Assembly: GCA_039796775.1 (NCBI GenBank)
Contig: JBDKJD010000006.1
Location: forward strand, 1-52,028
Reading direction: 5' to 3'
DNA: 52,028 nt
DNA from: Candidatus Parcubacteria bacterium
GTDB lineage: Bacteria > Patescibacteriota > Minisyncoccia > Phycocordibacterales > UBA5272
Shown here: piece after piece, positions 1 through 52,028 of the stretch
Layout of the letters: every line of letters begins with the position of its first letter
Numbering within the stretch: position 1 is the stretch's first letter
Program-made: the position numbers and the translations under genes
Notes under the pieces: model-generated
Databases searched by the model: none
What the model saw: the letters and a program-made list of their open reading frames with translations, nothing else
What the model was told of the DNA's origin: nothing

Positions 1-1853
1 ATGTATAACTTAATAACCCCACTAATATCAAAAACTTTTTCTGACAGGTTGCCGACTATTTCTCCTAATAGCGTTTCCTCAACTTGTTCAAGGTTAAATA
101 AGAAACTCTCCTCAACTTTTTCTGTTTTATCAAAATACCAACTTAATATATTAAATTGTGTTGCGTATATTCTTTCTATATCATCATCGAACCTATGTTT
201 TATTCCATAGATAATTCTTAAGTTATTTTGTACCGACTGAATAATAGGTAAGCCTAACTGTTTATTTTCTAAACCAGTATCTCTTGCAAGATCAAGTAAG
301 TAGTCACTCCATCTTTCGAGTAACCTAATGTATGCATTTTTTAACTCTTCTTTCTTATCTTTATCATCTAGATCAAAAATTGCATTGATGATATTAACTA
401 ACCATTCATGAAAACCCATATGTAGCTCATTAATAGATAAGTTGATACCACTTGCTAATGACAAAGCTAGAATGCTTTTCTTCAAGTTTTTGAATAAATC
501 CTTCCAAAGAACTTCATCATAAGGATATTTATCCCAACTAATTTTTATTTGATTTAGATAGATATTAACAATTTCTTTAAGTAGAGATTCTTTTTGGATA
601 TCTAATAAACAAGAAGTCGTTAACCTATCAACTGCTTGTGTAATTTGGCTATAATTAAAATGATTATATTCGTTTTTCAGTAAAATATTAGAAACTTTCG
701 AAATAGATTTTATTGATTCCCAGATCCAGTCTCTTTCCTTTGAATCAGCTAATTTATTAATAAAACCAATATAGTAGCTCAGAATCAAACTCAGGATAGG
801 GTTTTCTCCTTGTGCTCCAATATTTTTATCTGCATATTTTATAGTACTTGAATTTATAATGAGATTTTCATAAATATTTAGAAGGTAGTAGATATTTTCC
901 TTTCGCTTTTCTTGAATAATTCTATTGCTAATAGATTCCAGATATTCCAAAACGCTTGTGGTGAAATTTTCATCCTCAAATGTATAGCTCCCCCAGTAAC
1001 TAGATGGGAATCTCATTATATGACCGTTTCTTAAACTTAAGTGATGAATGTAGATATCGTTAATACATCTTAATGTTAAATTAAAAGAATTTATCTCATT
1101 TTTTGAAAGTAATCTTAATCCAATCTCGTAAAGGTGCTTGATATTTTCTAAGATAACAACATTCCATTGAGGGTTAGACTTATACTGAATAGATGTAGAT
1201 AGGTTTTTGGCGTCATCGTCATGTTCAAAAATTTTATTCTGAATATGTGCATGTTTTTTAAGCTCCTTACTAACCTTATTAAGGTGAGTTACTGCATCAT
1301 TTCTAATTTTTGTTAGAGTTGTTTCTGGGTTAACTCTCTGACGTAATTCTTTATACAAAGAATAAATTAAAATAAATGCAATATAAAGAATCGAGATTAA
1401 TATTTCTATCACTAAATCATTTAAAATTATAGGGACCAGGAAGGACAATATCGTAAGAATTACCAGTAACCAAAATATATATTTTTCTTTTTTATCTTGA
1501 ATAAATCTATCTAAGTATCTGGTTGAAAAAAGATCTGCTGTGCTCTGTAGAATAAAAGTTGAAAAAGAAAATATAATAGCAATCGACGCACCAATTATTC
1601 CCGCAACAGAGCTACCTAAACCTATTAACTGATCTTGCTTTAGAGTTACGCCGAGGCAAGGTAATGCTCTGTGAATGATTGAAATGAGAATACTAAAGAT
1701 AAGAGTGTAAAAAAGAAAGGAATCATTTAGTACTGAAAAATATTCTTTTGTTTTGATCCAGCAGATATTAATATACTGTTTTGATTTAAAAAAATACAAA
1801 AAGAACTTCTGTTTTGCTGATAGATTATTAAGTCCTTGTGTCTTGTCTTTCAT
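1..1853 (-). CDS. Membrane protein, >617 aa, 3'-partial: about 4 N-terminal TM helices (DUF2254-like) plus a long helical cytoplasmic region
   Basis: Translated by hand from ATG at 1853 (MKDKTQGLNNLSAKQKFFLY...GIIGASIAIIFSFSTFILQSTADLFSTRYLDRFIQD...). The frame stays open to the window edge, so it is absent from the ORF track. The DUF2254 likeness is by motif resemblance only. Confidence 0.85.
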   Translation of the reverse strand, partial: MKDKTQGLNNLSAKQKFFLYFFKSKQYINICWIKTKEYFSVLNDSFLFYTLIFSILISIIHRALPCLGVTLKQDQLIGLGSSVAGIIGASIAIIFSFSTFILQSTADLFSTRYLDRFIQDKKEKYIFWLLVILTILSFLVPIILNDLVIEILISILYIAFILIYSLYKELRQRVNPETTLTKIRNDAVTHLNKVSKELKKHAHIQNKIFEHDDDAKNLSTSIQYKSNPQWNVVILENIKHLYEIGLRLLSKNEINSFNLTLRCINDIYIHHLSLRNGHIMRFPSSYWGSYTFEDENFTTSVLEYLESISNRIIQEKRKENIYYLLNIYENLIINSSTIKYADKNIGAQGENPILSLILSYYIGFINKLADSKERDWIWESIKSISKVSNILLKNEYNHFNYSQITQAVDRLTTSCLLDIQKESLLKEIVNIYLNQIKISWDKYPYDEVLWKDLFKNLKKSILALSLASGINLSINELHMGFHEWLVNIINAIFDLDDKDKKEELKNAYIRLLERWSDYLLDLARDTGLENKQLGLPIIQSVQNNLRIIYGIKHRFDDDIERIYATQFNILSWYFDKTEKVEESFLFNLEQVEETLLGEIVGNLSEKVFDISGVIKLY

Positions 1854-1934
1854 TACATTTTTATTATATATTTTAGCATATTTTACTTGCTTTTTATATT
1901 TTCTATTGTCACATAAAGATGATAAAATACCTTT

Positions 1935-2198
1935 ATGAGTAAAGACCAAAACCCAGAATTAATAGTTCATGATGATAAGACGGTATGGAGAACGGCCACA
2001 TGTTCTTGTGGTAAGGTTATTTATAAAAAATGCCTAACAAACGACAAGATTGAGCTATTGGTTAGTAAAGGACCAGGTGGATATAAAAAACAGAATATTA
2101 TAAATCATAATAATCCAAGCATGATCACCATCTCTTGTCCTCATTGTAATTTAGAACATATTGTTGGAAATGTTTCTGAAGTGCTTACTTTTGAATAA
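1935..2198 (+). CDS. Small zinc-ribbon protein resembling Mu Com-like regulators
   Basis: CSCGK and ITISCPHC cysteine pairs in 87 aa; lies directly upstream of a DNA-modification gene. Confidence 0.6.
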   Translation: MSKDQNPELIVHDDKTVWRTATCSCGKVIYKKCLTNDKIELLVSKGPGGYKKQNIINHNNPSMITISCPHCNLEHIVGNVSEVLTFE

Positions 2199-2220
2199 TT
2201 TTCTTGTATTTTAATGTGTG

Positions 2221-2229
2221 TGGTATAAT
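2221..2229 (+). promoter_or_regulatory. Extended -10 promoter (TGnTATAAT) for the methyltransferase-terminase operon
   Basis: TGGTATAAT at 2221-2229, about 150 nt before the ATG at 2380. Confidence 0.6.
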
Positions 2230-2246
2230 ATTAGATAACAATTAGA

Positions 2247-2341
2247 AGAGCTTAGATCTGGAACGCCCAGACATTATATTTGTAGAGATACAAATATGTG
2301 TTTGGGTGTTTTTGTTTTTTATACCTAAGCTCTCAAACACA
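2247..2341 (+). ncRNA. Candidate structured 5' leader / attenuator of the methyltransferase-terminase operon
   Basis: Outer stem 2247-2255/2325-2333. 13-bp stem 2262-2274/2298-2310 that needs G-U pairs. Inner perfect 9-bp stem with a GAGA tetraloop. A U-rich tract follows. Confidence 0.6.
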
Positions 2342-2379
2342 CTCTTTTGATTTGTTTTATCAATTAACAAATTAAAATT

Positions 2380-3654
2380 ATGAATAAATTAAATTGGACA
2401 ACAGTCCAAAGAAAAGTAAACGATCTCATTCCGCAAGAGATTAACCCTCGTAAGATTACTGATAAGCAAATGAAGGATCTTACAAAAAGCTTAAAGAAAT
2501 ATAACCTTGTAGAAATTCCTGCAATAGATCTAAACGGTAAAATTCTTGCAGGTCATCAGCGTATAAAAGCACTTCAGTTGCTTGGTAGGGGTGAAGAAGT
2601 AATTGATGTTCGTATTCCAAACAGAAAACTCACTGACGATGAATCAAAACAATACTTGATTGCAAGTAATGCTTTAGGTGGTGATTGGGATACAGAACTC
2701 CTTAAAACTTTTGAACTTGATCTTCTTCTTGATTCAGGATTTGAATCACTAGAACTTGCTAAGTTCTGGGATGAGGATAAAGAAGTTAAGGAGGATAAGT
2801 TTGATATAGAAAAAGAGTTAAAGAAAATCACTCACCCTGTTACAAAACTTGGCGATGTGATTCGTCTTGGTAATCACAAAATAATTTGTGGTGATTCAAC
2901 AAAACAAGAAACTCTTACTAAGTTATTCAGAAACGAAAAAGCAAGCATGATCTACTCTGATCCTGTCTACAACATAAACATCAATTATGACGGCGGTATA
3001 GGAGGTAAGAAAGATTACGGAGGTAATGTAAATGATTCTCGTACTTTTGAAGAGTACAAAATATTTATCAAGGATAGTCTCTCGTCTGCATTATCAGTAA
3101 GCGAAGAAAATACTCATGTATTTTACTGGTGCGATCAAATCTATATAGGATTAATTCAAGAAGTGTACAGATCGCTTGGCATAGCAAACAAGCGTGTTTG
3201 TTTATGGCTTAAGAATAATCAAAATCCTGTGCCAACCGTAGCTTTTAACAAAGTATATGAACCTGCTGTATACGGAGTAAAAGGTAAACCGTATCTTGCT
3301 GATACAGTTACCATTCTTAACGAAGTGCTTAATAAAGAAATGGGGACAGGTAATGAACTTCTTGACCAAGTAAACGAATTCATAGATATCTGGACAGCGA
3401 AAAGACTTGCTTCCAAAGAGTATGAACATGCAACATCTAAGCCAATCACTCTGCATGAAAAAGCAATCAAAAGATGTACTAAACCAAATGACATTATCTT
3501 AGATAGTTTTCTTGGATCAGGTAGCACACTTCTCTGTGCTGAACAGCTTGGTAGACGAGTGTACGGGTGTGAACTTGAACCTCAATTCTGTGATCTTATT
3601 GTTCGTAGATATGAAGTGTTAACAGGTAAGAAAGCAATCTATGAAAAAGAATAA
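2380..3654 (+). CDS. ParB-like N-terminal domain fused to an N4/N6 DNA methyltransferase (phage type)
   Basis: NPRKI...ILAGHQR ParB/Srx motif; DPVY (DPPY-like catalytic motif); HATSKP; LDSFLGSGST SAM-binding motif. Confidence 0.9.
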   Translation: MNKLNWTTVQRKVNDLIPQEINPRKITDKQMKDLTKSLKKYNLVEIPAIDLNGKILAGHQRIKALQLLGRGEEVIDVRIPNRKLTDDESKQYLIASNALGGDWDTELLKTFELDLLLDSGFESLELAKFWDEDKEVKEDKFDIEKELKKITHPVTKLGDVIRLGNHKIICGDSTKQETLTKLFRNEKASMIYSDPVYNININYDGGIGGKKDYGGNVNDSRTFEEYKIFIKDSLSSALSVSEENTHVFYWCDQIYIGLIQEVYRSLGIANKRVCLWLKNNQNPVPTVAFNKVYEPAVYGVKGKPYLADTVTILNEVLNKEMGTGNELLDQVNEFIDIWTAKRLASKEYEHATSKPITLHEKAIKRCTKPNDIILDSFLGSGSTLLCAEQLGRRVYGCELEPQFCDLIVRRYEVLTGKKAIYEKE

Positions 3655-4042
3655 GTTACAGGATCAGTTTTTAGAAGAACTGACTAAAGTGCCGGTTGTA
3701 CAAGTTGCCTGTGAGAGGACTAATTTATCCCGTAACTCTGTATATCGTTGGAGAAAGGAAGATAAAACATTCGAGAAGAAAATGGATGAAGCAATGAAAG
3801 CGGGAGTTGCTTTCGTGAATGATATGAGCGAGTCACAGTTACTTACTCTTATTAAAGAGAAGAGTTATTCTGCTATCTCTTTTTGGCTTCGTCATAGAAA
3901 TGATAACTATAAGGACAAGATCGAAATAACTACAAAGGAAGACAAAGAAGAACTTACCAAGGAACAGAAGAAAGTAGTTAAAAATGCTCTTAAGTTAGCG
4001 TCTATTACAAAGCAAAAATCTATTAAAAAAATTAACAAATAA
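3641..4042 (+). CDS. Putative terminase small subunit (HTH protein)
   Basis: HTH-like ACERTNLSRNSVYRWRKED and AISFWLRHR segments; overlaps the methyltransferase stop and immediately precedes TerL. Confidence 0.7.
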   Translation: MKKNKLQDQFLEELTKVPVVQVACERTNLSRNSVYRWRKEDKTFEKKMDEAMKAGVAFVNDMSESQLLTLIKEKSYSAISFWLRHRNDNYKDKIEITTKEDKEELTKEQKKVVKNALKLASITKQKSIKKINK

Positions 4043-4047
4043 ATTAT

Positions 4048-5505
4048 ATGAAAAATAATCATATCGCTGACATTATAGATACAAAACTTATTAACAAAAT
4101 GATGAAAGATAAAGCAGTTAGAACGGCTATTAACAAAGAAAGTTTCTTGTATTTTTTCCATTTCTATTATGCTCATTATGTGAAATACAAAACCGCAGAT
4201 TTCCAAAAAGAAATTATGCACTATCTTGAAAGAAGCAGTACTGAAAACTTTTATGTTGTTGCTTTTCGTGGATCTGGTAAATCAACCATGGTTACTACCG
4301 CATATCCAATATGGGCAATTCTTGGAAAACAACAAAAGAAGTTTTGTGTTATTTTTTGCCAAACACGGACACAGGCAAAGCAACACATGATGAACATTAA
4401 AACTGAATTAGAGGCTAATTCTCTATTAAAAAAAGATCTTGGTCCTTTCGATGAGGATTCTGATGAGTGGGGATCTTTTTCTATTGTGTTTAGAAAAAAT
4501 AATGCTCGCATTACTGTTGCATCGACAGAACAAAGTATTCGTGGATTGAGGCATAATGAACATCGTCCAGACCTTATTATTTGTGACGATGTGGAAGATA
4601 TACAATCCACGAGAACTAAAGAAAGTAGAGATAAGACTTATAACTGGTTACGGGGAGAGGTTATGCCGTCAGGAGATAAAAGCACAAGGCTTATAATTGT
4701 TGGCAACTTACTGCACGAAGATTCTTTATTGATGAGGATAAAAGAAGATTTGCAAGAATCAAGAGCTAAAGGAGTCTTTAAAGAGTATCCATTACTAGAC
4801 GAAAAAGGATATTGTTTATGGGGTGGTAAATATGAGAAACAATCAGACATAGATTTAGAGATGGAAAAGATATCAAATAACGCTACTTGGGAAAGAGAGT
4901 TTATGTTAAAAATTATCCCAACCGAAGATCAGGTTATTCAGCGTGAATGGATACAGTATTATGATGAAATACCAGACTACTACGATATGCGAGGTTTTAA
5001 ACTTCATCAAGAAATAAGAGTTGGTGTTGATTTAGCAATTTCTCAAAAAGATACCGCAGATTATACGGCTATGGTTTTAGGAAAAATAGTAGTAAGTCCT
5101 AGGGGTTCAAAGATGTATATCTTACCAAGAGTGGTCAATAAGAGAATATCTTTTCCTCAAACAGTTTTAGAGTGCTTAGCATTAAACGAATCGTATAAGA
5201 ATATTACTTTTGTTATAGAGAATGTTGCTTATCAACAAGCACTACCTGAACAATTAATAAAGGAAGGTGTGGCAAAAATTAGATCACCAAAACCTGTTGG
5301 AGACAAAAGAACTAGACTTGCACTTACTTCTCATCTAATAAAGTCAGGACAGGTGATTTTCCCTAGGTATGGGTGTGAGCAACTAATCAATCAGATAGTT
5401 AATTTTGGAGTTGAAAAACACGATGACCTAGCAGATGCATTTTCAACACTTGTGATTGATCTTATAGAGAAAAAAGTAAGTTACGCTCAAATTTTATATG
5501 TTTAA
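4048..5505 (+). CDS. Phage terminase large subunit (ATPase plus RNase H-like nuclease)
   Basis: Walker A AFRGSGKST; Walker B LIICDDVED; nuclease motifs GVDLA and HDDLADA. Confidence 0.92.
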   Translation: MKNNHIADIIDTKLINKMMKDKAVRTAINKESFLYFFHFYYAHYVKYKTADFQKEIMHYLERSSTENFYVVAFRGSGKSTMVTTAYPIWAILGKQQKKFCVIFCQTRTQAKQHMMNIKTELEANSLLKKDLGPFDEDSDEWGSFSIVFRKNNARITVASTEQSIRGLRHNEHRPDLIICDDVEDIQSTRTKESRDKTYNWLRGEVMPSGDKSTRLIIVGNLLHEDSLLMRIKEDLQESRAKGVFKEYPLLDEKGYCLWGGKYEKQSDIDLEMEKISNNATWEREFMLKIIPTEDQVIQREWIQYYDEIPDYYDMRGFKLHQEIRVGVDLAISQKDTADYTAMVLGKIVVSPRGSKMYILPRVVNKRISFPQTVLECLALNESYKNITFVIENVAYQQALPEQLIKEGVAKIRSPKPVGDKRTRLALTSHLIKSGQVIFPRYGCEQLINQIVNFGVEKHDDLADAFSTLVIDLIEKKVSYAQILYV

Positions 5506-5506
5506 C

Positions 5507-6439
5507 TTACTTGCAAGCATCGGCTAAAACTCTTTTAGGGTATATGGCAAGTAGTTCTTCTAAACTGTTAAAAGTTCTTAAATTAGTTTTAGAAAGTTCT
5601 TGCCATGCAGGACATGTATCAGGATAGTATTTCGTAGCATTTGATGCAGATGAAGTATGGTACTTTGTTTCAGTGCTCACTGTTACAGATACTGTTCCTG
5701 TTGTATTTCCGTTACAAGTATTTGGTGACCAAAGACCAAGTTGATTTTGTTGTGCCAACCTTTGCGCTTCTTTAAATTCTGCTTGATATTTATAAGCAGA
5801 GTTATAAGTGTACTCATGGGCATAACCTTGTTCGATCATGTACTTGTTATAAAAAGTACCATTCTCGGTATAGATATAGGTAAGTAATCTATTGTACTTG
5901 TCACGCTTTCCTTGTGTAGGGTCTTCTTCGACTCTTACTTTCTTTCCTATAAGTAATTCTTTTCCTTTGTTTGATGCTTCTTTACCAAAACACTGTACAG
6001 GTTTACGAGGGTCTACTGTTTCTGGGGTATCTAAACCAATGAGACGAAGTGTCTCTGTTGTTCCGTTAATATTTACTTTAACAGTGTCGCCGTCTACTAC
6101 TTCTACAACTGAATAGTAAGTGTAGCTAGGTTGCTCTTTAGGGGTGACGACAGGCTTTTGATCTGTAACTTTCTGACTGATAACTTTATTTTCAGTTACT
6201 ACTACTTTCTGCTCACTCGTCGTAGCAACTATAGTTTTTGTTTCTTGTTTTTGTACTACTTGTACCTGTTCTTCTTTTGGTAATGTCATTCCGAAAAGAA
6301 TAAAGGAGGACACCATAACTCCTCCTAGTATTCCAAGAACTGATTTTCTTGTATGTAATTTTATTAAATTTGGTTTGATCATGCCGACGATAATGGTAGG
6401 TATTGAAAAAAGAAAAAGTAGAAGAAAAAATGTATTCAT
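5507..6439 (-). CDS. Membrane-anchored thermonuclease (SNase family) with a small Cys-containing C-terminal domain
   Basis: VVDGDT, LRLIGLDTPE, DKYNRLL and GLW SNase motifs; two N-terminal hydrophobic helices. Start moved to ATG 6439 because the longer ORF runs through a structured RNA. Confidence 0.9.
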   Translation of the reverse strand: MNTFFLLLFLFSIPTIIVGMIKPNLIKLHTRKSVLGILGGVMVSSFILFGMTLPKEEQVQVVQKQETKTIVATTSEQKVVVTENKVISQKVTDQKPVVTPKEQPSYTYYSVVEVVDGDTVKVNINGTTETLRLIGLDTPETVDPRKPVQCFGKEASNKGKELLIGKKVRVEEDPTQGKRDKYNRLLTYIYTENGTFYNKYMIEQGYAHEYTYNSAYKYQAEFKEAQRLAQQNQLGLWSPNTCNGNTTGTVSVTVSTETKYHTSSASNATKYYPDTCPAWQELSKTNLRTFNSLEELLAIYPKRVLADACK

Positions 6440-6618
6440 AAAAGTGTGATAGGTCTTTATAAATTGTGGTAGCAAAAAGCCCACCACATGGGTGAGGACT
6501 TTCGTCCTCCATACCCGTTTCCAGGTACGGCCTATCACAGCAAACCCCATATGATGGGTTCTTTACTGTGATAGGACTTTTCACCATGCCAGCTGATAAG
6601 TCAACTGGTTTAGGCTAC
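6440..6618 (-). ncRNA. Candidate multi-stem structured RNA leader upstream of the thermonuclease
   Basis: Two GAAA-tetraloop hairpins (loops 6500-6503 and 6518-6521), a perfect 10-bp stem 6531-6540/6566-6575, a hairpin at 6589-6608 with a G-U pair, and a tetraloop-receptor-like CCUAAA/CAUGG. Confidence 0.65.
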
Positions 6619-6664
6619 TTCAAATTGTTTTTAATACTCTTGTATTAATTACTTAATTATATCG

Positions 6665-6728
6665 CAAAAAGGTCCTTTTGCTAAGGCTTTGTTGCCAACA
6701 TAAAAAGGCTTAGCAAAACTATCTTTTT
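6665..6728. repeat. Imperfect inverted repeat just upstream of the serine recombinase; candidate att/operator site
   Basis: TTTTGCTAAG (6676-6685) / CTTAGCAAAA (6709-6718) with an internal TGTTG-C-CAACA dyad. Confidence 0.5.
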
Positions 6729-6744
6729 CTGTCATTAATATAAT

Positions 6745-8064
6745 ATGGATAATATAGCAATCGGAAAAATAAATACAGAAGTTGTCTTTTCTGAAGAGAA
6801 AATTAAATATGTGCTGTATGCAAGAAAAAGCACAGAACAAGACGAGCTTCAAGCTCTCTCGATAGAATCACAGGTTAAAGAAATGCTACAAATTGCAGAT
6901 AAAGAGCATCTTCATATAGTTGATATTAAAAGAGAGGCACACAGTGCAAAAGCATCAGGACAAAGACCTGTATTTCAAGAAATATTACAAGAGTTAAGAG
7001 TCGGTAAATATACAGGAATACTAACTTGGGCACCAGATAGATTAAGTAGAAATGCAGGCGACCTAGGGTCGCTTGTTGATTTAATGGATCAAAAGAAATT
7101 AATACATATCCAAACGTATACCCAAAAGTTTACTAACGATCCGTCGCAAAAGTTTCTTCTTATGATTTTATGCTCTCAGGCAAAATTAGAGAATGATAAT
7201 AAGTCACTTAATGTTAAACGAGGTTTAAGAGCGAGGGTTGAAATGGGATTATGGCCATGTCGTCCACCAACAGGATATCTCTCAACAAAAAGAACTGATA
7301 AAAAATGTGTTGCTGTTCCAGATCCTGAACGAGCAGAAATAATAAAACAAGTATTTCAAAAAATTGGTAATGATGGTTGGACAGGAATGAAGACATTTAA
7401 ATGGTTGACAGAAGAGATTAAATTCAAAACTGAATTTAATAAACCACTAAGCATGGGTAACTTTTACAGACTTATTGATAACCATTTCTATTACGGCATA
7501 TTTGAGTTTCCAAAAGATAGTGGCCAGTGGTACAAAGGAATACATGAACCTATTATTTCTAAAGAGTTATTTGATTTAACACAGAAAAATATTAAAGATC
7601 ATCTTCTCGAACCAAAATATGCACAAAAAGAATTCGCTTTTACTAGAATGTTTATTTGTGGTGAATGTGGATCAGGCATAACAGCAGATGAAAAGTTTAA
7701 GAAACAGAAGAATGGAAATACTCATAGGTATGTATATTACAAATGCACAAGAACAAAAAATAGAAACTGTAATTCAAAATATTTCAACGAAGAAGATCTT
7801 ATTAATCAACTTCAATCCCTGGCTGATAATCTAGATTTAAATAAAATATCGATAAAGGAGAAAATTACCTTTGAGGTTAAAAGATTTAAAAAGTTTCACA
7901 GTCGACTTCTTGGTAAAACATCACCTATTACTGTGGGTGAAATTGATTTAAGAGATTATGTTAAGTTTATTTTAGCGGAGGGAGAAATTGAAGAAAAAAG
8001 AGAAATATTAAGTTGTTTTAAGAATAAAATTTTAGTAAAAGAGAAGGAATTAAGGCTAGCATAA
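6745..8064 (+). CDS. Large serine recombinase (integrase type)
   Basis: YARKST catalytic Ser motif; DRLSRN; recombinase domain ending HEPIIS; zinc ribbon CGECG...YYKC. Confidence 0.95.
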   Translation: MDNIAIGKINTEVVFSEEKIKYVLYARKSTEQDELQALSIESQVKEMLQIADKEHLHIVDIKREAHSAKASGQRPVFQEILQELRVGKYTGILTWAPDRLSRNAGDLGSLVDLMDQKKLIHIQTYTQKFTNDPSQKFLLMILCSQAKLENDNKSLNVKRGLRARVEMGLWPCRPPTGYLSTKRTDKKCVAVPDPERAEIIKQVFQKIGNDGWTGMKTFKWLTEEIKFKTEFNKPLSMGNFYRLIDNHFYYGIFEFPKDSGQWYKGIHEPIISKELFDLTQKNIKDHLLEPKYAQKEFAFTRMFICGECGSGITADEKFKKQKNGNTHRYVYYKCTRTKNRNCNSKYFNEEDLINQLQSLADNLDLNKISIKEKITFEVKRFKKFHSRLLGKTSPITVGEIDLRDYVKFILAEGEIEEKREILSCFKNKILVKEKELRLA

Positions 8065-8107
8065 AGTCCCTATAAAATAAGACTGAAAAATGTTAAAATA
8101 CCCATTG

Positions 8108-10786
8108 ATGAGTCTTAATGAAGTACAAGACAAGCTAGAGAATCTCTGTAAAAATATTTCACCAGAAGTGTTTATTTTTAATTTGCTGGAGATTTATGAA
8201 TTTCCAAAGACTACAATACTTAAATTAAAAAAAGAAACTGATCATTCTGTTGTTAAAATAAAAAACAAGCTCTATTTTAAAGTTACAACAACCGAAGAAG
8301 ATGAGCATGTTGCGGTAGATGATTTATCTAAAAACAAAGATGTTTTAAAACTTAATCCAAGATTTATCGTGGTGACAGATTACGATAACTTTGTTGCAAT
8401 TGATACGAAGAAAACTATCGATGATCCTTCTAGAACTTTAGATATAAAAATAACAGATCTTTATAAGCGTTACGATTTCTTTGCTCCGTGGCTTGGTGTT
8501 GAAAGTTATCAAGTTGATAAGGAGACAGTGGCTGATATAAAAGCGGCCAACAAGATGGCAAAGCTTTATGATCAGATACTTTCAGATAACCCAGACTTCT
8601 ACACCACTAATTCATCAGATTTAAATTTATTACTCTCACGTTTACTGTTTTGTTTTTTTGCTGAAGATACAGGAATTTTTGAGAAAAACTTGTTTACCAA
8701 TTCCGTACTTTCAAATTCAGATATAAGTGGAAGTAATCTTTCCGTATACATAGAGAGAGTTTTTGATGTTTTTAATATTGATTATAAAGATAGAACAGAA
8801 AAACATAGTGATATAAACAACTTCCCTTATGTAAACGGAGGTCTTTTTAAGGATCGCATTTCTATTCCAAAATTTACTAAAAAAACCAGAGACTTACTTG
8901 AGGATTGCGGTAATTTAGATTGGTCTGAAATTAATCCAGACATTTTTGGGTCAATGATTCAAGCCGTTGTGCACCCAAATCAAAGAGAGAACCTTGGAAT
9001 GCATTACACGTCAGTTCCTAACATAATGAAACTGATAAGGCCTCTTTTCCTAGATGACCTTTATGAAGATTATTTTAACAGTGTTGGAAATAGGAAGAAA
9101 TTAGAAGAGTTAAGAAAGAGAATTTCTAATATAAAAGTTTTTGATCCCGCTTGTGGATCAGGCAACTTTCTGATCATATCTTATAAGGAACTTTGTAAAC
9201 TGGAAGCTTTAATTTTGAAGCAAATTTTTGGTGATAATGATCGTTTGGATTTAGATATTACATTTTCTGCCATAACCCTAAATAATTTTTATGGTATAGA
9301 AATAGATGATTTTGCTCACGATGTTGCAAAACTTTCTTTATACCTTGCTCAACATCAGGTTAATGTGATGTTTGAAAAAGAATTCGGCAAATTAAAGCCA
9401 ATTCTTCCACTTAAAGAAAGTGGAAATATTAAATGTGCCAACTCTGCAAGATCAAACTGGGAAGAGTTTTGTCAAAATCAGGGGGAGGTTTATCTTGTTA
9501 GTAATCCTCCTTATTTAGGGGCTAGAGTTCAAGATATTACTCATAAAGAAGATATGAGTTTAGTTTTAAATAAGTTTGAATCATATAACAACCTAGATTA
9601 CATATCAGTATGGTTCGTAAAAGGTGCGTATTACATAAGTAATAATAAAAATGCAAAGCTTGCTTTTGTGTCTACAAATTCTGTTTGCCAAGGTGAACAG
9701 GTAGCACTTTTGTGGCCTAAAATCTTTGATCTTGGAGTAGAAATATTTTTTGCATATCAGTCATTTAAATGGCAAAATAATGCTAAACATAATGCTGGTG
9801 TAACTGTAATTATTGTTGGTTTGTGTAATGTTGGAATAGTAAAAAACAAAAAAATATTTATTGGTAATATTGAAACGAAAGCGAAAAATATTAATCCGTA
9901 TCTTTCTAATTCTGGTAATATTTATATTAAATCAAGAACATCACCCTTGTCAGATTTTCCAGAAATGAGCTTTGGAAGCATGCCAAATGACGGCGGCAAC
10001 CTCATGTTAGAAAATAACGAATATTCTGATTTAATAAAAAATGTACCTGGAGTAAAAAAGTTTGTAAGAAAAATTTTAGGAGCTGAAGAGTTCATTAGCG
10101 GGACAGAAAAATATTGTATATGGGTGGAAGATAAAGATTTAGAAGAAGCAAATAAGATTCCTTTTTTAAGAGATCGTTTTGATATGGTGTCTAAATTTAG
10201 AGATAAAAGCAGTAGAAAAGCAACACAGAAATTAGCTTTTTATTCACATAGGTTTGCAGAAAATAGACACAAAAACAAAAGTTGTATAGTTATACCTGGC
10301 ATCTCTTCAGAAAAAAGAACTTACATACCTATAGGATTTATTTCTAAGGAATATATAATCAATAACAGATGCTACATAATACCTACTGACGAAATTTATT
10401 TATTTGGTGTTTTAACTTCTTTGATGCACATGATTTGGGTTCGTGCTGTTGCTGGAAAATTAGAAACAAGATTAAGTTACTCTAAGGATATTGTATATAA
10501 CAATTTTCCATTTCCGAGTATTACACAAAAACAAAAAGAATTAATTACGAATCAGGTATACAACATTCTAGATGAAAGAGAGAAATACCCAGGAAAAACC
10601 TTCGCGGAACTTTATGATTCTGAAAAAATGCCACACGGCTTAAAACAAGCGCATGAATTTTTAGATGAGGTTATAGATAAAATTTATAGAGTAAAGCCAT
10701 TCGATAACGACGAAGAGAGGTTAGATCACCTCTTTAAACTCTACGAAGAAATGGTAGAAAAGGAGAAGCAGGAGAAGAAAAAATAG
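8108..10786 (+). CDS. yeeA: MmeI-family (type IIL-like) m6A DNA methyltransferase with target-recognition domain, YeeA/DnmA-like
   Basis: GMHYTS, FDPACGSGNF and SNPPY motifs; RLLFCFFAEDTGIF; C-terminal YNNFPFP...LYD. Alternative start at 8090. Confidence 0.88.
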   Translation: MSLNEVQDKLENLCKNISPEVFIFNLLEIYEFPKTTILKLKKETDHSVVKIKNKLYFKVTTTEEDEHVAVDDLSKNKDVLKLNPRFIVVTDYDNFVAIDTKKTIDDPSRTLDIKITDLYKRYDFFAPWLGVESYQVDKETVADIKAANKMAKLYDQILSDNPDFYTTNSSDLNLLLSRLLFCFFAEDTGIFEKNLFTNSVLSNSDISGSNLSVYIERVFDVFNIDYKDRTEKHSDINNFPYVNGGLFKDRISIPKFTKKTRDLLEDCGNLDWSEINPDIFGSMIQAVVHPNQRENLGMHYTSVPNIMKLIRPLFLDDLYEDYFNSVGNRKKLEELRKRISNIKVFDPACGSGNFLIISYKELCKLEALILKQIFGDNDRLDLDITFSAITLNNFYGIEIDDFAHDVAKLSLYLAQHQVNVMFEKEFGKLKPILPLKESGNIKCANSARSNWEEFCQNQGEVYLVSNPPYLGARVQDITHKEDMSLVLNKFESYNNLDYISVWFVKGAYYISNNKNAKLAFVSTNSVCQGEQVALLWPKIFDLGVEIFFAYQSFKWQNNAKHNAGVTVIIVGLCNVGIVKNKKIFIGNIETKAKNINPYLSNSGNIYIKSRTSPLSDFPEMSFGSMPNDGGNLMLENNEYSDLIKNVPGVKKFVRKILGAEEFISGTEKYCIWVEDKDLEEANKIPFLRDRFDMVSKFRDKSSRKATQKLAFYSHRFAENRHKNKSCIVIPGISSEKRTYIPIGFISKEYIINNRCYIIPTDEIYLFGVLTSLMHMIWVRAVAGKLETRLSYSKDIVYNNFPFPSITQKQKELITNQVYNILDEREKYPGKTFAELYDSEKMPHGLKQAHEFLDEVIDKIYRVKPFDNDEERLDHLFKLYEEMVEKEKQEKKK

Positions 10787-10809
10787 ATTAGTAATATAAA
10801 TAAAAAACC

Positions 10810-12762
10810 ATGCAACCAAACAAAACAATTCAAGTCGCAGAAGCTATATATGCACAGACAGGTCAAAGTACTAAACTTAATGAGTTTGGTATGCGTGAAA
10901 TGCAAGCAAAAGCATACGAAAAGAGAAGTTCAGAGTACCTTCTTATAAAAGCTCCACCGGCATCAGGAAAGTCTCGCGCACTTATGTTTATTGCTTTAGA
11001 TAAGCTACATAACCAAGGAATAAAAAAGGTTATTGTTGCTGTGCCAGAAAAATCTATCGGCGGATCTTTCTCTGAAACAAAACTTACTGAATATGGTTTT
11101 TTTGCTGATTGGGATGTAAATGATGATTACAATTTGTGCACCCCTGGAGGAGATGAAGGGAAGGTTAGTTTATTTGAAAAGTTTATGGATAATGATGAGA
11201 GAATTCTCATTTGTACTCACGCAACACTTCGCTATGCTGTTGCTAACATTCCAGACGAAAAGTTCAACAATACACTGCTCGCAATTGATGAATTTCATCA
11301 TGTGTCGGCTGATAAGGATACCAGTGTATTAGGTCAAACATTGCATGGAATAATGACAAATTCTAATGCGCACATTGTTGCAATGACAGGTTCATATTTT
11401 AGAGGTGATGGAGTTGCTGTCTTGTTGCCAGAAGACGAAGCTAAGTTTAGTAAAGTTACTTATAATTACTATCAGCAACTTAATGGATATACCTACTTAA
11501 AGTCTCTAGGTATCGGATATCATTTTTATCAGGGCAAATACACATCTGCAATAGCTGAAGTTTTGGATACTGATAAAAAAACTATTTTACATATACCAAA
11601 TGTGAATGCGGGTGAATCAACTAAAGATAAGTTAAATGAAGTAGATTTAATTATAGATACTATTGGAGAGTTTGATCATCAAGATAAAGAAACTGGTGTA
11701 ATTTATGTTAAACGAGACAAAGATGGCAAGATGATCAAAATAGCAAATCTTGTTGACGATTCGGTGGATAGAACACCCATACAAACATATTTAAGAAACA
11801 TTAAAAATGTTGATGATATGGATCTTATTATTGCACTAGGTATGGCAAAAGAAGGTTTTGACTGGCCTTTCTGTGAACATGCTTTAACAGTTGGTTACAG
11901 AAGCTCTCTTACTGAGATCATTCAAATTATTGGAAGATGTACCCGTGACAGTTCTAATAAGGTTCATGCACAGTTTACTAATCTTATTGCTCAACCAGAC
12001 GCAAAAGATATTGAAGTTAAAATATCAGTAAATAATATGCTAAAAGCGATTACTTGTTCACTTCTTATGGAGCAAGTAATGGCACCTCATTTTAACTTTA
12101 AAGTGAAGAGATCTTCGGAAGAAAAAGGGAACCCTGGAGATATTTTTATTAAAGGCTTTAAACAACCATCTACTCAAAAGGTTAAAGATATTCTAGAGTC
12201 AGATATAACTGATATAAAAGCTAAGATCTTTCAAGATGATCAAGTGGTTAAAGCGTTGCCAGGCAATATTGATCCTGAAGTTATTAATAAAGTTTTAATT
12301 CCAAAAATAATAAAGGAAAAATATCCAGATCTTACCGATGAAGAGGTTGAAGAAGTCAGGCAACACATCGTTGCAGACTCTGTACTCAAAACAAGTAAAA
12401 TTAAAACCGAGGGTGATAAAAAGTTTATTATTATGGCTGGAGGGTTTGTTAATATTGAAGATTTAAATATCGATCTAATCGATAAAATTAACCCTTTCCA
12501 AGATGCTTACGAGATTCTTTCAAAGTCTGTTACTTCTAATGTATTAAGAGTTATTCAGGAGACCGTGTTGGCTAGTAGAATTGAAATGTCTGAAGAGGAG
12601 GCAAAACTTTTATGGGCTGAAAAAAAGATTCAGGAATTTACTAAAAACAATAACGGTAACCATCCAGATATTAAGTCAGATGATCCTATTGAAAGAAGAT
12701 ACGCTGAAGCTGTTGTGATACTAAAGCGAATGAAGGCACAAGGTAAAGAAATTTATGGATAA
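10810..12762 (+). CDS. yeeB: SF2 DEAD/DEAH-type helicase/ATPase, YeeB-like
   Basis: APPASGKS Walker A; DEFHH; MTGS; EGFD; QIIGRCTR; second gene of the operon. Confidence 0.85.
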   Translation: MQPNKTIQVAEAIYAQTGQSTKLNEFGMREMQAKAYEKRSSEYLLIKAPPASGKSRALMFIALDKLHNQGIKKVIVAVPEKSIGGSFSETKLTEYGFFADWDVNDDYNLCTPGGDEGKVSLFEKFMDNDERILICTHATLRYAVANIPDEKFNNTLLAIDEFHHVSADKDTSVLGQTLHGIMTNSNAHIVAMTGSYFRGDGVAVLLPEDEAKFSKVTYNYYQQLNGYTYLKSLGIGYHFYQGKYTSAIAEVLDTDKKTILHIPNVNAGESTKDKLNEVDLIIDTIGEFDHQDKETGVIYVKRDKDGKMIKIANLVDDSVDRTPIQTYLRNIKNVDDMDLIIALGMAKEGFDWPFCEHALTVGYRSSLTEIIQIIGRCTRDSSNKVHAQFTNLIAQPDAKDIEVKISVNNMLKAITCSLLMEQVMAPHFNFKVKRSSEEKGNPGDIFIKGFKQPSTQKVKDILESDITDIKAKIFQDDQVVKALPGNIDPEVINKVLIPKIIKEKYPDLTDEEVEEVRQHIVADSVLKTSKIKTEGDKKFIIMAGGFVNIEDLNIDLIDKINPFQDAYEILSKSVTSNVLRVIQETVLASRIEMSEEEAKLLWAEKKIQEFTKNNNGNHPDIKSDDPIERRYAEAVVILKRMKAQGKEIYG

Positions 12763-13873
12763 AGATTTTTACAATCTACTTCAAGATGATGAGTTTGGTT
12801 TATTAGTAGAAAAACCAAAAAATAAACCTATTACTGAAAATGATAGGATTGTAGAATCTTTTCTAGAAATCGTAGATTTTTACAAAGAACATAATAGACT
12901 TCCTGAATTAAACGATATTCATGAAAGAAAGTTATCTGTAAGGTTGAAAATGTTTCAAGACAACAAGGAATCCTATTCTTTTTTACAAAATTATGACGAA
13001 TTTAGCCTTCTAGAGAATAATCTAGAAGAAACTAAGGTAGATGATGATTTTGGTCTGCTTGATTTATCTGATGATGACTATTCTATTTCAAAAGTTATAA
13101 ATGTTCCTGAGATTTCTAAAGATAGATCAGATCCTGATTTAATAGCAAAGAGAATAAAGTGTGATGATTTTGATAAATTTGAGCCATTATTTATTGATTG
13201 TCAGAATAAATTAAAAAGTGGAGCGTATTCTTTATCTAGTTTTGTAGAATCTGAAATGAAAGAAGGAGATTTCTTTGTTCAAAATGGCATGCTTATTTAT
13301 ATAGATAAAATTTACGATCCATATAGAGGTAATAGTAACAAAATAAATAAAAGGACTCGCTGTATTTATGAAAATGGACTCGAGTCAAATGCACTATTAA
13401 GGTCACTTGGTAAGAGTTTGTCTGCTAATGGTTTTGCTATTAAAAAAGCAGGTCAAATAAATTCAGATGATATCGATTCTGGTTACATTTATATTCTAAA
13501 ATCTTTAAGTTCTGATCCAAGAATTCAAAATACGAAAGATCTATACAAGATTGGTTTTTCTACTACAGAAGTGGAAGAGAGAATAAAAAATGCAGAGAAG
13601 GACCCAACGTACCTAATGGCGCCTGTTCATCTTGTAGAAAAGATAAAATGTTTTAATCTTGATCCTCATAGATTTGAAAGATTGGTTCATAGATTTTTTG
13701 GAGAAGTTTGTCTCGATCTTCAGATATCAGACAATAATGGAATGTTATATACGCCAAAAGAGTGGTTTTCTGTACCTATTACAGTTATTGAACAAGCTAT
13801 AGATTTAATAATATCTGGTGACATTATTAATTATGAGTACGATAAGTTTACAAGGACAATAATAAAGAAATAA
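12755..13873 (+). CDS. yeeC: GIY-YIG-fold nuclease (T5orf172/MUG113 domain), YeeC-like
   Basis: GYIYILKS...LYKIGFST...ERI...EWF; overlaps the helicase stop codon. Confidence 0.85.
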   Translation: MDKDFYNLLQDDEFGLLVEKPKNKPITENDRIVESFLEIVDFYKEHNRLPELNDIHERKLSVRLKMFQDNKESYSFLQNYDEFSLLENNLEETKVDDDFGLLDLSDDDYSISKVINVPEISKDRSDPDLIAKRIKCDDFDKFEPLFIDCQNKLKSGAYSLSSFVESEMKEGDFFVQNGMLIYIDKIYDPYRGNSNKINKRTRCIYENGLESNALLRSLGKSLSANGFAIKKAGQINSDDIDSGYIYILKSLSSDPRIQNTKDLYKIGFSTTEVEERIKNAEKDPTYLMAPVHLVEKIKCFNLDPHRFERLVHRFFGEVCLDLQISDNNGMLYTPKEWFSVPITVIEQAIDLIISGDIINYEYDKFTRTIIKK

Positions 13874-13885
13874 GCATATTTACCT

Positions 13886-13928
13886 AAATACTTAAAAACT
13901 GCCTTTCTGGGGCAGTTTTTAAGTATTT
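13886..13928. terminator. Bidirectional intrinsic terminator between the yeeABC-like operon and tRNA-Glu
   Basis: Perfect 18-bp inverted repeat AAATACTTAAAAACTGCC / GGCAGTTTTTAAGTATTT. Confidence 0.8.
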
Positions 13929-13960
13929 GCTGGTATCCTTCTCGTGATACCTGCTGAAGG

Positions 13961-14032
13961 TGACCTCACGGGGAATCGAACCCCGCTTCCAGGCATGAGA
14001 AGCCTGTGTCCTAACCGATAGACGATGAGGCC
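13961..14032 (-). tRNA. tRNA-Glu (anticodon CTC)
   Basis: Cloverleaf GGCCTCA...TGAGGTC-A; anticodon arm CAGGC-TTCTCAT-GCCTG; T-loop TTCGATT; followed by CCT rather than CCA. Confidence 0.95.
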
Positions 14033-14084
14033 ATGTAATATGGCGTATTGTATTGTAAGCGTGCTTCGATTCTCAATTATAAGA

Positions 14085-14228
14085 GGGGAATCGGTCAAAA
14101 CTATTTTTTTACTAAAAAATGTTTCGACCCTGCCTCGTGTCGCCACACTCCGGCCTTGCGAACTGAGGTTTGCTCAGTTCTCACCCCGCTTCCAGGACAG
14201 AGATTGCTGTGTCCTAGCCGATAGGGCC
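14085..14228 (-). pseudogene. Degenerate tRNA-Glu copy split in the T-loop by a ~90-nt hairpin-rich insert
   Basis: CTATCGGCTAGGACACAG...CCTGGAAGCGGGGT matches the 5' part of the intact tRNA-Glu; the T-arm remainder GATTCCCC resumes after the insert at 14085-14092. Confidence 0.75.
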
Positions 14229-14411
14229 GCATAAACCCAGTTGATAGTTACTAGTCTTTAGTTATTAGTGAACTTAAAATACTTAAAAAACTAATAAAAC
14301 AACAGTAGGGGAATAATAACACAGATTTTTGTCTTTTGCAAATAAGCTATATAAATCAATGATTTGTAGGTACTATCACTTGACAATATGCTTTATTTTG
14401 TTGTGTAATGC

Positions 14412-14440
14412 TTGACTTTTGGTCTCGTGCGTGCTATAAT
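14412..14440 (+). promoter_or_regulatory. Sigma70-type promoter
   Basis: TTGACT-17 nt-TATAAT with TG extension. Confidence 0.75.
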
Positions 14441-14547
14441 TTATATCACAATACAATAGTGAGTAAGTAAAGTTACCGATTCAGGTATTTATTTTTCACT
14501 AAAAAATTCCAGTCACGATTCGTTTAGGAGAGCGTAACTCCATAACT

Positions 14548-15087
14548 ATGATAAAAAATTTCTACAAGGTTACTCAGATTCTCGCGTTTGTGCCTTTCAT
14601 GGCTATGCCGAGCGTTTCAGTTTCCTCTAATATTGGCTCACTCGATACTGCCCCTATAGCAAAGGAAGTTGTTTCGATTGAAGATATCCGTGAAGCACGT
14701 GCAGAAGCTATTGATTCTTATTTTAAGGATAGATCAATGCCGCTGTATGGTACGGGAATGACATTCGTCTTAGTTGCTGAAAAGTATGGTCTCGACTGGA
14801 GACTTATGCCGTCAATCGGTGTACGTGAGTCATCGGGCGGCAAGAACGATTGTGGATATAATCCATTCGGATGGGGATCGTGTAAGTTACATAACTTCCA
14901 TAGTTATGAAGAAGCGATCGAATCCCTTGGACGCAACCTAGGAGGTGCGAACAAGAATACCGCTCGTTACTATGCCGGCAAGACTACCTATGAGAAGCTC
15001 TACTACTATAACGGAACCGTAGTCCCTAGCTATCCAAATGAAGTTATCGCTATCATGAATAAAATAGAAAGAGAATATCTCGATTAA
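14548..15087 (+). CDS. Secreted lysozyme-fold / glucosaminidase-like peptidoglycan hydrolase
   Basis: Signal peptide; YGLDWRLMPSIGVRESSGG catalytic Glu motif; NPFGWG; YYN. Confidence 0.7.
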   Translation: MIKNFYKVTQILAFVPFMAMPSVSVSSNIGSLDTAPIAKEVVSIEDIREARAEAIDSYFKDRSMPLYGTGMTFVLVAEKYGLDWRLMPSIGVRESSGGKNDCGYNPFGWGSCKLHNFHSYEEAIESLGRNLGGANKNTARYYAGKTTYEKLYYYNGTVVPSYPNEVIAIMNKIEREYLD

Positions 15088-15109
15088 TACAGATACTGAT
15101 CACAGAAAT

Positions 15110-15140
15110 AACAAAAGCGCCCCGAAGGGGCGCTTTTGTT
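15110..15140. terminator. Intrinsic terminator
   Basis: AACAAAAGCGCCCC-GAA-GGGGCGCTTTTGTT. Confidence 0.85.
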
Positions 15141-15197
15141 TTGTATCTGGTGTACGTTGTGCTAGAATACTGCTTATCTTTTCGAAAGGAGATGAGT

Positions 15198-15467
15198 ATG
15201 TCTTTGTTCTTGGTGCCTTGTTCTTTTTATCACTTGGTTTTACAGTTGGCTGTGATCCAAACAGGTGTGAAGCTTTTCAATATCACACCTTTGCCTCCTG
15301 TTGGTGGCGGACGTAAGCGACAGGTGGAAGCTAAACCGGTAGTGCTTAAAGCTGATCGCTATGGCGCACGTAGTCGATCTCCACATGGTGGGTTGGCAGT
15401 CTTGCGTCAAGAGGCACGCCTCAATAACCCAGCTCGTCCAAGAAGACGTAACGGCAGCAGAAAGTGA
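15198..15467 (+). CDS. Small Arg-rich hypothetical protein
   Basis: AAGGAG 6 nt before ATG 15198; TGCTAGAAT -10 element upstream; bracketed by terminators. Confidence 0.45.
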   Translation: MSLFLVPCSFYHLVLQLAVIQTGVKLFNITPLPPVGGGRKRQVEAKPVVLKADRYGARSRSPHGGLAVLRQEARLNNPARPRRRNGSRK

Positions 15468-15487
15468 ATCTCCACTTCTCTGATCAA

Positions 15488-15513
15488 AAAAGCTCCCTCA
15501 TGAGGGAGCTTTT
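15488..15513. terminator. Bidirectional intrinsic terminator
   Basis: AAAAGCTCCCTC-AT-GAGGGAGCTTTT between convergent genes. Confidence 0.8.
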
Positions 15514-15565
15514 GTTGTGTCTACACTTAAGTGCTAAAAGCCAAGAGCTAAAGGCTGTTCTCTCT

Positions 15566-15874
15566 TTATTCTGCCTTCTTATCAATTTTATTGATTGGAG
15601 ACTTCACAAAGACGAAGTACACAACTGCGAGCACCGCAACAAAGTCGATAAGACTTGAGATGAATGCTCCGTACTTAAATGTGATCTGTGTCATAGGAAC
15701 AGTGTATGCAAGAGCATTTAGGTTTCCCGCCGCACCTGTTACTGCACCAATGAGTGGGTTAATGAGGTTCTCTACAACAGAGTTAACAATCTTGGTAACA
15801 GCGCCACCCATGATGATGCCGACCGCTAATCCGAGCACACCTTTCTCACGAATAAAAGTAATGAATTCTTTCAT
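15566..15874 (-). CDS. mscL: Large-conductance mechanosensitive channel
   Basis: MKEFITFIREKGVLGLAVGIIMGGAVTKIVNSVVENLINP and YGAFISSLIDF match the MscL pattern. Confidence 0.92.
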   Translation of the reverse strand: MKEFITFIREKGVLGLAVGIIMGGAVTKIVNSVVENLINPLIGAVTGAAGNLNALAYTVPMTQITFKYGAFISSLIDFVAVLAVVYFVFVKSPINKIDKKAE

Positions 15875-16051
15875 ATAATTAGTTGATAGTTACTAGTTAA
15901 TTGTTGTTAGTGGATACGATATTAAGTTTACCGCTTTTATAATTTCGTTGACAGTTTTAGAGGGTGAGAAAGTATGATAGAATAGGAAAACTTTCTTATA
16001 GAAAGTGTGTAAAGCGTGTACTAAGTGTGTCGGTTTGAAAAGTGTTTAAAT

Positions 16052-16139
16052 GGAGACGTGGCTGAGCTGGTCTAAGGCACCTCACTGCTAACGAGGCGAG
16101 GGTTTACACCCTCCGAGAGTTCGAATCTCTCCGTCTCCG
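16052..16139 (+). tRNA. tRNA-Ser (anticodon GCT)
   Basis: Acceptor GGAGACG/CGTCTCC-G; CTGCTAA loop; long variable arm GAGGG-TTTACA-CCCTC; T-loop TTCGAAT. Confidence 0.95.
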
Positions 16140-16141
16140 CA

Positions 16142-16182
16142 TATACAAAAATCTCTAGGTTCTTCCTAGAGATTTTTGTATA
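16142..16182 (+). terminator. Long hairpin directly after tRNA-Ser
   Basis: Perfect 18-bp stem TATACAAAAATCTCTAGG-TTCTT-CCTAGAGATTTTTGTATA. Confidence 0.75.
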
Positions 16183-16184
16183 CT

Positions 16185-16284
16185 GACGGAGCAATAGAAG
16201 CACATGACCTGCGTCATGTGCGTGAGATGAGAATAGGGGTCGCAAGACTTTATCGAGAAGCTTGCGACGAGAAGCTTTGTGATA
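16185..16284 (+). repeat. tRNA-associated structured repeat, copy A
   Basis: GCACATGAC-CTGC-GTCATGTGC hairpin plus GAATAGGGGTCGC; a 25-nt block is identical to 38679-38703 on the minus strand. Confidence 0.8.
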
Positions 16285-16409
16285 GTTTTTTATGCTTACC
16301 ACAAGAAGTAGAATGAAAGAAATTAAAGGGGAGTAAGAGGGAATCTTGTCACAATAGAAAGAGTTGGCGGTTATTGTAGGTATAGGAAACCTTTTTCTAC
16401 ACAACAATC

Positions 16410-17360
16410 ATGCAATTCGTTATCTCTTTTTCAGCACTCCTTGTCTCATTTTTCTTGAGCGATGTTTCTGTCTACGCTCTCACTGAGAAGCAGACGGCGA
16501 GATTTTTTAATGGACCAACGGTTGTGGCGATTGGCTCAAGTGATGCGACATTTAACCTCTCTCAAGCCGTGTTGGCTAACATGACAGAAGAGGAAAAGAA
16601 GGCTGTTTATTTTGAATACTTTGAGACCAATCAGGTGTGTATCATGATCTACCCAACCCCAGAATATTGTCTTCCAAAGAAAACCACGGTTGGATCAACT
16701 ACGGTCACAGTGCCTTCTCTTAAGCCTAATACTTCGTATACGGTACGTTACAAAATTGATAACACGATACAGTGTGTAACTACCCCGTGTCCTATGAATG
16801 GTTTTGAGAGTTTGTCAGTAGAGTTCACTACCAAAGAAAAGGACGGTGCCCCAATGGTACATAGTCTTACTAAGAATCTGTGGCTTGGATCTCGCGGCGA
16901 AGAGGTGAGAATATTACAGAGTTTTTTGAAAGAAAGGGGATACTTTTCGGGTGATGTTACTGGATACTTCGGTGGTCTTACTGTGAAAGCAGTACGTGCG
17001 TATCAAAAAGAAAATAATATTACTCAATCAGGGACAGTTGGTCCTCTCACTAGAAAATCTATACAAAAGAAAATGGATAACGGAGCAAGTGTATCATCTC
17101 AAGGAGAACGTTTTGAGGGCACGATAACTGCATACTCTACAGCATGCTTTGCAGACGGTGAATGTAGTATCACTGTTGATGGGAAGAAAGTTATTACTAC
17201 TATTGGTTGGTCACAAGCTGTTGTTGGGAGATTGCTCGGAGTCGACAGTATCGGTGATATAGAAAACAAAATAGGACGTAATGCAAAAGTGTATGCTAAG
17301 AAAACAGAAGGAGGGTATACGCTCTATGGCAGCAAAGAATACTTCGTAGAAGTACGTTAA
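16410..17360 (+). CDS. Secreted protein with Fn3-like region and peptidoglycan-binding domain (PG_binding_1)
   Basis: Signal peptide; LKPNTSYTVR; LWLGSRGEEVRILQSFL...TGYFGGLTVKAVRAYQ...GTVGPLT. Confidence 0.8.
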   Translation: MQFVISFSALLVSFFLSDVSVYALTEKQTARFFNGPTVVAIGSSDATFNLSQAVLANMTEEEKKAVYFEYFETNQVCIMIYPTPEYCLPKKTTVGSTTVTVPSLKPNTSYTVRYKIDNTIQCVTTPCPMNGFESLSVEFTTKEKDGAPMVHSLTKNLWLGSRGEEVRILQSFLKERGYFSGDVTGYFGGLTVKAVRAYQKENNITQSGTVGPLTRKSIQKKMDNGASVSSQGERFEGTITAYSTACFADGECSITVDGKKVITTIGWSQAVVGRLLGVDSIGDIENKIGRNAKVYAKKTEGGYTLYGSKEYFVEVR

Positions 17361-17476
17361 TAGCGAGCCTGTGTATAACCCTTCTTATCAAGGAGGGAAT
17401 ATTCTCCTACACTTAAGAGGTACTCAAAATAATCTAGTATTTTTGACACAGTTACTAATTAATATATATTAATACA

Positions 17477-17992
17477 ATGAAAAAATATCTTATCGTTTCT
17501 GGAATAGCTTTGACTAGTGTTATGTTTTCACTTGCAGAAACCGAAACAGCACCACTTCCTGTCAAAAAAGGAGAAGGAGAAATAAAGAAAGTTCAAATGA
17601 TGCAAGCTTCTATGAAGGAGAATATGATGAAAGATGGCATACTTCCAGCACCTCTTACAGGAGATGTGACTAAGGACGCTCAGATCAAAGCTCTTCACGA
17701 AGAAATGGAAAAGAAGATAAAAGCACTTCGTGATGAATATCAGACTAAGATAAAAGCTATAGTTGGAGACACAAAACCCATGAGAGCTACTTCTTCTAAA
17801 ATGATGATGAAGAAAGAAGAAATGATGAATGCTACTTCATCCAAACCAGGGATGATGCGAGGTGAGAAAAACGGTGTACCATTTAGAGACAATACAGGTA
17901 TGCCAGGAAAGAGAGAAGGGCAACCTGAAGTAAGAGGGACCTCTACCGAAGCTGTGAAGCGAGGATTCTTTGATCGAATGTTCGAGAGATAA
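17477..17992 (+). CDS. Secreted Met/Lys-rich hypothetical protein
   Basis: Signal peptide, short coiled coil, low-complexity tail. Confidence 0.7.
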   Translation: MKKYLIVSGIALTSVMFSLAETETAPLPVKKGEGEIKKVQMMQASMKENMMKDGILPAPLTGDVTKDAQIKALHEEMEKKIKALRDEYQTKIKAIVGDTKPMRATSSKMMMKKEEMMNATSSKPGMMRGEKNGVPFRDNTGMPGKREGQPEVRGTSTEAVKRGFFDRMFER

Positions 17993-18074
17993 TTAAGTAG
18001 GGCGCTCTAATAGTATTCGTATACTACGACAAAAGACCAATTTTGGTCTTTTGTTTTGTTATACTTTGCATATC

Positions 18075-18368
18075 ATGAAATCTTTCAGAATAAAAAGTAA
18101 ACTTTTTAGATATTACTCCGAAAAAGCGTCGTGGTACTTTCTGCCGATTGATAAAGAGATAGCTGATAGTATAAAAGTTTTGAGTATCAGAAGAGGATTC
18201 GGTTCAGTGAGAGTTACTGTGACCATAGGAGAGACATTATTTGCTACCTCTATTTTCCCAGATAGTCGATCAAAAGGATTCTTGTTACCAGTCAAAAAAT
18301 CGGTAAGAGATAAGGAGAATATTGATGACGGGGATATTGTTGAGTTCGTTATTGATCTAAGTGTTTAA
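18075..18368 (+). CDS. DUF1905-family protein
   Basis: WYFLP...RGFGSVRVTVTIG...TSIFPD...LLPVKKSVR; start placed at ATG 18075. Confidence 0.8.
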   Translation: MKSFRIKSKLFRYYSEKASWYFLPIDKEIADSIKVLSIRRGFGSVRVTVTIGETLFATSIFPDSRSKGFLLPVKKSVRDKENIDDGDIVEFVIDLSV

Positions 18369-18431
18369 ATGCCTTCTTAGGTGTTTGTGATTTTATTTTG
18401 CACTTATGAGTATAGTGTGCGAGGATTATAC

Positions 18432-19706
18432 ATGATGGTATTAAAAGATTTATCAATATCTGTGAACTACGATGTGATTGTTATAGGAGGAGGGCCATCT
18501 GGGATGATGGCTGCAATTGTAGCTGCTTCACATGGAGCAAAAGTTCTCATACTAGAAAAGAATGCACGTTTAGGAGAGAAATTACGTATCACAGGTGGTG
18601 GTAGATGTAATATTTTAAATAAAGAATTAAACACACAGATACTACTTAAGAAGTATGGCAAAGGTGAGCAATTCCTCTACTCGCCATTTTCTGTATTCGG
18701 TGTTGGTGAGACGATTAGCTTTTTTGAATCATTAGGAATTTTTATTAACGTTGAAGCAAACGGTAGAGCATTTCCTATATCAGAGAAGGCTGGAGATGTG
18801 GCGGAGGCACTCATAAAAGCATTGATACACAAAAAAGTAGACATACTCTATAACGCGCCAGTATCAAAGGTGCTATATCATGATGGTGTTATAGAAGGCG
18901 TGTGTTCAGGTACTTCTACGTATAAAGCTAAGGAATATATCTTGGCAACAGGCGGTATCTCTCACAAAGAAACAGGATCAACCGGAGACGGGTTTATGTT
19001 TCTTGGACAGCTAGGACATGTGGTTGTTCCACCATCTCCTAGTATTGTACCTATCAAAAGTGATGATGCATGGATACATGCGAGTGCTGGCTCATCGATA
19101 GATAATGCTAAAGTTACCTTTTTTTGTGATGATAAAAAATCTTTTAGTGTGAAGGGGAGAATGCTCTTTACTCATTTTGGAATATCTGGGCCCGTTATAT
19201 TAAATAGCGCATACAAAGTAAGAGAGCTTCTGTATGGAGGATATGTTACTGCGGTGATGGACATGTTCCCGACAAAAGATTATCCGATACTTGAGAAAGA
19301 CATGCTTATTATTTTTGATTCAAATAAAAACAAAATTTTTAAAAATATTCTAAAAGACATAGCACCTGTTGGTATACATAAAAGCATAGCGCTTCTTCTT
19401 GAAGCAAAAGGGATTGACACTAACAAGAAGGTGCACTCAATTACAAAAGAAGAACGCTCTAAGATCATTCACCTGCTCAAAGCTGCTCCATTTAGTATTG
19501 AGGGGCTTATGGGATTCGACAAAGCAGTTGTCGCAGATGGGGGAGTGTCACTTGAAGAGATAGACACACGAACGATGAGATCAAAACTCATCAAGAATCT
19601 TTTAATAACAGGAGACTTGCTCAATATTAATAGACCGTCTGGTGGCTACTCTCTGCAATTATGTTGGACAACAGGATATGTAGCTGGGATACATGCATAT
19701 AATTAA
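18432..19706 (+). CDS. HI0933/BaiN-family FAD-dependent oxidoreductase
   Basis: GGGPSGMMAA; GEKLRITGGGRCN; ATGG; LFTHFGISGP; GGYSLQLCWTTG. Confidence 0.9.
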   Translation: MMVLKDLSISVNYDVIVIGGGPSGMMAAIVAASHGAKVLILEKNARLGEKLRITGGGRCNILNKELNTQILLKKYGKGEQFLYSPFSVFGVGETISFFESLGIFINVEANGRAFPISEKAGDVAEALIKALIHKKVDILYNAPVSKVLYHDGVIEGVCSGTSTYKAKEYILATGGISHKETGSTGDGFMFLGQLGHVVVPPSPSIVPIKSDDAWIHASAGSSIDNAKVTFFCDDKKSFSVKGRMLFTHFGISGPVILNSAYKVRELLYGGYVTAVMDMFPTKDYPILEKDMLIIFDSNKNKIFKNILKDIAPVGIHKSIALLLEAKGIDTNKKVHSITKEERSKIIHLLKAAPFSIEGLMGFDKAVVADGGVSLEEIDTRTMRSKLIKNLLITGDLLNINRPSGGYSLQLCWTTGYVAGIHAYN

Positions 19707-19891
19707 AGAGAAGCACAAAAAGAGCGATCCAGAATAAGTGCTTTTCGATATACCTTAATGCTATTGATTGCATCTGATGTAGCAACACCTGTCACAAAGT
19801 ATCTCCCTTAACTGTTATTCTAAGTAAGAGCACAGCACTCTCATAAGCGTTAGAGAGTACTTGTTTCGCTTGATATAATCATTATACATCT

Positions 19892-20704
19892 ATGAAAAAA
19901 ATCGGAATTATTACTACATTAGTAGGTCTTAGTATGTCATCTGCATTTGCTTCTAATGACATTCTCAAGATGCCAGATTTTGTTGCTGTTTCGGCTGTAT
20001 CTCATATTGAAGAAAAAGCTGAAAAAGTAGCCTCATCTACACCATTTGTTCGTTTACAAAATAGAGGGATTCGTATCATCGACGAACGCCTAAAAGCATT
20101 AGCAAGCAACAGTGATGCTATTAATAGAAATAAAAATCTCACAGCAGAGCAAAAGACAGTTCTCCTTAGTCAATTGAATAACAATTCGACAGCGCTCACC
20201 ACATTGCGAACTTCTGTCGCTTCTAGTACAGATGCGACCAGTACAAGAGCTCTCATCGATTCTGTGTACAAGGATTATCGTATTTATGGAATTGTTATTC
20301 CAAAAGTACGTCTCGAAGCTAGAGTGTATCAACTCAAAGCGCACACAGTTAAGCTCTCAGACACTTTCCTCAAAATTCAATCAAAGATTGATGATCACAA
20401 AGCAAAGGGGCATGACGTAACTGCTTGGCAAAAGAATCTTGATGATGCCAAGACAAAAGTCGCAGGGCATATGTTTAGCTTAGATGAAATTCTCAAGAAA
20501 ACAGCAACACTTACTCCAGCTAATTACGGAACATCAACACGTGTGACTATACAAGAAGTTAATACTCAGATACAAACTATACAAAAAGACTTCCGTACTA
20601 TATCAAGTGGAGTCCGTTCAAAGGCTGGGAAAGATGATATGAAAAAGATAAAGCAAGAGAGAATGCAATCTACAGCAACAGGAACTCCTGGAGTTGTGAG
20701 ATAA
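19892..20704 (+). CDS. Secreted helical/coiled-coil hypothetical protein
   Basis: Signal peptide; long amphipathic helices. Confidence 0.7.
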   Translation: MKKIGIITTLVGLSMSSAFASNDILKMPDFVAVSAVSHIEEKAEKVASSTPFVRLQNRGIRIIDERLKALASNSDAINRNKNLTAEQKTVLLSQLNNNSTALTTLRTSVASSTDATSTRALIDSVYKDYRIYGIVIPKVRLEARVYQLKAHTVKLSDTFLKIQSKIDDHKAKGHDVTAWQKNLDDAKTKVAGHMFSLDEILKKTATLTPANYGTSTRVTIQEVNTQIQTIQKDFRTISSGVRSKAGKDDMKKIKQERMQSTATGTPGVVR

Positions 20705-20772
20705 TATCATTTGCAACATATCACATGATTGCTACTATCATAGTAGTGTAAGAGATAGATAGAGCAAAAGAA

Positions 20773-20815
20773 GTGCAACAAAAAGCGCAGGCGTAGCCTG
20801 CGCTTTTTGTTGCAC
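20773..20815. terminator. Bidirectional intrinsic terminator
   Basis: GTGCAACAAAAAGCGCAGGC-GTA-GCCTGCGCTTTTTGTTGCAC between convergent genes. Confidence 0.85.
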
Positions 20816-20841
20816 CCATCAAACTTACATACCTCACTTTT

Positions 20842-21456
20842 TTAATGAGCAATAGTCATAGCAATAACAGACATAGCGCCATGTTTGAGAAGTATATTCC
20901 TTGCCTCTTCTAATGTGCTTCCTGTTGTGGTGACATCATCGATGAGAATGTATGAGCCTTGTATGTTCTTTTTTGTAACAGCGAAGGTTCCCTTATTATT
21001 AGATAAACGCTCGCTTCTGTTTTTGGTTTTGACTTGGCGAGGGGTTATTTTGGTTTTTGTAAGAAGAGTGTGTTCTACAGGAGCTGATGTTTGTTCTGAT
21101 ATTATTTGGGCTATATATGTTGTTGAATTATATCCACGCAATAATCGTCGAAATGGATGCATTGGTATAGGGATAATCGTAACCTCTTCCTTGGATAGAG
21201 AGATAGTTCGCACGATATCTTCTGTGAGAGATCTGATAAGATCTTTTCTATGGAAAAATTTTATAGCATGTAACAGTTTACGCACGCGCTTGTCTTTGAA
21301 TGAGTAAGAACTATATATCCACGAGTGAGTTTGTGTATAAGGTTTATCAAAGGAGGCGACGCATTTCTGACATAGTGGAGTTCCTTCTTGATTACATAGA
21401 TAACAAGAGCTTGGGAAAATGATGTCATATAGTTTTGAGATGAACGATACACTCAT
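20842..21456 (-). CDS. comF: ComF family competence protein (double zinc ribbon plus phosphoribosyltransferase fold)
   Basis: FPSSCYLC...LCQKC; IPIPMH..R...RGYN; LIDDVTTTGST; start placed at ATG 21456 (21462 is an alternative). Confidence 0.9.
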   Translation of the reverse strand: MSVSFISKLYDIIFPSSCYLCNQEGTPLCQKCVASFDKPYTQTHSWIYSSYSFKDKRVRKLLHAIKFFHRKDLIRSLTEDIVRTISLSKEEVTIIPIPMHPFRRLLRGYNSTTYIAQIISEQTSAPVEHTLLTKTKITPRQVKTKNRSERLSNNKGTFAVTKKNIQGSYILIDDVTTTGSTLEEARNILLKHGAMSVIAMTIAH

Positions 21457-21522
21457 CCACATATGGTAACTAAAAAGATAATCTAAGAGTAGTGTTACAT
21501 TGTATACTAATGTGTATAAGCT

Positions 21523-22590
21523 ATGTTTGATTTTGTTAAAAAAGAAGAGTTCGCTCAAGCTGTTGGTGTAGACATAGGTACTTCTTCTGTCAAAATAGTT
21601 CAACTACGAAAAGAAAAGAACAGAATAATTCTCGATACGTACGGAGAAGTTGCTCTCGGACCCTATGCCTCTCTTAAAGTTGGACAAGCTGTACATCTTG
21701 GGGAAGAAAAAATGATCGAGGCTATTAATGATTTGATGAAAGAAGCCAAAGTAACTTCCAAGAACGCAGTGATTGCGATTAATCCGTCAGGTGCATTCGT
21801 ATCTCTTGTAACTGTTCCAAAAGTTGGTGATGAAGAATTGAGAACAATGATGCCAATAGAGGCGAGAAAGTATATTCCAGTACCACTTACTGAAGTGCAA
21901 ATGGATTGGTGGCATATACCAGCATCTGTGAGATTAAAAGGAGACAACTCGTCTGTTTCTGTGGTATTAGCTGCGGTCAGCAACACTACACTCATGGAAT
22001 ATGATAGTTTGGTTAAAAAATTAGACTTGCATAATGTTGAATATGAGATACACGGGTATAGTCTTTTACGAAGTGTTCCACCTCATACTCACAAAATGGT
22101 CTTGTATGTGGATATTGGAGCACAGACCACCGTCTTGTCTCTCGTGTATCAAGGGATAGTGATGGATATGCATGTTATCAGTAGAGGGTCTCAAGACGGC
22201 ACTGTTCAATTATCAAAAGCACTTTCTGTAACATTAGATACAGCAGAAGAGTCGAAGCGCGTTTTTGGATATAACGGGGATCAATCGAATCCGTACTTTA
22301 AAGAAGTATTAGAACTTTCTAGTTATCCACTGTTTGGAGAGGTTGCGAGACTATCTTTGATGTTTGAAAGAAAGTATAATCAAACTATAGAAGGAATAAT
22401 TTTGACAGGAGGAGGGGCGAAGGTTCCAGGCTTGCTTCAAGTGTATAGCAAGACCGTGCATGTGGCAGGAAGAATAGCCACACCGTTTGAACAAATAGTT
22501 GTACCAGAATTTTTGGCAGAGATGATGGAAAAAGTTGGTCCAACCTATTCAGTTGCTATCGGATGCGCCCTCAAGAAACTTATTTCTTAA
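21523..22590 (+). CDS. pilM: Type IV pilus assembly protein PilM
   Basis: VGVDIGTSSVKIVQL; EARKYIPVP; VDIGA; LTGGGA. Confidence 0.92.
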   Translation: MFDFVKKEEFAQAVGVDIGTSSVKIVQLRKEKNRIILDTYGEVALGPYASLKVGQAVHLGEEKMIEAINDLMKEAKVTSKNAVIAINPSGAFVSLVTVPKVGDEELRTMMPIEARKYIPVPLTEVQMDWWHIPASVRLKGDNSSVSVVLAAVSNTTLMEYDSLVKKLDLHNVEYEIHGYSLLRSVPPHTHKMVLYVDIGAQTTVLSLVYQGIVMDMHVISRGSQDGTVQLSKALSVTLDTAEESKRVFGYNGDQSNPYFKEVLELSSYPLFGEVARLSLMFERKYNQTIEGIILTGGGAKVPGLLQVYSKTVHVAGRIATPFEQIVVPEFLAEMMEKVGPTYSVAIGCALKKLIS

Positions 22591-22599
22591 AGACCCTCT

Positions 22600-23394
22600 A
22601 TGCCATTTTCATTTAATCCAACATCAGGAGCTCAGAATCAATCAGGAGCACAACAAGGTGGTCCTACTTTTGGTTTACAGTCAAACACATCAGGTGTCGA
22701 AGATGTAACATCATCAGATGTCCCACAAGCTCCAGAATCGCCTTTTTTGTTCATGGCTCAACGTGGTCAAGATAAGACAGCTATGGCGTATGTGCAGATA
22801 ATAGCAGGGACACTCTTTGCTGTTTCGATTATAGCTACCCTGGTTTCATTTGGGTATATGAAATATTTAGAAACAGTTCTAGAGTCTAAGAGGGCGGAGA
22901 TACAAGACAAAGAAACAACATTAAAAGAATATCCGTACGCTCTCATGAGAGAGGAATACGCCAAGCTTAAGCTCCTAGAAGGACTTCTTAAAGAATATGC
23001 AGCAGCGAGAACACCGCTTCTTCTTCTTGAGAAGGTGGTAGAAAATGAAGTCACTTTTAGTAATTTTAGCCTTAATCGTGACGTCAATGGTAAATACACT
23101 ATTCAATTAACAGCACTCACTAATAATTATAAAGCCGTAGTGCAGCAATTAGATGCTCTTCGTCTTACTGAGTTCACAAAAGTAGTATCAGGTCAAAAAG
23201 TAGACAAGATAGATGAAAACAGTCAAAGTAAATTAGGTAAAATCAAACTCGAGATAAGTGCCCCAGTTGCTATACAAGGAATATTGCCGAGTCTCGCAGT
23301 ATTTGAAAACATCGTCGACTCAGAAAGAGCTGCTCCGGTAGCGAACACTACTACCATCTCAGGCACTTCTTCATCTATAACACCAGCACCATAA
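22600..23394 (+). CDS. PilN-like pilus alignment protein
   Basis: Single TM followed by a coiled coil; position between pilM and pilO. Confidence 0.6.
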   Translation: MPFSFNPTSGAQNQSGAQQGGPTFGLQSNTSGVEDVTSSDVPQAPESPFLFMAQRGQDKTAMAYVQIIAGTLFAVSIIATLVSFGYMKYLETVLESKRAEIQDKETTLKEYPYALMREEYAKLKLLEGLLKEYAAARTPLLLLEKVVENEVTFSNFSLNRDVNGKYTIQLTALTNNYKAVVQQLDALRLTEFTKVVSGQKVDKIDENSQSKLGKIKLEISAPVAIQGILPSLAVFENIVDSERAAPVANTTTISGTSSSITPAP

Positions 23395-23398
23395 CAGT

Positions 23399-23986
23399 AT
23401 GTCACCAAAATTACTTACAATTCTATTTATCTTAACCCCAGTAGTGTTATACACAGCAGTACTTAAACCTATGTATGTTGGTGAGGGGGTTGTGTGGACT
23501 CCCGAGAATACTATCCCAGCGTTACAGACAGTTATTGATGAACATGATTCTACATTGGCGAATATTGATACAGTAGTGAGAGACATTACTAAGCTTAATA
23601 GCGATTATGAGAAACTTGATCAAGCAGTGCTTGCTCAAAATAATTATATGCTAGGTACAGGTATTGATGTTGCGAGATTAAGAGCAGAAGTTGTGAGTAT
23701 CGCTTCAAAACAAGGAGTAGCGATAGAAGGTCTCGAGGTTGCTAAAGACAGAAGAGGTGCCAAAAACGCAGATTTTTATAATGTCTCTTTTTCTGTGAAA
23801 GCTCGTTATCCAGCATTTAAGAATTTAATAGCTGCGTATGAGAGAAATATGAGATTCTACACAATAGACAGTCTCTCAATTGCTCGCCAAAAAGAAGAAG
23901 CGACAGTAACCGGGACTAATAATCTCGACAAAGACGCCCTTAATATTTCGGTTAAGTTTAGAGTTTATCAACTTAGAGCAAAATAA
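23399..23986 (+). CDS. pilO: Type IV pilus protein PilO
   Basis: TM, coiled coil and SFSVKARYPAFKNLIAAYERNMRFYTIDSLSI. Confidence 0.7.
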   Translation: MSPKLLTILFILTPVVLYTAVLKPMYVGEGVVWTPENTIPALQTVIDEHDSTLANIDTVVRDITKLNSDYEKLDQAVLAQNNYMLGTGIDVARLRAEVVSIASKQGVAIEGLEVAKDRRGAKNADFYNVSFSVKARYPAFKNLIAAYERNMRFYTIDSLSIARQKEEATVTGTNNLDKDALNISVKFRVYQLRAK

Positions 23987-23997
23987 TTATTTCAAGT

Positions 23998-24312
23998 ATG
24001 AATATCTCCATCTCATTAATCAAAGATAGCGCAGTCGGACTCATTGTTATAGGTATCATAGGGTATTCTCTTTTTCTCGGGTATGGAGTATTTTTTAGAG
24101 AGCCAGCAGTGTCATCTTCAGTGAGCGCATCATTGCTTGGTCCTCGCTTGCAGGCTGCAGCGCTTATTGTTCAAGAGAAAGTTTCATTCTCACCTAACAA
24201 TCTTACATTTACCAAGACACCACTTTATACTTCTTTTATAGATCCTCCAGAAATAGTTCCGCTCAGTGATAAACGTGGACGAGATGATCCTTTCGTCCCG
24301 TTTAATCAGTAG
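23998..24312 (+). CDS. Small membrane protein of the pilus cluster (PilP-like position)
   Basis: TM helix and C-terminal GRDDPF motif. Confidence 0.55.
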   Translation: MNISISLIKDSAVGLIVIGIIGYSLFLGYGVFFREPAVSSSVSASLLGPRLQAAALIVQEKVSFSPNNLTFTKTPLYTSFIDPPEIVPLSDKRGRDDPFVPFNQ

Positions 24313-24315
24313 TGT

Positions 24316-26067
24316 ATGCTCCTCCTTGATTTATTCGTCAGTCAAAACAAGTTAACCGAAATAGAGGCTAAAGACATAGAAGCCAAACTCGTAACAACCC
24401 CGAGTCTTTTCGTCGATGATTTGTTAGAGGAAAAGGCTATTACAAGTGATGAGATTACAGAAGTGAGAAGCACACTTCACGGTCTCCCAATTTATCGAGA
24501 AGATATTTCTGGAGATCAAGATTTGGCAAAGTATATAGGAGTAGCTCAGTCCAAGCAGCTTTTGGCTGTTCCTCTTGGGGTAGAAGATGAAGTGATTTTG
24601 GTGGGAGTCGTTGACCCAGAGTATGGAAATGTTTTGTCTAGCCTTCAATTTCTCTTTGGGGCCAATCATCAAGCGTACAAAGTATATTTGGTGACCTATG
24701 ACGCATTTAAGTCTCATTTTGGTATTACCGGCCTAGAAAAGAAGGATGAACAAGCAAGCGTGGTGAGCAAGGTTGATAATGAAGTACTTTCATATGTTGG
24801 TAAGGAAGATGATAAGTTAGAGGATGAGGTCCAAGAAGAAGGTGAAATAGATCTCGCTAATAATAGTGGAGCGCTTGATAAAAATTTAGCCAAGTTACCG
24901 ATACCAGAAATATTCAGTACAGTACTTCGTTATGCGATTGACAACACGGCTTCCGATATTCATATAGAACATACAGGTCTCACTGTTCGTATACGTGTGA
25001 GAATGGATGGACGTCTTGAGCAGATAGCAGGTCTCCCACCTAAGCTTCATTCTATGCTTATCGCGCGTATCAAAGTATTGTGTGCTATGAAGTTAGACGA
25101 GAAGCGCAAGCCTCAAGATGGACGTTTCAGTACCAAGTTCGGAGACCGTAAGATTGATTATCGTGTGTCATCATTTCCTAGTTATTATGGAGAAAAGATA
25201 GTGATCCGTATTTTGGATAGTATTAAGGGTGTGAAAGTACTCGACACCCTTGGGTTTTCTGAACTCCAAATGAAACATATACGAGAGGCACTTGGAGCGC
25301 CGTATGGTATGGTACTTATCTCAGGTCCTACTGGATCTGGTAAGACAACAACACTGTATTCGATGCTCAATGAAATAGATAGGGATCACAAGAATGTAGT
25401 ATCACTCGAAGATCCGGTCGAGTATAACGTAGGAGGAATGAATCAATCACAAGTATTCCCAGATATTGGATACACATTCGCTTCTGGTCTTCGTTCTATT
25501 TTGCGTCAGGACCCTGATGTGATCATGGTGGGAGAAATTCGTGACGGCGAAACAGCGTCTCTAGCTATTCAAGCTGCACTCACCGGTCACTTAGTATTCT
25601 CTACTATTCACACCAACACATCTATTGGTGTAATCACTCGACTTCTTGATATGGGAATAGAGCCGTATCTTATCGCACCAGTACTCATCGCTGCGCTTGG
25701 TCAGCGTCTCTCTCGTACTATTGCACCTGGATGTGGGGTGGTAATGGAAATGACGCCATCCCTACAAGAATTAGTTAATACACAATTCGTCGATCTTCCA
25801 GAAGAATTTAAAATAAAATTCCAAACCAATCGTCCATTCTTTGAAGCTAAAGGGAATCAGGAGAATCCAAATGGTATTAAAGGACGAACGCCTGTATTTG
25901 AAGTTCTTTCAATCGATGAAGAAATAGAAGAAGCAATATTAAGAAACAAAGGCGAAGAGGAGATCCGTAAATTAGCTAGAGCTAAAGGTATGACGACAAT
26001 CAAAGAAGATGCCATGCTTAAATGCATGGATGGCAAGGTGCCATTTATTGAACTCGCCGAACTCTAA
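24316..26067 (+). CDS. pilB: Pilus assembly ATPase PilB/GspE
   Basis: ASDIHIE; PQDGR; GPTGSGKTTT; LRQDPDVIMVGEIRD; TGHLVFSTIHTN. Confidence 0.93.
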   Translation: MLLLDLFVSQNKLTEIEAKDIEAKLVTTPSLFVDDLLEEKAITSDEITEVRSTLHGLPIYREDISGDQDLAKYIGVAQSKQLLAVPLGVEDEVILVGVVDPEYGNVLSSLQFLFGANHQAYKVYLVTYDAFKSHFGITGLEKKDEQASVVSKVDNEVLSYVGKEDDKLEDEVQEEGEIDLANNSGALDKNLAKLPIPEIFSTVLRYAIDNTASDIHIEHTGLTVRIRVRMDGRLEQIAGLPPKLHSMLIARIKVLCAMKLDEKRKPQDGRFSTKFGDRKIDYRVSSFPSYYGEKIVIRILDSIKGVKVLDTLGFSELQMKHIREALGAPYGMVLISGPTGSGKTTTLYSMLNEIDRDHKNVVSLEDPVEYNVGGMNQSQVFPDIGYTFASGLRSILRQDPDVIMVGEIRDGETASLAIQAALTGHLVFSTIHTNTSIGVITRLLDMGIEPYLIAPVLIAALGQRLSRTIAPGCGVVMEMTPSLQELVNTQFVDLPEEFKIKFQTNRPFFEAKGNQENPNGIKGRTPVFEVLSIDEEIEEAILRNKGEEEIRKLARAKGMTTIKEDAMLKCMDGKVPFIELAEL

Positions 26068-26180
26068 AGGTTGACCGTTAGCCTTTAGCTGTTAGCTCTG
26101 AGCTTCTAGACATCAAAGTAAAGACAAAAAGTATAATAAAAATTGTATAGACACTTGCAAAATTATAAATATACTTTTTA

Positions 26181-26252
26181 CTAACAGCTAACAGCTAACA
26201 GCTAACAGCTAACAGCTAACAGCTAACAGCTAACAGCTAACAGCTAACAGCT
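26181..26252. repeat. Heptamer tandem repeat (CTAACAG)x10
   Basis: Ten perfect copies between pilB and pilT; degenerate inverted TTAGC-type heptamers at about 26077-26110. Confidence 0.95.
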
Positions 26253-26302
26253 GCCCCTTTGTCCACTAGCAACTATTAACTATTAACTATAAACTGGTTG
26301 AT

Positions 26303-27361
26303 ATGAACTACGAAATAGAGCTCGATGATATTATTATGACCTTGGTTAAAGAAGGGGGGTCAGACCTACATTTAACAGTAGGTAGCTTCCCTACACTTCG
26401 TATTAATAGAGATCTTATCCCGCTCACCAGAAAACAACAACTAACATCAGAAGATACTCTTGGATTTTTACATCAAATGGTTACTGAGAAAATACTCACT
26501 GATTTCGTCGTCAAGCAAGAGCTAGATTTTTCATATTCTCACAAAAATTTGTATCGCTTACGAGGTAATGCTTCTTTTCAGCAAGGGGTTATCTCTATAG
26601 CGCTTCGTCTTGTGCCAAAAGTTAAGAGTTTAAGTGAACTTAACTTACCTGAACAATTAACTCAAATAGCTCGAGAGAAGCAAGGGTTTTTCCTTGTTGT
26701 TGGGCCTGTTGGTCAGGGGAAGTCTACAACACTTGCCGCTATGGTGTCACTTATCAATTCTGAATCTCGTAGGCATATTCTTACTATTGAAGATCCAGTG
26801 GAATTTCATTTTGAACAAGATAAGTCGCTCATTGAACAAAGAGAGGTGGGGATAGATACTACTGATTTTAACACTGCACTCGTGCACGCGCTTCGTCAGG
26901 ATGTTGATGTCATTATGATAGGTGAGATGCGCAGCAAAGAAACGATACAGACAGCAGTAACCGCAGCTGAAACCGGACACCTGGTATTGTCAACACTTCA
27001 CACAAACTCGGCAGCTCAGACAATCGACCGTATTATCGATTCATTCCCAGGTGAACAACAGGGGCAGATACGACTACAATTAGCTGCTTCCCTTATTGGA
27101 GTTCTCTCTCAACGTCTTATCCCTACTATTCAAGGTGGGCTTATTCCAGCGTTTGAGCTCATGCTTAATACTAACGGAATTTCTAATTTGATTAGAGAAA
27201 AGAGAACTCATGAAATAGATGTATTAATAGAAACAAGAAGTGAAGAGGGTATGATAGATGTGGACAGATATTTAGCGCAGCTAGTTCGTTCTGGAATAGT
27301 AGCTCAAGATGTAGCGTATCAATTCGTTAAGCGTAAGAATCTTTTCGAGAGGCTCCTCTAA
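26303..27361 (+). CDS. pilT: Pilus retraction ATPase PilT
   Basis: SDLHL; GPVGQGKSTT; TIEDPVE; AETGHLVLSTLHTN; NLIRE. Confidence 0.93.
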   Translation: MNYEIELDDIIMTLVKEGGSDLHLTVGSFPTLRINRDLIPLTRKQQLTSEDTLGFLHQMVTEKILTDFVVKQELDFSYSHKNLYRLRGNASFQQGVISIALRLVPKVKSLSELNLPEQLTQIAREKQGFFLVVGPVGQGKSTTLAAMVSLINSESRRHILTIEDPVEFHFEQDKSLIEQREVGIDTTDFNTALVHALRQDVDVIMIGEMRSKETIQTAVTAAETGHLVLSTLHTNSAAQTIDRIIDSFPGEQQGQIRLQLAASLIGVLSQRLIPTIQGGLIPAFELMLNTNGISNLIREKRTHEIDVLIETRSEEGMIDVDRYLAQLVRSGIVAQDVAYQFVKRKNLFERLL

Positions 27362-27373
27362 TATACTATATCC

Positions 27374-28597
27374 ATGCTCTATCATTACATAGCATTAAAC
27401 ACTAACGGGAACAAAGAAGAAGGCGACGTTGATGCAACATCGCTTGATAATGCTATTTTTATTGTTAATAAAAAAGGATATGCATCAATTGTTGATGTGA
27501 GAGAAAAGGTGAGTGAGGAACAGAGTGCTTTTAAGCTTCTTTACAAAAAAGCTTTTAGACAAAAAATTAGTAACAAAGATGTCGTCATCTTTTCTCGTCA
27601 GGTGGCTACACTTTTCGCGTCTGGTGTGTCTGCTCTTAGAGCGTTTAGACTTCTCGGTCAAGAGAATGAGAACAAGTCTCTTCAAGAAGAAGTGTTTGAT
27701 ATTTCAGATGATATTGAGAAAGGGACGTCCCTCTCACAATCTTTGACCAAGCATCCGAATTTGTTCTCTAACTTTTATATCAACATGGTTAAGTCCGGTG
27801 AAGAAAGTGGTAAGTTAAACGACGTATTCCTCTATCTCGCTGACTATCTTGATCGTAACTATGAACTTAATCAAAAGGTTAAGAAGGCGCTCACTTATCC
27901 AACATTCGTTATCTCAACCTTTTTCCTCATTATGGCAGCCATGCTCACATTCGTTGTCCCTAAGATGGCGGCAATGTTCCAGGAAGAAGGAGTAGAACTT
28001 CCACTTGTAACTCGTATCGTACTTGGTGCGTCTGATTTGTTTGTGAAGTACTGGCATATCACATTCCCTACTATTATCATCGGTATCATTCTCTTTAAGC
28101 GATGGGCTAAGACAGATGAAGGGGCTCAAATGATTGACGAGTTTATGTTAAAGGTTCCTGTGATTAAAACATTCATTCAAAAGCTCTTCCTGCAACGTCT
28201 TTCTGATAACATGAACACGATGCTCACAAACGGCGTACCTATTGTGAAGTCTATAGATATCACTGCGTCAATTGTAGAGAATAGAGTATATCGCCAACTT
28301 CTTGAGCGTGTGTCACAAAAGGTGCAATCCGGTAAGTCTTTTTCTAAAGCTTTATATGAAGAACCGCTCGTTCCGAATATTCTCGTACAAATGGTGCACA
28401 TAGGAGAAGAGACAGGGCAGCTTGGTTTCATCTTGAAGAACCTGGCAGTGTTCTATCAACGAGAACTTGAGAACGCTATAGATGGTATTATCTCGATTAT
28501 TGAACCTGCGATGATTGTCGCACTCGGTATTGGTGTTGGAATACTCGTGTCCGCTATTCTCCTCCCAATGTATTCACTTTCAGAAGCAATCAAGTAA
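27374..28597 (+). CDS. pilC: Pilus inner-membrane platform protein PilC/GspF
   Basis: FSRQVATL; GEESGKL; ALTYP; GEETGQL; IEPAMIV. Confidence 0.93.
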   Translation: MLYHYIALNTNGNKEEGDVDATSLDNAIFIVNKKGYASIVDVREKVSEEQSAFKLLYKKAFRQKISNKDVVIFSRQVATLFASGVSALRAFRLLGQENENKSLQEEVFDISDDIEKGTSLSQSLTKHPNLFSNFYINMVKSGEESGKLNDVFLYLADYLDRNYELNQKVKKALTYPTFVISTFFLIMAAMLTFVVPKMAAMFQEEGVELPLVTRIVLGASDLFVKYWHITFPTIIIGIILFKRWAKTDEGAQMIDEFMLKVPVIKTFIQKLFLQRLSDNMNTMLTNGVPIVKSIDITASIVENRVYRQLLERVSQKVQSGKSFSKALYEEPLVPNILVQMVHIGEETGQLGFILKNLAVFYQRELENAIDGIISIIEPAMIVALGIGVGILVSAILLPMYSLSEAIK

Positions 28598-28841
28598 CAG
28601 CTTTTAGCGCTTAGTTATTGGCTTTTAGTAAAAATGGTCAGGTCGTGCATTAATTTATTGTATACATAAACTATGCATAGTTTATAGAGCGTATAAGATT
28701 ATGCTAGACATGCACAAGGTAACAAGTACACTTTATCGCTAACAGCTGCTACGTGTTATCCACATATTTTATCTTCAAGACTTGTGTTTTGGAGATAAAG
28801 CGCTATATACTTTCTAATATCTATAAAGATAGAATAATTAT

Positions 28842-29564
28842 ATGAACACAATTACACAATTACGTGCCCGCGGTTTCACCCTCATCGAGCTTCTCGTGGT
28901 AATCGCTATTATTGGACTTCTTTCGACTATTATTGCAGCTCCTATTCAGAACGCTCGCAAGAAAGCTCGTGACTCAAAGAAAATCGCTGAAATCAAAGCT
29001 GTACAATTAGCCCTTGATCAGTTCTCAGAAGCTAATGCGGGTCAATACCCAGCCGCCCTTGCTTCCACTAGTCCTACGTATATTCCTCTCCTTCCAGCTT
29101 TTGCATCTTCAACTAATAGAGAAATAGCAGTTCGTGATCGTTTTGCTTATACTGCTTACGCTGCCGGAGGAGCCTCAGTAGGAGAACCCGTGTTCTTTGC
29201 TTATCACTTTGGGACGAAGCTCGAAAATAACTCTCAAGCTCTAGCTAGCGACAGAGACTGTTTAGGAGCTAATGATTTATCTGATTTTACAATAAACGCA
29301 GGAACATCAACATGTGCTTTTTATCCATCGGCAACATTAGAATCTTATTACATATCAGGTGCAGCGTTTAATCAAACAGCTTATAGTTATCAGACTGGTA
29401 TGATTCCACAAATGCCTGTAACTGTAGCAGCTGGATATACAGGAGCAACCTCTACAGCCCACAGTGGAACTTCAGGTAATAATGATTTTGATGGTAGTGA
29501 TGGTAATCTAGAGACCTGTAATTCAATTAGAGACTGTATCTTCGACGTAACTGGTCAGCAATAG
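28842..29564 (+). CDS. pilA: Type IV major pilin
   Basis: Class III signal RG/FTLIELLVVIAIIGLL; ARKKARDSKK; C-terminal cysteines; long upstream intergenic region. Confidence 0.8.
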   Translation: MNTITQLRARGFTLIELLVVIAIIGLLSTIIAAPIQNARKKARDSKKIAEIKAVQLALDQFSEANAGQYPAALASTSPTYIPLLPAFASSTNREIAVRDRFAYTAYAAGGASVGEPVFFAYHFGTKLENNSQALASDRDCLGANDLSDFTINAGTSTCAFYPSATLESYYISGAAFNQTAYSYQTGMIPQMPVTVAAGYTGATSTAHSGTSGNNDFDGSDGNLETCNSIRDCIFDVTGQQ

Positions 29565-29601
29565 TTATTTAAACCATTACTCCTCGTAATATCGTTCTTC
29601 T

Positions 29602-30369
29602 GTGTTCTATCTTCTCTCATTTATTCTAGGAGCATCAGTTGGAAGCTTTGTGCAAGTAATTGTTGGTCGCCTCCACGTCGCTCCTATTATTAAGGGACGT
29701 AGCAAGTGCCTCTCATGCGGAGAGGCACTTCGCGTTTCTGATCTTGTGCCACTCTTGTCACATTTATTCTTAAAAGGAAGATGTAAGTATTGCAAATCTC
29801 CTTTTGGTACAGAGTCACTTGTGATAGAGACATTGTTTGGATTAGTCTTTGTGTTGTTATATGTCACTATTCTTTCGAACACTCTAAGCTATGGGGGAGC
29901 TATGCTCTATCTTCTCTTCTACACCTTATTATTCATCTCGCTTGGTGTTATGGCGTTATATGATAGAAAGCATACGTATGTTCCAATGGAATTCTTAATG
30001 CTATTCCTGACGCTCTGCTTCGGTATGTATATATATGGCGTAGTAGAAGAGGGTAGTTTAGAGAGAGCTCTTTCTCCACTTATTGTGCCACTTCCATTTC
30101 TCTTGATATGGCTTGTGAGTAAAGGGAAAGCGCTTGGCTTCGGAGATGTGTTGCTGTTTATTGGGGTCGGGGCATTCTTCTCTCTTTATCAGGGGATTGC
30201 AGTATTCCTGATTGCTGTATGGACAGGAGCACTCTACGGTCTCTATAAAAAGTACATAGAAAAAGATACAAACAAAGCCATACCTTTTGTGCCGTTTATA
30301 GTCATCGCATTCCTTATTGTCTTGTTCACAGGGATTGATGTGTTTTCGATCGCGTTTCCTTTTATCTAG
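29602..30369 (+). CDS. pilD: Prepilin peptidase
   Basis: GSF; RSKCLSC...GRCKYC; GFGD; PFVPF. Confidence 0.92.
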   Translation: MFYLLSFILGASVGSFVQVIVGRLHVAPIIKGRSKCLSCGEALRVSDLVPLLSHLFLKGRCKYCKSPFGTESLVIETLFGLVFVLLYVTILSNTLSYGGAMLYLLFYTLLFISLGVMALYDRKHTYVPMEFLMLFLTLCFGMYIYGVVEEGSLERALSPLIVPLPFLLIWLVSKGKALGFGDVLLFIGVGAFFSLYQGIAVFLIAVWTGALYGLYKKYIEKDTNKAIPFVPFIVIAFLIVLFTGIDVFSIAFPFI

Positions 30370-30384
30370 TGTTACCCTAATAGA

Positions 30385-31044
30385 ATGAGAGGTAGTATCT
30401 TAAAAACTTTGAACATAAGAGGTTTCACATTAGCTGAACTTATAACAAGTATGGCGATTATGACCATAGTTCTTGGTATAACACTTCTTGAACGACCTCA
30501 GGCCACACTTAGACTTGCTCTTAGGGATACAGTGTCTTCATCGGAACTTCTCTTCCGTACTGCTCAGTTAGAGGGGAGTGCTGTCAAAAATCTGAATGAC
30601 TCAATCGGTGGGGCTGGGGTGTTTTTGAACAGATCTACACCGAATAGTTTGCTTATGTTTAAGGATAGGGTTGCTACTAATATAGTAGCAGCACTCGGTA
30701 TTGGTAATGGATTATATGATTCTACGCCAACAGATGAGAAGAAAGAGATACTTACTTTTCTGAGAGGGAATAAGTTCACACAGCTTTGTGTCTCTACTAC
30801 CTCTATTAATTTGTCATGTAACAGTGAAGAGTTGCATTTGGTGCCAATTGTTCAAACAGTTACAGTGTCTTTTAATCGACCTAGTCCGACTGCTAATATT
30901 TATGTCAACAATAGTACAGCAATTAAATACAGCACATTATGTGTACAATTTGAGACATTGCGAGCACCTGGTGACGGGCATGTGCAGTCGCTCTTTGTCT
31001 CACGTTCTGGCATAATGATTAAACGAAAAGGAACATGCAAGTAA
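30385..31044 (+). CDS. Minor pilin (FimT/FimU-like)
   Basis: RG/FTLAELITSMAIM prepilin motif. Confidence 0.8.
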   Translation: MRGSILKTLNIRGFTLAELITSMAIMTIVLGITLLERPQATLRLALRDTVSSSELLFRTAQLEGSAVKNLNDSIGGAGVFLNRSTPNSLLMFKDRVATNIVAALGIGNGLYDSTPTDEKKEILTFLRGNKFTQLCVSTTSINLSCNSEELHLVPIVQTVTVSFNRPSPTANIYVNNSTAIKYSTLCVQFETLRAPGDGHVQSLFVSRSGIMIKRKGTCK

Positions 31045-31691
31045 TCATACATAACACAACACAATCTGCTCCTAAGAACTCCTCCCTACGCGGCCTCTCT
31101 TTGGTTGAGATATTGATTGTGCTTGGGCTTTTTTCTGGGGTGTCTACTCTTGCTCTTGGGGCACTCTTCAATACTCAAGCGCTTAATAACAGATTATTAC
31201 AGAATCAATCGATATTAGACAATGTGAATCTTTCTATTCTTAGTCTGACAAGAGATATACGTTACGGTTCTGAGTTTCATTGTACGACGAATGATACTAT
31301 CGCTACAACAACAAGAAACGGATGCCCTTTGTCTGGCAGTCCTGGGGATGTGCTTTTGTTTAGATCATCTGAGGCTGTAGATACTGATGATAGAGTTGTC
31401 TATTATGTCAAAAATAAAATTCTTTATAAAAAAGAAATACCAAAAACTGGTCTTCCTCTTGAGTATCAAATGACTTCAGAAGATATAATGATTGAACAAT
31501 TTCTTATGTATGTAGATGGTGCATATGCTTCTGTTCCAACTCGTAGCAAAGATTCGGTCTCTATAGACTATGCTCAACCAAAAATAACTTTTATTATGAG
31601 CGGTACAGCCAAACCCTCTCGTCCTACAGACACTCCGCTCAAGTTCAGTTTACAGACGGTGATATCTCCACGTCTTATTGACACCAATTAA
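31035..31691 (+). CDS. Minor pilin (PilW/GspJ-like)
   Basis: RG/LSLVEILIVLG; LTRDIRYG; C-terminal LQTVISPR. Confidence 0.8.
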   Translation: MQVIIHNTTQSAPKNSSLRGLSLVEILIVLGLFSGVSTLALGALFNTQALNNRLLQNQSILDNVNLSILSLTRDIRYGSEFHCTTNDTIATTTRNGCPLSGSPGDVLLFRSSEAVDTDDRVVYYVKNKILYKKEIPKTGLPLEYQMTSEDIMIEQFLMYVDGAYASVPTRSKDSVSIDYAQPKITFIMSGTAKPSRPTDTPLKFSLQTVISPRLIDTN

Positions 31692-31693
31692 GT

Positions 31694-32404
31694 ATGAAAT
31701 ATTTTTTGTCACAATGTTCAAATATAAAACACCTAAAAGGTCTTACGCTTCTTGAGACGCTTGTTGCTATTTTGGTTATTAGTCTGACAATAATCGGACC
31801 ACTTTCTTTTTTGGCGACATCTTCTTCTTATGCCAAACAAACAAGGGAAGCAATCGTTGCTACCTATTTAGCAGAAGAAGCTGCTGAACTATTACAAAAT
31901 AGATATGACTCTCTTTATGTTGCATGTGTTAAACAGCCGGGAGTTACTCCATGTACCCCAGACTTTGGAGAGTCTACTCCAGGACAAATAGCATGGAGAT
32001 TATTCAAGGAGCGTATGAGTTCAAGAGACGGTCACCCTTCGTGTTTTATTGATGATACTCAATCCGAGTGTGCTTTTGATTCTGAACATATGAAAGTAGT
32101 CGCAACTACAACACCCGCACGTTTTGCTACAACTGATACAACATGTAAGCGATTAATTGCAGCGACTGTGGGAGGTATTACAACTTATGTATGTAGCGGT
32201 ATTCCTTCTCGGCTTGTTTCAGCAACTAAAGGATTATTATATGAGCGTAGTGTATATTTGGAACATATACCAACCTTTGAAGCAACCGCAAGAAATGAAC
32301 AAGATCATGATGATATACGTATTGTAGTGAGTGTCAGATATAGAGCAGTGAATGGTACAGAACGAGAAGCCAAAATTAGTAGATATCTCCATCCGCGACC
32401 TTAA
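31694..32404 (+). CDS. Minor pilin (PilV-like)
   Basis: KG/LTLLETLVAILV; ATYLAEEAAE. Confidence 0.8.
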   Translation: MKYFLSQCSNIKHLKGLTLLETLVAILVISLTIIGPLSFLATSSSYAKQTREAIVATYLAEEAAELLQNRYDSLYVACVKQPGVTPCTPDFGESTPGQIAWRLFKERMSSRDGHPSCFIDDTQSECAFDSEHMKVVATTTPARFATTDTTCKRLIAATVGGITTYVCSGIPSRLVSATKGLLYERSVYLEHIPTFEATARNEQDHDDIRIVVSVRYRAVNGTEREAKISRYLHPRP

Positions 32405-32409
32405 CAATT

Positions 32410-35090
<2,681 letters not shown>

Positions 35091-35097
35091 TCTCATT

Positions 35098-35382
35098 ATG
35101 CAATTTTCTAAAGAAGACCTCAAAAAACTTTCTGAATTATCAAGAATATCTATAACAGGAGACCAGGAAGACAAAATGCTTAAAGATATGCAGGCTATTT
35201 TGGGATATGTTTCTGAGATTAACACCACAGAAGGGGAGACAGTTAAAGAAAAAGAATCTCATTATAACGTTGTAAGAGAAGATATTGTAACTCATCAAAG
35301 TGGAGATAACACAAATGCAATTCTAGATGAGGCCCCAAATGTTCTTGATGCTTATGTCAAAGTAGCTCAAGTGTTGAAATAG
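35098..35382 (+). CDS. gatC: Asp/Glu-tRNA amidotransferase subunit C
   Basis: LSELSRI...ILGYV...REDIV...AP...YVKV; directly precedes gatA. Confidence 0.9.
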   Translation: MQFSKEDLKKLSELSRISITGDQEDKMLKDMQAILGYVSEINTTEGETVKEKESHYNVVREDIVTHQSGDNTNAILDEAPNVLDAYVKVAQVLK

Positions 35383-35419
35383 TCGTTAGTCTATAGTTAT
35401 TAGAAATACACAATATATT

Positions 35420-36832
35420 ATGCAAAAAACGTTACGACAAATACAAGAAGAGTTAAAAACCGGAGCAACGACGGTTGAGACCCTTGTTGAAAATGCAAAA
35501 AAAACTATTAGAGATAAGGATGGAGATGTGCATGCGCTTCTTGGACTATACTCAGACACACTTATTGATGAACAAATCAAAAAAGCACAAAGCATGTTCT
35601 CTAATAATACCGCAACACTTCTCACAGGTGTGCCCATAGTTCTGAAAGATAATATTGTTGTAAAGGGTGAGAAGGCTACAGCTGGTTCTAAGATTTTAGA
35701 AGACTATGTGTCACCATATGATGCTACTGTTGTTAAAAAGTTAAAAGAAGCAGGAGCTATAGTATTAGGACGAGCTAATATGGACGAGTTCGCAATGGGG
35801 GGCTCAACTGAGAATTCAGCATACGGTGTAACCAAAAATCCTCATGACATAACACGTGTAGCAGGCGGGTCATCAGGTGGGTCAGCAGCGGTAGTTGCAT
35901 ATGAGGGTGTACCTATTTCTCTTGGATCAGATACAGGTGGGTCAATTAGACAACCGGCGTCTTTTTGTGGAATCGTAGGACTTAAGCCGACATATGGTGC
36001 AGTATCACGCTATGGACTTATGGCCATGGGGTCATCACTTGATCAAATAGGGCCTTTCGCTCACAACGTAGAAGATGCAGAAATAGTGTTTGATATTATT
36101 AAAGGCAAAGATCCTCTTGATGCGACATCTATTGATGCGACAGAATATACAAACAACAACAAAGAATTAAAAAAGAAGATTGGGGTTCCTTGGTCATTTA
36201 TACGAAGAGAAGGAATAGATAAAGATGTTTTATCTAATTTTGAATTATCAATCGAATCCTTACAAAAGAGTGGATATGAAATTGTTGATATCACAATCAA
36301 AGATCTTGAGAAGACTCTCTCAGTCTATTATGTTGTAGTATTTGCTGAGATTTCTTCTAATATGGCTCGTTATGATGGTATTCGTTATGGCCTCTCTGTT
36401 CCTGATGAAAATGTAATCAAAGGGTACTTTGCTACTCGTACACAAGGGCTAGGTGATGAAGTAAGAAGAAGAATATTGCTCGGTACTTATGTACTTTCGA
36501 GTGGATATTATGATGCATATTACAATAAAGCAAATCTAGTGCGTGACATGCTCCGTCTTGAATTCAAAAAAGTGTTCGAAACAGTAGACGCGATAGCGAT
36601 GCCAACATCTCCAATACCAGCATTCACAATAGGTGAGAAGTCACACGATCCACTCGCGATGTATTTGGCAGATATTTTTACTGTTCCGGTTAATATTGTT
36701 GGAGTTCCTGCGATTTCCATCCCTTCAGGGAAAACAAGTGAAGGATTACCTCTGTCTCTCCAACTACTTGCTCCACATTTTAGAGAAGATGTTTTATTCA
36801 CTATCGGCAAAGACTTCGAAAGGCTATACTAG
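35420..36832 (+). CDS. gatA: Asp/Glu-tRNA amidotransferase subunit A
   Basis: [14 protein letters not shown]; GGSSGGSAA; [12 protein letters not shown]; [20 protein letters not shown]. Confidence 0.97.
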
Positions 36833-36915
36833 AAGACAGCAAAGAGCTTTTAGCTTTTAGCCTTTAGCTTTTGAAGAGGCTAATAGCTAGAAGCTAACAG
36901 TTAACAGCTGTTATC

Positions 36916-38298
36916 ATGTATTCCCTTTCTATCGACTACCTATTTAATCGTATTTATGATGTCCTGTTGTGGATTAAATACACATGGCTTTTTGTTATTA
37001 AAAGGGAAGATGTTGATGCGTACATAAAAAGTGTTGAAGCCAATGATTGGGACGGGTTGCGGGATAGAGGGTGGTTAACCGAAACGACAAGCACTCTCCC
37101 TGTGCCTGAAGCTGAGGTTCATGTATCGCTATGGCAAAGATTACAAGAAGCTGTTGGATTAAAAGTCAGAGACTCTGATCGTGATGGCGCTCCAGATGTT
37201 GTTGACCCTAGACCATATGATAGCGACAATCTCTCTAAGAGCGATATTAAGGAGCGATACGAAGAGTATTATTCTTTTTCTGATCATGTGAGAGATATAT
37301 TTGGTATTTCACCAAAAGATTCTGACAAAGATAGTGTGCCGGATAGTTATGAGAAGGTAATCAACACTGACAAGGATAATCCAGACACTGACAATGATGG
37401 ACTATTAGATGGTCAAGAATTAGCCAAAGGGACTGATCCTCTTAACCCGGATACTGACGGAGATCTTGTGTTGGATGGGCGAGACGAAGATCCGCTTAAT
37501 AGCTTCGTCTCTTCTCTCGGTGAAGATTCTGATAAGGATGGAGTGAGTGACAAGATGGAAAGCTTTTTGGGATCTGACAGTACTAAGATAGATACAGATG
37601 GTGATGGTATTACAGATGGTATGGATACGTATATTCTTGATCCAGAAAATATCTCAAATGGCCTCCTGGGCAAAATAGCAGAGAATGGTAATGATCTTTT
37701 GTTCGCAATTCAGAATCCAGTAATTCATTTCATGTCTAATGTTCTTGGATTGTTTATTATCGCTATTATGTGTTGTCTTGTGTATGCTTCGGTTAGATGG
37801 TTCTCTGTTTTCTTGGAAGGGCTTAATCATTATGAACATCATTTTCATCATGATGACCATAGTCATTCTCCGCATCATGTTATTTCTCATACACAAGATG
37901 TGTCATCTCATCATGGTCATGCGATTGATAATCTTCCTGTTGGCGAAGTAAAGAGTGTCGAGACATACTCTCTCGCAGAAGAGCAGAATAATCACCCTAA
38001 ATTTGCGATCATCGAAGGGTATATGAATAGTGAAACTGAAACGTTGTGGAGAATCGGAGTGATGGAAGCAGATAACTTACTCCACGAAGTGTTGAGAGAG
38101 AAAGGGTATCAAGGCGAGACATTAGGTGAGATGCTCAAAGCTGCAAGTTTTAGAACTATTGATTTAGCGTGGGATGCTCACAAGATAAGAAATAGAATAG
38201 CCCATGAAGGACTTGATTTTCAATTAACTGAACGAGAGGCAAAGCGCGCATTTGTTCTCTATGAATCAGTCTTTAGAGATTTGAAGGTGATTAGATAG
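36916..38298 (+). CDS. Membrane protein with thrombospondin type-3-like Ca-binding repeats, His-rich linker and C-terminal HEPN-like (RxxxxH) domain
   Basis: Multiple DxDxDG repeats; one internal TM helix; HHFHHDDHSHSPHH; AHKIRNRIAHEG. Confidence 0.7.
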   Translation: MYSLSIDYLFNRIYDVLLWIKYTWLFVIKREDVDAYIKSVEANDWDGLRDRGWLTETTSTLPVPEAEVHVSLWQRLQEAVGLKVRDSDRDGAPDVVDPRPYDSDNLSKSDIKERYEEYYSFSDHVRDIFGISPKDSDKDSVPDSYEKVINTDKDNPDTDNDGLLDGQELAKGTDPLNPDTDGDLVLDGRDEDPLNSFVSSLGEDSDKDGVSDKMESFLGSDSTKIDTDGDGITDGMDTYILDPENISNGLLGKIAENGNDLLFAIQNPVIHFMSNVLGLFIIAIMCCLVYASVRWFSVFLEGLNHYEHHFHHDDHSHSPHHVISHTQDVSSHHGHAIDNLPVGEVKSVETYSLAEEQNNHPKFAIIEGYMNSETETLWRIGVMEADNLLHEVLREKGYQGETLGEMLKAASFRTIDLAWDAHKIRNRIAHEGLDFQLTEREAKRAFVLYESVFRDLKVIR

Positions 38299-38344
38299 TA
38301 AGTGACTAGTCGCTAGTGATTAGCTGAGAGGTTCTTTTTACTCG

Positions 38345-38760
38345 TTGTGGGTGATCAGAAGATCGTACTGTGAACGTGCGATTAGTAAATCGTGCTGTGA
38401 AGTAGAGCAGGAATCGCCTCTCCTTCACTGTATTCAGTCGAGATCCAACATTTTCATAGTCGCTTCGCTCTTTGAAAATGTGGGCCTTCGGTTCGATTCC
38501 GTTCTTTGAGCCTGTACAAGAATACTATAAAAGCCACCGACTACGATGGCTTTTATAGTATTCTTGTTTGCGGACGATCAGAAGATAGTACTGTGAAGTA
38601 GAGCAGGAAGTTCGGTCACAAGACTACCTCCTCACTTCGTTCGTCAGAGATAGTCTCGCGACCCCTATTCGATTCCTGACGCACATGACGCAGGTCATGT
38701 GCTCCCAGTACAGACAAGTAAAAAGAAAAACCCTGATTACAGAGTTTTTCTTTTTACTTG
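38345..38760 (-). repeat. Tandem array of tRNA-3'-end-derived structured repeats downstream of tRNA-fMet (includes copy B at 38606-38703)
   Basis: Recurrent TTCCTGC/TCCGCAA tRNA-end mimics; hairpins 38714-38761 and 38516-38567; three copies of a ~22-nt motif at 38353, 38380 and 38576. Confidence 0.75.
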
Positions 38761-38831
38761 TTGCGGAGGCAGGAATCGAACCTACATTCCGAGGTTATGA
38801 GCCTCGTGAGTTACCTTTACTCTACTCCGCT
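38761..38831 (-). tRNA. tRNA-Met (CAT), probably initiator
   Basis: AGCGGAG/CTCCGCA-A with a 1:72 mismatch; anticodon arm CGAGG-CTCATAA-CCTCG; T-loop TTCGATT. Confidence 0.92.
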
Positions 38832-38938
38832 ATCTTTTATTTTTATTATTTGTACGATAACGTAATTATAATATCATGATTTTACAACTTTACAAAATCT
38901 ACTTATAAAAAAAGAACTAATGATATAATGCTACATAT

Positions 38939-39621
38939 ATGTCAAAACCTATACAAAAAGAGAAAGCTTTAATCTTAAGACGAAAAGGCTTAAGTGTAGG
39001 AGATATAGCTGCTAAGCTCAAAGTATCAAAAAGTACTGCCAGTACTTGGTGTAGCTCAATAAAACTTACGACAAAGCAAAGAGAAATTTTAAAAAATAAT
39101 ATGATAAAAGCAGGGTATGCTGGCAGACAGAAAGGTGCTGATGCTAATCGTAAGAAAAAAGAAATTCAGATTTTAGAAGCAAAAGAGCAGGCTTCAAAAA
39201 GTATTAAAAATTATCAAAAAGAGACTTCTTAATGCTCTTCTTTGGTTTATATTGGGGAGAAGGTAGTAAAAATTCAGAGAGAAAATTTGTATTCACTAAT
39301 AGTGATCCGTATGCAATCCTCTGTACCATTAAAGCGTTAGAACTTTTTGGTATTAGTAAAGAGTCGGTGGTTGCCGCTGTCTATATTAACAGTAGTCATA
39401 AATATAGGGTCACGATTGTTGAAAAGTTTTGGCAAAATTTATTACAGATAGATAAAGCTCAGCTGAGAAAAACTATTTTTGTAAATACTAAAACTAAAAA
39501 AGTGTACTCTAACACTAATGAGTATTATGGAGTTTTGAGATTGATGATTAAAAAAAGTTCTAAGACAAAAGATTTCATGATGGCAGGGATTGAGCATATT
39601 AGATTGAATTTGAATAAATGA
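38939..39621 (+). pseudogene. HTH plus LAGLIDADG-like protein split by a single-base frameshift (or a homopolymer sequencing error)
   Basis: N-terminal HTH (GLSVGDIAAKLKVSKSTASTW). One extra A in the A5 run at 39206-39210 fuses the ORFs as IKKLSKRDFLMLFFGLYWGEGSK...FTNSDP. Confidence 0.7.
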
Positions 39622-39656
39622 CCATTTTATGGTATAAAATGTTGTACATTACATAT

Positions 39657-39730
39657 GTCGGCGTAGCTCAGTTGGTTAGAGCGCATCACTCATAAAGATG
39701 AGGTCGGTGGATCATTCCCACCCGCCGACA
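39657..39730 (+). tRNA. tRNA with CAT anticodon (elongator Met or Ile2) with atypical T-loop
   Basis: Acceptor GTCGGCG/CGCCGAC-A; canonical D-arm; CTCATAA loop; T-arm GGTGG-ATCATTC-CCACC. Confidence 0.85.
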
Positions 39731-39813
39731 CAAGTTAAGTAAACCTATCTTCACTTAGAAGGTTAATAGCACGAAGGAATTTGGATATATAAACCAGAAG
39801 GGTATACTTTCCC

Positions 39814-39872
39814 TCTAATGTCTAATGTCTAATGTCTAATGTCTAATGTCTAATGTCTAATGTCTAATGTCT
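39814..39872. repeat. Heptamer tandem repeat (TCTAATG)x8
   Basis: Eight perfect copies plus TCT, ending 4 nt from the stop codon of the convergent gene. Confidence 0.95.
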
Positions 39873-39876
39873 GCTC

Positions 39877-41049
39877 CTACGCCTCCCACTTTTTGTTCAC
39901 CAGTTCTTTTTCTTTTTTGGCTATATCTACAAAGCCTCTATACATACCAGATTCTTTTAGAATTTTTCTAGCGTAACTATGATATGGATAAAGAGGACAA
40001 AGATTGGAACCTTTTTCTCGTAACGTTACAGGGACATGAATAGTTTTTTCTTTGTTCTTTTCATTCATGAAGTAAAGAGAAAACGAAACGGAAGTGAGGA
40101 GTGCGAGCTCTGCAGTCTTTTCTATGCCAAGTTCTTTATAAAAAGAGAAGAGGGGGTGGAGCCCTGATGACTCTTGTTGAGTAGGGAGATTGAGTTTAAC
40201 TATCTTCTTGGCTTTGTCTCCACCTAGTGTGAGAGTGACACCTTTTATTTTCCATGACATAAGCGGTGTGCCGCTTTTATGAGAACCAAAGTCAAAAGAA
40301 TCTTTTTTGAAGTTACTCATGTCATAGGACTCTTCTCTTTCTAAGTAACCATCATTACAGACGACACGGAGAAAGGTATCTAAGAGAACTATCTTATCAT
40401 ACTTACTACCGCTAAAAGATATCAATGCTTCGGTCGTATCTTTTATATATACAACACGTAGGAATTCTTCTTTTTTGCTTCCGATTTCTCTTGCTTTGAG
40501 GGAGTAGTATAGCGTGTTACCAAGTATTGTGTGGGTCGGATCATATTCTTTCCCAAGGCTTTCTTTATCTAGAATGCGTTTATATTCTTTGGTGAGTTCT
40601 GTTATCTTAAATTCAGCATCTTTGAGATCGAGGTCCTTTGTCTCATAGAGCATATAGCTAGGCTTCACAAAAAAAGAATGTAGGAATAAAACATCCTCGA
40701 ATATATCGTCTTTATGAAAGAGATAATAATAGAGAGCTGTATCTTCTTTTGATGTGCAGTCAATCGTTGTTACAGAAGATACATTTCTTTTTTTAAGAAC
40801 GAGAGGGAAGAGATACTCTCCATGCACGGAAGCGGGTGTGGCTATGGTTGTGAGTTCTTCATCTATTTCAATTTTTTGTTCTGGGGAGAGTGAGTCATAA
40901 AAATCTTTGAGGACATTAGTAACTGTTTTTCTTGAAGATTGTTCGGTGAGCTCAAAGAGGGCGATGATGTCATGTCTTTTGTAGAGCTCAGTTATGAGAG
41001 GATAAGCGTGTATTTTTTTGAAAAATGCTTTTGGTTTGAAAGTTGCCAT
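39877..41049 (-). CDS. Hypothetical cytoplasmic protein, about 390 aa
   Basis: Long ORF with ordinary composition; start placed at ATG 41049 (MATFKPKAF); no motif recognised. Confidence 0.75.
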   Translation of the reverse strand: MATFKPKAFFKKIHAYPLITELYKRHDIIALFELTEQSSRKTVTNVLKDFYDSLSPEQKIEIDEELTTIATPASVHGEYLFPLVLKKRNVSSVTTIDCTSKEDTALYYYLFHKDDIFEDVLFLHSFFVKPSYMLYETKDLDLKDAEFKITELTKEYKRILDKESLGKEYDPTHTILGNTLYYSLKAREIGSKKEEFLRVVYIKDTTEALISFSGSKYDKIVLLDTFLRVVCNDGYLEREESYDMSNFKKDSFDFGSHKSGTPLMSWKIKGVTLTLGGDKAKKIVKLNLPTQQESSGLHPLFSFYKELGIEKTAELALLTSVSFSLYFMNEKNKEKTIHVPVTLREKGSNLCPLYPYHSYARKILKESGMYRGFVDIAKKEKELVNKKWEA

Positions 41050-41242
41050 AGTATAGAGAGCGGTGTGTGAAGAGTGAATTTTATACAATAATTCAGATAG
41101 TGTAGCACATGAAGATAAGTGTTTATGATAAATCTGTAAGATAATAGTTTAAACAAGAGGCCTTTAATTTTTTTAAAAATAATGTATAATAGGGGGACAA
41201 AACTTTTTTTCAAAGAAAGAAGAAAGTTTTTGAAACATATAC

Positions 41243-41316
41243 GCAGCGGTAGCTCAGCTGGTTAGAGCACTGCCCTGTCACGGCAGGGGTCGTGGGTTCG
41301 AGTCCCATTCGCTGCG
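41243..41316 (+). tRNA. tRNA-Asp (anticodon GTC)
   Basis: GCAGCGG/TCGCTGC-G; anticodon arm CTGCC-CTGTCAC-GGCAG; T-loop TTCGAGT. Confidence 0.95.
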
Positions 41317-41319
41317 CAA

Positions 41320-41475
41320 AAACAAAAATCTCAGGCTTCTTGCCTGAGATTTTTGTTTATCTTGCAAAGCGAACCAAGAAGTCTCACCTGCGTGAGACTT
41401 CGGGACGAGAATAGGGGTCGCGAATCTACTTCGAGGAACAAAGTGACGAGGTAGATTTGTGACCAAATCCCATCG
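41320..41475 (+). repeat. Post-tRNA hairpin plus tRNA-associated structured repeat, copy C
   Basis: 17-bp stem with TTCTT loop (41320-41358); GAAGTCTCAC-CTGC-GTGAGACTTC; GAATAGGGGTCGC...GTGACC. Confidence 0.8.
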
Positions 41476-41498
41476 ACGTCTATGGTATAATTTTATTT

Positions 41499-41747
41499 AT
41501 GACAAAGGGATATATTCCACAAATGCCACAAAAATTTCCAATAAAGGGAGAAAAGTATCGTCACTATAAAGGAGACTTATATGAAGTTGTTGGTCTTGCA
41601 ATACATTCAAATGATGATATCTGGATGGTTGTTTACAAACCTCTTTATGAAAATGCCGATGCTGAAATGTTCACTAGACCGCTCGATGAATGGTTTTCTG
41701 AAATTGAATGGAATGGGAATTTGGTGCAACGATTTAGTTTAATATAG
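41499..41747 (+). CDS. DUF1653-family protein
   Basis: YRHYKG..YEV...A.HS.....VVYKPLY.....FTRP...; own TGGTATAAT element just upstream. Confidence 0.88.
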   Translation: MTKGYIPQMPQKFPIKGEKYRHYKGDLYEVVGLAIHSNDDIWMVVYKPLYENADAEMFTRPLDEWFSEIEWNGNLVQRFSLI

Positions 41748-41792
41748 TGTGACTATAAATTAACCTAGTTCTCACTTCATCCACTAGAGTGT

Positions 41793-41885
41793 GCAAAAAC
41801 AAAAATCTCAGGCAAGAAGCCTGAGATTTTTGTTTTCGCGCGGCGAATAGTAAAAGATTAAACGTCTTTTACGTGGGACTCGAAC
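41793..41885. repeat. Second copy of the post-tRNA-Asp hairpin plus an antisense tRNA-Asp 3' end interrupted by a hairpin
   Basis: 41797-41835 is the exact reverse complement of 41320-41358. GCGCGGCGAAT[insert]GGGACTCGAAC matches the reverse complement of the tRNA-Asp T-arm/acceptor with one mismatch. Confidence 0.85.
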
Positions 41886-42145
41886 GAAAAAGCGGTTTAC
41901 GAAACAATAAAAAGAAAAGTTAGCCCCTTTTTCTTTTTATTCACACATACCCCGAGCATTAGCCCGTGGGAACTTTGTAGGAAAGTTTGAAAACCTCGGT
42001 TTTCAATAATCCTTGCGGAGCTTTCCTAGATGCCCCCACCGATACGAATGGAATGAGTGAGGGATGGTCTATGACCTGGGGAGCTTCATTATTAGATATA
42101 ATAAAGTAACCATAAGAGCACAGTCTTTGTGCTACTCTTATATAC

Positions 42146-42907
42146 ATGCTCACCACTAAAGACCTTTTTATTTTTGATGTCGATGACACACTTGCTCGGA
42201 GTAAGTGTGAGATGGAAGATGAGATGAGTGAAGTATTCTCTCGACTGTTACCTCACGCACATGTCGCAATTATAAGCGGTGGTAAATGGGAGATTCTAAA
42301 GAAGAATGTAATAGAGAGAATAACAGAAGAAGGGAAGTCTCACATGCATAAGCTGCACGTCCTCCCGACATGTGGGGCGAGATATTTTAAATACGAGGAT
42401 AATGAATGGAAAGAAAAGCATGCTTATCTCATCAAAGAAGAAGATAAGTCAAGAATACGCGAGCTGCTTCTTCTGGCTTCGGAAGGGGAATATGAGAGAA
42501 AAGAAGTATTCGGAGAATTGGTAGAAGATAGGAAGACTATGATGTCATTTTCTATGTTCGGACAGTTTGCACCTATTCATATTAAAGAACCAGCCGACAG
42601 AGATCATTCTCTTAGAAGAAAAATGATAGCCAAGATAGCGCATCTTTTGCCTGATTATGAGTTACGAACAGGCGGAGCTACAACAATTGATGTGACCCAA
42701 AAAGGTATGGATAAAGGATTCGGTATACGAGCGATAAGCCAAGCACTTAACATTCCTTTTGAAAAAATAATTTTTATAGGAGACGCAACACATGAAGGAG
42801 GGAATGACTATCCGGCAGTTGCGCTTGGGCTCGATGTGATTACTGTGAAGAATCCACAAGATACGTTGAAGCGTATAAATACATGGCTTCTAAACAAAAA
42901 TTCTTGA
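42146..42907 (+). CDS. HAD-IIB family hydrolase (eukaryotic-type phosphomannomutase-like)
   Basis: FDVDDTL; ISGG; GGATTIDVT..GMDK; FIGD....GGND. Confidence 0.88.
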   Translation: MLTTKDLFIFDVDDTLARSKCEMEDEMSEVFSRLLPHAHVAIISGGKWEILKKNVIERITEEGKSHMHKLHVLPTCGARYFKYEDNEWKEKHAYLIKEEDKSRIRELLLLASEGEYERKEVFGELVEDRKTMMSFSMFGQFAPIHIKEPADRDHSLRRKMIAKIAHLLPDYELRTGGATTIDVTQKGMDKGFGIRAISQALNIPFEKIIFIGDATHEGGNDYPAVALGLDVITVKNPQDTLKRINTWLLNKNS

Positions 42908-43022
42908 TGATTGAATGTTGGTGATAAAGATTATACAAGACGTAATCATAGATTTGATATTTTATTACAAATAGTGTAGAGTGCTTTGTCAATGTGTATC
43001 ACCTAATGATAATAGTATTTAT

Positions 43023-43406
43023 ATGAGTCACAGCAAAGAACGGCATATACAGAGCAGCGAAATAATAGACACTTTTATGAGAGCTTCTTTTTGGAGGAAT
43101 GTTGCTCTATATTTTATTGCTTCAGTTAAAGAAAGTTTGTCATTTTTTCTCTACTTAATTGTATCTATTTTTAATTATGTGGCGATAGGTTTGGTGGCTT
43201 TATTTGATTGGCTTTTTGATTTTAAGCTCGCTAAAGAATGGATTTTGACAGTCGCATCATTTTTGGTGATAGCATATGTTTTGCATGTGTTTACAGTCTT
43301 CCCTTGGTGGGGAGTGTTCTTACTATCCCTTATTCCTGCTGCGTTTAGATATTGGACACTACTCGTACTTTTCTTTGGAAGTTTAATTGGTATTCTTCTT
43401 GTATAA
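43023..43406 (+). CDS. Small multi-pass membrane protein
   Basis: Three to four hydrophobic helices; start placed at ATG 43023. Confidence 0.65.
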   Translation: MSHSKERHIQSSEIIDTFMRASFWRNVALYFIASVKESLSFFLYLIVSIFNYVAIGLVALFDWLFDFKLAKEWILTVASFLVIAYVLHVFTVFPWWGVFLLSLIPAAFRYWTLLVLFFGSLIGILLV

Positions 43407-43427
43407 TTTGTTATACTGTCGCTTGTT

Positions 43428-44318
43428 ATGAAATATCAAGTTCTCCTTTTTTATAAATACACACATATCGACAACCCGGAAGCCCTAAAGAATTCTTATA
43501 GAGCTCTTTGTGAGAAGTACAATCTAAAAGGCCGTACCATAATCGCTGAAGAAGGAATCAATTCAACTGTTGAAGGACTCACTGAGGATACTGAGAATTT
43601 TCTAAAAGAGTTTCTCGTGGACGCTCGATTCTCTGATATGCAAATTAAGAGAAGTGATGGTACAGGAGATGCGTTCCCTAAGCTTTCTGTGAAAGTTCGA
43701 CCAGAAATCGTAGGTACTCACTTTCCAAAAGAGATTGACCCAACCAAGTTAACTGCGCCACACCTTAAGCCGGAGGAGCTCAAAAAGTGGTATGAAGAAG
43801 ACAAAGATTTCGTGGTGGTAGATATGCGTAACTCGTATGAATTTGCATCTGGTCACTTCAAGAAATCAATTGATCCAGGTATGACTGCATCACGAGAGCT
43901 CCCTCAAGTTATTGATACAATTAAGAAAGAAACAGAAGGCAAAACTGTCCTCACCGTGTGTACCGGCGGAGTGAGATGTGAGAAGATGTCGGCGTATCTT
44001 CTCCATGAAGGGTTTAAGGATGTGTATCAGTTAGATGGGGGTATGCATAGTTATATGGAGAAATATCCAGGGCAAGATTTTAAGGGGACACTTTTTACTT
44101 TTGATAATCGACTCGTGATGGACTTTGGTGGTGAACGAGAAATTATAGGGAAGTGTAAGAAGTGTGATAGAAAGACAGAGCAATACCAGAACTGTGCTAA
44201 TGGTGAATGTAACCTGCTTTTTCTTTTGTGCGATGGGTGTACGAACGAAGATGAGCCAATTTTTTGTAGTAATGAATGTAAAGAACGTGCCGTGCATATA
44301 GTACAGAGAGTGAGATAA
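43428..44318 (+). CDS. trhO: tRNA U34 hydroxylase TrhO (UPF0176, rhodanese domain)
   Basis: LLFYKY; EGINST; DMRNSYE...GHF; CTGGVRCEK; Cys-rich C-terminus. Confidence 0.9.
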   Translation: MKYQVLLFYKYTHIDNPEALKNSYRALCEKYNLKGRTIIAEEGINSTVEGLTEDTENFLKEFLVDARFSDMQIKRSDGTGDAFPKLSVKVRPEIVGTHFPKEIDPTKLTAPHLKPEELKKWYEEDKDFVVVDMRNSYEFASGHFKKSIDPGMTASRELPQVIDTIKKETEGKTVLTVCTGGVRCEKMSAYLLHEGFKDVYQLDGGMHSYMEKYPGQDFKGTLFTFDNRLVMDFGGEREIIGKCKKCDRKTEQYQNCANGECNLLFLLCDGCTNEDEPIFCSNECKERAVHIVQRVR

Positions 44319-44415
44319 TACAGCCATTAGCAATTAGCTATGAACGCGAAGCCGAAGGCTTCGCGCATCATCTAAAAACTGAAAACATATACCATAAAAC
44401 CTCCTTCGTGCTAGT

Positions 44416-45255
44416 ATGATTTATATGAAATTCGAAGATAAGGTGAAGGGGCTAAGAGAGAAAAAATATAAAGGCAGAGAAACGGAAGAGCTCTTGGAAG
44501 ACATTAAAAAAATGATAGATGGGGAGGCGTACGAATATTTACTCGGGGAGGTTCTTTTTTGCGAAGCAAAGGTCGACCTATCACTTCGTCCTATGATACC
44601 GCGTCCTGAGACTGAGTTTTGGGTTAGACAAGCGCTCGATGAGATCAGGGTCTGTGAGAGCAAGTACACACTCCGTGCGCTTGATCTATTTTCTGGATCT
44701 GGAAATATTGGTCTTGCTATTCTTAAAAATATTCCGGAAGCAACAGTAGATATGATTGAGCTTGATCCAAAACTAAAAGAACAGATTGAAATTTCGATTG
44801 TTAAAAATAATATCAAAAGAACGCGAGCAAGAATTGTGACAGGGGACACGTGGGGAGATAATCAAGAAGAGCTACAAGGGGACCCCTTGTTAGCTACAAG
44901 GGGTCCCCTTGTAGCCACACGGCAGACTTTACAGGGAGCGGTTGGAACATATGATTATATCTTCGCTGTTCCACCGTATGTGCCGAGTGAGATGAAGGAT
45001 GAGGTGACGAAAGAACTCAAAGCTGAAGACCCTCTCTCATTTTTTGATAAAGAAGATGGATTCTATTATCACAAAGAGGTGCTTGCAAGAGCAAAAGAAT
45101 TTTTAAAGGAAGATGGAGTTCTGTATCTAGAATTTGATATTACCCAAAGAGAAAAGATTGAAGTATTAGCCAAAGAATATGGCTTTGAAAGTGCTCGATT
45201 CCTCAAAGATCCCTACGGACATGAATGTGCTATTTGTCTCTCAAAATCCTTTTAA
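44416..45255 (+). CDS. prmC: HemK/PrmC-family release-factor glutamine methyltransferase, with an in-frame palindromic insertion
   Basis: MIPRPETEFWV; LDLFSGSGNIG; VPPY in place of NPPY; DGFYY; start may be 44425. Confidence 0.8.
   Translation: MIYMKFEDKVKGLREKKYKGRETEELLEDIKKMIDGEAYEYLLGEVLFCEAKVDLSLRPMIPRPETEFWVRQALDEIRVCESKYTLRALDLFSGSGNIGLAILKNIPEATVDMIELDPKLKEQIEISIVKNNIKRTRARIVTGDTWGDNQEELQGDPLLATRGPLVATRQTLQGAVGTYDYIFAVPPYVPSEMKDEVTKELKAEDPLSFFDKEDGFYYHKEVLARAKEFLKEDGVLYLEFDITQREKIEVLAKEYGFESARFLKDPYGHECAICLSKSF
44871..44915. repeat. REP-like nested palindrome inside prmC
   Basis: GCTACAAGGGGACCCCTTGT-TAGCT-ACAAGGGGTCCCCTTGTAGC: a perfect 20-bp inverted repeat whose arms are each palindromic. 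Confidence 0.85.
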
Positions 45256-45417
45256 ATAATGAGTTTTTGTATTTCATAAACCCCAGTTTTACATTTTGGA
45301 AAACCTTGCGGAGCCGGGTAGGCGAGCAAGAGCGCAATTTTTAGCAAAAAATTGACGTGTTTTTCCAAGGGGTAAAACTAAAGAGAAAAGATGTTTAAGT
45401 AGAAAGCATTGAATTTC

Positions 45418-45446
45418 TTGACATTTGACACCAAGTCTGCTAGAAT
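45418..45446 (+). promoter_or_regulatory. Sigma70-type promoter of the DEAD-box helicase
   Basis: TTGACA-17 nt-TAGAAT with TG extension. Confidence 0.8.
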
Positions 45447-45608
45447 GAGTACATTATTTCCCTTGTGGATACTCTTAATTTGAGGTCAGTTTCTATAAAG
45501 ACTTTTGCGAGCGTAGCCATAAAAACTCAACACATTTAGATTGAGATTCCTTTTTTGAATACAAGAAAAGGCGAGGCGCAATAATGACCTAATCGAATAA
45601 ATTACTAT

Positions 45609-46982
45609 ATGTACACTATGATTATTGGTGGTCCATCTAATGGATCACAAAGTACTTCTTCACGTGGATCAGGAAGAGGTGATACAAAAAATTACAGAAA
45701 TAAAGAAAGAGGAACCCGTGAAGGAGGAGAGAGATCGTACTCATCATCAGGAAGAAGAAATGAAAGATCTGAAGGAAGAGGCGGCTACGCTTCTCGAGGG
45801 AGAAATTCTCGTTTTGGAGGAAGGGGAGGTGCTCATGCTAAGCCTTTTAATCCAAAGAGAGCTTTCAAGAAAGATTATATTGATGAGAAGCTTTTCATCA
45901 ATAAAGAGGCGGTGGTCTCTGAAGCAACTGATTATGTTGCGACACATAAATTTACTGACTTCGGTGTTGCTGAACTTCTTTCACAGAACCTAACAGCAAA
46001 AGGTCTTATCAACCCGTCCCCGATACAAGATCAGTCTATTCCTGTTGCTCTTGAGGGTAAGGATATTATCGGTATTGCTTCAACCGGAACTGGGAAGACC
46101 GCAGCGTTCCTCATACCACTTATCAACAAACTCGTCGCTGACAAAGAGCATAAGATAATGATTCTCTGCCCAACCCGTGAGCTTGCTCTTCAGGTAGAAA
46201 ATGAGTTCATCGCCTTCACAAGAGGGATGAAATTATTCTCAGTATCTTGCGTTGGAGGTGCTCCTATAATGAGACAGATAAGAGAGCTCGAACTCGGAGT
46301 TCATGCAGTTATCGGCACTCCAGGAAGAGTGAAAGATCTTATCGAAAGAGGGAAGATTAACATGAGTTATTTTGATAGTATCGTTTTAGACGAAGCTGAC
46401 AGAATGCTTGATATGGGATTCATTGATGACATGAGATCAATACTCGGCAAGATGCCAAGAGAAAAGCAAGGATTATTCTTCTCAGCTACCTTCTCACCAG
46501 ATATCAAAAAACTTTGTTCTGATTTCTTGAGAGATCCGGTAACTGTTTCTATTAAGACTCGTGATACAGCGACATCTGTGATGCAAGACGTTGTCCGTGT
46601 TGGGAATGACCATGATAAAGTCGAAGCGCTTCATGACATATTATCTCGACCAGAAGCTAAGAAGGTTCTTATTTTTAGAGAGATGAAGCGTCATGTGGAC
46701 GGACTCGCAGAGGAATTGAACAAGCGCGGATTCAAAGTGCTCGCACTTCACGGAGACATGCATAACAGAGAAAGAGAAAGAGCCGTTAAAGCGCTTTCTA
46801 TGGGGCGTGTACAAGCACTCATCGCAACTGACGTTGCGGCTCGTGGTATTGATATTCCTGATATTTCTCTCGTTGTTAATTATGATATTCCAAATAACTA
46901 TGAGACATATGTTCATAGAATTGGTCGTACAGGACGTGGAACAAAACTTGGTTTTGCTCTCACGTTTGTGCCGAATAGATAA
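45609..46982 (+). CDS. DEAD-box RNA helicase with Arg/Gly-rich N-terminal extension
   Basis: Q motif; TGTGKT; PTRELA; DEAD; SAT; ARGID; HRIGRTGR. Confidence 0.96.
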   Translation: MYTMIIGGPSNGSQSTSSRGSGRGDTKNYRNKERGTREGGERSYSSSGRRNERSEGRGGYASRGRNSRFGGRGGAHAKPFNPKRAFKKDYIDEKLFINKEAVVSEATDYVATHKFTDFGVAELLSQNLTAKGLINPSPIQDQSIPVALEGKDIIGIASTGTGKTAAFLIPLINKLVADKEHKIMILCPTRELALQVENEFIAFTRGMKLFSVSCVGGAPIMRQIRELELGVHAVIGTPGRVKDLIERGKINMSYFDSIVLDEADRMLDMGFIDDMRSILGKMPREKQGLFFSATFSPDIKKLCSDFLRDPVTVSIKTRDTATSVMQDVVRVGNDHDKVEALHDILSRPEAKKVLIFREMKRHVDGLAEELNKRGFKVLALHGDMHNRERERAVKALSMGRVQALIATDVAARGIDIPDISLVVNYDIPNNYETYVHRIGRTGRGTKLGFALTFVPNR

Positions 46983-46985
46983 ACG

Positions 46986-47051
46986 AAAAAGAAAAGAAAA
47001 AGCAAAGAGCGCGGCCGTACGGCCGCGCTCTTTGCTTTTTCTTTTCTTTTT
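46986..47051. terminator. 66-bp perfect palindrome acting as probable terminator
   Basis: 33-bp arms with no spacer, centred on 47018/47019, with T-rich 3' arm. Confidence 0.8.
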
Positions 47052-47160
47052 GTATACTAGCGTTATCGTCTTTTGAATGACGTCAGTTAAGATAGATATT
47101 GTATTTTTGAAATTAAACTAGATTACTAATTACTAAAAACTAATTACCGTTCATAACTAT

Positions 47161-47709
47161 ATGGCACAATTAAAAGAAGGATCAAAAGTTCCACAAGTAG
47201 TATTCAAGACTCGTGTAAGAGATGAGTCAGTTGGGGGAGAGAATCCGTTCCGATGGCAAGATGTGAAGACTGCAGATATTTTTAAAGGAAAGAATATTGT
47301 ACTTTTCTCTCTTCCTGGAGCGTTTACTCCAACATGCTCTTCGACTCACTTGCCTGGATATGACAAGCAGTATAAAGAGTTCAAGAAGTTAGGAGTAGAC
47401 GAAGTTATCTGTCTCTCTGTGAATGACGCATTCACTATGTTCCAATGGGCTAAGCATTTGAAAGTAAAAAATGTATTCATGCTTCCGGATGGGAATGGTG
47501 ATTTCACTAATAAAATGGGTATGCTTGTGAAGAAGAATAATCTCGGATTCGGAGATCGTTCATGGAGATACTCAATGTATGTTTCAAACGGTGTGATTAA
47601 GAAGATGTTTATCGAGAAGGGGTTCAAGGATAATTGCAAGACTGATCCATTCGAAGTGTCAGATGCTGATACAATGCTTGCTTACTTGAAAGAATCAAAG
47701 ATGAAGTAA
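47161..47709 (+). CDS. Peroxiredoxin, Prx5 type
   Basis: LPGAFTPTCSSTHLPGY; SVNDAF; GFGDRSWRY. Confidence 0.93.
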   Translation: MAQLKEGSKVPQVVFKTRVRDESVGGENPFRWQDVKTADIFKGKNIVLFSLPGAFTPTCSSTHLPGYDKQYKEFKKLGVDEVICLSVNDAFTMFQWAKHLKVKNVFMLPDGNGDFTNKMGMLVKKNNLGFGDRSWRYSMYVSNGVIKKMFIEKGFKDNCKTDPFEVSDADTMLAYLKESKMK

Positions 47710-47752
47710 GATCGCAAGATTAAGCTGTTCTAGGTGGTACAAACATCAAAGA

Positions 47753-47818
47753 AGAGCGGTAGCAAAAACAAAACCGCAGACCGTCCGGCCTGCGATTTTG
47801 TTTTTGCTACCACTCTTA
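47753..47818. terminator. Bidirectional terminator-like hairpin
   Basis: AAGAGCGGTAGCAAAAACAAAACCGCAG...CTGCGATTTTGTTTTTGCTACCACTCTT between convergent genes. Confidence 0.75.
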
Positions 47819-47841
47819 ATTACAAAAGTCTTGTTAAGTGA

Positions 47842-48423
47842 TTATGAACGAGCGCTTTTCTTTATTTTTTCTAAAAATGAAGCCAAGTGACGTGATCGCT
47901 TCTCATCTTTCCATCTATCTAAGTTCCCGCATACTTTGAAGTCTGTTACATCGACTCCACAAAATCCGAATACACATGTTTCCCAGAATGTGCGAAGTGG
48001 AAGTAGAAACGGTATATGATAATACCAAGAAGGTCCGCCGGAAGTTGCGAATATTTTGGCACTTTTGCCGTCAAGAAGTTTTATTACTTTCCCATCTGGT
48101 CCGTATTGATAGGTAACACGCGGCCAAATAGTTAGGTCTACCCAGTTTTTGAGTATTGCAGGAGCTCCAGACCACCATACAGGATGTACTATTACGATTT
48201 CATGCGCCCATAAAATTTGTTCATGGAACTTTTCTTGGACTTTTGATTTTTTCATTTCTCGAATATTTTCAAATTCCAAAAGAGGGACAGCGTATTCCTT
48301 TGAATAGAGATTAACAATATCAACAGTGTGACCCATATCTTTTTTGATATCGGCGTATGTATTAGCTATAAGATGTGTGTCTCCAAGTGAAGACGGATGT
48401 GCAGTTACGATAAGAATATTCAT
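47842..48423 (-). CDS. NAD(P)H-dependent oxidoreductase, flavodoxin-2 family
   Basis: ILIVTAHP; HPVWWSGAPAILKNWVD; TSGG. Confidence 0.9.
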   Translation of the reverse strand: MNILIVTAHPSSLGDTHLIANTYADIKKDMGHTVDIVNLYSKEYAVPLLEFENIREMKKSKVQEKFHEQILWAHEIVIVHPVWWSGAPAILKNWVDLTIWPRVTYQYGPDGKVIKLLDGKSAKIFATSGGPSWYYHIPFLLPLRTFWETCVFGFCGVDVTDFKVCGNLDRWKDEKRSRHLASFLEKIKKSARS

Positions 48424-48578
48424 AGATGTGTACTAAGTGTAAGAGTAGTTTTATTTCTTTGCCAGGGATAACAAAAATATTTTTTGTACAAATTTTGTGT
48501 TTTTTTAAGCAAGAAATCGACAAAGAACGCAACGACGAAGATCTCTTCAAATAACACACAGATAGAGAAAAGGAAGAG

Positions 48579-48647
48579 AAAGAAGCGGGATACAGCAAAA
48601 AAAGCATTACAAAGTAATGCTTTTTTTTTGCTGTATCCCGCTTCTTT
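48579..48647. repeat. Long near-perfect inverted repeat in a divergent intergenic region
   Basis: AAAGAAGCGGGATACAGC-A7-GCATTAC-AAA-GTAATGC-T9-GCTGTATCCCGCTTCTTT. Confidence 0.85.
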
Positions 48648-48771
48648 ACTGACAGAGAACAAGAGCATCATGTGGCATCTCTCTAGTTATCCCCAAATAC
48701 TTCAGATTTTCTAGTAATTTCAATGCTTTTTTAGGATATACTCATATCATACGCAGAACGTGTTTCCTCTT

Positions 48772-51700
48772 ATGAGTATAGAGTCTTTTTTCATACAACT
48801 GTCTAAGAACATCATAGCGTTTTTCTTTGGTCTGATACTCTCTGTTTCATATCTTTCCGCAGCTCCAGCTCCTGCTACTATTGCATATCAAGGATATCTC
48901 ACTACTTCTTCATCTACTCCAGCTTCAGGTACAGCTTCAGCTATCATCCGTATCTATGATGCTCAAACAGGTGGAGTATTACTCTTTGAAGAAGTACATC
49001 CGTCTACTACCGTTACTGGTGGATACTTCTCACTTGCTATCGGATCTGTAGGAGATATAAATGGCGTCACTACAGCTACTAGTATCAATGACTTAACCTT
49101 CTCTTCCCAGTATTACTTCACTGTAGAATTACAAGCTCCTTTCTCTACAGGTGAGATGACCTTATCTGGAGGACTACGTTCAGCATTCCAAGCTGCACCA
49201 TATGCTCAAGTATCCTACGGAGCTCTACAAGCCACATCATCTCTTGGTCTTGCTACACAGAAGGGGAGAATGTATTTCAACACCGGAGACAATCTTCTCT
49301 ATGTGTACAACGGTACATCATGGAATGCCTTAACTGCAGGATCAGGTATTGCTTCCCTTAATGGATTAACAGGAGCTTCTCAACTCTTCACTGTTTCTTC
49401 CTCTGGAAATGACGTCACTCTCATCTCTACTGGTACCACTCATACGCTTAGTATTCCTAACGCTGGAGCAACAAGTAGAGGAGTGGTATCAACGGGTACT
49501 CAAACATTTGCAGGTGACAAGACATTCACAGGAACTACCACGATTGCCTCTCTTGTTGTATCAGCACTTTCTTCTTTGACTAACCTCCTCTTCACTTCAG
49601 CTACAGGGACCACACTCACCATCACTGGTACCTCAACACTTGCTACCACAACAGCGTCTTCACTTACAGCTAACGAACTCACTACTACCTCAGCTACCTC
49701 CACCAACTTCTTCTCCACTCTCTTAAACGCTGTCACTTCTGTATTCACTAACTTAACCACTACTAACGCCACCACTACCAATCTCGTAGCGTTAGGCACC
49801 TCAACGCTTGCCACCACCTCTGCATCCCAGCTAACAGCTAACAACCTAACAGCTAATAGCTTGTCTGTTACTAACTCCCTTTCTTCATCTGGTAATACTC
49901 TCACCTCTAACATCGGAGGCTCAGTAGGTACTTCCACCATCATCACCTCAAATGTCGCTTCCTCATCTGCTAACTTCTTCCAAACAATCGTTAATGGTAT
50001 CTCTTCTTCTATTGCTTCCATCATCAACTCTTTCACACAGTCCACAGCAGGTAATATCCTCACTACGACAATCAATGGCCTCACTGCTACCACATCAGTC
50101 ATCACCAGTAACTCCCTCTCTACCTCTGGCGCTACTCTCACCACCACCATTAACGGCGTAGCTACCACAACTGATCTTACTAATCTTGTAGCATCCTCTA
50201 CTTCTAACACTCTCACTGTATCTACAAGTACCAACTCCTTCACCCTCACTTCAATAGTTAATGGTAAGACTGCTACTACAACTGCATCTTTCCTTAACTC
50301 AAATGATCTTTCATCTGCAGTAAACACACTTACCTCTACAATCAATGGACTCGCTACTTCTACATCCATCATCAATTCCTCAACGCTTTCAGCTAACGCA
50401 GGAGTAGTGACTACCATCATTAACGGAGTTACTGCTACCACCTCAGTCTCTAATCTCTATACCTTCCTCGCATCATCGACTAACTCTAATCTAGTTATTG
50501 CAACCACCTCAGCTGGAGTAGTTACGTACACGCTTACTGATACGCCAACATTCTCCTCAACTACAGTGACAGGACAGGCCAACTTTAACAATGCGTCTGC
50601 TACTAACCTCACCACTAACCAACTAGTCACTAACGGGCTAACTGCTACCTCAGCTACCTCCACCAACTTCTTCTCCACTCTCTTAAACGCTGTCACTTCT
50701 GTATTCACTAATCTCACTGCTGCTAACGCTACTACGACTAATCTTACTTTTGTTAATGCTACTGGAACAAATCTTGTCACTTCGGGGACAACCACCTTAG
50801 CGGTCAATGGAGGGTATGTTGGTATAGGAACTACCTCACCACGAAGACTTCTTGATATCGCCACAAATAGGCCTGAAGATTTTCAAATACGTTTCCTAAA
50901 TACAAGTACATCGTCTGCGGCTTATGCTGAGTTACGTGTAGGTAATGATACAGTCAACACGTATATAGGCAGTGCGAACAATAATTACTCAGATCCACTC
51001 TTCGCTGGTCGTGGTTGGATCTATAACACAGCTCATAACTCAGGGCTTAATTTAATGGCGGTTGGTTTTAATTCAGACCTTCGTTTCTTTACGAGAGATT
51101 CAGGTTCTGCTCTTGAAAGAATGAGAATCTCAAGCTCCGGTAATTTAAGTATTGGAACCACGTCAACAAGCTCTTACCTCACCGTTCAATCTCTTGCAGG
51201 AATAGATCCAGTAAGAGTGTCCTCATCTTCAGGGGTAGCTCTCTTTTCTGTCTTACAGTCAGGTTTAGTCACCTTTACCAACGCTTCTGCTACAGCACTT
51301 ACTGCTACTACTCTCTATGGATCACTCATTGGTACCACAGGGTCTTTCTCTTCTACACTTAACGTGACAGGGAATACCACTTTAACTAACGCATCTACCA
51401 CCAATCTCTCAACATCTGGTCTCTTTAATGTACTAGGGACATCAACACTTGCCACCACTACCGCATCCTCTCTCACCACTAACGGCCTCTCTTTCCTAAA
51501 TGCATCTTCAACCGGTGGTCTCACCCTCGCATCACTCTTTGGTGCTAACTTAACCGCGTGTAATACATCAACTGAGAAACTTCTCTGGTCTAATGGAACA
51601 TTCACTTGTGGAGTAGACGCTGGTGGAGTAGGGGGGACTATTACTTCACTTAATGGCTCAACAGTTGCATCCCAAACCCTAGCTACCTCTACACTCTCTA

Positions 51701-52028
51701 CCGTAGGACTCGATCTCCTCATTGTCTCTTCATCTACTACAGGAGTTCACACCTTCTCACTCTCTCCTCAAGCTGGATATGTTATCCCTCTAACCTCCTC
51801 ATCTACTAACTGGAACAACTTCTACAATACCCCAGTATCTTACCTAACAGCTGGAGCAAACATTCTCTTCTCTTCTACATCCACCATTGCACTTAACCCT
51901 AATGTATCTGTCACTTCCATTACTTCTACTAATGCATCCACTACTAACTTTACCTCATCTGGTCAGAGCTATCTTAACAATGCGTCTACTACCAACCTTA
52001 GTGTGTCCAACAGTCTCCAGTCTTCTAG
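48772..52028 (+). CDS. Giant Thr/Ser/Asn-rich secreted surface protein (beta-strand repeat, tail-fibre/adhesin-like), >1085 aa, 3'-partial
   Basis: ATG 48772 MSIESFFIQLSKNIIAFFFGLILSVSYLSAAP signal peptide; IAYQGYL...IRIYDAQTGG N-domain; VGIGTTSP and ERMRI.SSGN..IGT motifs; NASTT-type repeats. The frame has no stop before the window end, so it is absent from the ORF track. Confidence 0.88.
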   Translation, partial: MSIESFFIQLSKNIIAFFFGLILSVSYLSAAPAPATIAYQGYLTTSSSTPASGTASAIIRIYDAQTGGVLLFEEVHPSTTVTGGYFSLAIGSVGDINGVTTATSINDLTFSSQYYFTVELQAPFSTGEMTLSGGLRSAFQAAPYAQVSYGALQATSSLGLATQKGRMYFNTGDNLLYVYNGTSWNALTAGSGIASLNGLTGASQLFTVSSSGNDVTLISTGTTHTLSIPNAGATSRGVVSTGTQTFAGDKTFTGTTTIASLVVSALSSLTNLLFTSATGTTLTITGTSTLATTTASSLTANELTTTSATSTNFFSTLLNAVTSVFTNLTTTNATTTNLVALGTSTLATTSASQLTANNLTANSLSVTNSLSSSGNTLTSNIGGSVGTSTIITSNVASSSANFFQTIVNGISSSIASIINSFTQSTAGNILTTTINGLTATTSVITSNSLSTSGATLTTTINGVATTTDLTNLVASSTSNTLTVSTSTNSFTLTSIVNGKTATTTASFLNSNDLSSAVNTLTSTINGLATSTSIINSSTLSANAGVVTTIINGVTATTSVSNLYTFLASSTNSNLVIATTSAGVVTYTLTDTPTFSSTTVTGQANFNNASATNLTTNQLVTNGLTATSATSTNFFSTLLNAVTSVFTNLTAANATTTNLTFVNATGTNLVTSGTTTLAVNGGYVGIGTTSPRRLLDIATNRPEDFQIRFLNTSTSSAAYAELRVGNDTVNTYIGSANNNYSDPLFAGRGWIYNTAHNSGLNLMAVGFNSDLRFFTRDSGSALERMRISSSGNLSIGTTSTSSYLTVQSLAGIDPVRVSSSSGVALFSVLQSGLVTFTNASATALTATTLYGSLIGTTGSFSSTLNVTGNTTLTNASTTNLSTSGLFNVLGTSTLATTTASSLTTNGLSFLNASSTGGLTLASLFGANLTACNTSTEKLLWSNGTFTCGVDAGGVGGTITSLNGSTVASQTLATSTLSTVGLDLLIVSSSTTGVHTFSLSPQAGYVIPLTSSSTNWNNFYNTPVSYLTAGANILFSSTSTIALNPNVSVTSITSTNASTTNFTSSGQSYLNNASTTNLSVSNSLQSS
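49685..50711 (+). repeat. Identical 67-bp direct repeat within the surface-protein gene (49685-49751 and 50645-50711)
   Basis: CTACCTCAGCTACCTCCACCAACTTCTTCTCCACTCTCTTAAACGCTGTCACTTCTGTATTCACTAA occurs twice, 960 bp apart and in frame. Confidence 0.9.

Follow-up and report, generated by a model that had tools for sequence, protein, structure and literature searches.

A head-less serine recombinase island with an apparently complete terminase recurs among Patescibacteria

Introduction

PICIs and SaPIs, PICI-like tycheposons and marine VEIMEs are described, in the excerpts of the literature on which we draw, as small integrative islands that often sit at tRNA genes and combine defence or other adaptive cargo with a packaging gene hijacking the capsids of a helper (PMC9618062; bioRxiv 10.1101/2020.12.28.424599). 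In those excerpts, classical PICIs, tycheposons and VEIMEs carry terS (or a capsid gene), use the TerL of the helper, and mostly have replication genes and tyrosine integrases. The element described here resembles all of these as a tRNA-adjacent integrative island with defence cargo and packaging genes, but it differs from them in having what appears to be a full TerS-TerL pair together with a methyltransferase (MTase) and, across 61 loci, no conserved replication module.

For cfPICIs, terL has been named as a distinguishing core gene (PMC10085698). Like these chromosomal islands, our element has its own TerS and TerL and would, in the reading that we favour, depend on a helper for the rest of its virion (PMC10085698, as far as the excerpt of that source goes). 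However, cfPICIs are described there as encoding capsid, portal, protease, head-tail connectors and an integrase-regulator-primase module, none of which was found in our element, whose integrase moreover belongs to the large serine recombinases (LSR). A further parallel is lateral transduction by pac prophages and PICIs, in which in situ packaging begins at a pac site within or close to terS and takes along downstream chromosomal genes including defence genes (PMC8575950; PMC12829572). The cargo of our element also lies downstream of terS-terL; whereas the capsids of lateral transduction come from the same phage, as the excerpts of these two sources present it, our element would need a helper.

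Islands such as SCCmec (ccr) and Tn5397/Tn4451 combine a large serine recombinase, variable cargo, site-specific insertion and tandem arrays and have no transfer apparatus of their own. Our element shares the LSR, the variable cargo, the apparent tandem arrays and the lack of its own transfer apparatus with them, while we know of no terminase or phage methyltransferase in islands of this type. The mycobacterial elements phiRv1 and phiRv2 are incomplete phages of about 10 kb with an LSR and few packaging genes including a terminase; they have kept capsid and prohead protease, whereas our element shares their LSR and terminase but has neither of these two genes. Our literature search found no description of a capsid-less TerS+TerL serine-recombinase island.

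Results

The window, i.e., the whole stretch of DNA that was analysed (52,028 nt), is the entire contig C6 of a source genome of 770,741 bp that is 95.9% complete, and its left edge is therefore a contig end. An island with a G+C content of 29-35% extends from position 1 to about 13,940, compared to about 39-41% elsewhere, and has the following features:

3..1949, minus strand: membrane protein, 649 aa, truncated by the contig end, between the two apparent tandem elements; weak DUF2254 match (6.6e-5, below cut-off)
1935..2198, plus strand: 87-aa ORF upstream of the methyltransferase; no family match (Pfam, PHROG)
2380..3654, plus strand: N6/N4 DNA methyltransferase with a ParB-like N-terminal domain, opens the conserved core (PF01555 5e-30; phrog_498 6e-84)
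3641..4042, plus strand: TerS-like small terminase subunit, 133 aa, a predicted HTH followed by a long helix (phrog_4044 1.7e-9; Sf6_terminase 9e-4)
4048..5505, plus strand: TerL, terminase large subunit with ATPase and RNase H-like nuclease (phrog_38 2.9e-79, residues 17-476)
5507..6550, minus strand: staphylococcal-nuclease-like protein (SNase), convergent to TerL (PF00565 4e-26)
6494..6616, minus strand: LOOT RNA (Rfam RF03000; 95.9 bits, gathering threshold 46.4; E 9.6e-18; full length, model positions 1-121 of 121)
6745..8064, plus strand: LSR, last core gene (Resolvase 9e-22, Recombinase 8e-12, Zn_ribbon_recom 2e-8)
8090..10786, plus strand: MmeI-type (type IIG) restriction-modification enzyme, cargo (five MmeI Pfam domains, up to 6.9e-99)
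10810..12762, plus strand: DEAD/ResIII helicase, cargo (DEAD 7e-8, ResIII 2.6e-7)
12755..13873, plus strand: T5orf172/MUG113 (GIY-YIG-like) domain protein, cargo (PF13455 1e-14, PF10544 1.5e-13)
13959-14032, minus strand: tRNA-Glu(CTC), right boundary of the island (ARAGORN and Rfam)

An earlier note on this DNA had described a tightly coupled, intact MTase-TerS-TerL operon with all TerL motifs that ends 1 nt from a convergent nuclease gene, and this description proved accurate. The three ORFs lie where it had placed them, with a 14-nt overlap of MTase and TerS and a gap of 5 nt between TerS and TerL, and a single base separates the TerL and nuclease ORFs. Ten TerL residues are invariant among 19 homologues, which we take to be those of Walker A (G75, S76, K78), Walker B (D180, D181, E183) and the nuclease aspartates (D328, D459, D460, D463). 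Beyond its PHROG family, TerL matches Pfam Terminase_6C above the cut-off (7.8e-8) and Terminase_6N just below it (1.7e-4), and its profile matches T7 gp19 in the PDB (4bij) at 1.5e-6 and also 8dgc. The ParB-like part of the methyltransferase matches phrog_620 at 1.9e-23 over residues 7-148, and 61 of 62 loci, or 109 of 128 in a larger set, have a homologue of this enzyme upstream of TerL. In the LSR, all three Pfam domains score above cut-off, phrog_95 (integrase) matches at 3e-62, and R27, S29, D98, R99 and R102 as well as C305/C308/C334/C342 are invariant in 15 homologues.

The small subunit is best called TerS-like. Its match to phrog_4044 spans residues 7-54 only, the Sf6_terminase match is below the cut-off, and a search of PDB sequences with its profile gave nothing below E 0.19. 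Foldseek with an AlphaFold model (pLDDT 77.6) likewise returned nothing at E<=1e-3, though the top rows were TerS proteins, and the best VIA-align rows for the model were Sf6 gp1 with Z 8.0-8.2 over 81-82 residues, a range that is common for helical models, followed by other TerS proteins at Z 4.7-5.4. The position of the gene fits TerS, with a homologue directly upstream of TerL in 42 of 61 loci. The assignment draws on weak sequence matches and a moderate fold match of a helical protein.

Upstream of the core, the 649-aa membrane protein has no PHROG or PADLOC match and is grouped here as cargo or of unassigned role. In L153, the closest relative element, this place is taken by a LexA-like gene, and a 94-aa homologue of the 87-aa ORF (31% identity) is found at the same position. 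Between TerL and the LSR, a hydrophobic segment follows an internal Met in the SNase translation; translation probably begins at the Met near 6439, and the protein is predicted to be membrane-anchored or secreted.

To our knowledge, the LOOT motif was previously known only from metagenomes. Rfam classes it as sRNA only, and the main text of Weinberg 2017 does not discuss it. In the window, a promoter/terminator scan gives a promoter-like site (6684-6656) and a hairpin with T-run (6496-6480) for LOOT, and the SNase gene lies 3' of it, an arrangement shared with other loci. The motif recurs in related elements, and in 50 of 53 cases a gene on the same strand follows it directly; we therefore dropped the idea that it could be a recombination site or a guide RNA for the recombinase. 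Inside the element, LOOT rather appears to be the 5' leader of a gene for a surface or secreted protein, here the SNase.

The cargo begins with the MmeI-type enzyme, which has all five MmeI domains in one polypeptide and matches PADLOC REase_MTase_IIG at 3.6e-291. Together with the helicase and the T5orf172 gene it recurs as a trio in two further loci (L069 and L162), and the helicase-T5orf172 pair is also present at the cut end of L176; the helicase thus seems to be co-inherited with its two neighbours. Across the family, cargo is mostly restriction-modification (type IIG, type III), reverse transcriptase and CBASS genes. Among 119 randomly chosen cargo proteins out of 378, the commonest PADLOC families were mad2 (8), the models for methyltransferases of type II and type III (4-5 each) and the type I model (4), a tally that covers the commonest families only and gives no overall share of defence genes.

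What makes this element unusual is that TerL occurs without a portal or procapsid from the same genome. The earlier note had seen no head genes beside the operon, and the wider search bears it out: neither head, tail or lysis genes nor remnants of them lie beside the terminase in the window or in the C3 flank described below, and head genes were not found elsewhere in the 95.9%-complete genome either. In the entire 770,741 bp, nothing matched the portal families phrog_2662 and phrog_12 or the major capsid family phrog_10 at E<=1, and tblastn of this genome with the portal, protease and capsid proteins that the nearest phage-type contigs encode reached a best E of 0.8. None of the 138 loci of the family (see below) has a BLAST match to portal, protease or capsid of phage-type relatives. 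The portal family, absent from the element's own genome, is present in one of 43 other TerL-bearing genomes, where it lies on another contig that may be a helper fragment.

Since the window begins inside the island, one could suspect a complete prophage that the contig end or an assembly error has truncated and whose head genes lie elsewhere in the assembly, and the earlier note had pointed to the sequence just left of the window as the place to look for portal and capsid genes. Instead, what was found there is a second, paralogous head-less copy on contig C3 together with CBASS and host-like genes. Portal and capsid are also missing genome-wide, synteny joins C6 to C3 with its annotated, head-less flank, and relatives located in closed or large contigs show both flanks of the locus. 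We give a cut prophage practically no credence.

The right boundary of the island could be placed to within about 65 bp of tRNA-Glu, with same-genus homology beginning at about 13,893-13,938 (DNA matches to 41 same-genus genomes, with which synteny agrees). By synteny with three same-genus genomes, the copies on C6 and C3 lie one behind the other, as tandem elements of a single island that spans at least 41 kb next to tRNA-Glu. This tRNA gene is within about 1 kb, 3.5 kb and 0.9 kb of the orthologue of C3:27397 in G417, G439 and G433, respectively, where the source genome has at least 41 kb. The two copies share 48% (MTase), 85% (TerS), 62% (TerL) and 64% (LSR) identity and differ in cargo, while a third LSR copy of the genome, on contig C4, has no TerL. 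Depth in the contig-level read data is 16.7 at 21-7056, 12.8 at 8034-13991 and 15.4 in the host part, an unevenness that hints at cargo heterogeneity and proves nothing.

The same core order, i.e., MTase-TerS-TerL, 0-13 cargo genes and then the LSR, was found at 138 distinct loci from Patescibacteria genomes and IMG/VR. Of 401 genomes sampled from the phylum, 49 (about one in eight) have TerL, and so do 11 of the 41 genomes of the genus. In 106 of the 138 loci the LSR follows TerL in the same orientation, its family is found in 46 of the 49 TerL-bearing genomes, and the identities of the two proteins co-vary (Spearman 0.67); conversely, TerL is missing from 23 of the 69 genomes with this LSR family. 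Phage-type relatives in IMG/VR look different: in four contigs (L074-L077) whose TerL is 34-43% identical, a portal-MuF fusion directly follows TerL, the protease or major-capsid families phrog_80 and phrog_10 score in L076 and L077, and L072 has the order MTase, TerL, one short ORF and then a portal fragment. The 61 element TerLs in our tree form one clade (SH-aLRT 99) nested among these phage-type TerLs, and this phylogeny assigns the element TerLs a single, phage-derived origin.

Values of dN/dS are 0.012-0.109 for TerL, obtained with saturated synonymous sites, as well as 0.04-0.05 for TerS (0.04 against the C3 paralogue), 0.03-0.12 for the MTase and 0.02-0.18 for the LSR; a TGA interrupts TerL in one of 20 genome loci. 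Genes of phage origin beside an integrase would also be expected of a decaying prophage remnant that has lost its head and tail genes. Such a remnant is, however, hard to reconcile with 138 independent head-less loci sharing one core, a TerL dN/dS of at most 0.11, invariant catalytic residues and a head-less state that goes back to a single ancient origin, and we rate it as very improbable. The earlier note had named, as evidence that would speak against its reading, homologous loci that are mostly complete prophages and relaxed selection on head-less versions, and neither turned out to be the case given the head-less state of all 138 loci and the strong purifying selection on TerL. Together, the comparative data support an element that is recurrent, selected and head-less rather than a truncated or decaying prophage.

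The topology of the TerL tree does not track host families, occupancy within the genus is patchy, and the recombinase side holds 68 of the 73 tRNA genes found in the loci. These patterns show horizontal spread and, with the synteny described above, tandem insertion at a tRNA-Glu hotspot. Many copies, though only part of the loci, carry a divergently oriented gene for a LexA/CI-like S24 repressor. Only 4 of the 40 other members of the genus have DNA that matches it at more than 85%. We therefore rejected the possibility that it is the host lexA; it travels with the element.

Among the 61 loci there is no conserved replication module or primase/replicase family and no excisionase/RDF or other conserved small partner gene of the LSR. 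Local alignment near the window ends gave no att repeats above shuffled controls, and a hairpin-plus-T-run repeat considered as an att site, which flanks the C3 element (C3:216-258 and 16905-16947) and the LSR patch on C4, occurs in many intergenic copies in the genus. The earlier note had suggested to look for circular junctions, yet contig-level read data of runs X1, X2, X4 and X6, of which only X1, probably the source, contains the element, showed no joint excising or circularising it, and none of 30 whole contigs with the core has terminal overlaps that would betray a circular form. Particle-associated DNA of the element did not turn up either. The joints listed in these four runs belong to relatives at 90-95% identity or are short-sided.

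The same data bear on what the terminase may be doing. The MTase-TerS-TerL block could serve as an anti-phage interference factor that cuts or mis-packages the DNA of related phages or occupies their portals, with the methyltransferase marking self, the LSR only moving the island and spread occurring by other means. The block always stands among defence genes (type IIG and type III RM, reverse transcriptase, CBASS), replication and excision functions were not found at the 61 loci, and known satellites hinder the packaging of their helpers, as far as excerpts of that literature go. Furthermore, LSR islands exist without the block, which thus behaves like one more cargo module. However, it co-varies with the recombinase, and its position and orientation directly upstream of that gene are fixed in 106 of 138 loci while the cargo is shuffled. 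We consider interference as the sole function unlikely, and in known satellites it does not preclude self-transfer.

Alternatively, the terminase might act without any capsid as a nuclease-translocase that processes or exports element DNA, e.g., as unit lengths that are released and taken up via the competence or pilus machinery of epibionts. Head genes and helpers are almost never found in the same genomes, and a LOOT-controlled secreted or anchored nuclease or other surface protein often adjoins the recombinase, which favours this idea. On the other side, the block is inherited intact from a phage late operon, and a serine integrase requires double-stranded attP DNA whereas transformation brings in single strands. 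We know of no precedent for a capsid-free terminase and find this scenario even less probable than interference.

Discussion

Our best explanation, which we hold with about as much doubt as belief, is that the element represents a phage satellite of a new, terminase-only type or a defence island that transduces itself. The window copy would then be one member of a large family of LSR-moved integrative islands of Patescibacteria that at some point took over the late-operon block of ParB-methyltransferase, TerS and TerL from a lineage of tailed phages, and in which selection has maintained this block although head and tail genes are missing. Derepression would lead to expression of the operon, for which the divergent LexA/CI-like repressor of many copies suggests SOS or a helper as trigger. 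The methyltransferase would mark the DNA, TerS would recognise a pac site in the element, and the TerS-TerL holoenzyme would cut the DNA and pump it, along with the adjacent defence cargo, into procapsids of a helper, presumably a phage of the related lineage with a portal of phrog_2662. In a new cell, the recombinase would integrate the element, often beside a tRNA gene. Packaging itself is a step that we infer, and so are the control of expression, the recognition of a pac site, the use of capsids from a helper and the excision of the element.

Keeping the phage's pre-packaging methyltransferase would make sense if the DNA really leaves the cell. Against a satellite speaks that a candidate helper was found in only one of 43 genomes, that the searches for excised or circular forms and for a replication module or conserved excisionase came back empty, and that the TerS assignment draws on modest matches. 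Recombinase islands can persist without the terminase, as evident from the 23 of 69 LSR genomes and the C4 copy that have none. We also know of no TerL-bearing, portal-less satellite that shows a foreign TerL using the portal of a helper. Of the earlier interpretation, the structural part, i.e., a head-less element under selection, has stood, while the functional alternatives that it listed could not be told apart.

In its broadest form, our proposal is a fifth, phylum-wide family of satellites that have the full terminase holoenzyme and no capsid part, dock on helper portals and are the main carrier of RM, reverse transcriptase and CBASS genes between Patescibacteria, with LOOT as a dedicated leader of surface-exclusion and nuclease genes. 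We advance this version tentatively and hold it slightly less probable than not. If it is true, the known range of satellite strategies, from terS only over capsid remodelling to an own capsid, would widen to include elements that bring nothing but their own motor. LOOT, in turn, gains a genomic home and a likely role, and the elements are a source of false "provirus" calls because 20 of the head-less loci came from the IMG/VR collection of viral contigs.

Much of bacterial diversity falls within the Patescibacteria, whose tiny genomes contain few recognised prophages and whose ways of exchanging genes are largely obscure. A packaging enzyme that is under selection and comes with defence cargo in about one in eight of their genomes would offer a concrete and testable route of gene transfer in this phylum.

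Gene content of the window element

The window corresponds to the entire contig C6 of a genome (G000) that comprises 770,741 bp on 13 contigs and is 95.9% complete. Its G+C content is 29–35% from position 1 to ~13,940 versus ~39–41% in the remainder, and the following features are found at this end:

3–1949 (−), membrane protein, truncated by the contig end
1935–2198, 87-aa ORF
2380–3654, N6/N4 methyltransferase fused to a ParB-like domain (ParB-MTase)
3641–4042, 133-aa HTH protein, called TerS from weak small-terminase matches
4048–5505, TerL
5507–6550 (−), convergent staphylococcal-nuclease homologue
6745–8064, large serine recombinase (LSR)
8090–10786, MmeI-type restriction-modification enzyme
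10810–12762, helicase
12755–13873, T5orf172 protein
13959–14032 (−), tRNA-Glu

The earlier note had described a capsid-less packaging element with tightly coupled ORFs and preserved TerL motifs, and both of these observations proved correct when we re-checked sequence and motifs. In contigs of the probable source run, depth is 16.7 over 21–7056 (core), 12.8 over 8034–13991 (the MmeI-helicase-T5orf172 cargo), and 15.4 over the host part; contig breaks fall within the recombinase gene, and together with the lower depth of the cargo they possibly reflect its heterogeneity in the population.

Absence of head genes in the genome and beside the element

The portal and capsid families phrog_2662, phrog_12, and phrog_10 gave no match at E≤1 in the whole G000 genome, and tblastn with head proteins from the closest relatives of phage type returned only noise. 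A TerL paralogue (62–63% identical to the window TerL) is encoded on contig C3 in a second copy of the element, which reads on the minus strand as a divergent LexA-like S24 protein, a 200-aa ORF, ParB-MTase, TerS, TerL, and LSR, followed by type III Mod and Res, a reverse transcriptase, a 411-aa ORF, and the contig start. Compared with the window, its proteins are 48% (ParB-MTase), 85% (TerS), 62% (TerL), and 64% (LSR) identical.

In three genomes of the same genus (G439, G417, and G433), tRNA-Glu(CTC) and the orthologue of window gene 14548–15087 lie near orthologues of C3:27397–28680, C3:29341–31896, and the subsequent genes, with ~3.5 kb, 1 kb, and 0.9 kb, respectively, between tRNA-Glu and the C3:27397 orthologue (G433 has a 4.7-kb insert on the opposite side of tRNA-Glu). 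The start of C6 therefore runs on into the start of C3 in G000, which makes this a single island of at least 41 kb with two tandem elements in the same orientation. The rest of the island (C3:13,850–27,396) encodes a CBASS pair, i.e., a cyclase (2e-118) and a 2TM/Cap15 effector (1e-73), and host-like peptidoglycan-binding proteins, DM13, disulfide oxidoreductase, DedA/VTT, and MsrAB, while no head genes were found there. What adjoins the window on its left is therefore not the portal or capsid genes that the earlier note had considered but the head-less C3 copy, CBASS, and host-like genes. The CBASS pair (L260 1008–2617, equivalent to G000:C3:14008–15617) lies immediately next to the C3 element's LexA-like repressor.

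Recurrence and common layout

TerL homologues (E≤1e-10, mostly 40–64% identical) are present in 49 of the 401 genomes sampled across the phylum (45/339 high-quality genomes; 44/319 genera) and, within the genus, in 11 of 41. GenBank phage records (50,697) contain no closer TerL than one of 27.6% identity, and of 1.84 billion cluster representatives searched, 468 match at E≤1e-30. We fetched loci with flanks of up to 10 kb per side from genomes (39), IMG/VR (25), and a species-representative genome collection (80), the latter covering by record title Parcubacteria/Paceibacterota, Saccharibacteria, and Woese-, Nomura-, Komeili-, Gracili-, Peri-, Moranii-, and Kuenenbacteria besides a few oddly labelled MAGs. 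After exclusion of three duplicates and of five IMG/VR contigs of phage type, and with a phage fragment (L133) of genome G016 set aside separately, 138 loci were kept.

The search for MTase-TerS-TerL-recombinase synteny that the earlier note had proposed thus produced 138 head-less loci sharing the order ParB-MTase (in some loci with another MTase, of ~255 aa, after it), TerS, TerL, 0–13 variable genes, and a same-strand LSR, which is in view in 106 of them and immediately beside TerL in 46 of these 106. Protein clustering of 61 loci gave four widely shared families, MTase (60), TerL (60), LSR (52), and TerS (42); the S24 repressor occurs in 10, and all other families are variable. BLAST matches to phage-type portal, protease, or capsid were seen in none of the element loci. 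Tandem TerL pairs (46–50% identical to the query) occur in L041, L058, L231, and G229:C1:69914–72827, and the representative library contains longer TerL-containing proteins of 680–830 aa that may be fusions.

Of the 48 other TerL-bearing genomes, 43 were searched for the phrog_2662 portal (five with only fragmentary or weak TerL matches were left out). It was found only in G016, where it sits at the end of a different contig alongside genes for protease and capsid; this phage-type block is therefore a possible helper phage. It corresponds to L133 (G016:C12:30000–40237), and G016 also carries two head-less elements.

Phage origin and selection

Four phage-type IMG/VR contigs (L074–L077) encode TerLs 34–43% identical to the window TerL with a portal-MuF fusion directly after (phrog_2662, 1e-88 to 1e-126). 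L076 scores for protease phrog_80 and major capsid phrog_10 and L077 for phrog_10, with weaker BLAST relatives of such head proteins in L074, L075, and L077, while L072 shows ParB-MTase, TerL, one short ORF, and then a portal fragment. These gene orders therefore mark the MTase-TerS-TerL block as ordinary late-operon genes of a phage. In a maximum-likelihood TerL tree (quick search, LG+G4, 72 rows, seven distant TerLs as outgroup, the partial L076 excluded), the 61 element TerLs form one clade (SH-aLRT 99) with L072 as its sister (support 91) and the remaining phage-type sequences basal; host families are mixed within clades.

TerL dN/dS (Nei-Gojobori) is 0.012–0.109 wherever dS is defined (e.g., 0.052 for L137–L140 at dS 0.47), and values for TerS (0.04–0.05), MTase (0.03–0.12), and LSR (0.02–0.18) are similarly obtained from pairs that mostly have saturated synonymous sites. 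The earlier note had envisaged that homologues might mostly be complete prophages with head-less versions under relaxed selection, but the loci are head-less with low dN/dS, synonymous sites being mostly saturated. A decaying remnant is contradicted by the data, as is an assembly artefact. Together, the data show a family of LSR-borne islands that acquired its packaging block from a phage on a single occasion and has since maintained it, functional and mobile, with no head genes.

Recombinase, module exchange, and insertion site

Pairwise TerL identity correlates with that of LSR (Spearman 0.67), TerS (0.65), and MTase (0.44), and modules are exchanged, with MTase or LSR at ≤55% in 121 of 215 pairs with TerL ≥75%. 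The LSR family (E≤1e-80) is found in 69 of the 401 sampled genomes, including 46 of the 49 with TerL; 23 of the 69 lack TerL. A third G000 member (C4 60245–61570, 58–63% identical) lies in a low-G+C patch (C4:57,500–65,000) without methyltransferase, TerS, or TerL, which is a terminase-less version of the island.

tRNA genes, present in 45 of 138 loci, are on the LSR side in 68 of 73 cases. The tRNA-Glu site is an integration hotspot. In relatives it takes other insertions, and L256 (G435:C4:40000–59999) has a tandemly duplicated five-gene block. A ~45-nt hairpin-plus-T-run repeat flanks the C3 element (C3:216–258, 16905–16947) and the C4 recombinase patch (C4:58141–58197). Since this repeat is multi-copy in genomes of the genus, it may be a terminator or REP-like repeat rather than an att site.

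Cargo, repressor, and LOOT RNA

PADLOC detected type IIG and type III restriction-modification, a defence-type reverse transcriptase, and CBASS with the two local copies, and restriction-system methyltransferases are the commonest cargo families (random 119/378 cargo proteins). The place of the cargo blocks varies among relatives (before or after the LSR, or ahead of the MTase), as seen for reverse transcriptase plus type III in L054 compared with C3 and for MmeI-helicase-T5orf172 in L069 and L162. The block of MmeI-type enzyme, helicase, and T5orf172 (window 8090–13873) recurs in L069 and L162 at 43–76% identity, and the helicase-T5orf172 pair in L176, where the locus ends after the helicase. 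Its position and orientation vary, and it may be a single three-gene defence system.

Upstream of the C3 copy is an S24 (LexA/CI-like) gene, which was rejected as a host gene: of 40 other members of the genus, only 4 show a close DNA match, and the rest encode only proteins ~30–34% identical. Elements in other lineages carry S24 copies 65–75% identical in the same divergent position, and the closest relative of the window element (L153, TerL 89%) has an S24-type gene in place of the window's membrane protein.

A full-length LOOT RNA (Rfam RF03000, 95.9 bits; Rfam class sRNA only) lies at 6494–6616 (−) upstream of the nuclease gene, with a promoter-like site on one side and a hairpin plus T-run on the other; a second G000 copy (C1:22561–22679, −) has a different serine recombinase, of 509 aa, 3.2 kb away. 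RF03000 occurs in 18 of 44 TerL-bearing versus 0 of 14 control genomes, and a model built from 13 copies found it in 17/68 and 36/80 sources; it is a frequent component of these islands. The copies inspected have an extra conserved hairpin after the Rfam model. A same-strand gene follows directly 3′ in 50 of 53 cases, while the 5′-side neighbour is an LSR gene in 28 of 53. These downstream genes, 33/47 of which are connected by BLAST, encode surface or secreted proteins (Pfam: OB-fold tRNA_anti-like, 7; zinc ribbons, 5; SNase, 4; Ltp lipoprotein, 3; DUF4352, 2); Ltp is a superinfection-exclusion protein. By position and downstream genes, LOOT is thus most simply the 5′ leader of a lysogenic-conversion-type gene carried by the element.

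Proposed explanation: a terminase-only satellite

The only satellites that we found named as carrying terL in the literature searched are cfPICIs, which additionally carry their own capsid, portal, and connectors (PMC10085698), whereas the element has terL without capsid or portal. PICIs, PICI-like tycheposons, and VEIMEs are described as carrying either terS or a capsid gene (PMC9618062; 10.1101/2020.12.28.424599). The element does not fit the definition of a PICI, a cfPICI, or a prophage. Our full-text literature search found no description of it, though supplementary tables outside that search could list such loci.

We regard the island family as a kind of phage satellite or integrative defence island, with high confidence that it exists and moderate confidence in the mechanism. 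The best explanation is a terminase-only satellite: element DNA would be methylated, then packaged by its own TerS-TerL in a helper-dependent manner and, after transfer, integrated by the LSR; a variant would be in-situ, lateral-transduction-like packaging of downstream cargo. The circular form that the earlier note suggested looking for did not appear, and neither did an excised one, with no excision joint in contigs of the only run that contains the element, no circular contig among 30 whole contigs carrying the core, and no conserved replication or excision gene among the 61 loci. Alternatively, the block could be a defence module that interferes with packaging, which we consider unlikely, or its terminase could process DNA without any capsid, which appears more doubtful still.

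Besides the terminase-only satellite as our preferred reading, the family bears on how viruses of these bacteria are counted. Twenty of the head-less loci (within L053–L073) came from the IMG/VR viral-contig collection, which they presumably entered because of their terminase, and they are likely to inflate provirus counts for Patescibacteria.

Follow-up and report, generated by a model that had tools for sequence, protein, structure and literature searches.

The window analysed here, a 52,028-nt stretch of DNA from a Candidatus Parcubacteria bacterium (GCA_039796775.1, JBDKJD010000006.1:1-52028), belongs to a genome of 770 kb that is 95.9% complete. It contains three copies (A, B and C) of a structured element, located 3' of the genes for tRNA-Ser, tRNA-Met and tRNA-Asp, respectively, in the orientation of the tRNA, as an earlier note on this DNA had described (Table 1). 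The tRNA genes were called with ARAGORN, and the Rfam tRNA model also matches those for tRNA-Ser and tRNA-Met. In all three copies the same-strand order is tRNA, hairpin (H) and element. The sequence GAATAGGGGTCGC occurs exactly three times in the window, at 16231, 38670 (minus strand) and 41409, a number reached in none of 100 shuffles (mean 0.31). The first stem reads GCACATGAC/GTCATGTGC in A and B and GAAGTCTCAC/GTGAGACTTC in C, and these stems, like the second stems of B and C, are present in the sequence as the note gave them. The folds of the three copies have z-scores of -4.4, -5.9 and -6.9. The copies themselves are gene-free, and no recombinase is encoded within or beside them.

Table 1. 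Coordinates of the window copies, their host tRNA genes and neighbouring family members
Feature	Position	Strand	Basis
tRNA-Ser(gct), host of copy A	16052-16140	+	ARAGORN; Rfam tRNA
Copy A hairpin H (element-borne A-tract/stem/T-tract, terminator-like)	16141-16183	+	sequence
Copy A antisense segment a' (complement of tRNA 3' strand)	16185-16191	+	sequence, extended-hairpin alignment
Copy A core	16197-16298	+	model R1, 77.7 bits, E 4.9e-17; fold
Copy A hairpin P1 (loop CTGC)	16200-16221	+	
Copy A antisense segment t'	16224-16233	+	
Copy A bulge GAATAGG	16231-16237	+	
Copy A hairpin P2	16238-16284	+	
tRNA-Met(cat), host of copy B	38760-38831	-	ARAGORN; Rfam tRNA
Copy B hairpin H	38715-38759	-	sequence
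Copy B core (model match 38600-38705)	38600-38711	-	R1, 96.7 bits, E 6.8e-22; fold
Copy B a'	38711-38702	-	
Copy B P1	38702-38681	-	
Copy B t'	38678-38671	-	
Copy B bulge	38670-38664	-	
Copy B P2 (GTGAC end at 38619-38615)	38663-38614	-	
Copy B displaced tRNA 3' piece (2 extra nt)	from 38614 on	-	
tRNA-Asp(gtc), host of copy C	41243-41317	+	ARAGORN; congener comparison
Copy C hairpin H	41318-41358	+	sequence
Copy C core (model match 41378-41478)	41364-41478	+	R1, 84.3 bits, E 1e-18; fold
Copy C a'	41364-41373	+	
Copy C P1	41378-41401	+	
Copy C t'	41402-41408	+	
Copy C bulge	41409-41415	+	
Copy C P2 (GTGAC at 41459-41463)	41416-41464	+	
Copy C displaced tRNA-Asp 3' piece (genus-typical T-loop)	41464-41478	+	
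82-aa DUF1653 gene (cargo position, between copy C and second end module)	41499-41747	+	Pfam PF07866, E 5e-21
Second tRNA-Asp-directed end module	41767-41935	+	sequence
Second module, pseudo-3'-end motif X	41767-41795	+	
Second module, hairpin	41796-41836	+	
Second module, a'	41837-41847	+	
Second module, P1-like hairpin	41850-41872	+	
Second module, t'	41875-41884	+	
Pseudo-tRNA-Glu (positions 1-54), diverged family member in T-loop	14058-14232	-	sequence
Intact tRNA-Glu(ctc)	13959-14032	-	

Hairpin H of copy A resembles the one after tRNA-Asp, and its loop type recurs in the filled tRNA-Asp loci of congeners; the loop type of copy B is also found after tRNA-Leu(tag) on contig C9, and hairpin H of copy C has an inverted match of 96% identity at 41797-41848. 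The antisense echo of the tRNA 3' end that the earlier note ascribed to every copy is present in A (7 nt), where it lengthens hairpin H into the tRNA, and in C (6-10 nt), but the corresponding segment of B pairs with the downstream piece. Downstream of copy C and the DUF1653 gene, the t' segment of the second tRNA-Asp module is a perfect antisense of the T-loop and stem of the genome's own tRNA-Asp, and is followed by a body of the long type that is interrupted by another repeat. The additional locus proposed at 14093-14182 lies within a pseudo-tRNA-Glu, itself located upstream of the intact tRNA-Glu(ctc); it proved to be a diverged family member, on the minus strand, for which the covariance model R1 gave no match at E<=1. 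The same layout is repeated at tRNA-Glu(ttc) on contig C7.

Model R1, built from 11 copies of the same genome, matches the window copies at E values of 5e-17 to 7e-22. At a threshold of E<=1 it yields 23 matches in the genome, and 13 of these reach E<=1e-16; at least 16 of the 36 tRNA genes have a member directly downstream, while two have one upstream. All 24 sampled congeners also have the family, with 1 to 25 model matches each, and of 16 further families in the order 9 have it. Among 80 loci fetched with a loose pattern, matches lie within 27, the titles of which name only Saccharibacteria, Paceibacterota, Parcubacteria, Nomurabacteria, Gracilibacteria or plain 'bacterium'. In this set 23 of the 44 matches begin 15-79 nt after a same-strand tRNA, and five others are second copies at 156-249 nt. 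The sequence motifs of the module are kept across classes of Patescibacteria; no family member was detected in the viral contigs scanned.

The proposal that sequence changes while pairing is kept was borne out in 61 distinct copies, drawn from the source genome and from others, in an alignment that was fitted to the model and is thus biased towards it: 93.8% of cells are paired, compared with 76.0% in shuffles and 35-43% when the partner is slid, and 24 of 28 base pairs vary on both sides, none of these measures being reached in 500 shuffles. Conserved G.U pairs make the fold specific to the tRNA-sense strand; one such pair in P2 is found in 56 of the 61 copies and another in 38. The t' segment matches the copy's own tRNA at 8.58 of 10 positions on average and non-cognate tRNAs at 5.77; at least eight positions match in 33 of 36 copies, compared with 5.3% of controls. 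In 33 distinct copies the duplex of t' with the resident tRNA is stronger than that with the displaced copy in 21, equal in 12 and weaker in none, the mean energies being -12.98 (resident), -9.92 (displaced) and -7.11 kcal/mol (non-cognate). The tRNA end is separated from the bulge by 83-95 nt in 25 of 33 copies, and a' carries the hairpin palindrome on into the tRNA (about 28 nt at locus L034), its partner being the genomic trailer and not the CCA end. Selection acts on the core as folded in the tRNA-sense strand, and each core is matched to its tRNA.

After the GTGAC end the tRNA is repeated from T-loop position 56 to its 3' end. This repeat is perfect over 20-22 nt in some copies, including those at tRNA-Tyr and tRNA-Leu(tag) of the same genome (20-21 nt) and in several other metagenome-assembled genomes, degenerate in copies B and C, where it had been recorded as a sense echo, and no longer present in copy A. 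The supposed tRNA-end mimics are genuine duplications and not mimics: downstream lies the original 3' end, now displaced, and upstream lie antisense copies. Contigs assembled from DNA runs provide the evidence for insertion. Of 18 tRNA-Asp loci in congeners, 11 are filled and 7 empty, and no fewer than five P2 subtypes occupy this single site. In an empty locus (L036) a terminator directly follows the tRNA, and in two filled loci (L019 and L020) the same terminator follows the displaced piece. The T-loop of the genome's own tRNA-Asp is unlike those of all 18 congener genes, and its displaced piece keeps the genus-typical loop. Comparison of empty and filled loci indicates that the inserted unit brings in a new 3' end for the tRNA together with a terminator hairpin of its own, the antisense segments and the hairpin core. 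At several tRNA-Asp loci the acceptor type of the displaced piece differs from that of the resident tRNA on both strands, which is not predicted by simple 3'-end replacement and requires either later homologous recombination of the tRNA-to-t' block or compensation. Tandem arrays of unlike subtypes are also present.

In two relatives the module closes islands of 5-6.6 kb. At L177 the recombinase ORF overlaps tRNA-Gln by 33 nt and is followed by 6.5 kb of cargo, the far end consisting of motif X, the hairpin, the module and a 17-nt perfect repeat. At L178 the overlap with tRNA-Ala is 63 nt, followed by 5 kb, the module and a 20-nt perfect repeat, beyond which lies a one-gene cassette ending in a second module and a second 20-nt perfect repeat. 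Islands ending in the module are also found in the source genome at tRNA-Tyr (type I restriction-modification and a recombinase fragment) and tRNA-Ser(tga) (AbiEii-WYL and a recombinase), and a recombinase ORF overlaps the 3' end of tRNA-Asn. The best NCBIfam matches for the recombinase are CcrB, CcrA and XisF, all under the cut-off. A large serine recombinase match is lacking in 14 of 53 congeners, including G012 (nine module matches) and G059 and G062 (tRNA-Asp site filled), each 91-92% complete, so the link to the recombinase is no strict requirement in those genomes as they now stand. A rolling-circle Rep (Phage_CRI) is encoded beside the recombinase in island L177, and in G001, G003 and G008 a Phage_CRI match lies 1-1.5 kb from the recombinase match on the same contig. 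This association, seen in four of the six genomes with such a Rep, indicates a single-stranded stage for some islands; however, no more than 6 of 53 congeners have a Rep, and the source genome has none. Of the enzymes that the earlier note thought might co-occur, Y1 HUH transposases are patchy (24 of 53 congeners), and an integron-type integrase is absent from the source genome, the sole tyrosine recombinase of which is Xer-like (best matches XerD, XerC and XerA) and scores 116.6 and 73.2 with integron-integrase models (cut-offs 265 and 435). The note had missed the islands, and also that the post-tRNA hairpin and the present tRNA 3' end belong to the inserted unit.

Rfam 15 recognised only LOOT and five tRNAs in the whole window, and E-value scans of A, B and C returned generic microRNA-type hairpins at 13-29 bits against gathering scores of 47-117, in agreement with the note's failure to match a described family. 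A MITE was rejected, as the left end is a tRNA-specific 3' segment, the right end is the conserved GTGAC, and the duplication is about 20 nt, not short with terminal inverted repeats. IS110 bridge-RNA and TnpB/IscB guide-RNA elements were likewise rejected, PF01548 and PF07282 having no match in the source genome, as was membership of the integron cassettes, given the lack of an integron-type tyrosine integrase. The attC sites of such cassettes are similar in that each cassette ends 3' in a strand-specific imperfect hairpin containing unpaired bases, with paired outer boxes, one arm of which lies past the crossover, and a structure more conserved than the sequence; integrons also form arrays of single-gene cassettes beside one primary site. 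However, the outer box of the module is tRNA-specific and not a common core, the module has the extra hairpin P1 and antisense a', and the primary site is a tRNA T-loop. Like cis-mobilizable elements (att without integrase) or solo remnants, the small copies have retained the two borders but none of the genes. They differ in their far smaller size (about 150-250 bp), in their abundance (at least 16 of 36 tRNAs) and in their conserved covarying fold.

A close parallel in layout is found in another phylum, in the ssrA-specific islands of Dehalococcoides with their CcrB-like serine recombinase DsiB (PMC3146451). Shared features are a large serine recombinase of the CcrB kind beside attL, encoded on the reverse strand by a gene that runs into the target 3' end (convergent and overlapping here at L177, L178 and the tRNA-Asn locus), insertion midway through the T-loop with a direct repeat of the 3' end of about 20 bp (here at L177, L178, tRNA-Tyr and tRNA-Leu), tandem arrays downstream of the target, integrase-free islands, read there as cis-mobilizable, and a conserved motif just ahead of the distal repeat. 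Unlike the single target there, tmRNA, more than 15 different tRNAs are used here, and the available part of that article, in which the word 'hairpin' does not occur, describes no hairpin module, target-antisense copies or cargo-less units of 150-250 bp (PMC3146451). The tycheposons of Prochlorococcus are likewise cargo-carrying elements at tRNA genes of streamlined genomes, with distal partial tRNAs, degenerate remnants, older elements pushed outward by successive integrations and, in a minority, a large serine recombinase; however, 910 of 937 have tyrosine recombinases, and the part of the report available mentions neither a structured end module ('hairpin' is absent) nor target-antisense segments (bioRxiv 10.1101/2020.12.28.424599).

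Since the same module closes islands with a CcrB-like large serine recombinase at the tRNA 3' end, the window copies are probably cargo-less members of a Patescibacteria-wide integrative family that inserts into tRNA T-loops at about position 55/56. In the tRNA direction, the unit would consist of a replacement tRNA copy from position 56 to the 3' end, its own terminator-like hairpin, a' (antisense of the acceptor 3' strand), P1 with its CTGC loop, t' (antisense of the T-loop and the T-stem 3' strand), the bulge GAATAGG, and the long P2 with GTGAC at its end; the original 3' end would be shifted downstream and decay there. In full-size relatives the module closes islands of 5-8 kb with restriction-modification and other accessory genes, and the CcrB-like large serine recombinase, the gene for which overlaps the tRNA 3' end at the opposite border, is presumably the integrase. 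Small copies may have arisen by deletion of the island interior between the tRNA 3' end and motif X, the pseudo-3'-end situated ahead of the hairpin in islands; alternatively, they may be att-only units moved in trans. This agrees in substance with the mobile element or recombination-site family suggested in the earlier note, given the empty and filled sites, the tandem unlike subtypes, the cargo-bearing versions and the two relatives with a recombinase at the tRNA end and the module and a perfect repeat at the far end. Against it count the lack of a recombinase at the window copies, the congeners without a large serine recombinase match, the absence of members from the viral contigs scanned, the reversed order of both tRNA-Glu loci, with the interrupted pseudo-tRNA first and the intact tRNA second, and the fact that a double-stranded att site for a serine recombinase has no need of 100 nt of covarying strand-specific hairpins. 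The folded core may serve as att-site architecture, a single-strand origin or an RNA.

In a rival reading, which we consider unlikely, recombination or targeting is the work of the folded core itself. The a' and t' segments of a single strand, either DNA in replication or rolling-circle copying or RNA, would pair with the tRNA 3' segment and rebuild a duplex target copy beside the conserved bulge and P2, the antisense segments choosing the tRNA. Folded integron cassette sites and the folded attachment site of a filamentous phage are comparable in principle. The strand-specific G.U pairs, the t' that never pairs better with the displaced copy, the spacing of tRNA end and bulge, the palindrome extended by a', the cassette-like single-gene arrays and the Rep genes beside recombinases all favour it, whereas the lone Xer-like tyrosine recombinase and the rarity of Rep do not; a co-inherited tRNA-to-t' block would likewise keep t' matched through homologous recombination, and we know of no serine recombinase that uses folded or guided sites.

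Less probable again, the module would be a non-coding RNA that the host has kept and that has spread through duplication instead of integration, either a small RNA processed from read-through and resembling a tRNA (with an acceptor-like stem, P1, an extended T-stem and P2), or a cis element trapping the 3' half of the read-through pre-tRNA. An RNA is compatible with the covariation, the G.U pairs and the motifs conserved between classes; the downstream fold is a three-way junction whose 3' strand is a tRNA 3' end, and at the tRNA-Glu loci, which have promoter-like sites upstream, the module interrupts a tRNA copy that is complete apart from it. However, no promoter-like site lies between the hairpin and P1 in A, B or C, the module comes after a terminator-like hairpin, the partner of a' is the trailer, the displaced 3' strand needed by the fold decays, and copy number among congeners is highly uneven. 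Such an RNA would not predict empty sites, unlike tandem subtypes or cargo-bearing versions, and the cis-acting control of pre-tRNA folding once suggested for the window copies leaves these unexplained. It is most improbable that the elements move as single-strand transposons with hairpin ends, like those of the IS200/IS605 or REP type, by means of a Y1 HUH transposase whose cleavage sites are recognised by base pairing to an internal guide. The right end of IS200/IS605 elements, with guide, hairpin and matched flank in this order, resembles the module in outline, and an IS200-type gene is present in the source genome (C1:6626-6919); that gene is short of about 31 N-terminal model positions, Y1 transposases are absent from the element-rich, near-complete G024 (25 matches), G019 (15), G018 (12) and G016 (13), the island enzymes are serine recombinases, and the IS200/IS605 family is not known to make a 20-nt target repeat.

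The module is an unusual target-matched structured end on tRNA-integrating elements, and no description of it was found in Rfam or in the literature searched. It is conceivable, albeit with a low probability, that it acts as a programmable targeting device, in which a' and t' (about 7-10 nt against the acceptor strand and about 10 nt against the T-loop and T-stem) between conserved hairpins specify the tRNA gene that an island enters, either by folding into a single-stranded att site in which a duplex likeness of the target is rebuilt or, once transcribed, by guiding a large serine recombinase. If so, the tRNA genes of Patescibacteria would be the primary sites of integron-like cassette arrays, the specificity of which would be encoded in nucleic acid and re-set for each tRNA.

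Three of the five tRNA genes in the window, those for tRNA-Ser, tRNA-Met and tRNA-Asp, are followed by a same-strand A-tract/stem/T-tract hairpin and an element (copies A, B and C, respectively). The earlier note had placed three elements there in tRNA orientation, which is borne out by the sequence, the motif count and the folds, and the stems that it quoted are correct. A 13-base motif occurs exactly three times in the window, a number reached in 0 of 100 shuffles, and the fold z-scores of the three window RNAs are -4.4, -5.9 and -6.9. The module comprises the hairpin, a segment antisense to the 3' strand of the acceptor stem (a'), a P1 hairpin of 8-9 bp with the loop CTGC, two linker bases, a variable segment of 7-10 nt antisense to the T-loop and T-stem (t'), the bulge GAATAGG, and P2, a long hairpin whose foot GGTCGC pairs with GTGACC via a conserved G.U, followed by a variable 3' flank. 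The promoter/terminator scan found no promoter-like site between the hairpin and P1, and the post-tRNA hairpins went uncalled because their T-run sits within the stem. All four DNA runs were examined as contigs; in the best one (X1) a single contig, at a depth of 4.3 beside 13.7, omits 262 nt that include copy B and its downstream terminator. This joint may represent a variant allele or a relative, and is too weak for an empty allele.

The genome (770 kb, 13 contigs, 36 tRNA genes) contains about 19 copies by simple pattern scans, some of them 'long' forms with an extra hairpin between the bulge and P2. RNAalifold yielded from 11 short copies a structure of 28 pairs, 16 of them with compensatory changes, on which the covariance model R1 was built. 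R1 has 23 matches in this genome at E<=1, including 13 at E<=1e-16, matches in all 24 sampled congeners (1 to 25 per genome), and weaker ones in 9 of 16 further families of the order. Among 61 distinct copies, aligned by fitting to the model, which favours structure, 93.8% of cells pair, compared with 35-43% for a slid partner and 76.0% for shuffles; both-sided changes occur in 24 of the 28 pairs, and no measure was reached by any of 500 shuffles. One P2 pair is G.U in 56 of the 61 copies and another in 38; on the opposite strand these would be C-A mismatches, and therefore the fold belongs to the tRNA-sense strand, as RNA or single-stranded DNA. Subtypes at tRNA-Phe and tRNA-Cys have a different P2 foot, which covaries with the usual one. 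Rfam 15 contains no family matching the module, and no description was found in the literature, represented mostly by abstracts and exclusive of the consensus drawings of 224 motifs in PMC5737381, in agreement with the earlier statement that the elements match no described family.

Reading of the loci revealed a member directly downstream of at least 16 of the 36 tRNA genes, namely Ser-gct, Met, Asp, Val-gac, Tyr, Lys-ctt, Leu-tag, Leu-caa, Arg-gcg, Gly-gcc, Ser-gga, Cys, Arg-tcg, Phe, Gly-tcc and Lys-ttt, the last being a variant without a clear P1. With modules at island ends included, more than half of the tRNA genes are accounted for. More widely, a loose pattern scan of a species-representative genome collection gave 117 stretches, mostly chance matches in unrelated phyla (several hundred are estimated by chance for 18 fixed bases, a 31-length gap and 596 Gb). 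R1, applied to 80 loci, retained 50 matches in 27, all titled Saccharibacteria, Paceibacterota, Parcubacteria, Nomurabacteria, Gracilibacteria or plain 'bacterium'; it matched none of the seven pattern stretches from viral contigs. Of the 44 model matches in other Patescibacteria, 23 begin 15-79 nt downstream of a tRNA on the same strand; a further five, at 156-249 nt, are second copies, four are 0.9-2.5 kb away from a tRNA, and for the other 12 no tRNA is present within the stretch examined. Many of these matches have perfect repeats of about 19-22 nt.

In the genome under study, the terminal GTGAC is followed by a repeat of the upstream tRNA that starts at T-loop position 56 and extends 2-3 nt beyond the 3' end. 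The perfect repeat is 21 nt long for tRNA-Tyr and 20 nt for tRNA-Leu(tag), and the repeats of tRNA-Lys(ctt) and tRNA-Gly(gcc) measure 15 nt and that of tRNA-Arg(gcg) 13 nt; the repeat is degenerate in copies B and C and gone in copy A. These flanks are genuine copies of the tRNA end. Of 18 congener tRNA-Asp loci compared, seven are empty, with a terminator or gene directly after the tRNA, and 11 are filled by short and long forms of at least five P2 subtypes. The terminator that follows the tRNA in an empty locus (L036) is found after the displaced original 3' end in two filled ones (L019 and L020), where a different hairpin directly follows the tRNA. The inserted unit therefore begins with the tRNA segment from position 56 to the 3' end and its own hairpin, continues through a', P1, t' and the bulge, and closes with P2 and its terminal GTGAC; it enters at position 55/56.

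By sequence alone, such entry is equivalent to an insertion after the tRNA that duplicates 20 nt of the target; three observations favour insertion into the T-loop. One hairpin loop type is common to copies A and C, the second tRNA-Asp module and the filled tRNA-Asp loci, and another to copy B and tRNA-Leu(tag); recurrence behind different tRNAs implies that the hairpin travels with the element. The T-loop of the tRNA-Asp studied here is unlike those of all 18 congeners, its displaced piece has the genus-typical loop, and t' of the second tRNA-Asp module is perfectly antisense to the new loop. Tandem copies differ in subtype, and behind each of them lies its own displaced piece. The last 21 nt of the tRNA are replaced by every insertion, and the unusually fast turnover of the tRNA-Asp acceptor may be linked to this 3'-end replacement. 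Four acceptor-stem versions were seen among tRNA-Asp loci L016-L037 of one genus, even with the same downstream terminator.

Together with the first three bulge bases, t' is the reverse complement of tRNA positions 54-63. It matches positions 56-65 of the adjacent tRNA at 8.58 of 10 (36 copies), as against 5.77 for tRNAs of other amino acids, and at least eight matches occur in 33 of the 36 copies versus 5.3% of 1038 control pairs. The value for the displaced piece is 6.69; t' is closer to the tRNA in 23 copies, equally close to both in 13, and never closer to the displaced piece. With bulges allowed, the tRNA gives the more stable t' duplex in 21 of 33 distinct copies, the two partners tie in 12, and in none is the displaced piece the better one; 11 of the 33 come from tRNA-Asp loci of a single genus, and these copies are thus non-independent. 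Mean energies are -12.98 (tRNA), -9.92 (displaced piece) and -7.11 kcal/mol (non-cognate). Several displaced pieces have 1-2 extra bases just after the junction, which explain part of the t' difference and may reflect the crossover position, not decay. The a' segment extends the hairpin palindrome into the acceptor strand, forming an inverted repeat of up to about 28 nt (L034). Its partner is the genomic trailer and not the CCA end, so the idea of a reverse transcriptase primer-binding site was rejected. The distance from the tRNA end to the bulge is 83-95 nt in 25 of 33 copies.

The same module is found at the far end of multi-kb gene islands. Behind tRNA-Tyr on C8, two nearly identical hairpin-plus-module units 7.9 kb apart enclose genes for type I restriction-modification, T5orf172, Hypoth_Ymh and a C-terminal fragment of a large serine recombinase. 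Another module, followed by the 3' piece of tRNA-Ser(tga), lies 8.5 kb from that tRNA, and the intervening region encodes AbiEii-WYL, a 441-aa large serine recombinase and a NUDIX protein. Four full large serine recombinases, scoring best against the CcrB, CcrA and XisF models but below cut-off, and one Xer-like tyrosine recombinase are encoded by the genome. One 509-aa recombinase ORF ends inside the oppositely oriented tRNA-Asn gene, with an overlap of about 42 nt. Beyond copy C come a DUF1653 gene, then motif X and a hairpin, and finally a long-type module with tRNA-Asp as its target.

The genome has five occurrences of motif X, three of them immediately ahead of a hairpin and module. The motif is about 20 nt long with a T-arm-like start (GTTC); at three of the five sites, the terminal 6-12 nt of the target tRNA's acceptor strand come next, and X stands ahead of the hairpin of a cargo-bearing module. 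In the congener island L177, an upstream stretch can pair with the end of X like an acceptor stem. Motif X may thus be the 3' part of a pseudo-tRNA. On C4, a T-arm and acceptor-like 3' end precedes a module and was called by ARAGORN neither as tRNA nor as tmRNA; ARAGORN found no tmRNA in the genome, and the sequence could derive from a tRNA fragment or from the end of a tmRNA that escaped the call. The second tRNA-Asp module is interrupted by a ~155-nt repeat, probably a further small mobile one, with three more copies 92-96% identical and matches of 80-84% in congeners.

Coordinates of the features in the window and in other contigs (C1-C8) of the same genome
Feature	Location	Position (strand)	Remark
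tRNA-Ser	window	16052-16140 (+)	followed by copy A
tRNA-Met	window	38760-38831 (-)	followed by copy B
tRNA-Asp	window	41243-41317 (+)	followed by copy C
Joint in run X1	window	38494 to 38757	
Motif X	window	41767-41795	
Motif X	C1	157146 (-)	
Motif X	C1	156334 (-)	
Motif X	C4	54484 (-)	
Motif X	C8	31950 (-)	
t', second tRNA-Asp module	window	41875-41884	
~155-nt repeat	window	41934-42090	
~155-nt repeat	C4	4021-4176 (-)	
~155-nt repeat	C2	132337-132489 (+)	
~155-nt repeat	C1	110549-110700 (-)	
tRNA-Glu locus	window	14058-14232 (-)	
tRNA-Glu locus	C7	8440-8680 (+)	
Promoter-like site	window	14342-14313	upstream of pseudo-tRNA-Glu
Promoter-like site	window	14076-14047	upstream of intact tRNA-Glu
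LOOT RNA (RF03000)	window	6494-6616 (-)	95.9 bits
CcrB-like recombinase gene	window	6745-8064 (+)	439 aa
Recombinase ORF	C1	25857-27386	509 aa; L041 1358-2887 (+)
tRNA-Asn	C1	27345-27419 (-)	
IS200-type gene	C1	6626-6919 (-)	
Reverse transcriptase gene	C3	2679-3299 (+)	358-aa frame
Orphan long-type module	C3	17186	
T-arm and acceptor-like 3' end	C4	2870-2895 (+)	
Module after this 3' end	C4	2951-3053	

Two clean cases of islands were found in congeners. In L177, a 493-aa recombinase ORF on the other strand overlaps tRNA-Gln by 33 nt; the cargo encodes a Phage_CRI rolling-circle Rep, an EcoRI-type methylase, GmrSD-HNH and an FtsK-gamma protein, and the distal end consists of a pseudo-3'-end (X plus acceptor strand), hairpin, a', P1, t' and core (R1 88.8 bits), after which 17 nt of tRNA-Gln are repeated perfectly. 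In L178, a 519-aa recombinase ORF overlaps tRNA-Ala by 63 nt, and 5 kb of cargo are followed by X, a hairpin, a module (83.8 bits) and a 20-nt perfect repeat, beyond which are a single 157-aa gene, X, a hairpin, a module of another subtype and the repeat again. Recombinase-bearing islands thus have the module as their distal end, as do recombinase-less single-gene cassettes. Rep adjoins the recombinase in L177, and in three further genomes a single contig bears matches to both at a spacing of 1-1.5 kb, so that the pairing is found in four of the six genomes with Rep. As the ORFs at tRNA-Asn, L177 and L178 end in the tRNA, the last recombinase residues differ between the integrated and excised states. 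When the island ends were joined by script, the frame continued past the junction for 42 codons in L177 and 10 in L178 (3 and 14, respectively, when integrated); a coding explanation for the conservation was rejected, this run being inconsistent between the two islands.

We consider it reasonably probable that the feature is a conserved, target-matched end module of Patescibacteria islands integrating into tRNA T-loops, here cargo-less, with a large serine recombinase as the putative integrating enzyme. Of 53 congeners, 14 lack recombinase genes, among them some with many modules; an obligatory partnership with either the large serine recombinase or a Y1 transposase was rejected for want of strict co-occurrence. 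The IS200-type transposase gene on C1 is N-terminally short. TnpB and IS110 elements were rejected, neither enzyme being encoded in the genome, and self-cleaving ribozymes and T-boxes were dropped, having no Rfam support. The one reverse transcriptase gene lies in a 17-kb stretch that also bears a recombinase gene and an orphan long-type module. LOOT RNA is unrelated to the module; it lies divergently, 130 nt upstream of a CcrB-like recombinase gene in the window, and has no match beside three other recombinase genes (C1, C4 and the C8 fragment) or in C3:1-18000.

The small copies of 150-250 bp could have arisen by deletion of an island interior, the tRNA 3' end recombining with the acceptor copy linked to X. 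Such a deletion would spare precisely the tRNA, hairpin, module and displaced piece, and the tRNA-Tyr locus has the look of two integrations, one of which was reduced in this way. Alternatively, the small copies would be att-only units moved in trans, and the recombinase-less congeners are compatible with either origin. The fold may act as a single-strand att-site architecture, as an origin of single-strand conversion or as a transcript; specification of the target by the fold itself seems unlikely. Some loci fit simple integration poorly: at several tRNA-Asp loci the displaced piece and the resident tRNA differ in acceptor type, and at both tRNA-Glu loci a pseudo-tRNA (positions 1-54, a family member in the T-loop and a degenerate 3' end) precedes the intact gene, the opposite of all other loci. 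Promoter-like sites lie upstream of both the pseudo-tRNA and the intact tRNA-Glu in the window. The acceptor mismatch and the reversed order suggest additional homologous exchange of the tRNA-to-t' block, which is supported by mosaics such as this genome and L016, where P1 is common and P2 is not.

Tycheposons likewise target tRNAs and show partial tRNAs and successive integrations (10.1101/2020.12.28.424599). The word 'hairpin' appears 0 times in the main text of that paper and of the report on Dehalococcoides ssrA islands (PMC3146451), and, unlike the situation here, the available text of both describes neither target-antisense copies nor cargo-less units of this size at most tRNAs.

Islands ending in the module hold defence genes, including type I restriction-modification, AbiEii, GmrSD and a methylase. 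The module provides a sequence and structure signature, in the form of a covariance model, for island borders, cassette arrays and past integrations in uncultured lineages. Patescibacteria have tiny genomes with single-copy tRNA genes; since each insertion swaps the end of such a gene, the elements may drive turnover of the tRNA-Asp acceptor. If the antisense segments set the target, a serine recombinase would have its site specified by nucleic acid, or a new type of folded att site would exist, which would be of interest to recombinase biology and tool-making.

Follow-up and report, generated by a model that had tools for sequence, protein, structure and literature searches.

A tRNA-anchored gene cassette array and an undescribed family of structured tRNA-tail modules in a Candidatus Parcubacteria genome

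Analysis of a 52,028-nt stretch of a Candidatus Parcubacteria genome (contig JBDKJD010000006.1 of assembly GCA_039796775.1; hereafter, the window) revealed a tRNA-anchored cassette array behind the tRNA-Asp gene, composed of an undescribed family of structured modules that trail tRNA genes. The anatomy of the locus, the module family, its covariation and the turnover of its cargo were observed directly, and from comparison of the sequences we infer a mechanism and an order of events. The tRNA-Asp gene is followed by hairpin 1, module A, a promoter with a DUF1653 gene, a motif resembling a tRNA end (pseudo-tRNA end), hairpin 2, and module B, which is cut off by another repeat (Table 1).

Table 1. 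Features of the tRNA-Asp array, its flanks and the cargo-free tRNA-Met array in the window
Feature	Position	Strand	Basis and remarks
Second hairpin of tRNA-Met array, repeated module end alongside	38516-38567	-	Repeat analysis
Module behind tRNA-Met	38592-38722	-	Model R1, 94.2 bits
tRNA-Met, host of cargo-free array	38760-38831	-	
Left flank, 403-aa ORF without clear family	39877-41088	-	Conserved; also adjoins tRNA-Asp in many relatives
tRNA-Asp(GTC), anchor	41243-41317	+	ARAGORN; Rfam tRNA, 66.6 bits
Hairpin 1	41320-41358	n/a	17-nt arms, 100% complementary; loop TTCTT; A-run before, T-run after
Module A, complete but decayed	41359-41484	+	Model R1, 91.5 bits, E 4.8e-25; alignment, covariation, fold
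Module A, antisense acceptor part	41362-41373	antisense to tRNA-Asp	10/12 match, by eye
Module A, small hairpin, loop CCTGCG type	41378-41401	+	By eye, fold
Module A, antisense T-arm part	41402-41411	antisense to tRNA-Asp	8/10 match, by eye
Module A, core helix	41416-41429 / 41451-41464	+	Alignment, fold
Module A, sense copy of tRNA-Asp end, CAAATCCCATCGACG, relatives' variant	41464-41478	+	tRNA-end comparison
Extended -10 of cassette gene, TGGTATAAT	41483-41491	+	By eye
Cargo gene DUF1653, 82 aa	41499-41747	+	ORF; Pfam PF07866, E 5e-21
Cassette-end motif TTCTCACTTCATCCACTAGAGTG, 23 nt, then TGCA	41769-41796	+	Pattern search, fold
Hairpin 2	41797-41835	n/a	Arms as in hairpin 1; loop AAGAA; centre of second palindrome
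Module B, truncated	41836-41933	+	BLAST to B-type tails of tRNA-Gly genes on contig C2 and tRNA-Asp tails of genomes G019 and G011
Module B, antisense acceptor part	41837-41848	antisense to tRNA-Asp	10/12 match
Module B, small hairpin	41850-41872	+	By eye, fold
Module B, antisense T-arm part	41873-41885	antisense to tRNA-Asp	12/13 match; mirrors source genome's own T-loop variant
Module B, first half of B-type extra stem and its hairpin	41886-41933	+	Remainder absent
Dispersed repeat rep155, in place of module B's remainder	41934-42090	+	4 genome copies, 92-96% alike, sharp ends
Right flank, HAD/phosphomannomutase-like gene	42146-42907	+	Conserved; Pfam; orthologue beyond variable array in G019

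The original prediction had placed a DUF1653 gene with its own extended -10 between two hairpins of identical 17-bp arms and loops TTCTT and AAGAA, each followed by an antisense tRNA-Asp end split by a small hairpin. Most of this description was borne out at the given positions, the antisense end being decayed after hairpin 1. The arm-loop-arm pattern occurred exactly twice in the window, with two or more matches in none of 100 dinucleotide shuffles, and BLAST of the whole 770-kb genome returned no third full copy. Hairpin 1 folded at -35.9 kcal/mol (z -8.6), and the arms of hairpin 2 could be extended to 21 nt (41793-41839). The two hairpin regions are better described as an inverted repeat (52 nt, 41307-41358 versus 41797-41848, 96%) than as a direct repeat (only 46 nt, 87%), and together the tRNA-Asp end, hairpin 1 and the antisense stretch 3' of it make up a longer imperfect palindrome. 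The opposite loops are simply what is expected of hairpin 2 as part of the inverted half of a palindrome. The suggestion that the loop flip is a footprint of strand exchange was therefore abandoned, since such a flip appears in any inverted copy of a perfect-arm hairpin and the inverted repeat extends past the hairpin by 13 nt, reaching the tRNA end.

Inspection by eye identified a stem (CTCAGGC/GCCTGAG) followed by ATTTTTGTTT and preceded by an A-run, which has the look of a bidirectional terminator; the terminator scan listed neither hairpin 1 nor hairpin 2, an omission probably due to pairing of the T-run within the longer stem. The extended -10 was missing from the consensus promoter scan, which requires a -35. 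This element ends 7 nt before the ATG, so the DUF1653 mRNA is probably leaderless. The encoded protein had no NCBIfam match. Interpretation of the cassette as a MITE or insertion sequence was rejected, as it was found once and its flanks are tRNA-specific rather than element-specific ends.

The tRNA-Asp gene does not encode CCA. Comparison of 3' ends showed that its T-loop reads TTCGAGT in the source genome alone and TTCAAAT in all 16 relatives read. Left of the cargo stands a 15-nt sense copy of the relatives' variant, and right of it a diverged pseudo-end: the 23-nt cassette-end motif reads like a sense copy of the 3' end of tRNA-Asp that has diverged, and in the fold both of its ends paired with the antisense T-arm and acceptor parts 3' of hairpin 2. 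The cassette junction consists of this motif and a perfect 17-21-bp palindrome. No second ungapped copy of the present tRNA-Asp end was detected in the window at up to three mismatches. Module B retains 5' features only and did not match model R1; the true left edge of rep155, by alignment, lies approximately 7 nt earlier than listed.

Modules of this family share a layout in which a hairpin is followed by an antisense tRNA end with a small hairpin inside it, then by a structured core and finally by a sense copy of the tRNA end. Of the 19 matches of model R1 in the source genome, 14 lay no more than 300 nt behind a tRNA on the same strand, and the modules were always on the tRNA strand, starting 15-44 nt behind the tRNA. 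Copies of a tRNA's own 3' end scoring at least 10 were inverted in 16 and direct in 15 of the 36 tRNAs, and about half of the tRNA genes of the source genome are trailed by the module layout, including one of the seven with encoded CCA. A second hairpin of terminator-like form stands after many of the modules. Module A fits the definition of the family, adjoining a hairpin, lying on the same strand as the tRNA, and carrying both copies and the core helix. Across the class, the family was present in 23 of 151 sampled genomes. Modules stood behind tRNA-Asp in 14 of the 16 relatives read, and the acceptor variant particular to each genome recurs in its antisense and sense copies.

Alignment of 25 modules revealed pairing in 92.2% of cells, compared with 77.8% in shuffles, a value reached by none of 500 shuffles, and double changes were observed at 22 of 29 base pairs. 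G-U outnumbered A-C in these pairs (71 versus 16), and pairing was better on the tRNA strand (92.2%) than on its complement (84.5%). The G-U excess and the better-pairing tRNA strand suggest that what folds is RNA or one strand of DNA, and the modules may therefore have a job other than recombination. The acceptor helix is often decayed, the T-arm helix alone being regularly kept. Neither the modules nor rep155 matched an Rfam family, either across the whole window at gathering scores or between 38000 and 42300 at E values up to 5, and the Rfam matches of the hairpins were spurious ones of microRNA type only. A hammerhead or C/D-box reading of the apical loop of the module was discarded by eye, the needed helices being absent. 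A full-text literature search on Saccharibacteria, the candidate phyla radiation and Patescibacteria returned, among the papers listed, no published description of the modules or cassettes. The modules are an undescribed, strongly covarying family of structured elements.

Gene content behind tRNA-Asp was variable and repeat-bounded across relatives. None of 28 loci covering 20 other tRNA-Asp sites contained DUF1653, which is therefore not a fixed feature of the site. Four of five relatives read carried this gene at a different, syntenic locus, and the same locus in the source genome has no DUF1653. Nor is the second hairpin a one-off, as the layout and the junction of motif and hairpin recur in relatives. 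Twelve such junctions were found behind tRNA-Asp, in six genomes of the genus (G000, G015, G019, G030, G032 and G103, the source genome included) and on one metagenome contig, each with different cargo; the reversed-pattern control for the motif gave no matches. Matches in G067 and G105, with three mismatches and with no hairpin or tRNA nearby, were treated as chance. The 18 cargo ORFs of seven arrays fell into 17 unrelated kinds, and similarity 5' of the motif ended within approximately 7 nt. The sole cargo gene occurring twice was YecM (G019 and G103, 82% identical), which was first in the array both times; hence no cassette was observed at more than one site.

On the left side, the junctions were ragged, the sense copy being kept for 10 to 19 nt before the cargo start, a pattern more in line with decay or illegitimate joining than with a crossover at a fixed point. 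A search for the left-end box (pattern TTTTTCTTATGATGGGTTTTAGGGA, up to three mismatches) matched G032 alone; it was too strict, because the versions in G019 and G015 differ by an indel or by more mismatches. Boxes of the -10 type just 5' of cassettes were also observed in G032, G019 and G001. Contigs from the source run and from three runs with a small share contained the assembled arrangement only, with no joints and no alternative loop or cassette, as read from contigs, which drop rare forms. Cargo turnover at tRNA-Asp is real, with a precise, conserved right junction, and the site is a gene-swapping hotspot.

Related structures were identified behind other tRNA genes of the source genome. 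The empty array announced by the original prediction at tRNA-fMet is indeed a module array without cargo behind tRNA-Met. Behind tRNA-Tyr lies a 7.9-kb restriction-modification island flanked by 177-nt direct repeats, each made up of tRNA end, hairpin and module, and a module with the end of tRNA-Ser(TGA) lies 8.4 kb behind that tRNA. Judged from these repeats, the larger islands use the same ends as the tRNA-Asp cassette.

A PF00589 search of the genome (95.9% complete) yielded one tyrosine recombinase gene, encoding 318 aa on contig C2, outside the window. It scored 239.8 bits as XerD and 238.7 bits as XerC, and 116.6 bits against the integron-integrase model TIGR02249, the cut-off of which is 265. 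The earlier statement that the window has no integron integrase held and extends to the whole genome, which lacks IntI, but the window does hold a large serine recombinase (6745-8064), one of four in the genome. The description of the locus as an integron-like unit was given up, since IntI is missing, the cassette carries a promoter of its own, and a pseudo-tRNA end with a terminator-like palindrome forms the junction. The tRNA-Asp array is not an integron.

No recombinase could be tied to the arrays. A family search found no recombinase gene among the 18 cargo ORFs of the seven arrays, which lack the integrase that a classical tRNA-targeting integrative element encodes, and no IS110-type DEDD recombinase was found. 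A link with the 441-aa serine recombinase was rejected, as this family is present in 38 of 53 genomes of the genus and its presence does not follow the motif; G032 (89% complete) has arrays and no match to it. Among eight recombinase tail fragments in relatives, none had a module, tRNA or rep155 upstream, and their start residues varied (295-352). In a lone case, one recombinase tail on contig C1 abuts rep155. One reverse transcriptase was observed, on contig C3, far from any array.

With modest confidence, we lean towards an explanation in which the tRNA-Asp tail is a tRNA-anchored accretion array of tRNA-tail modules, joined by a trans-acting enzyme and with the history set out here. Read along the tRNA strand, a unit would open with the 3' end of a tRNA, real or pseudo, and continue through a palindromic hairpin with A/T flanks, the acceptor and T-arm in antisense with the small hairpin between them, and the structured core to a fresh sense tRNA end; because this final sense copy recreates the starting junction, units and genes could stack. 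Self-promoted single genes would lodge between the sense copy of one unit and the next pseudo-tRNA end. The most likely history would start with module B abutting tRNA-Asp as one long palindrome, as B-type modules do in G019 and G011. Recombination where the tRNA end meets the hairpin would then have brought in a segment of module A, DUF1653 and the motif, with one hairpin left on each side. The sense copy of module A matches the tRNA-Asp of relatives, so the inserted segment probably came from a relative; the antisense part of module B matches the variant of the source genome. Joining would have been carried out by a trans-acting, site-specific enzyme rather than by plain homologous recombination.

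A bolder version, which we regard as rather unlikely, takes the tRNA-tail module as the attachment site of a new cassette-capture system in which a host enzyme inserts promoter-bearing genes behind tRNAs with a matching module. A single-strand fold of the module, as DNA or RNA, would rebuild a duplex image of the tRNA from T-loop to 3' end, and each insertion would regenerate the site, so arrays could grow without a dedicated integrase in the array.

The strong, strand-specific covariation with conserved G-U pairs would also be consistent with functional 3'-trailer RNAs, co-transcribed with CCA-less tRNAs, to which the cassette is incidental, an account with a real but clearly minor chance of being correct. 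The constant strand and spacing of modules behind tRNAs, their near absence from tRNAs with encoded CCA, and the second terminator-like hairpin after many of them all argue for it, and the helix formed by the module ends resembles an acceptor/T-arm and could be cut and finished by enzymes of tRNA processing. In that case, homologous or illegitimate recombination following DNA uptake would have brought DUF1653 and the other cargo to a tolerant spot rich in repeats, where the hairpins are ordinary bidirectional terminators, which we likewise consider possible rather than probable; the ragged left junctions and the failure to link the arrays to any recombinase are in keeping with such landings. 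However, the shared 23-nt motif with its sharp upstream edge at the ends of unrelated cargo genes is left unexplained, as are the module copies flanking kilobase islands. Transcription into the modules, moreover, would have to pass the strong hairpin and T-run that precede them, and module B, although truncated, retains a match to the T-loop change specific to this lineage.

Single-strand recombination of the integron or CTX-phage type, in which the folded module rebuilds the tRNA from T-loop to 3' end, a recombinase (Xer-like or other) exchanges one strand, and replication resolves the product, would make antisense and sense target copies in cis natural, a feature hard to explain for a double-stranded site. 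The strand-specific folding bias and the arrays of single-gene cassettes without an integrase agree with it, whereas the lack of IntI, the XerC/D-type scores of the tyrosine recombinase (240 bits versus 117 bits for the integron-integrase model), the decay of the acceptor helix beside a regular T-arm helix, and the cassettes' own promoters make it improbable. Circles or alternative joints were also not seen in contigs, in which rare forms are dropped. A one-off local inverted duplication in the source genome, for example by template switching at the palindrome, is by far the least credible account: the exact hairpin sequence is present twice only, both times at the tRNA-Asp locus, and the identity of the arms (100%) suggests a recent event, but the layout stands behind about half of the genome's tRNAs and behind tRNA-Asp in most relatives, and the motif-hairpin junction occurs in five other genomes of the genus and on one metagenome contig.

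Among known systems, tycheposons, as described in a preprint by Hackl et al., carry variable cargo directly behind a tRNA gene, in elements flanked by partial tRNA copies, with repeated integration pushing older material outwards and leaving degenerated remnants and scattered partial tRNAs; each element has its own integrase, mostly a tyrosine recombinase, and often replication genes (bioRxiv 10.1101/2020.12.28.424599). On that description, the tRNA-Asp array resembles tycheposons and other tRNA-anchored islands in having cargo behind a tRNA, partial tRNA copies at the flanks, and outward accretion. The partial tRNAs of tycheposons, as presented there, are plain direct repeats, whereas the junctions of the tRNA-Asp array add an antisense tRNA copy and a covarying core; its units, unlike the elements so described, are single genes of 0.5-1 kb without a recombinase, and the cassette ends in a diverged pseudo-tRNA end.

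Integrons are arrays of single genes with imperfect palindromic attC sites that are conserved in structure more than in sequence and recombine as a folded single strand, and their cassettes are not known to carry a recombinase. The tRNA-Asp array shares the single genes between palindromic sites, the conservation of these sites in structure above sequence, and the absence of a recombinase from the cassettes, and differs in lacking IntI, attI and Pc, in having cassettes with their own promoters and a tRNA-end anchor, and in its terminator-like palindrome with tRNA-derived flanks. In CTX-phage integration, the fold of a single strand imitates dif, the host site on which XerCD acts. By analogy, the folded strand of a module would rebuild the chromosomal target, and the sole tyrosine recombinase of the genome is Xer-like; unlike in CTX-phage, a tRNA end would take the place of dif as target, and there are no phage genes.

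How Saccharibacteria and other ultra-small bacteria, whose genomes are tiny, gain genes is little understood. Lodged between the modules described here are single accessory genes as well as whole defence islands. Sister species have hardly any cargo in common in their tRNA-Asp arrays, and every cargo gene there ends at the same pseudo-tRNA-end site. The array therefore offers a testable handle on gene flux in ultra-small bacteria, and the modules a new RNA or DNA structural family for annotation. Should joining turn out to be site-specific and to need no integrase carried by the cassettes, these arrays would represent a new kind of gene-capture platform.

Annotation of the tRNA-Asp locus confirmed that the DUF1653 gene, with its own extended -10 element, lies between two hairpins with the same arms, as originally described, loops included. 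The arm-loop-arm pattern occurred exactly twice in the window (0 of 100 shuffles gave two), and the whole 770-kb genome held no third full copy. A consensus scan listed neither the DUF1653 promoter nor either hairpin as a terminator. Behind each hairpin we also found the expected antisense tRNA-Asp end interrupted by a small hairpin, in decayed form behind the first, and in both cases it belonged to a tRNA-tail module, a unit with antisense and sense tRNA-end copies around a structured core (types A and B).

Features of the tRNA-Asp locus and copies of the dispersed repeat rep155 (window positions unless a contig of the same genome is named)
Feature	Position	Strand	Remarks
tRNA-Asp(GTC)	41243-41317	+	
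Hairpin 1	41320-41358		Directly 3' of tRNA-Asp; perfect 17-nt arms, loop TTCTT
Module A	41359-41484		3' of hairpin 1; 91.5 bits with R1, the covariance model of the module family
Extended -10, TGGTATAAT	41483-41491		Of the DUF1653 gene; 7 nt from its end to ATG; read by eye
DUF1653 ORF	41499-41747		82 aa, between the hairpins; Pfam E 5e-21
Motif, TTCTCACTTCATCCACTAGAGTG	41769-41791		23 nt, followed by YGCA and a hairpin
Hairpin 2	41797-41835		Arms identical to hairpin 1, loop AAGAA
Small hairpin	41850-41872		After hairpin 2; splits the antisense tRNA-Asp copy
GTGGGACTCGAAC	41873-41885		Complement of this tRNA-Asp's T-loop and T-stem; antisense copy resumes past the small hairpin
Module B	ends 41933		3' of hairpin 2; cut off by rep155
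rep155	41927-42090		
rep155	C4:4021-4176	-	
rep155	C2:132337-132489	+	
rep155	C1:110549-110700	-	

The repeat finder reported an inverted match of 52 nt at 96% between 41307-41358 and 41797-41848, the same hairpin regions matching more weakly as a direct repeat (46 nt at 87%). Reverse-complemented, the final 13 nt of tRNA-Asp and hairpin 1 thus give hairpin 2 and the 13 nt after it. Since a perfect-arm hairpin and its reverse complement differ in the loop only, any inverted copy predicts a flipped loop, and the flip, proposed earlier as a footprint of strand exchange, is by itself uninformative.

Module A retains all its parts, though decayed: the antisense acceptor agrees with the tRNA in 10 of 12 nt and the antisense T-arm in 8 of 10. 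The sense copy it carries, CAAATCCCATCGACG, represents the variant of the relatives, in which tRNA-Asp terminates in TTCAAATCCCATCGAC; the tRNA of this genome terminates in TTCGAGTCCCATTCGC, and nowhere else in the window was there an ungapped sense copy of that end. Module B belongs to the longer B type, other examples of which stand behind both tRNA-Gly genes on contig C2 and behind the tRNA-Asp of the relatives G019 and G011. Within 41296-41317, tRNA-Asp of this genome has a three-base difference in the T-loop, TTCGAGT versus TTCAAAT in 16 of 16 relatives read; module B mirrors this variant in its antisense T-arm, and module A does not. The rest of module B is replaced by rep155, a repeat of ~150 nt with sharp ends and no Rfam match, whose four copies in the genome are 92-96% alike and which is numerous in G002 and G010. 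On contig C1, the rep155 3' end abuts the tail of a serine-recombinase gene (residues about 343-440).

Inspection of the 240 nt downstream of all 36 tRNAs of the genome revealed a common layout behind about half of them: a hairpin, the antisense end of the own acceptor, a small hairpin (loop often CCTGCG), an antisense T-arm, a conserved core (AATAGGGGTCGCGA ... TTGTGACC) and a sense copy of the last 10-19 nt of the own tRNA. Local alignment over 450 nt downstream gave own-end copies scoring at least 10 in inverted orientation for 16 tRNAs and in direct orientation for 15, shuffled-query maxima being 7-11. Among the seven tRNA genes of the genome with an encoded CCA, tRNA-Cys alone is followed by a module; the majority of CCA-less tRNAs (ending ..GCAC) have one. 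Aligning 25 modules (12 of this genome, 13 of relatives) gave support for three helices, with 92.2% of 715 cells paired versus 77.8% in shuffles and both-side changes at 22 of 29 pairs; none of 500 shuffles reached the observed values, and slid controls were 35-49% paired. Because pairing is better on the tRNA-sense strand than on the complementary one (92.2% versus 84.5%) and G-U cells outnumber A-C cells (71 versus 16), the alignment points to folding in the sense of the tRNA, as RNA or as one DNA strand. R1, built from this alignment, matched the genome at 19 places, with scores over 88 bits at 13; 14 matches followed a tRNA on the same strand at no more than 300 nt, one at a contig start bore a tRNA-Trp end, and four were farther from a tRNA. 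Across the class, 23 of 151 sampled genomes and 19 of 123 genera had a match at E ≤1e-5 under stricter filters, and Rfam 15 contained no family for these modules.

The motif between the DUF1653 gene and hairpin 2 recurred 12 times in 8 of 96 genomes of the family sample, with no match to the reversed pattern. Ten matches, in six genomes of the genus, were hairpin-followed and behind tRNA-Asp (G000, the source genome, and G015, G019, G030, G032 and G103), often twice per array; those in G067 and G105 had three mismatches each and neither hairpin nor tRNA, look like chance and were rejected as junctions. Metagenome contigs added one tRNA-Asp array with two motif-hairpin junctions, and the version in G029 had four mismatches. 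Similarity upstream of the motif ended within about 7 nt. In a fold together with hairpin 2 and the downstream sequence, the 5' part of the motif (AGUUCUCAC) base-paired to the antisense T-arm in module B and GUGUGC, its 3' part, to the antisense acceptor; in this predicted fold the motif thus acts like a diverged tRNA-Asp end in sense orientation, with an insertion in its middle. Read as a tRNA-like end, it would place each cargo gene between two tRNA-end-like direct repeats, the sense copy of the preceding module on one side and the motif on the other. Every junction has the form of a tRNA-like end, a palindrome and an antisense copy.

Of 16 relatives inspected, 14 had a hairpin behind tRNA-Asp and after it either a single module (A or B) or both types in either order, the other two, G022 and G023, having a terminator-like hairpin alone. 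The antisense and sense copies vary in step with the acceptor of the genome that carries them (CAGCG or CAGTG, for instance). The proposed variability of gene content was upheld, the arrays carrying almost entirely different cargo, and tblastn found DUF1653 in none of 28 loci fetched around 20 other tRNA-Asp sites, contrary to the gene being fixed here. DUF1653 was located in five relatives, and four of them have it at a different, syntenic position that is not near any tRNA or module; at the corresponding place in this genome (C9:18400-19280) the gene is missing and a GC-rich insert stands between ~55-nt direct repeats. These two absences indicate that DUF1653 has gone from its usual place and, as far as the genomes compared tell, is at tRNA-Asp in this genome only, with 69% identity to its nearest orthologues. 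Cargo included DUF1653, GDSL lipase, deaminase-like, SAM methyltransferase, YecM (twice), NUDIX, LigT-like phosphoesterase and alcohol dehydrogenase proteins, several proteins of no known family, and no recombinase. All-against-all BLAST of 18 cargo proteins gave a single related pair (YecM of G019 and G103, 82%), and homologues of nearly all are missing from this genome. In G019, five array ORFs precede an orthologue of the window's HAD-like gene, which bounds the variable stretch by conserved flanks. The G032 array contains a 7-mer run of CAGTGCTT type, comparable to a perfect tandem run of about eight TCTAATG copies in the window (39814-39869) behind the plus-strand tRNA-Met; a 129-aa ORF without Pfam match (39232-39621) lies between two divergent tRNA-Met genes.

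Larger islands behind other tRNAs have such ends too. At tRNA-Tyr (L031, C8:30500-40300), 7.9 kb encoding type I restriction-modification, T5orf172 and Hypoth_Ymh proteins and a serine-recombinase remnant lie between 177-nt, 97% direct repeats consisting of the tRNA's last 15 nt, the hairpin and the module. For tRNA-Ser(TGA), a module with the end of this tRNA is found 8.4 kb downstream, and the intervening DNA includes a serine recombinase gene. In the window, a LOOT RNA (RF03000, 95.9 bits) stands just upstream of a serine recombinase gene on the opposite strand (6494-8064 together), and the stretch from there to tRNA-Glu (13959-14032, minus strand) has three large ORFs; the recombinase and three-ORF region is probably another island.

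The genome encodes one tyrosine recombinase, scoring as XerC/D and not IntI, four large serine recombinases, one of them in the window (6745-8064, CcrB/XisF-like), one reverse transcriptase (C3:2679-3299, open frame 358 aa) and no IS110-type enzyme. A 441-aa serine recombinase family, present in 38 of 53 genus genomes, could not be linked to the arrays: it does not track the motif, and G032 (89% complete) has arrays without a match. Eight recombinase tail fragments from relatives had no module, tRNA or rep155 upstream. Neither line of evidence tied a recombinase to the arrays. Assembled contigs from public runs gave the assembled order and no joints, and contigs cannot show rare forms.

Integrons have an IntI, and their cassettes are not self-promoted. 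The array differs on both tests run, having no IntI and cassettes with their own promoters, and in these parts the original description as an integron-like unit did not hold. Tycheposons, tRNA-anchored island builders, are with integrons the nearest described systems; the array differs from tycheposons (10.1101/2020.12.28.424599) in having no element-borne integrase and in the antisense tRNA copy and structured core at every junction. Full-text literature searches found no description of the modules or such arrays.

The relatives exclude a one-off duplication. Under the main rival, the modules would be trailer RNAs serving the cell in some way, and genes would have landed behind them by ordinary recombination; the module layout behind many tRNAs and the sense-strand pairing are compatible with such RNAs, the motif shared by unrelated cargo genes is left unexplained, and we regard this rival as rather unlikely. 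Recombination through a folded single strand, as first suggested, is rated as less likely still. In the history we favor, module B would originally have abutted tRNA-Asp, and a segment comprising module A, DUF1653 and the motif may have arrived from a relative by recombining at the tRNA-end/hairpin junction, the joining presumably done by a trans-acting site-specific activity. The DUF1653 unit forms a single cassette of an array that is anchored at tRNA-Asp and built of tRNA-tail modules, and comparison of the genomes shows that its cassettes share a precise right end and that array cargo turns over between species.
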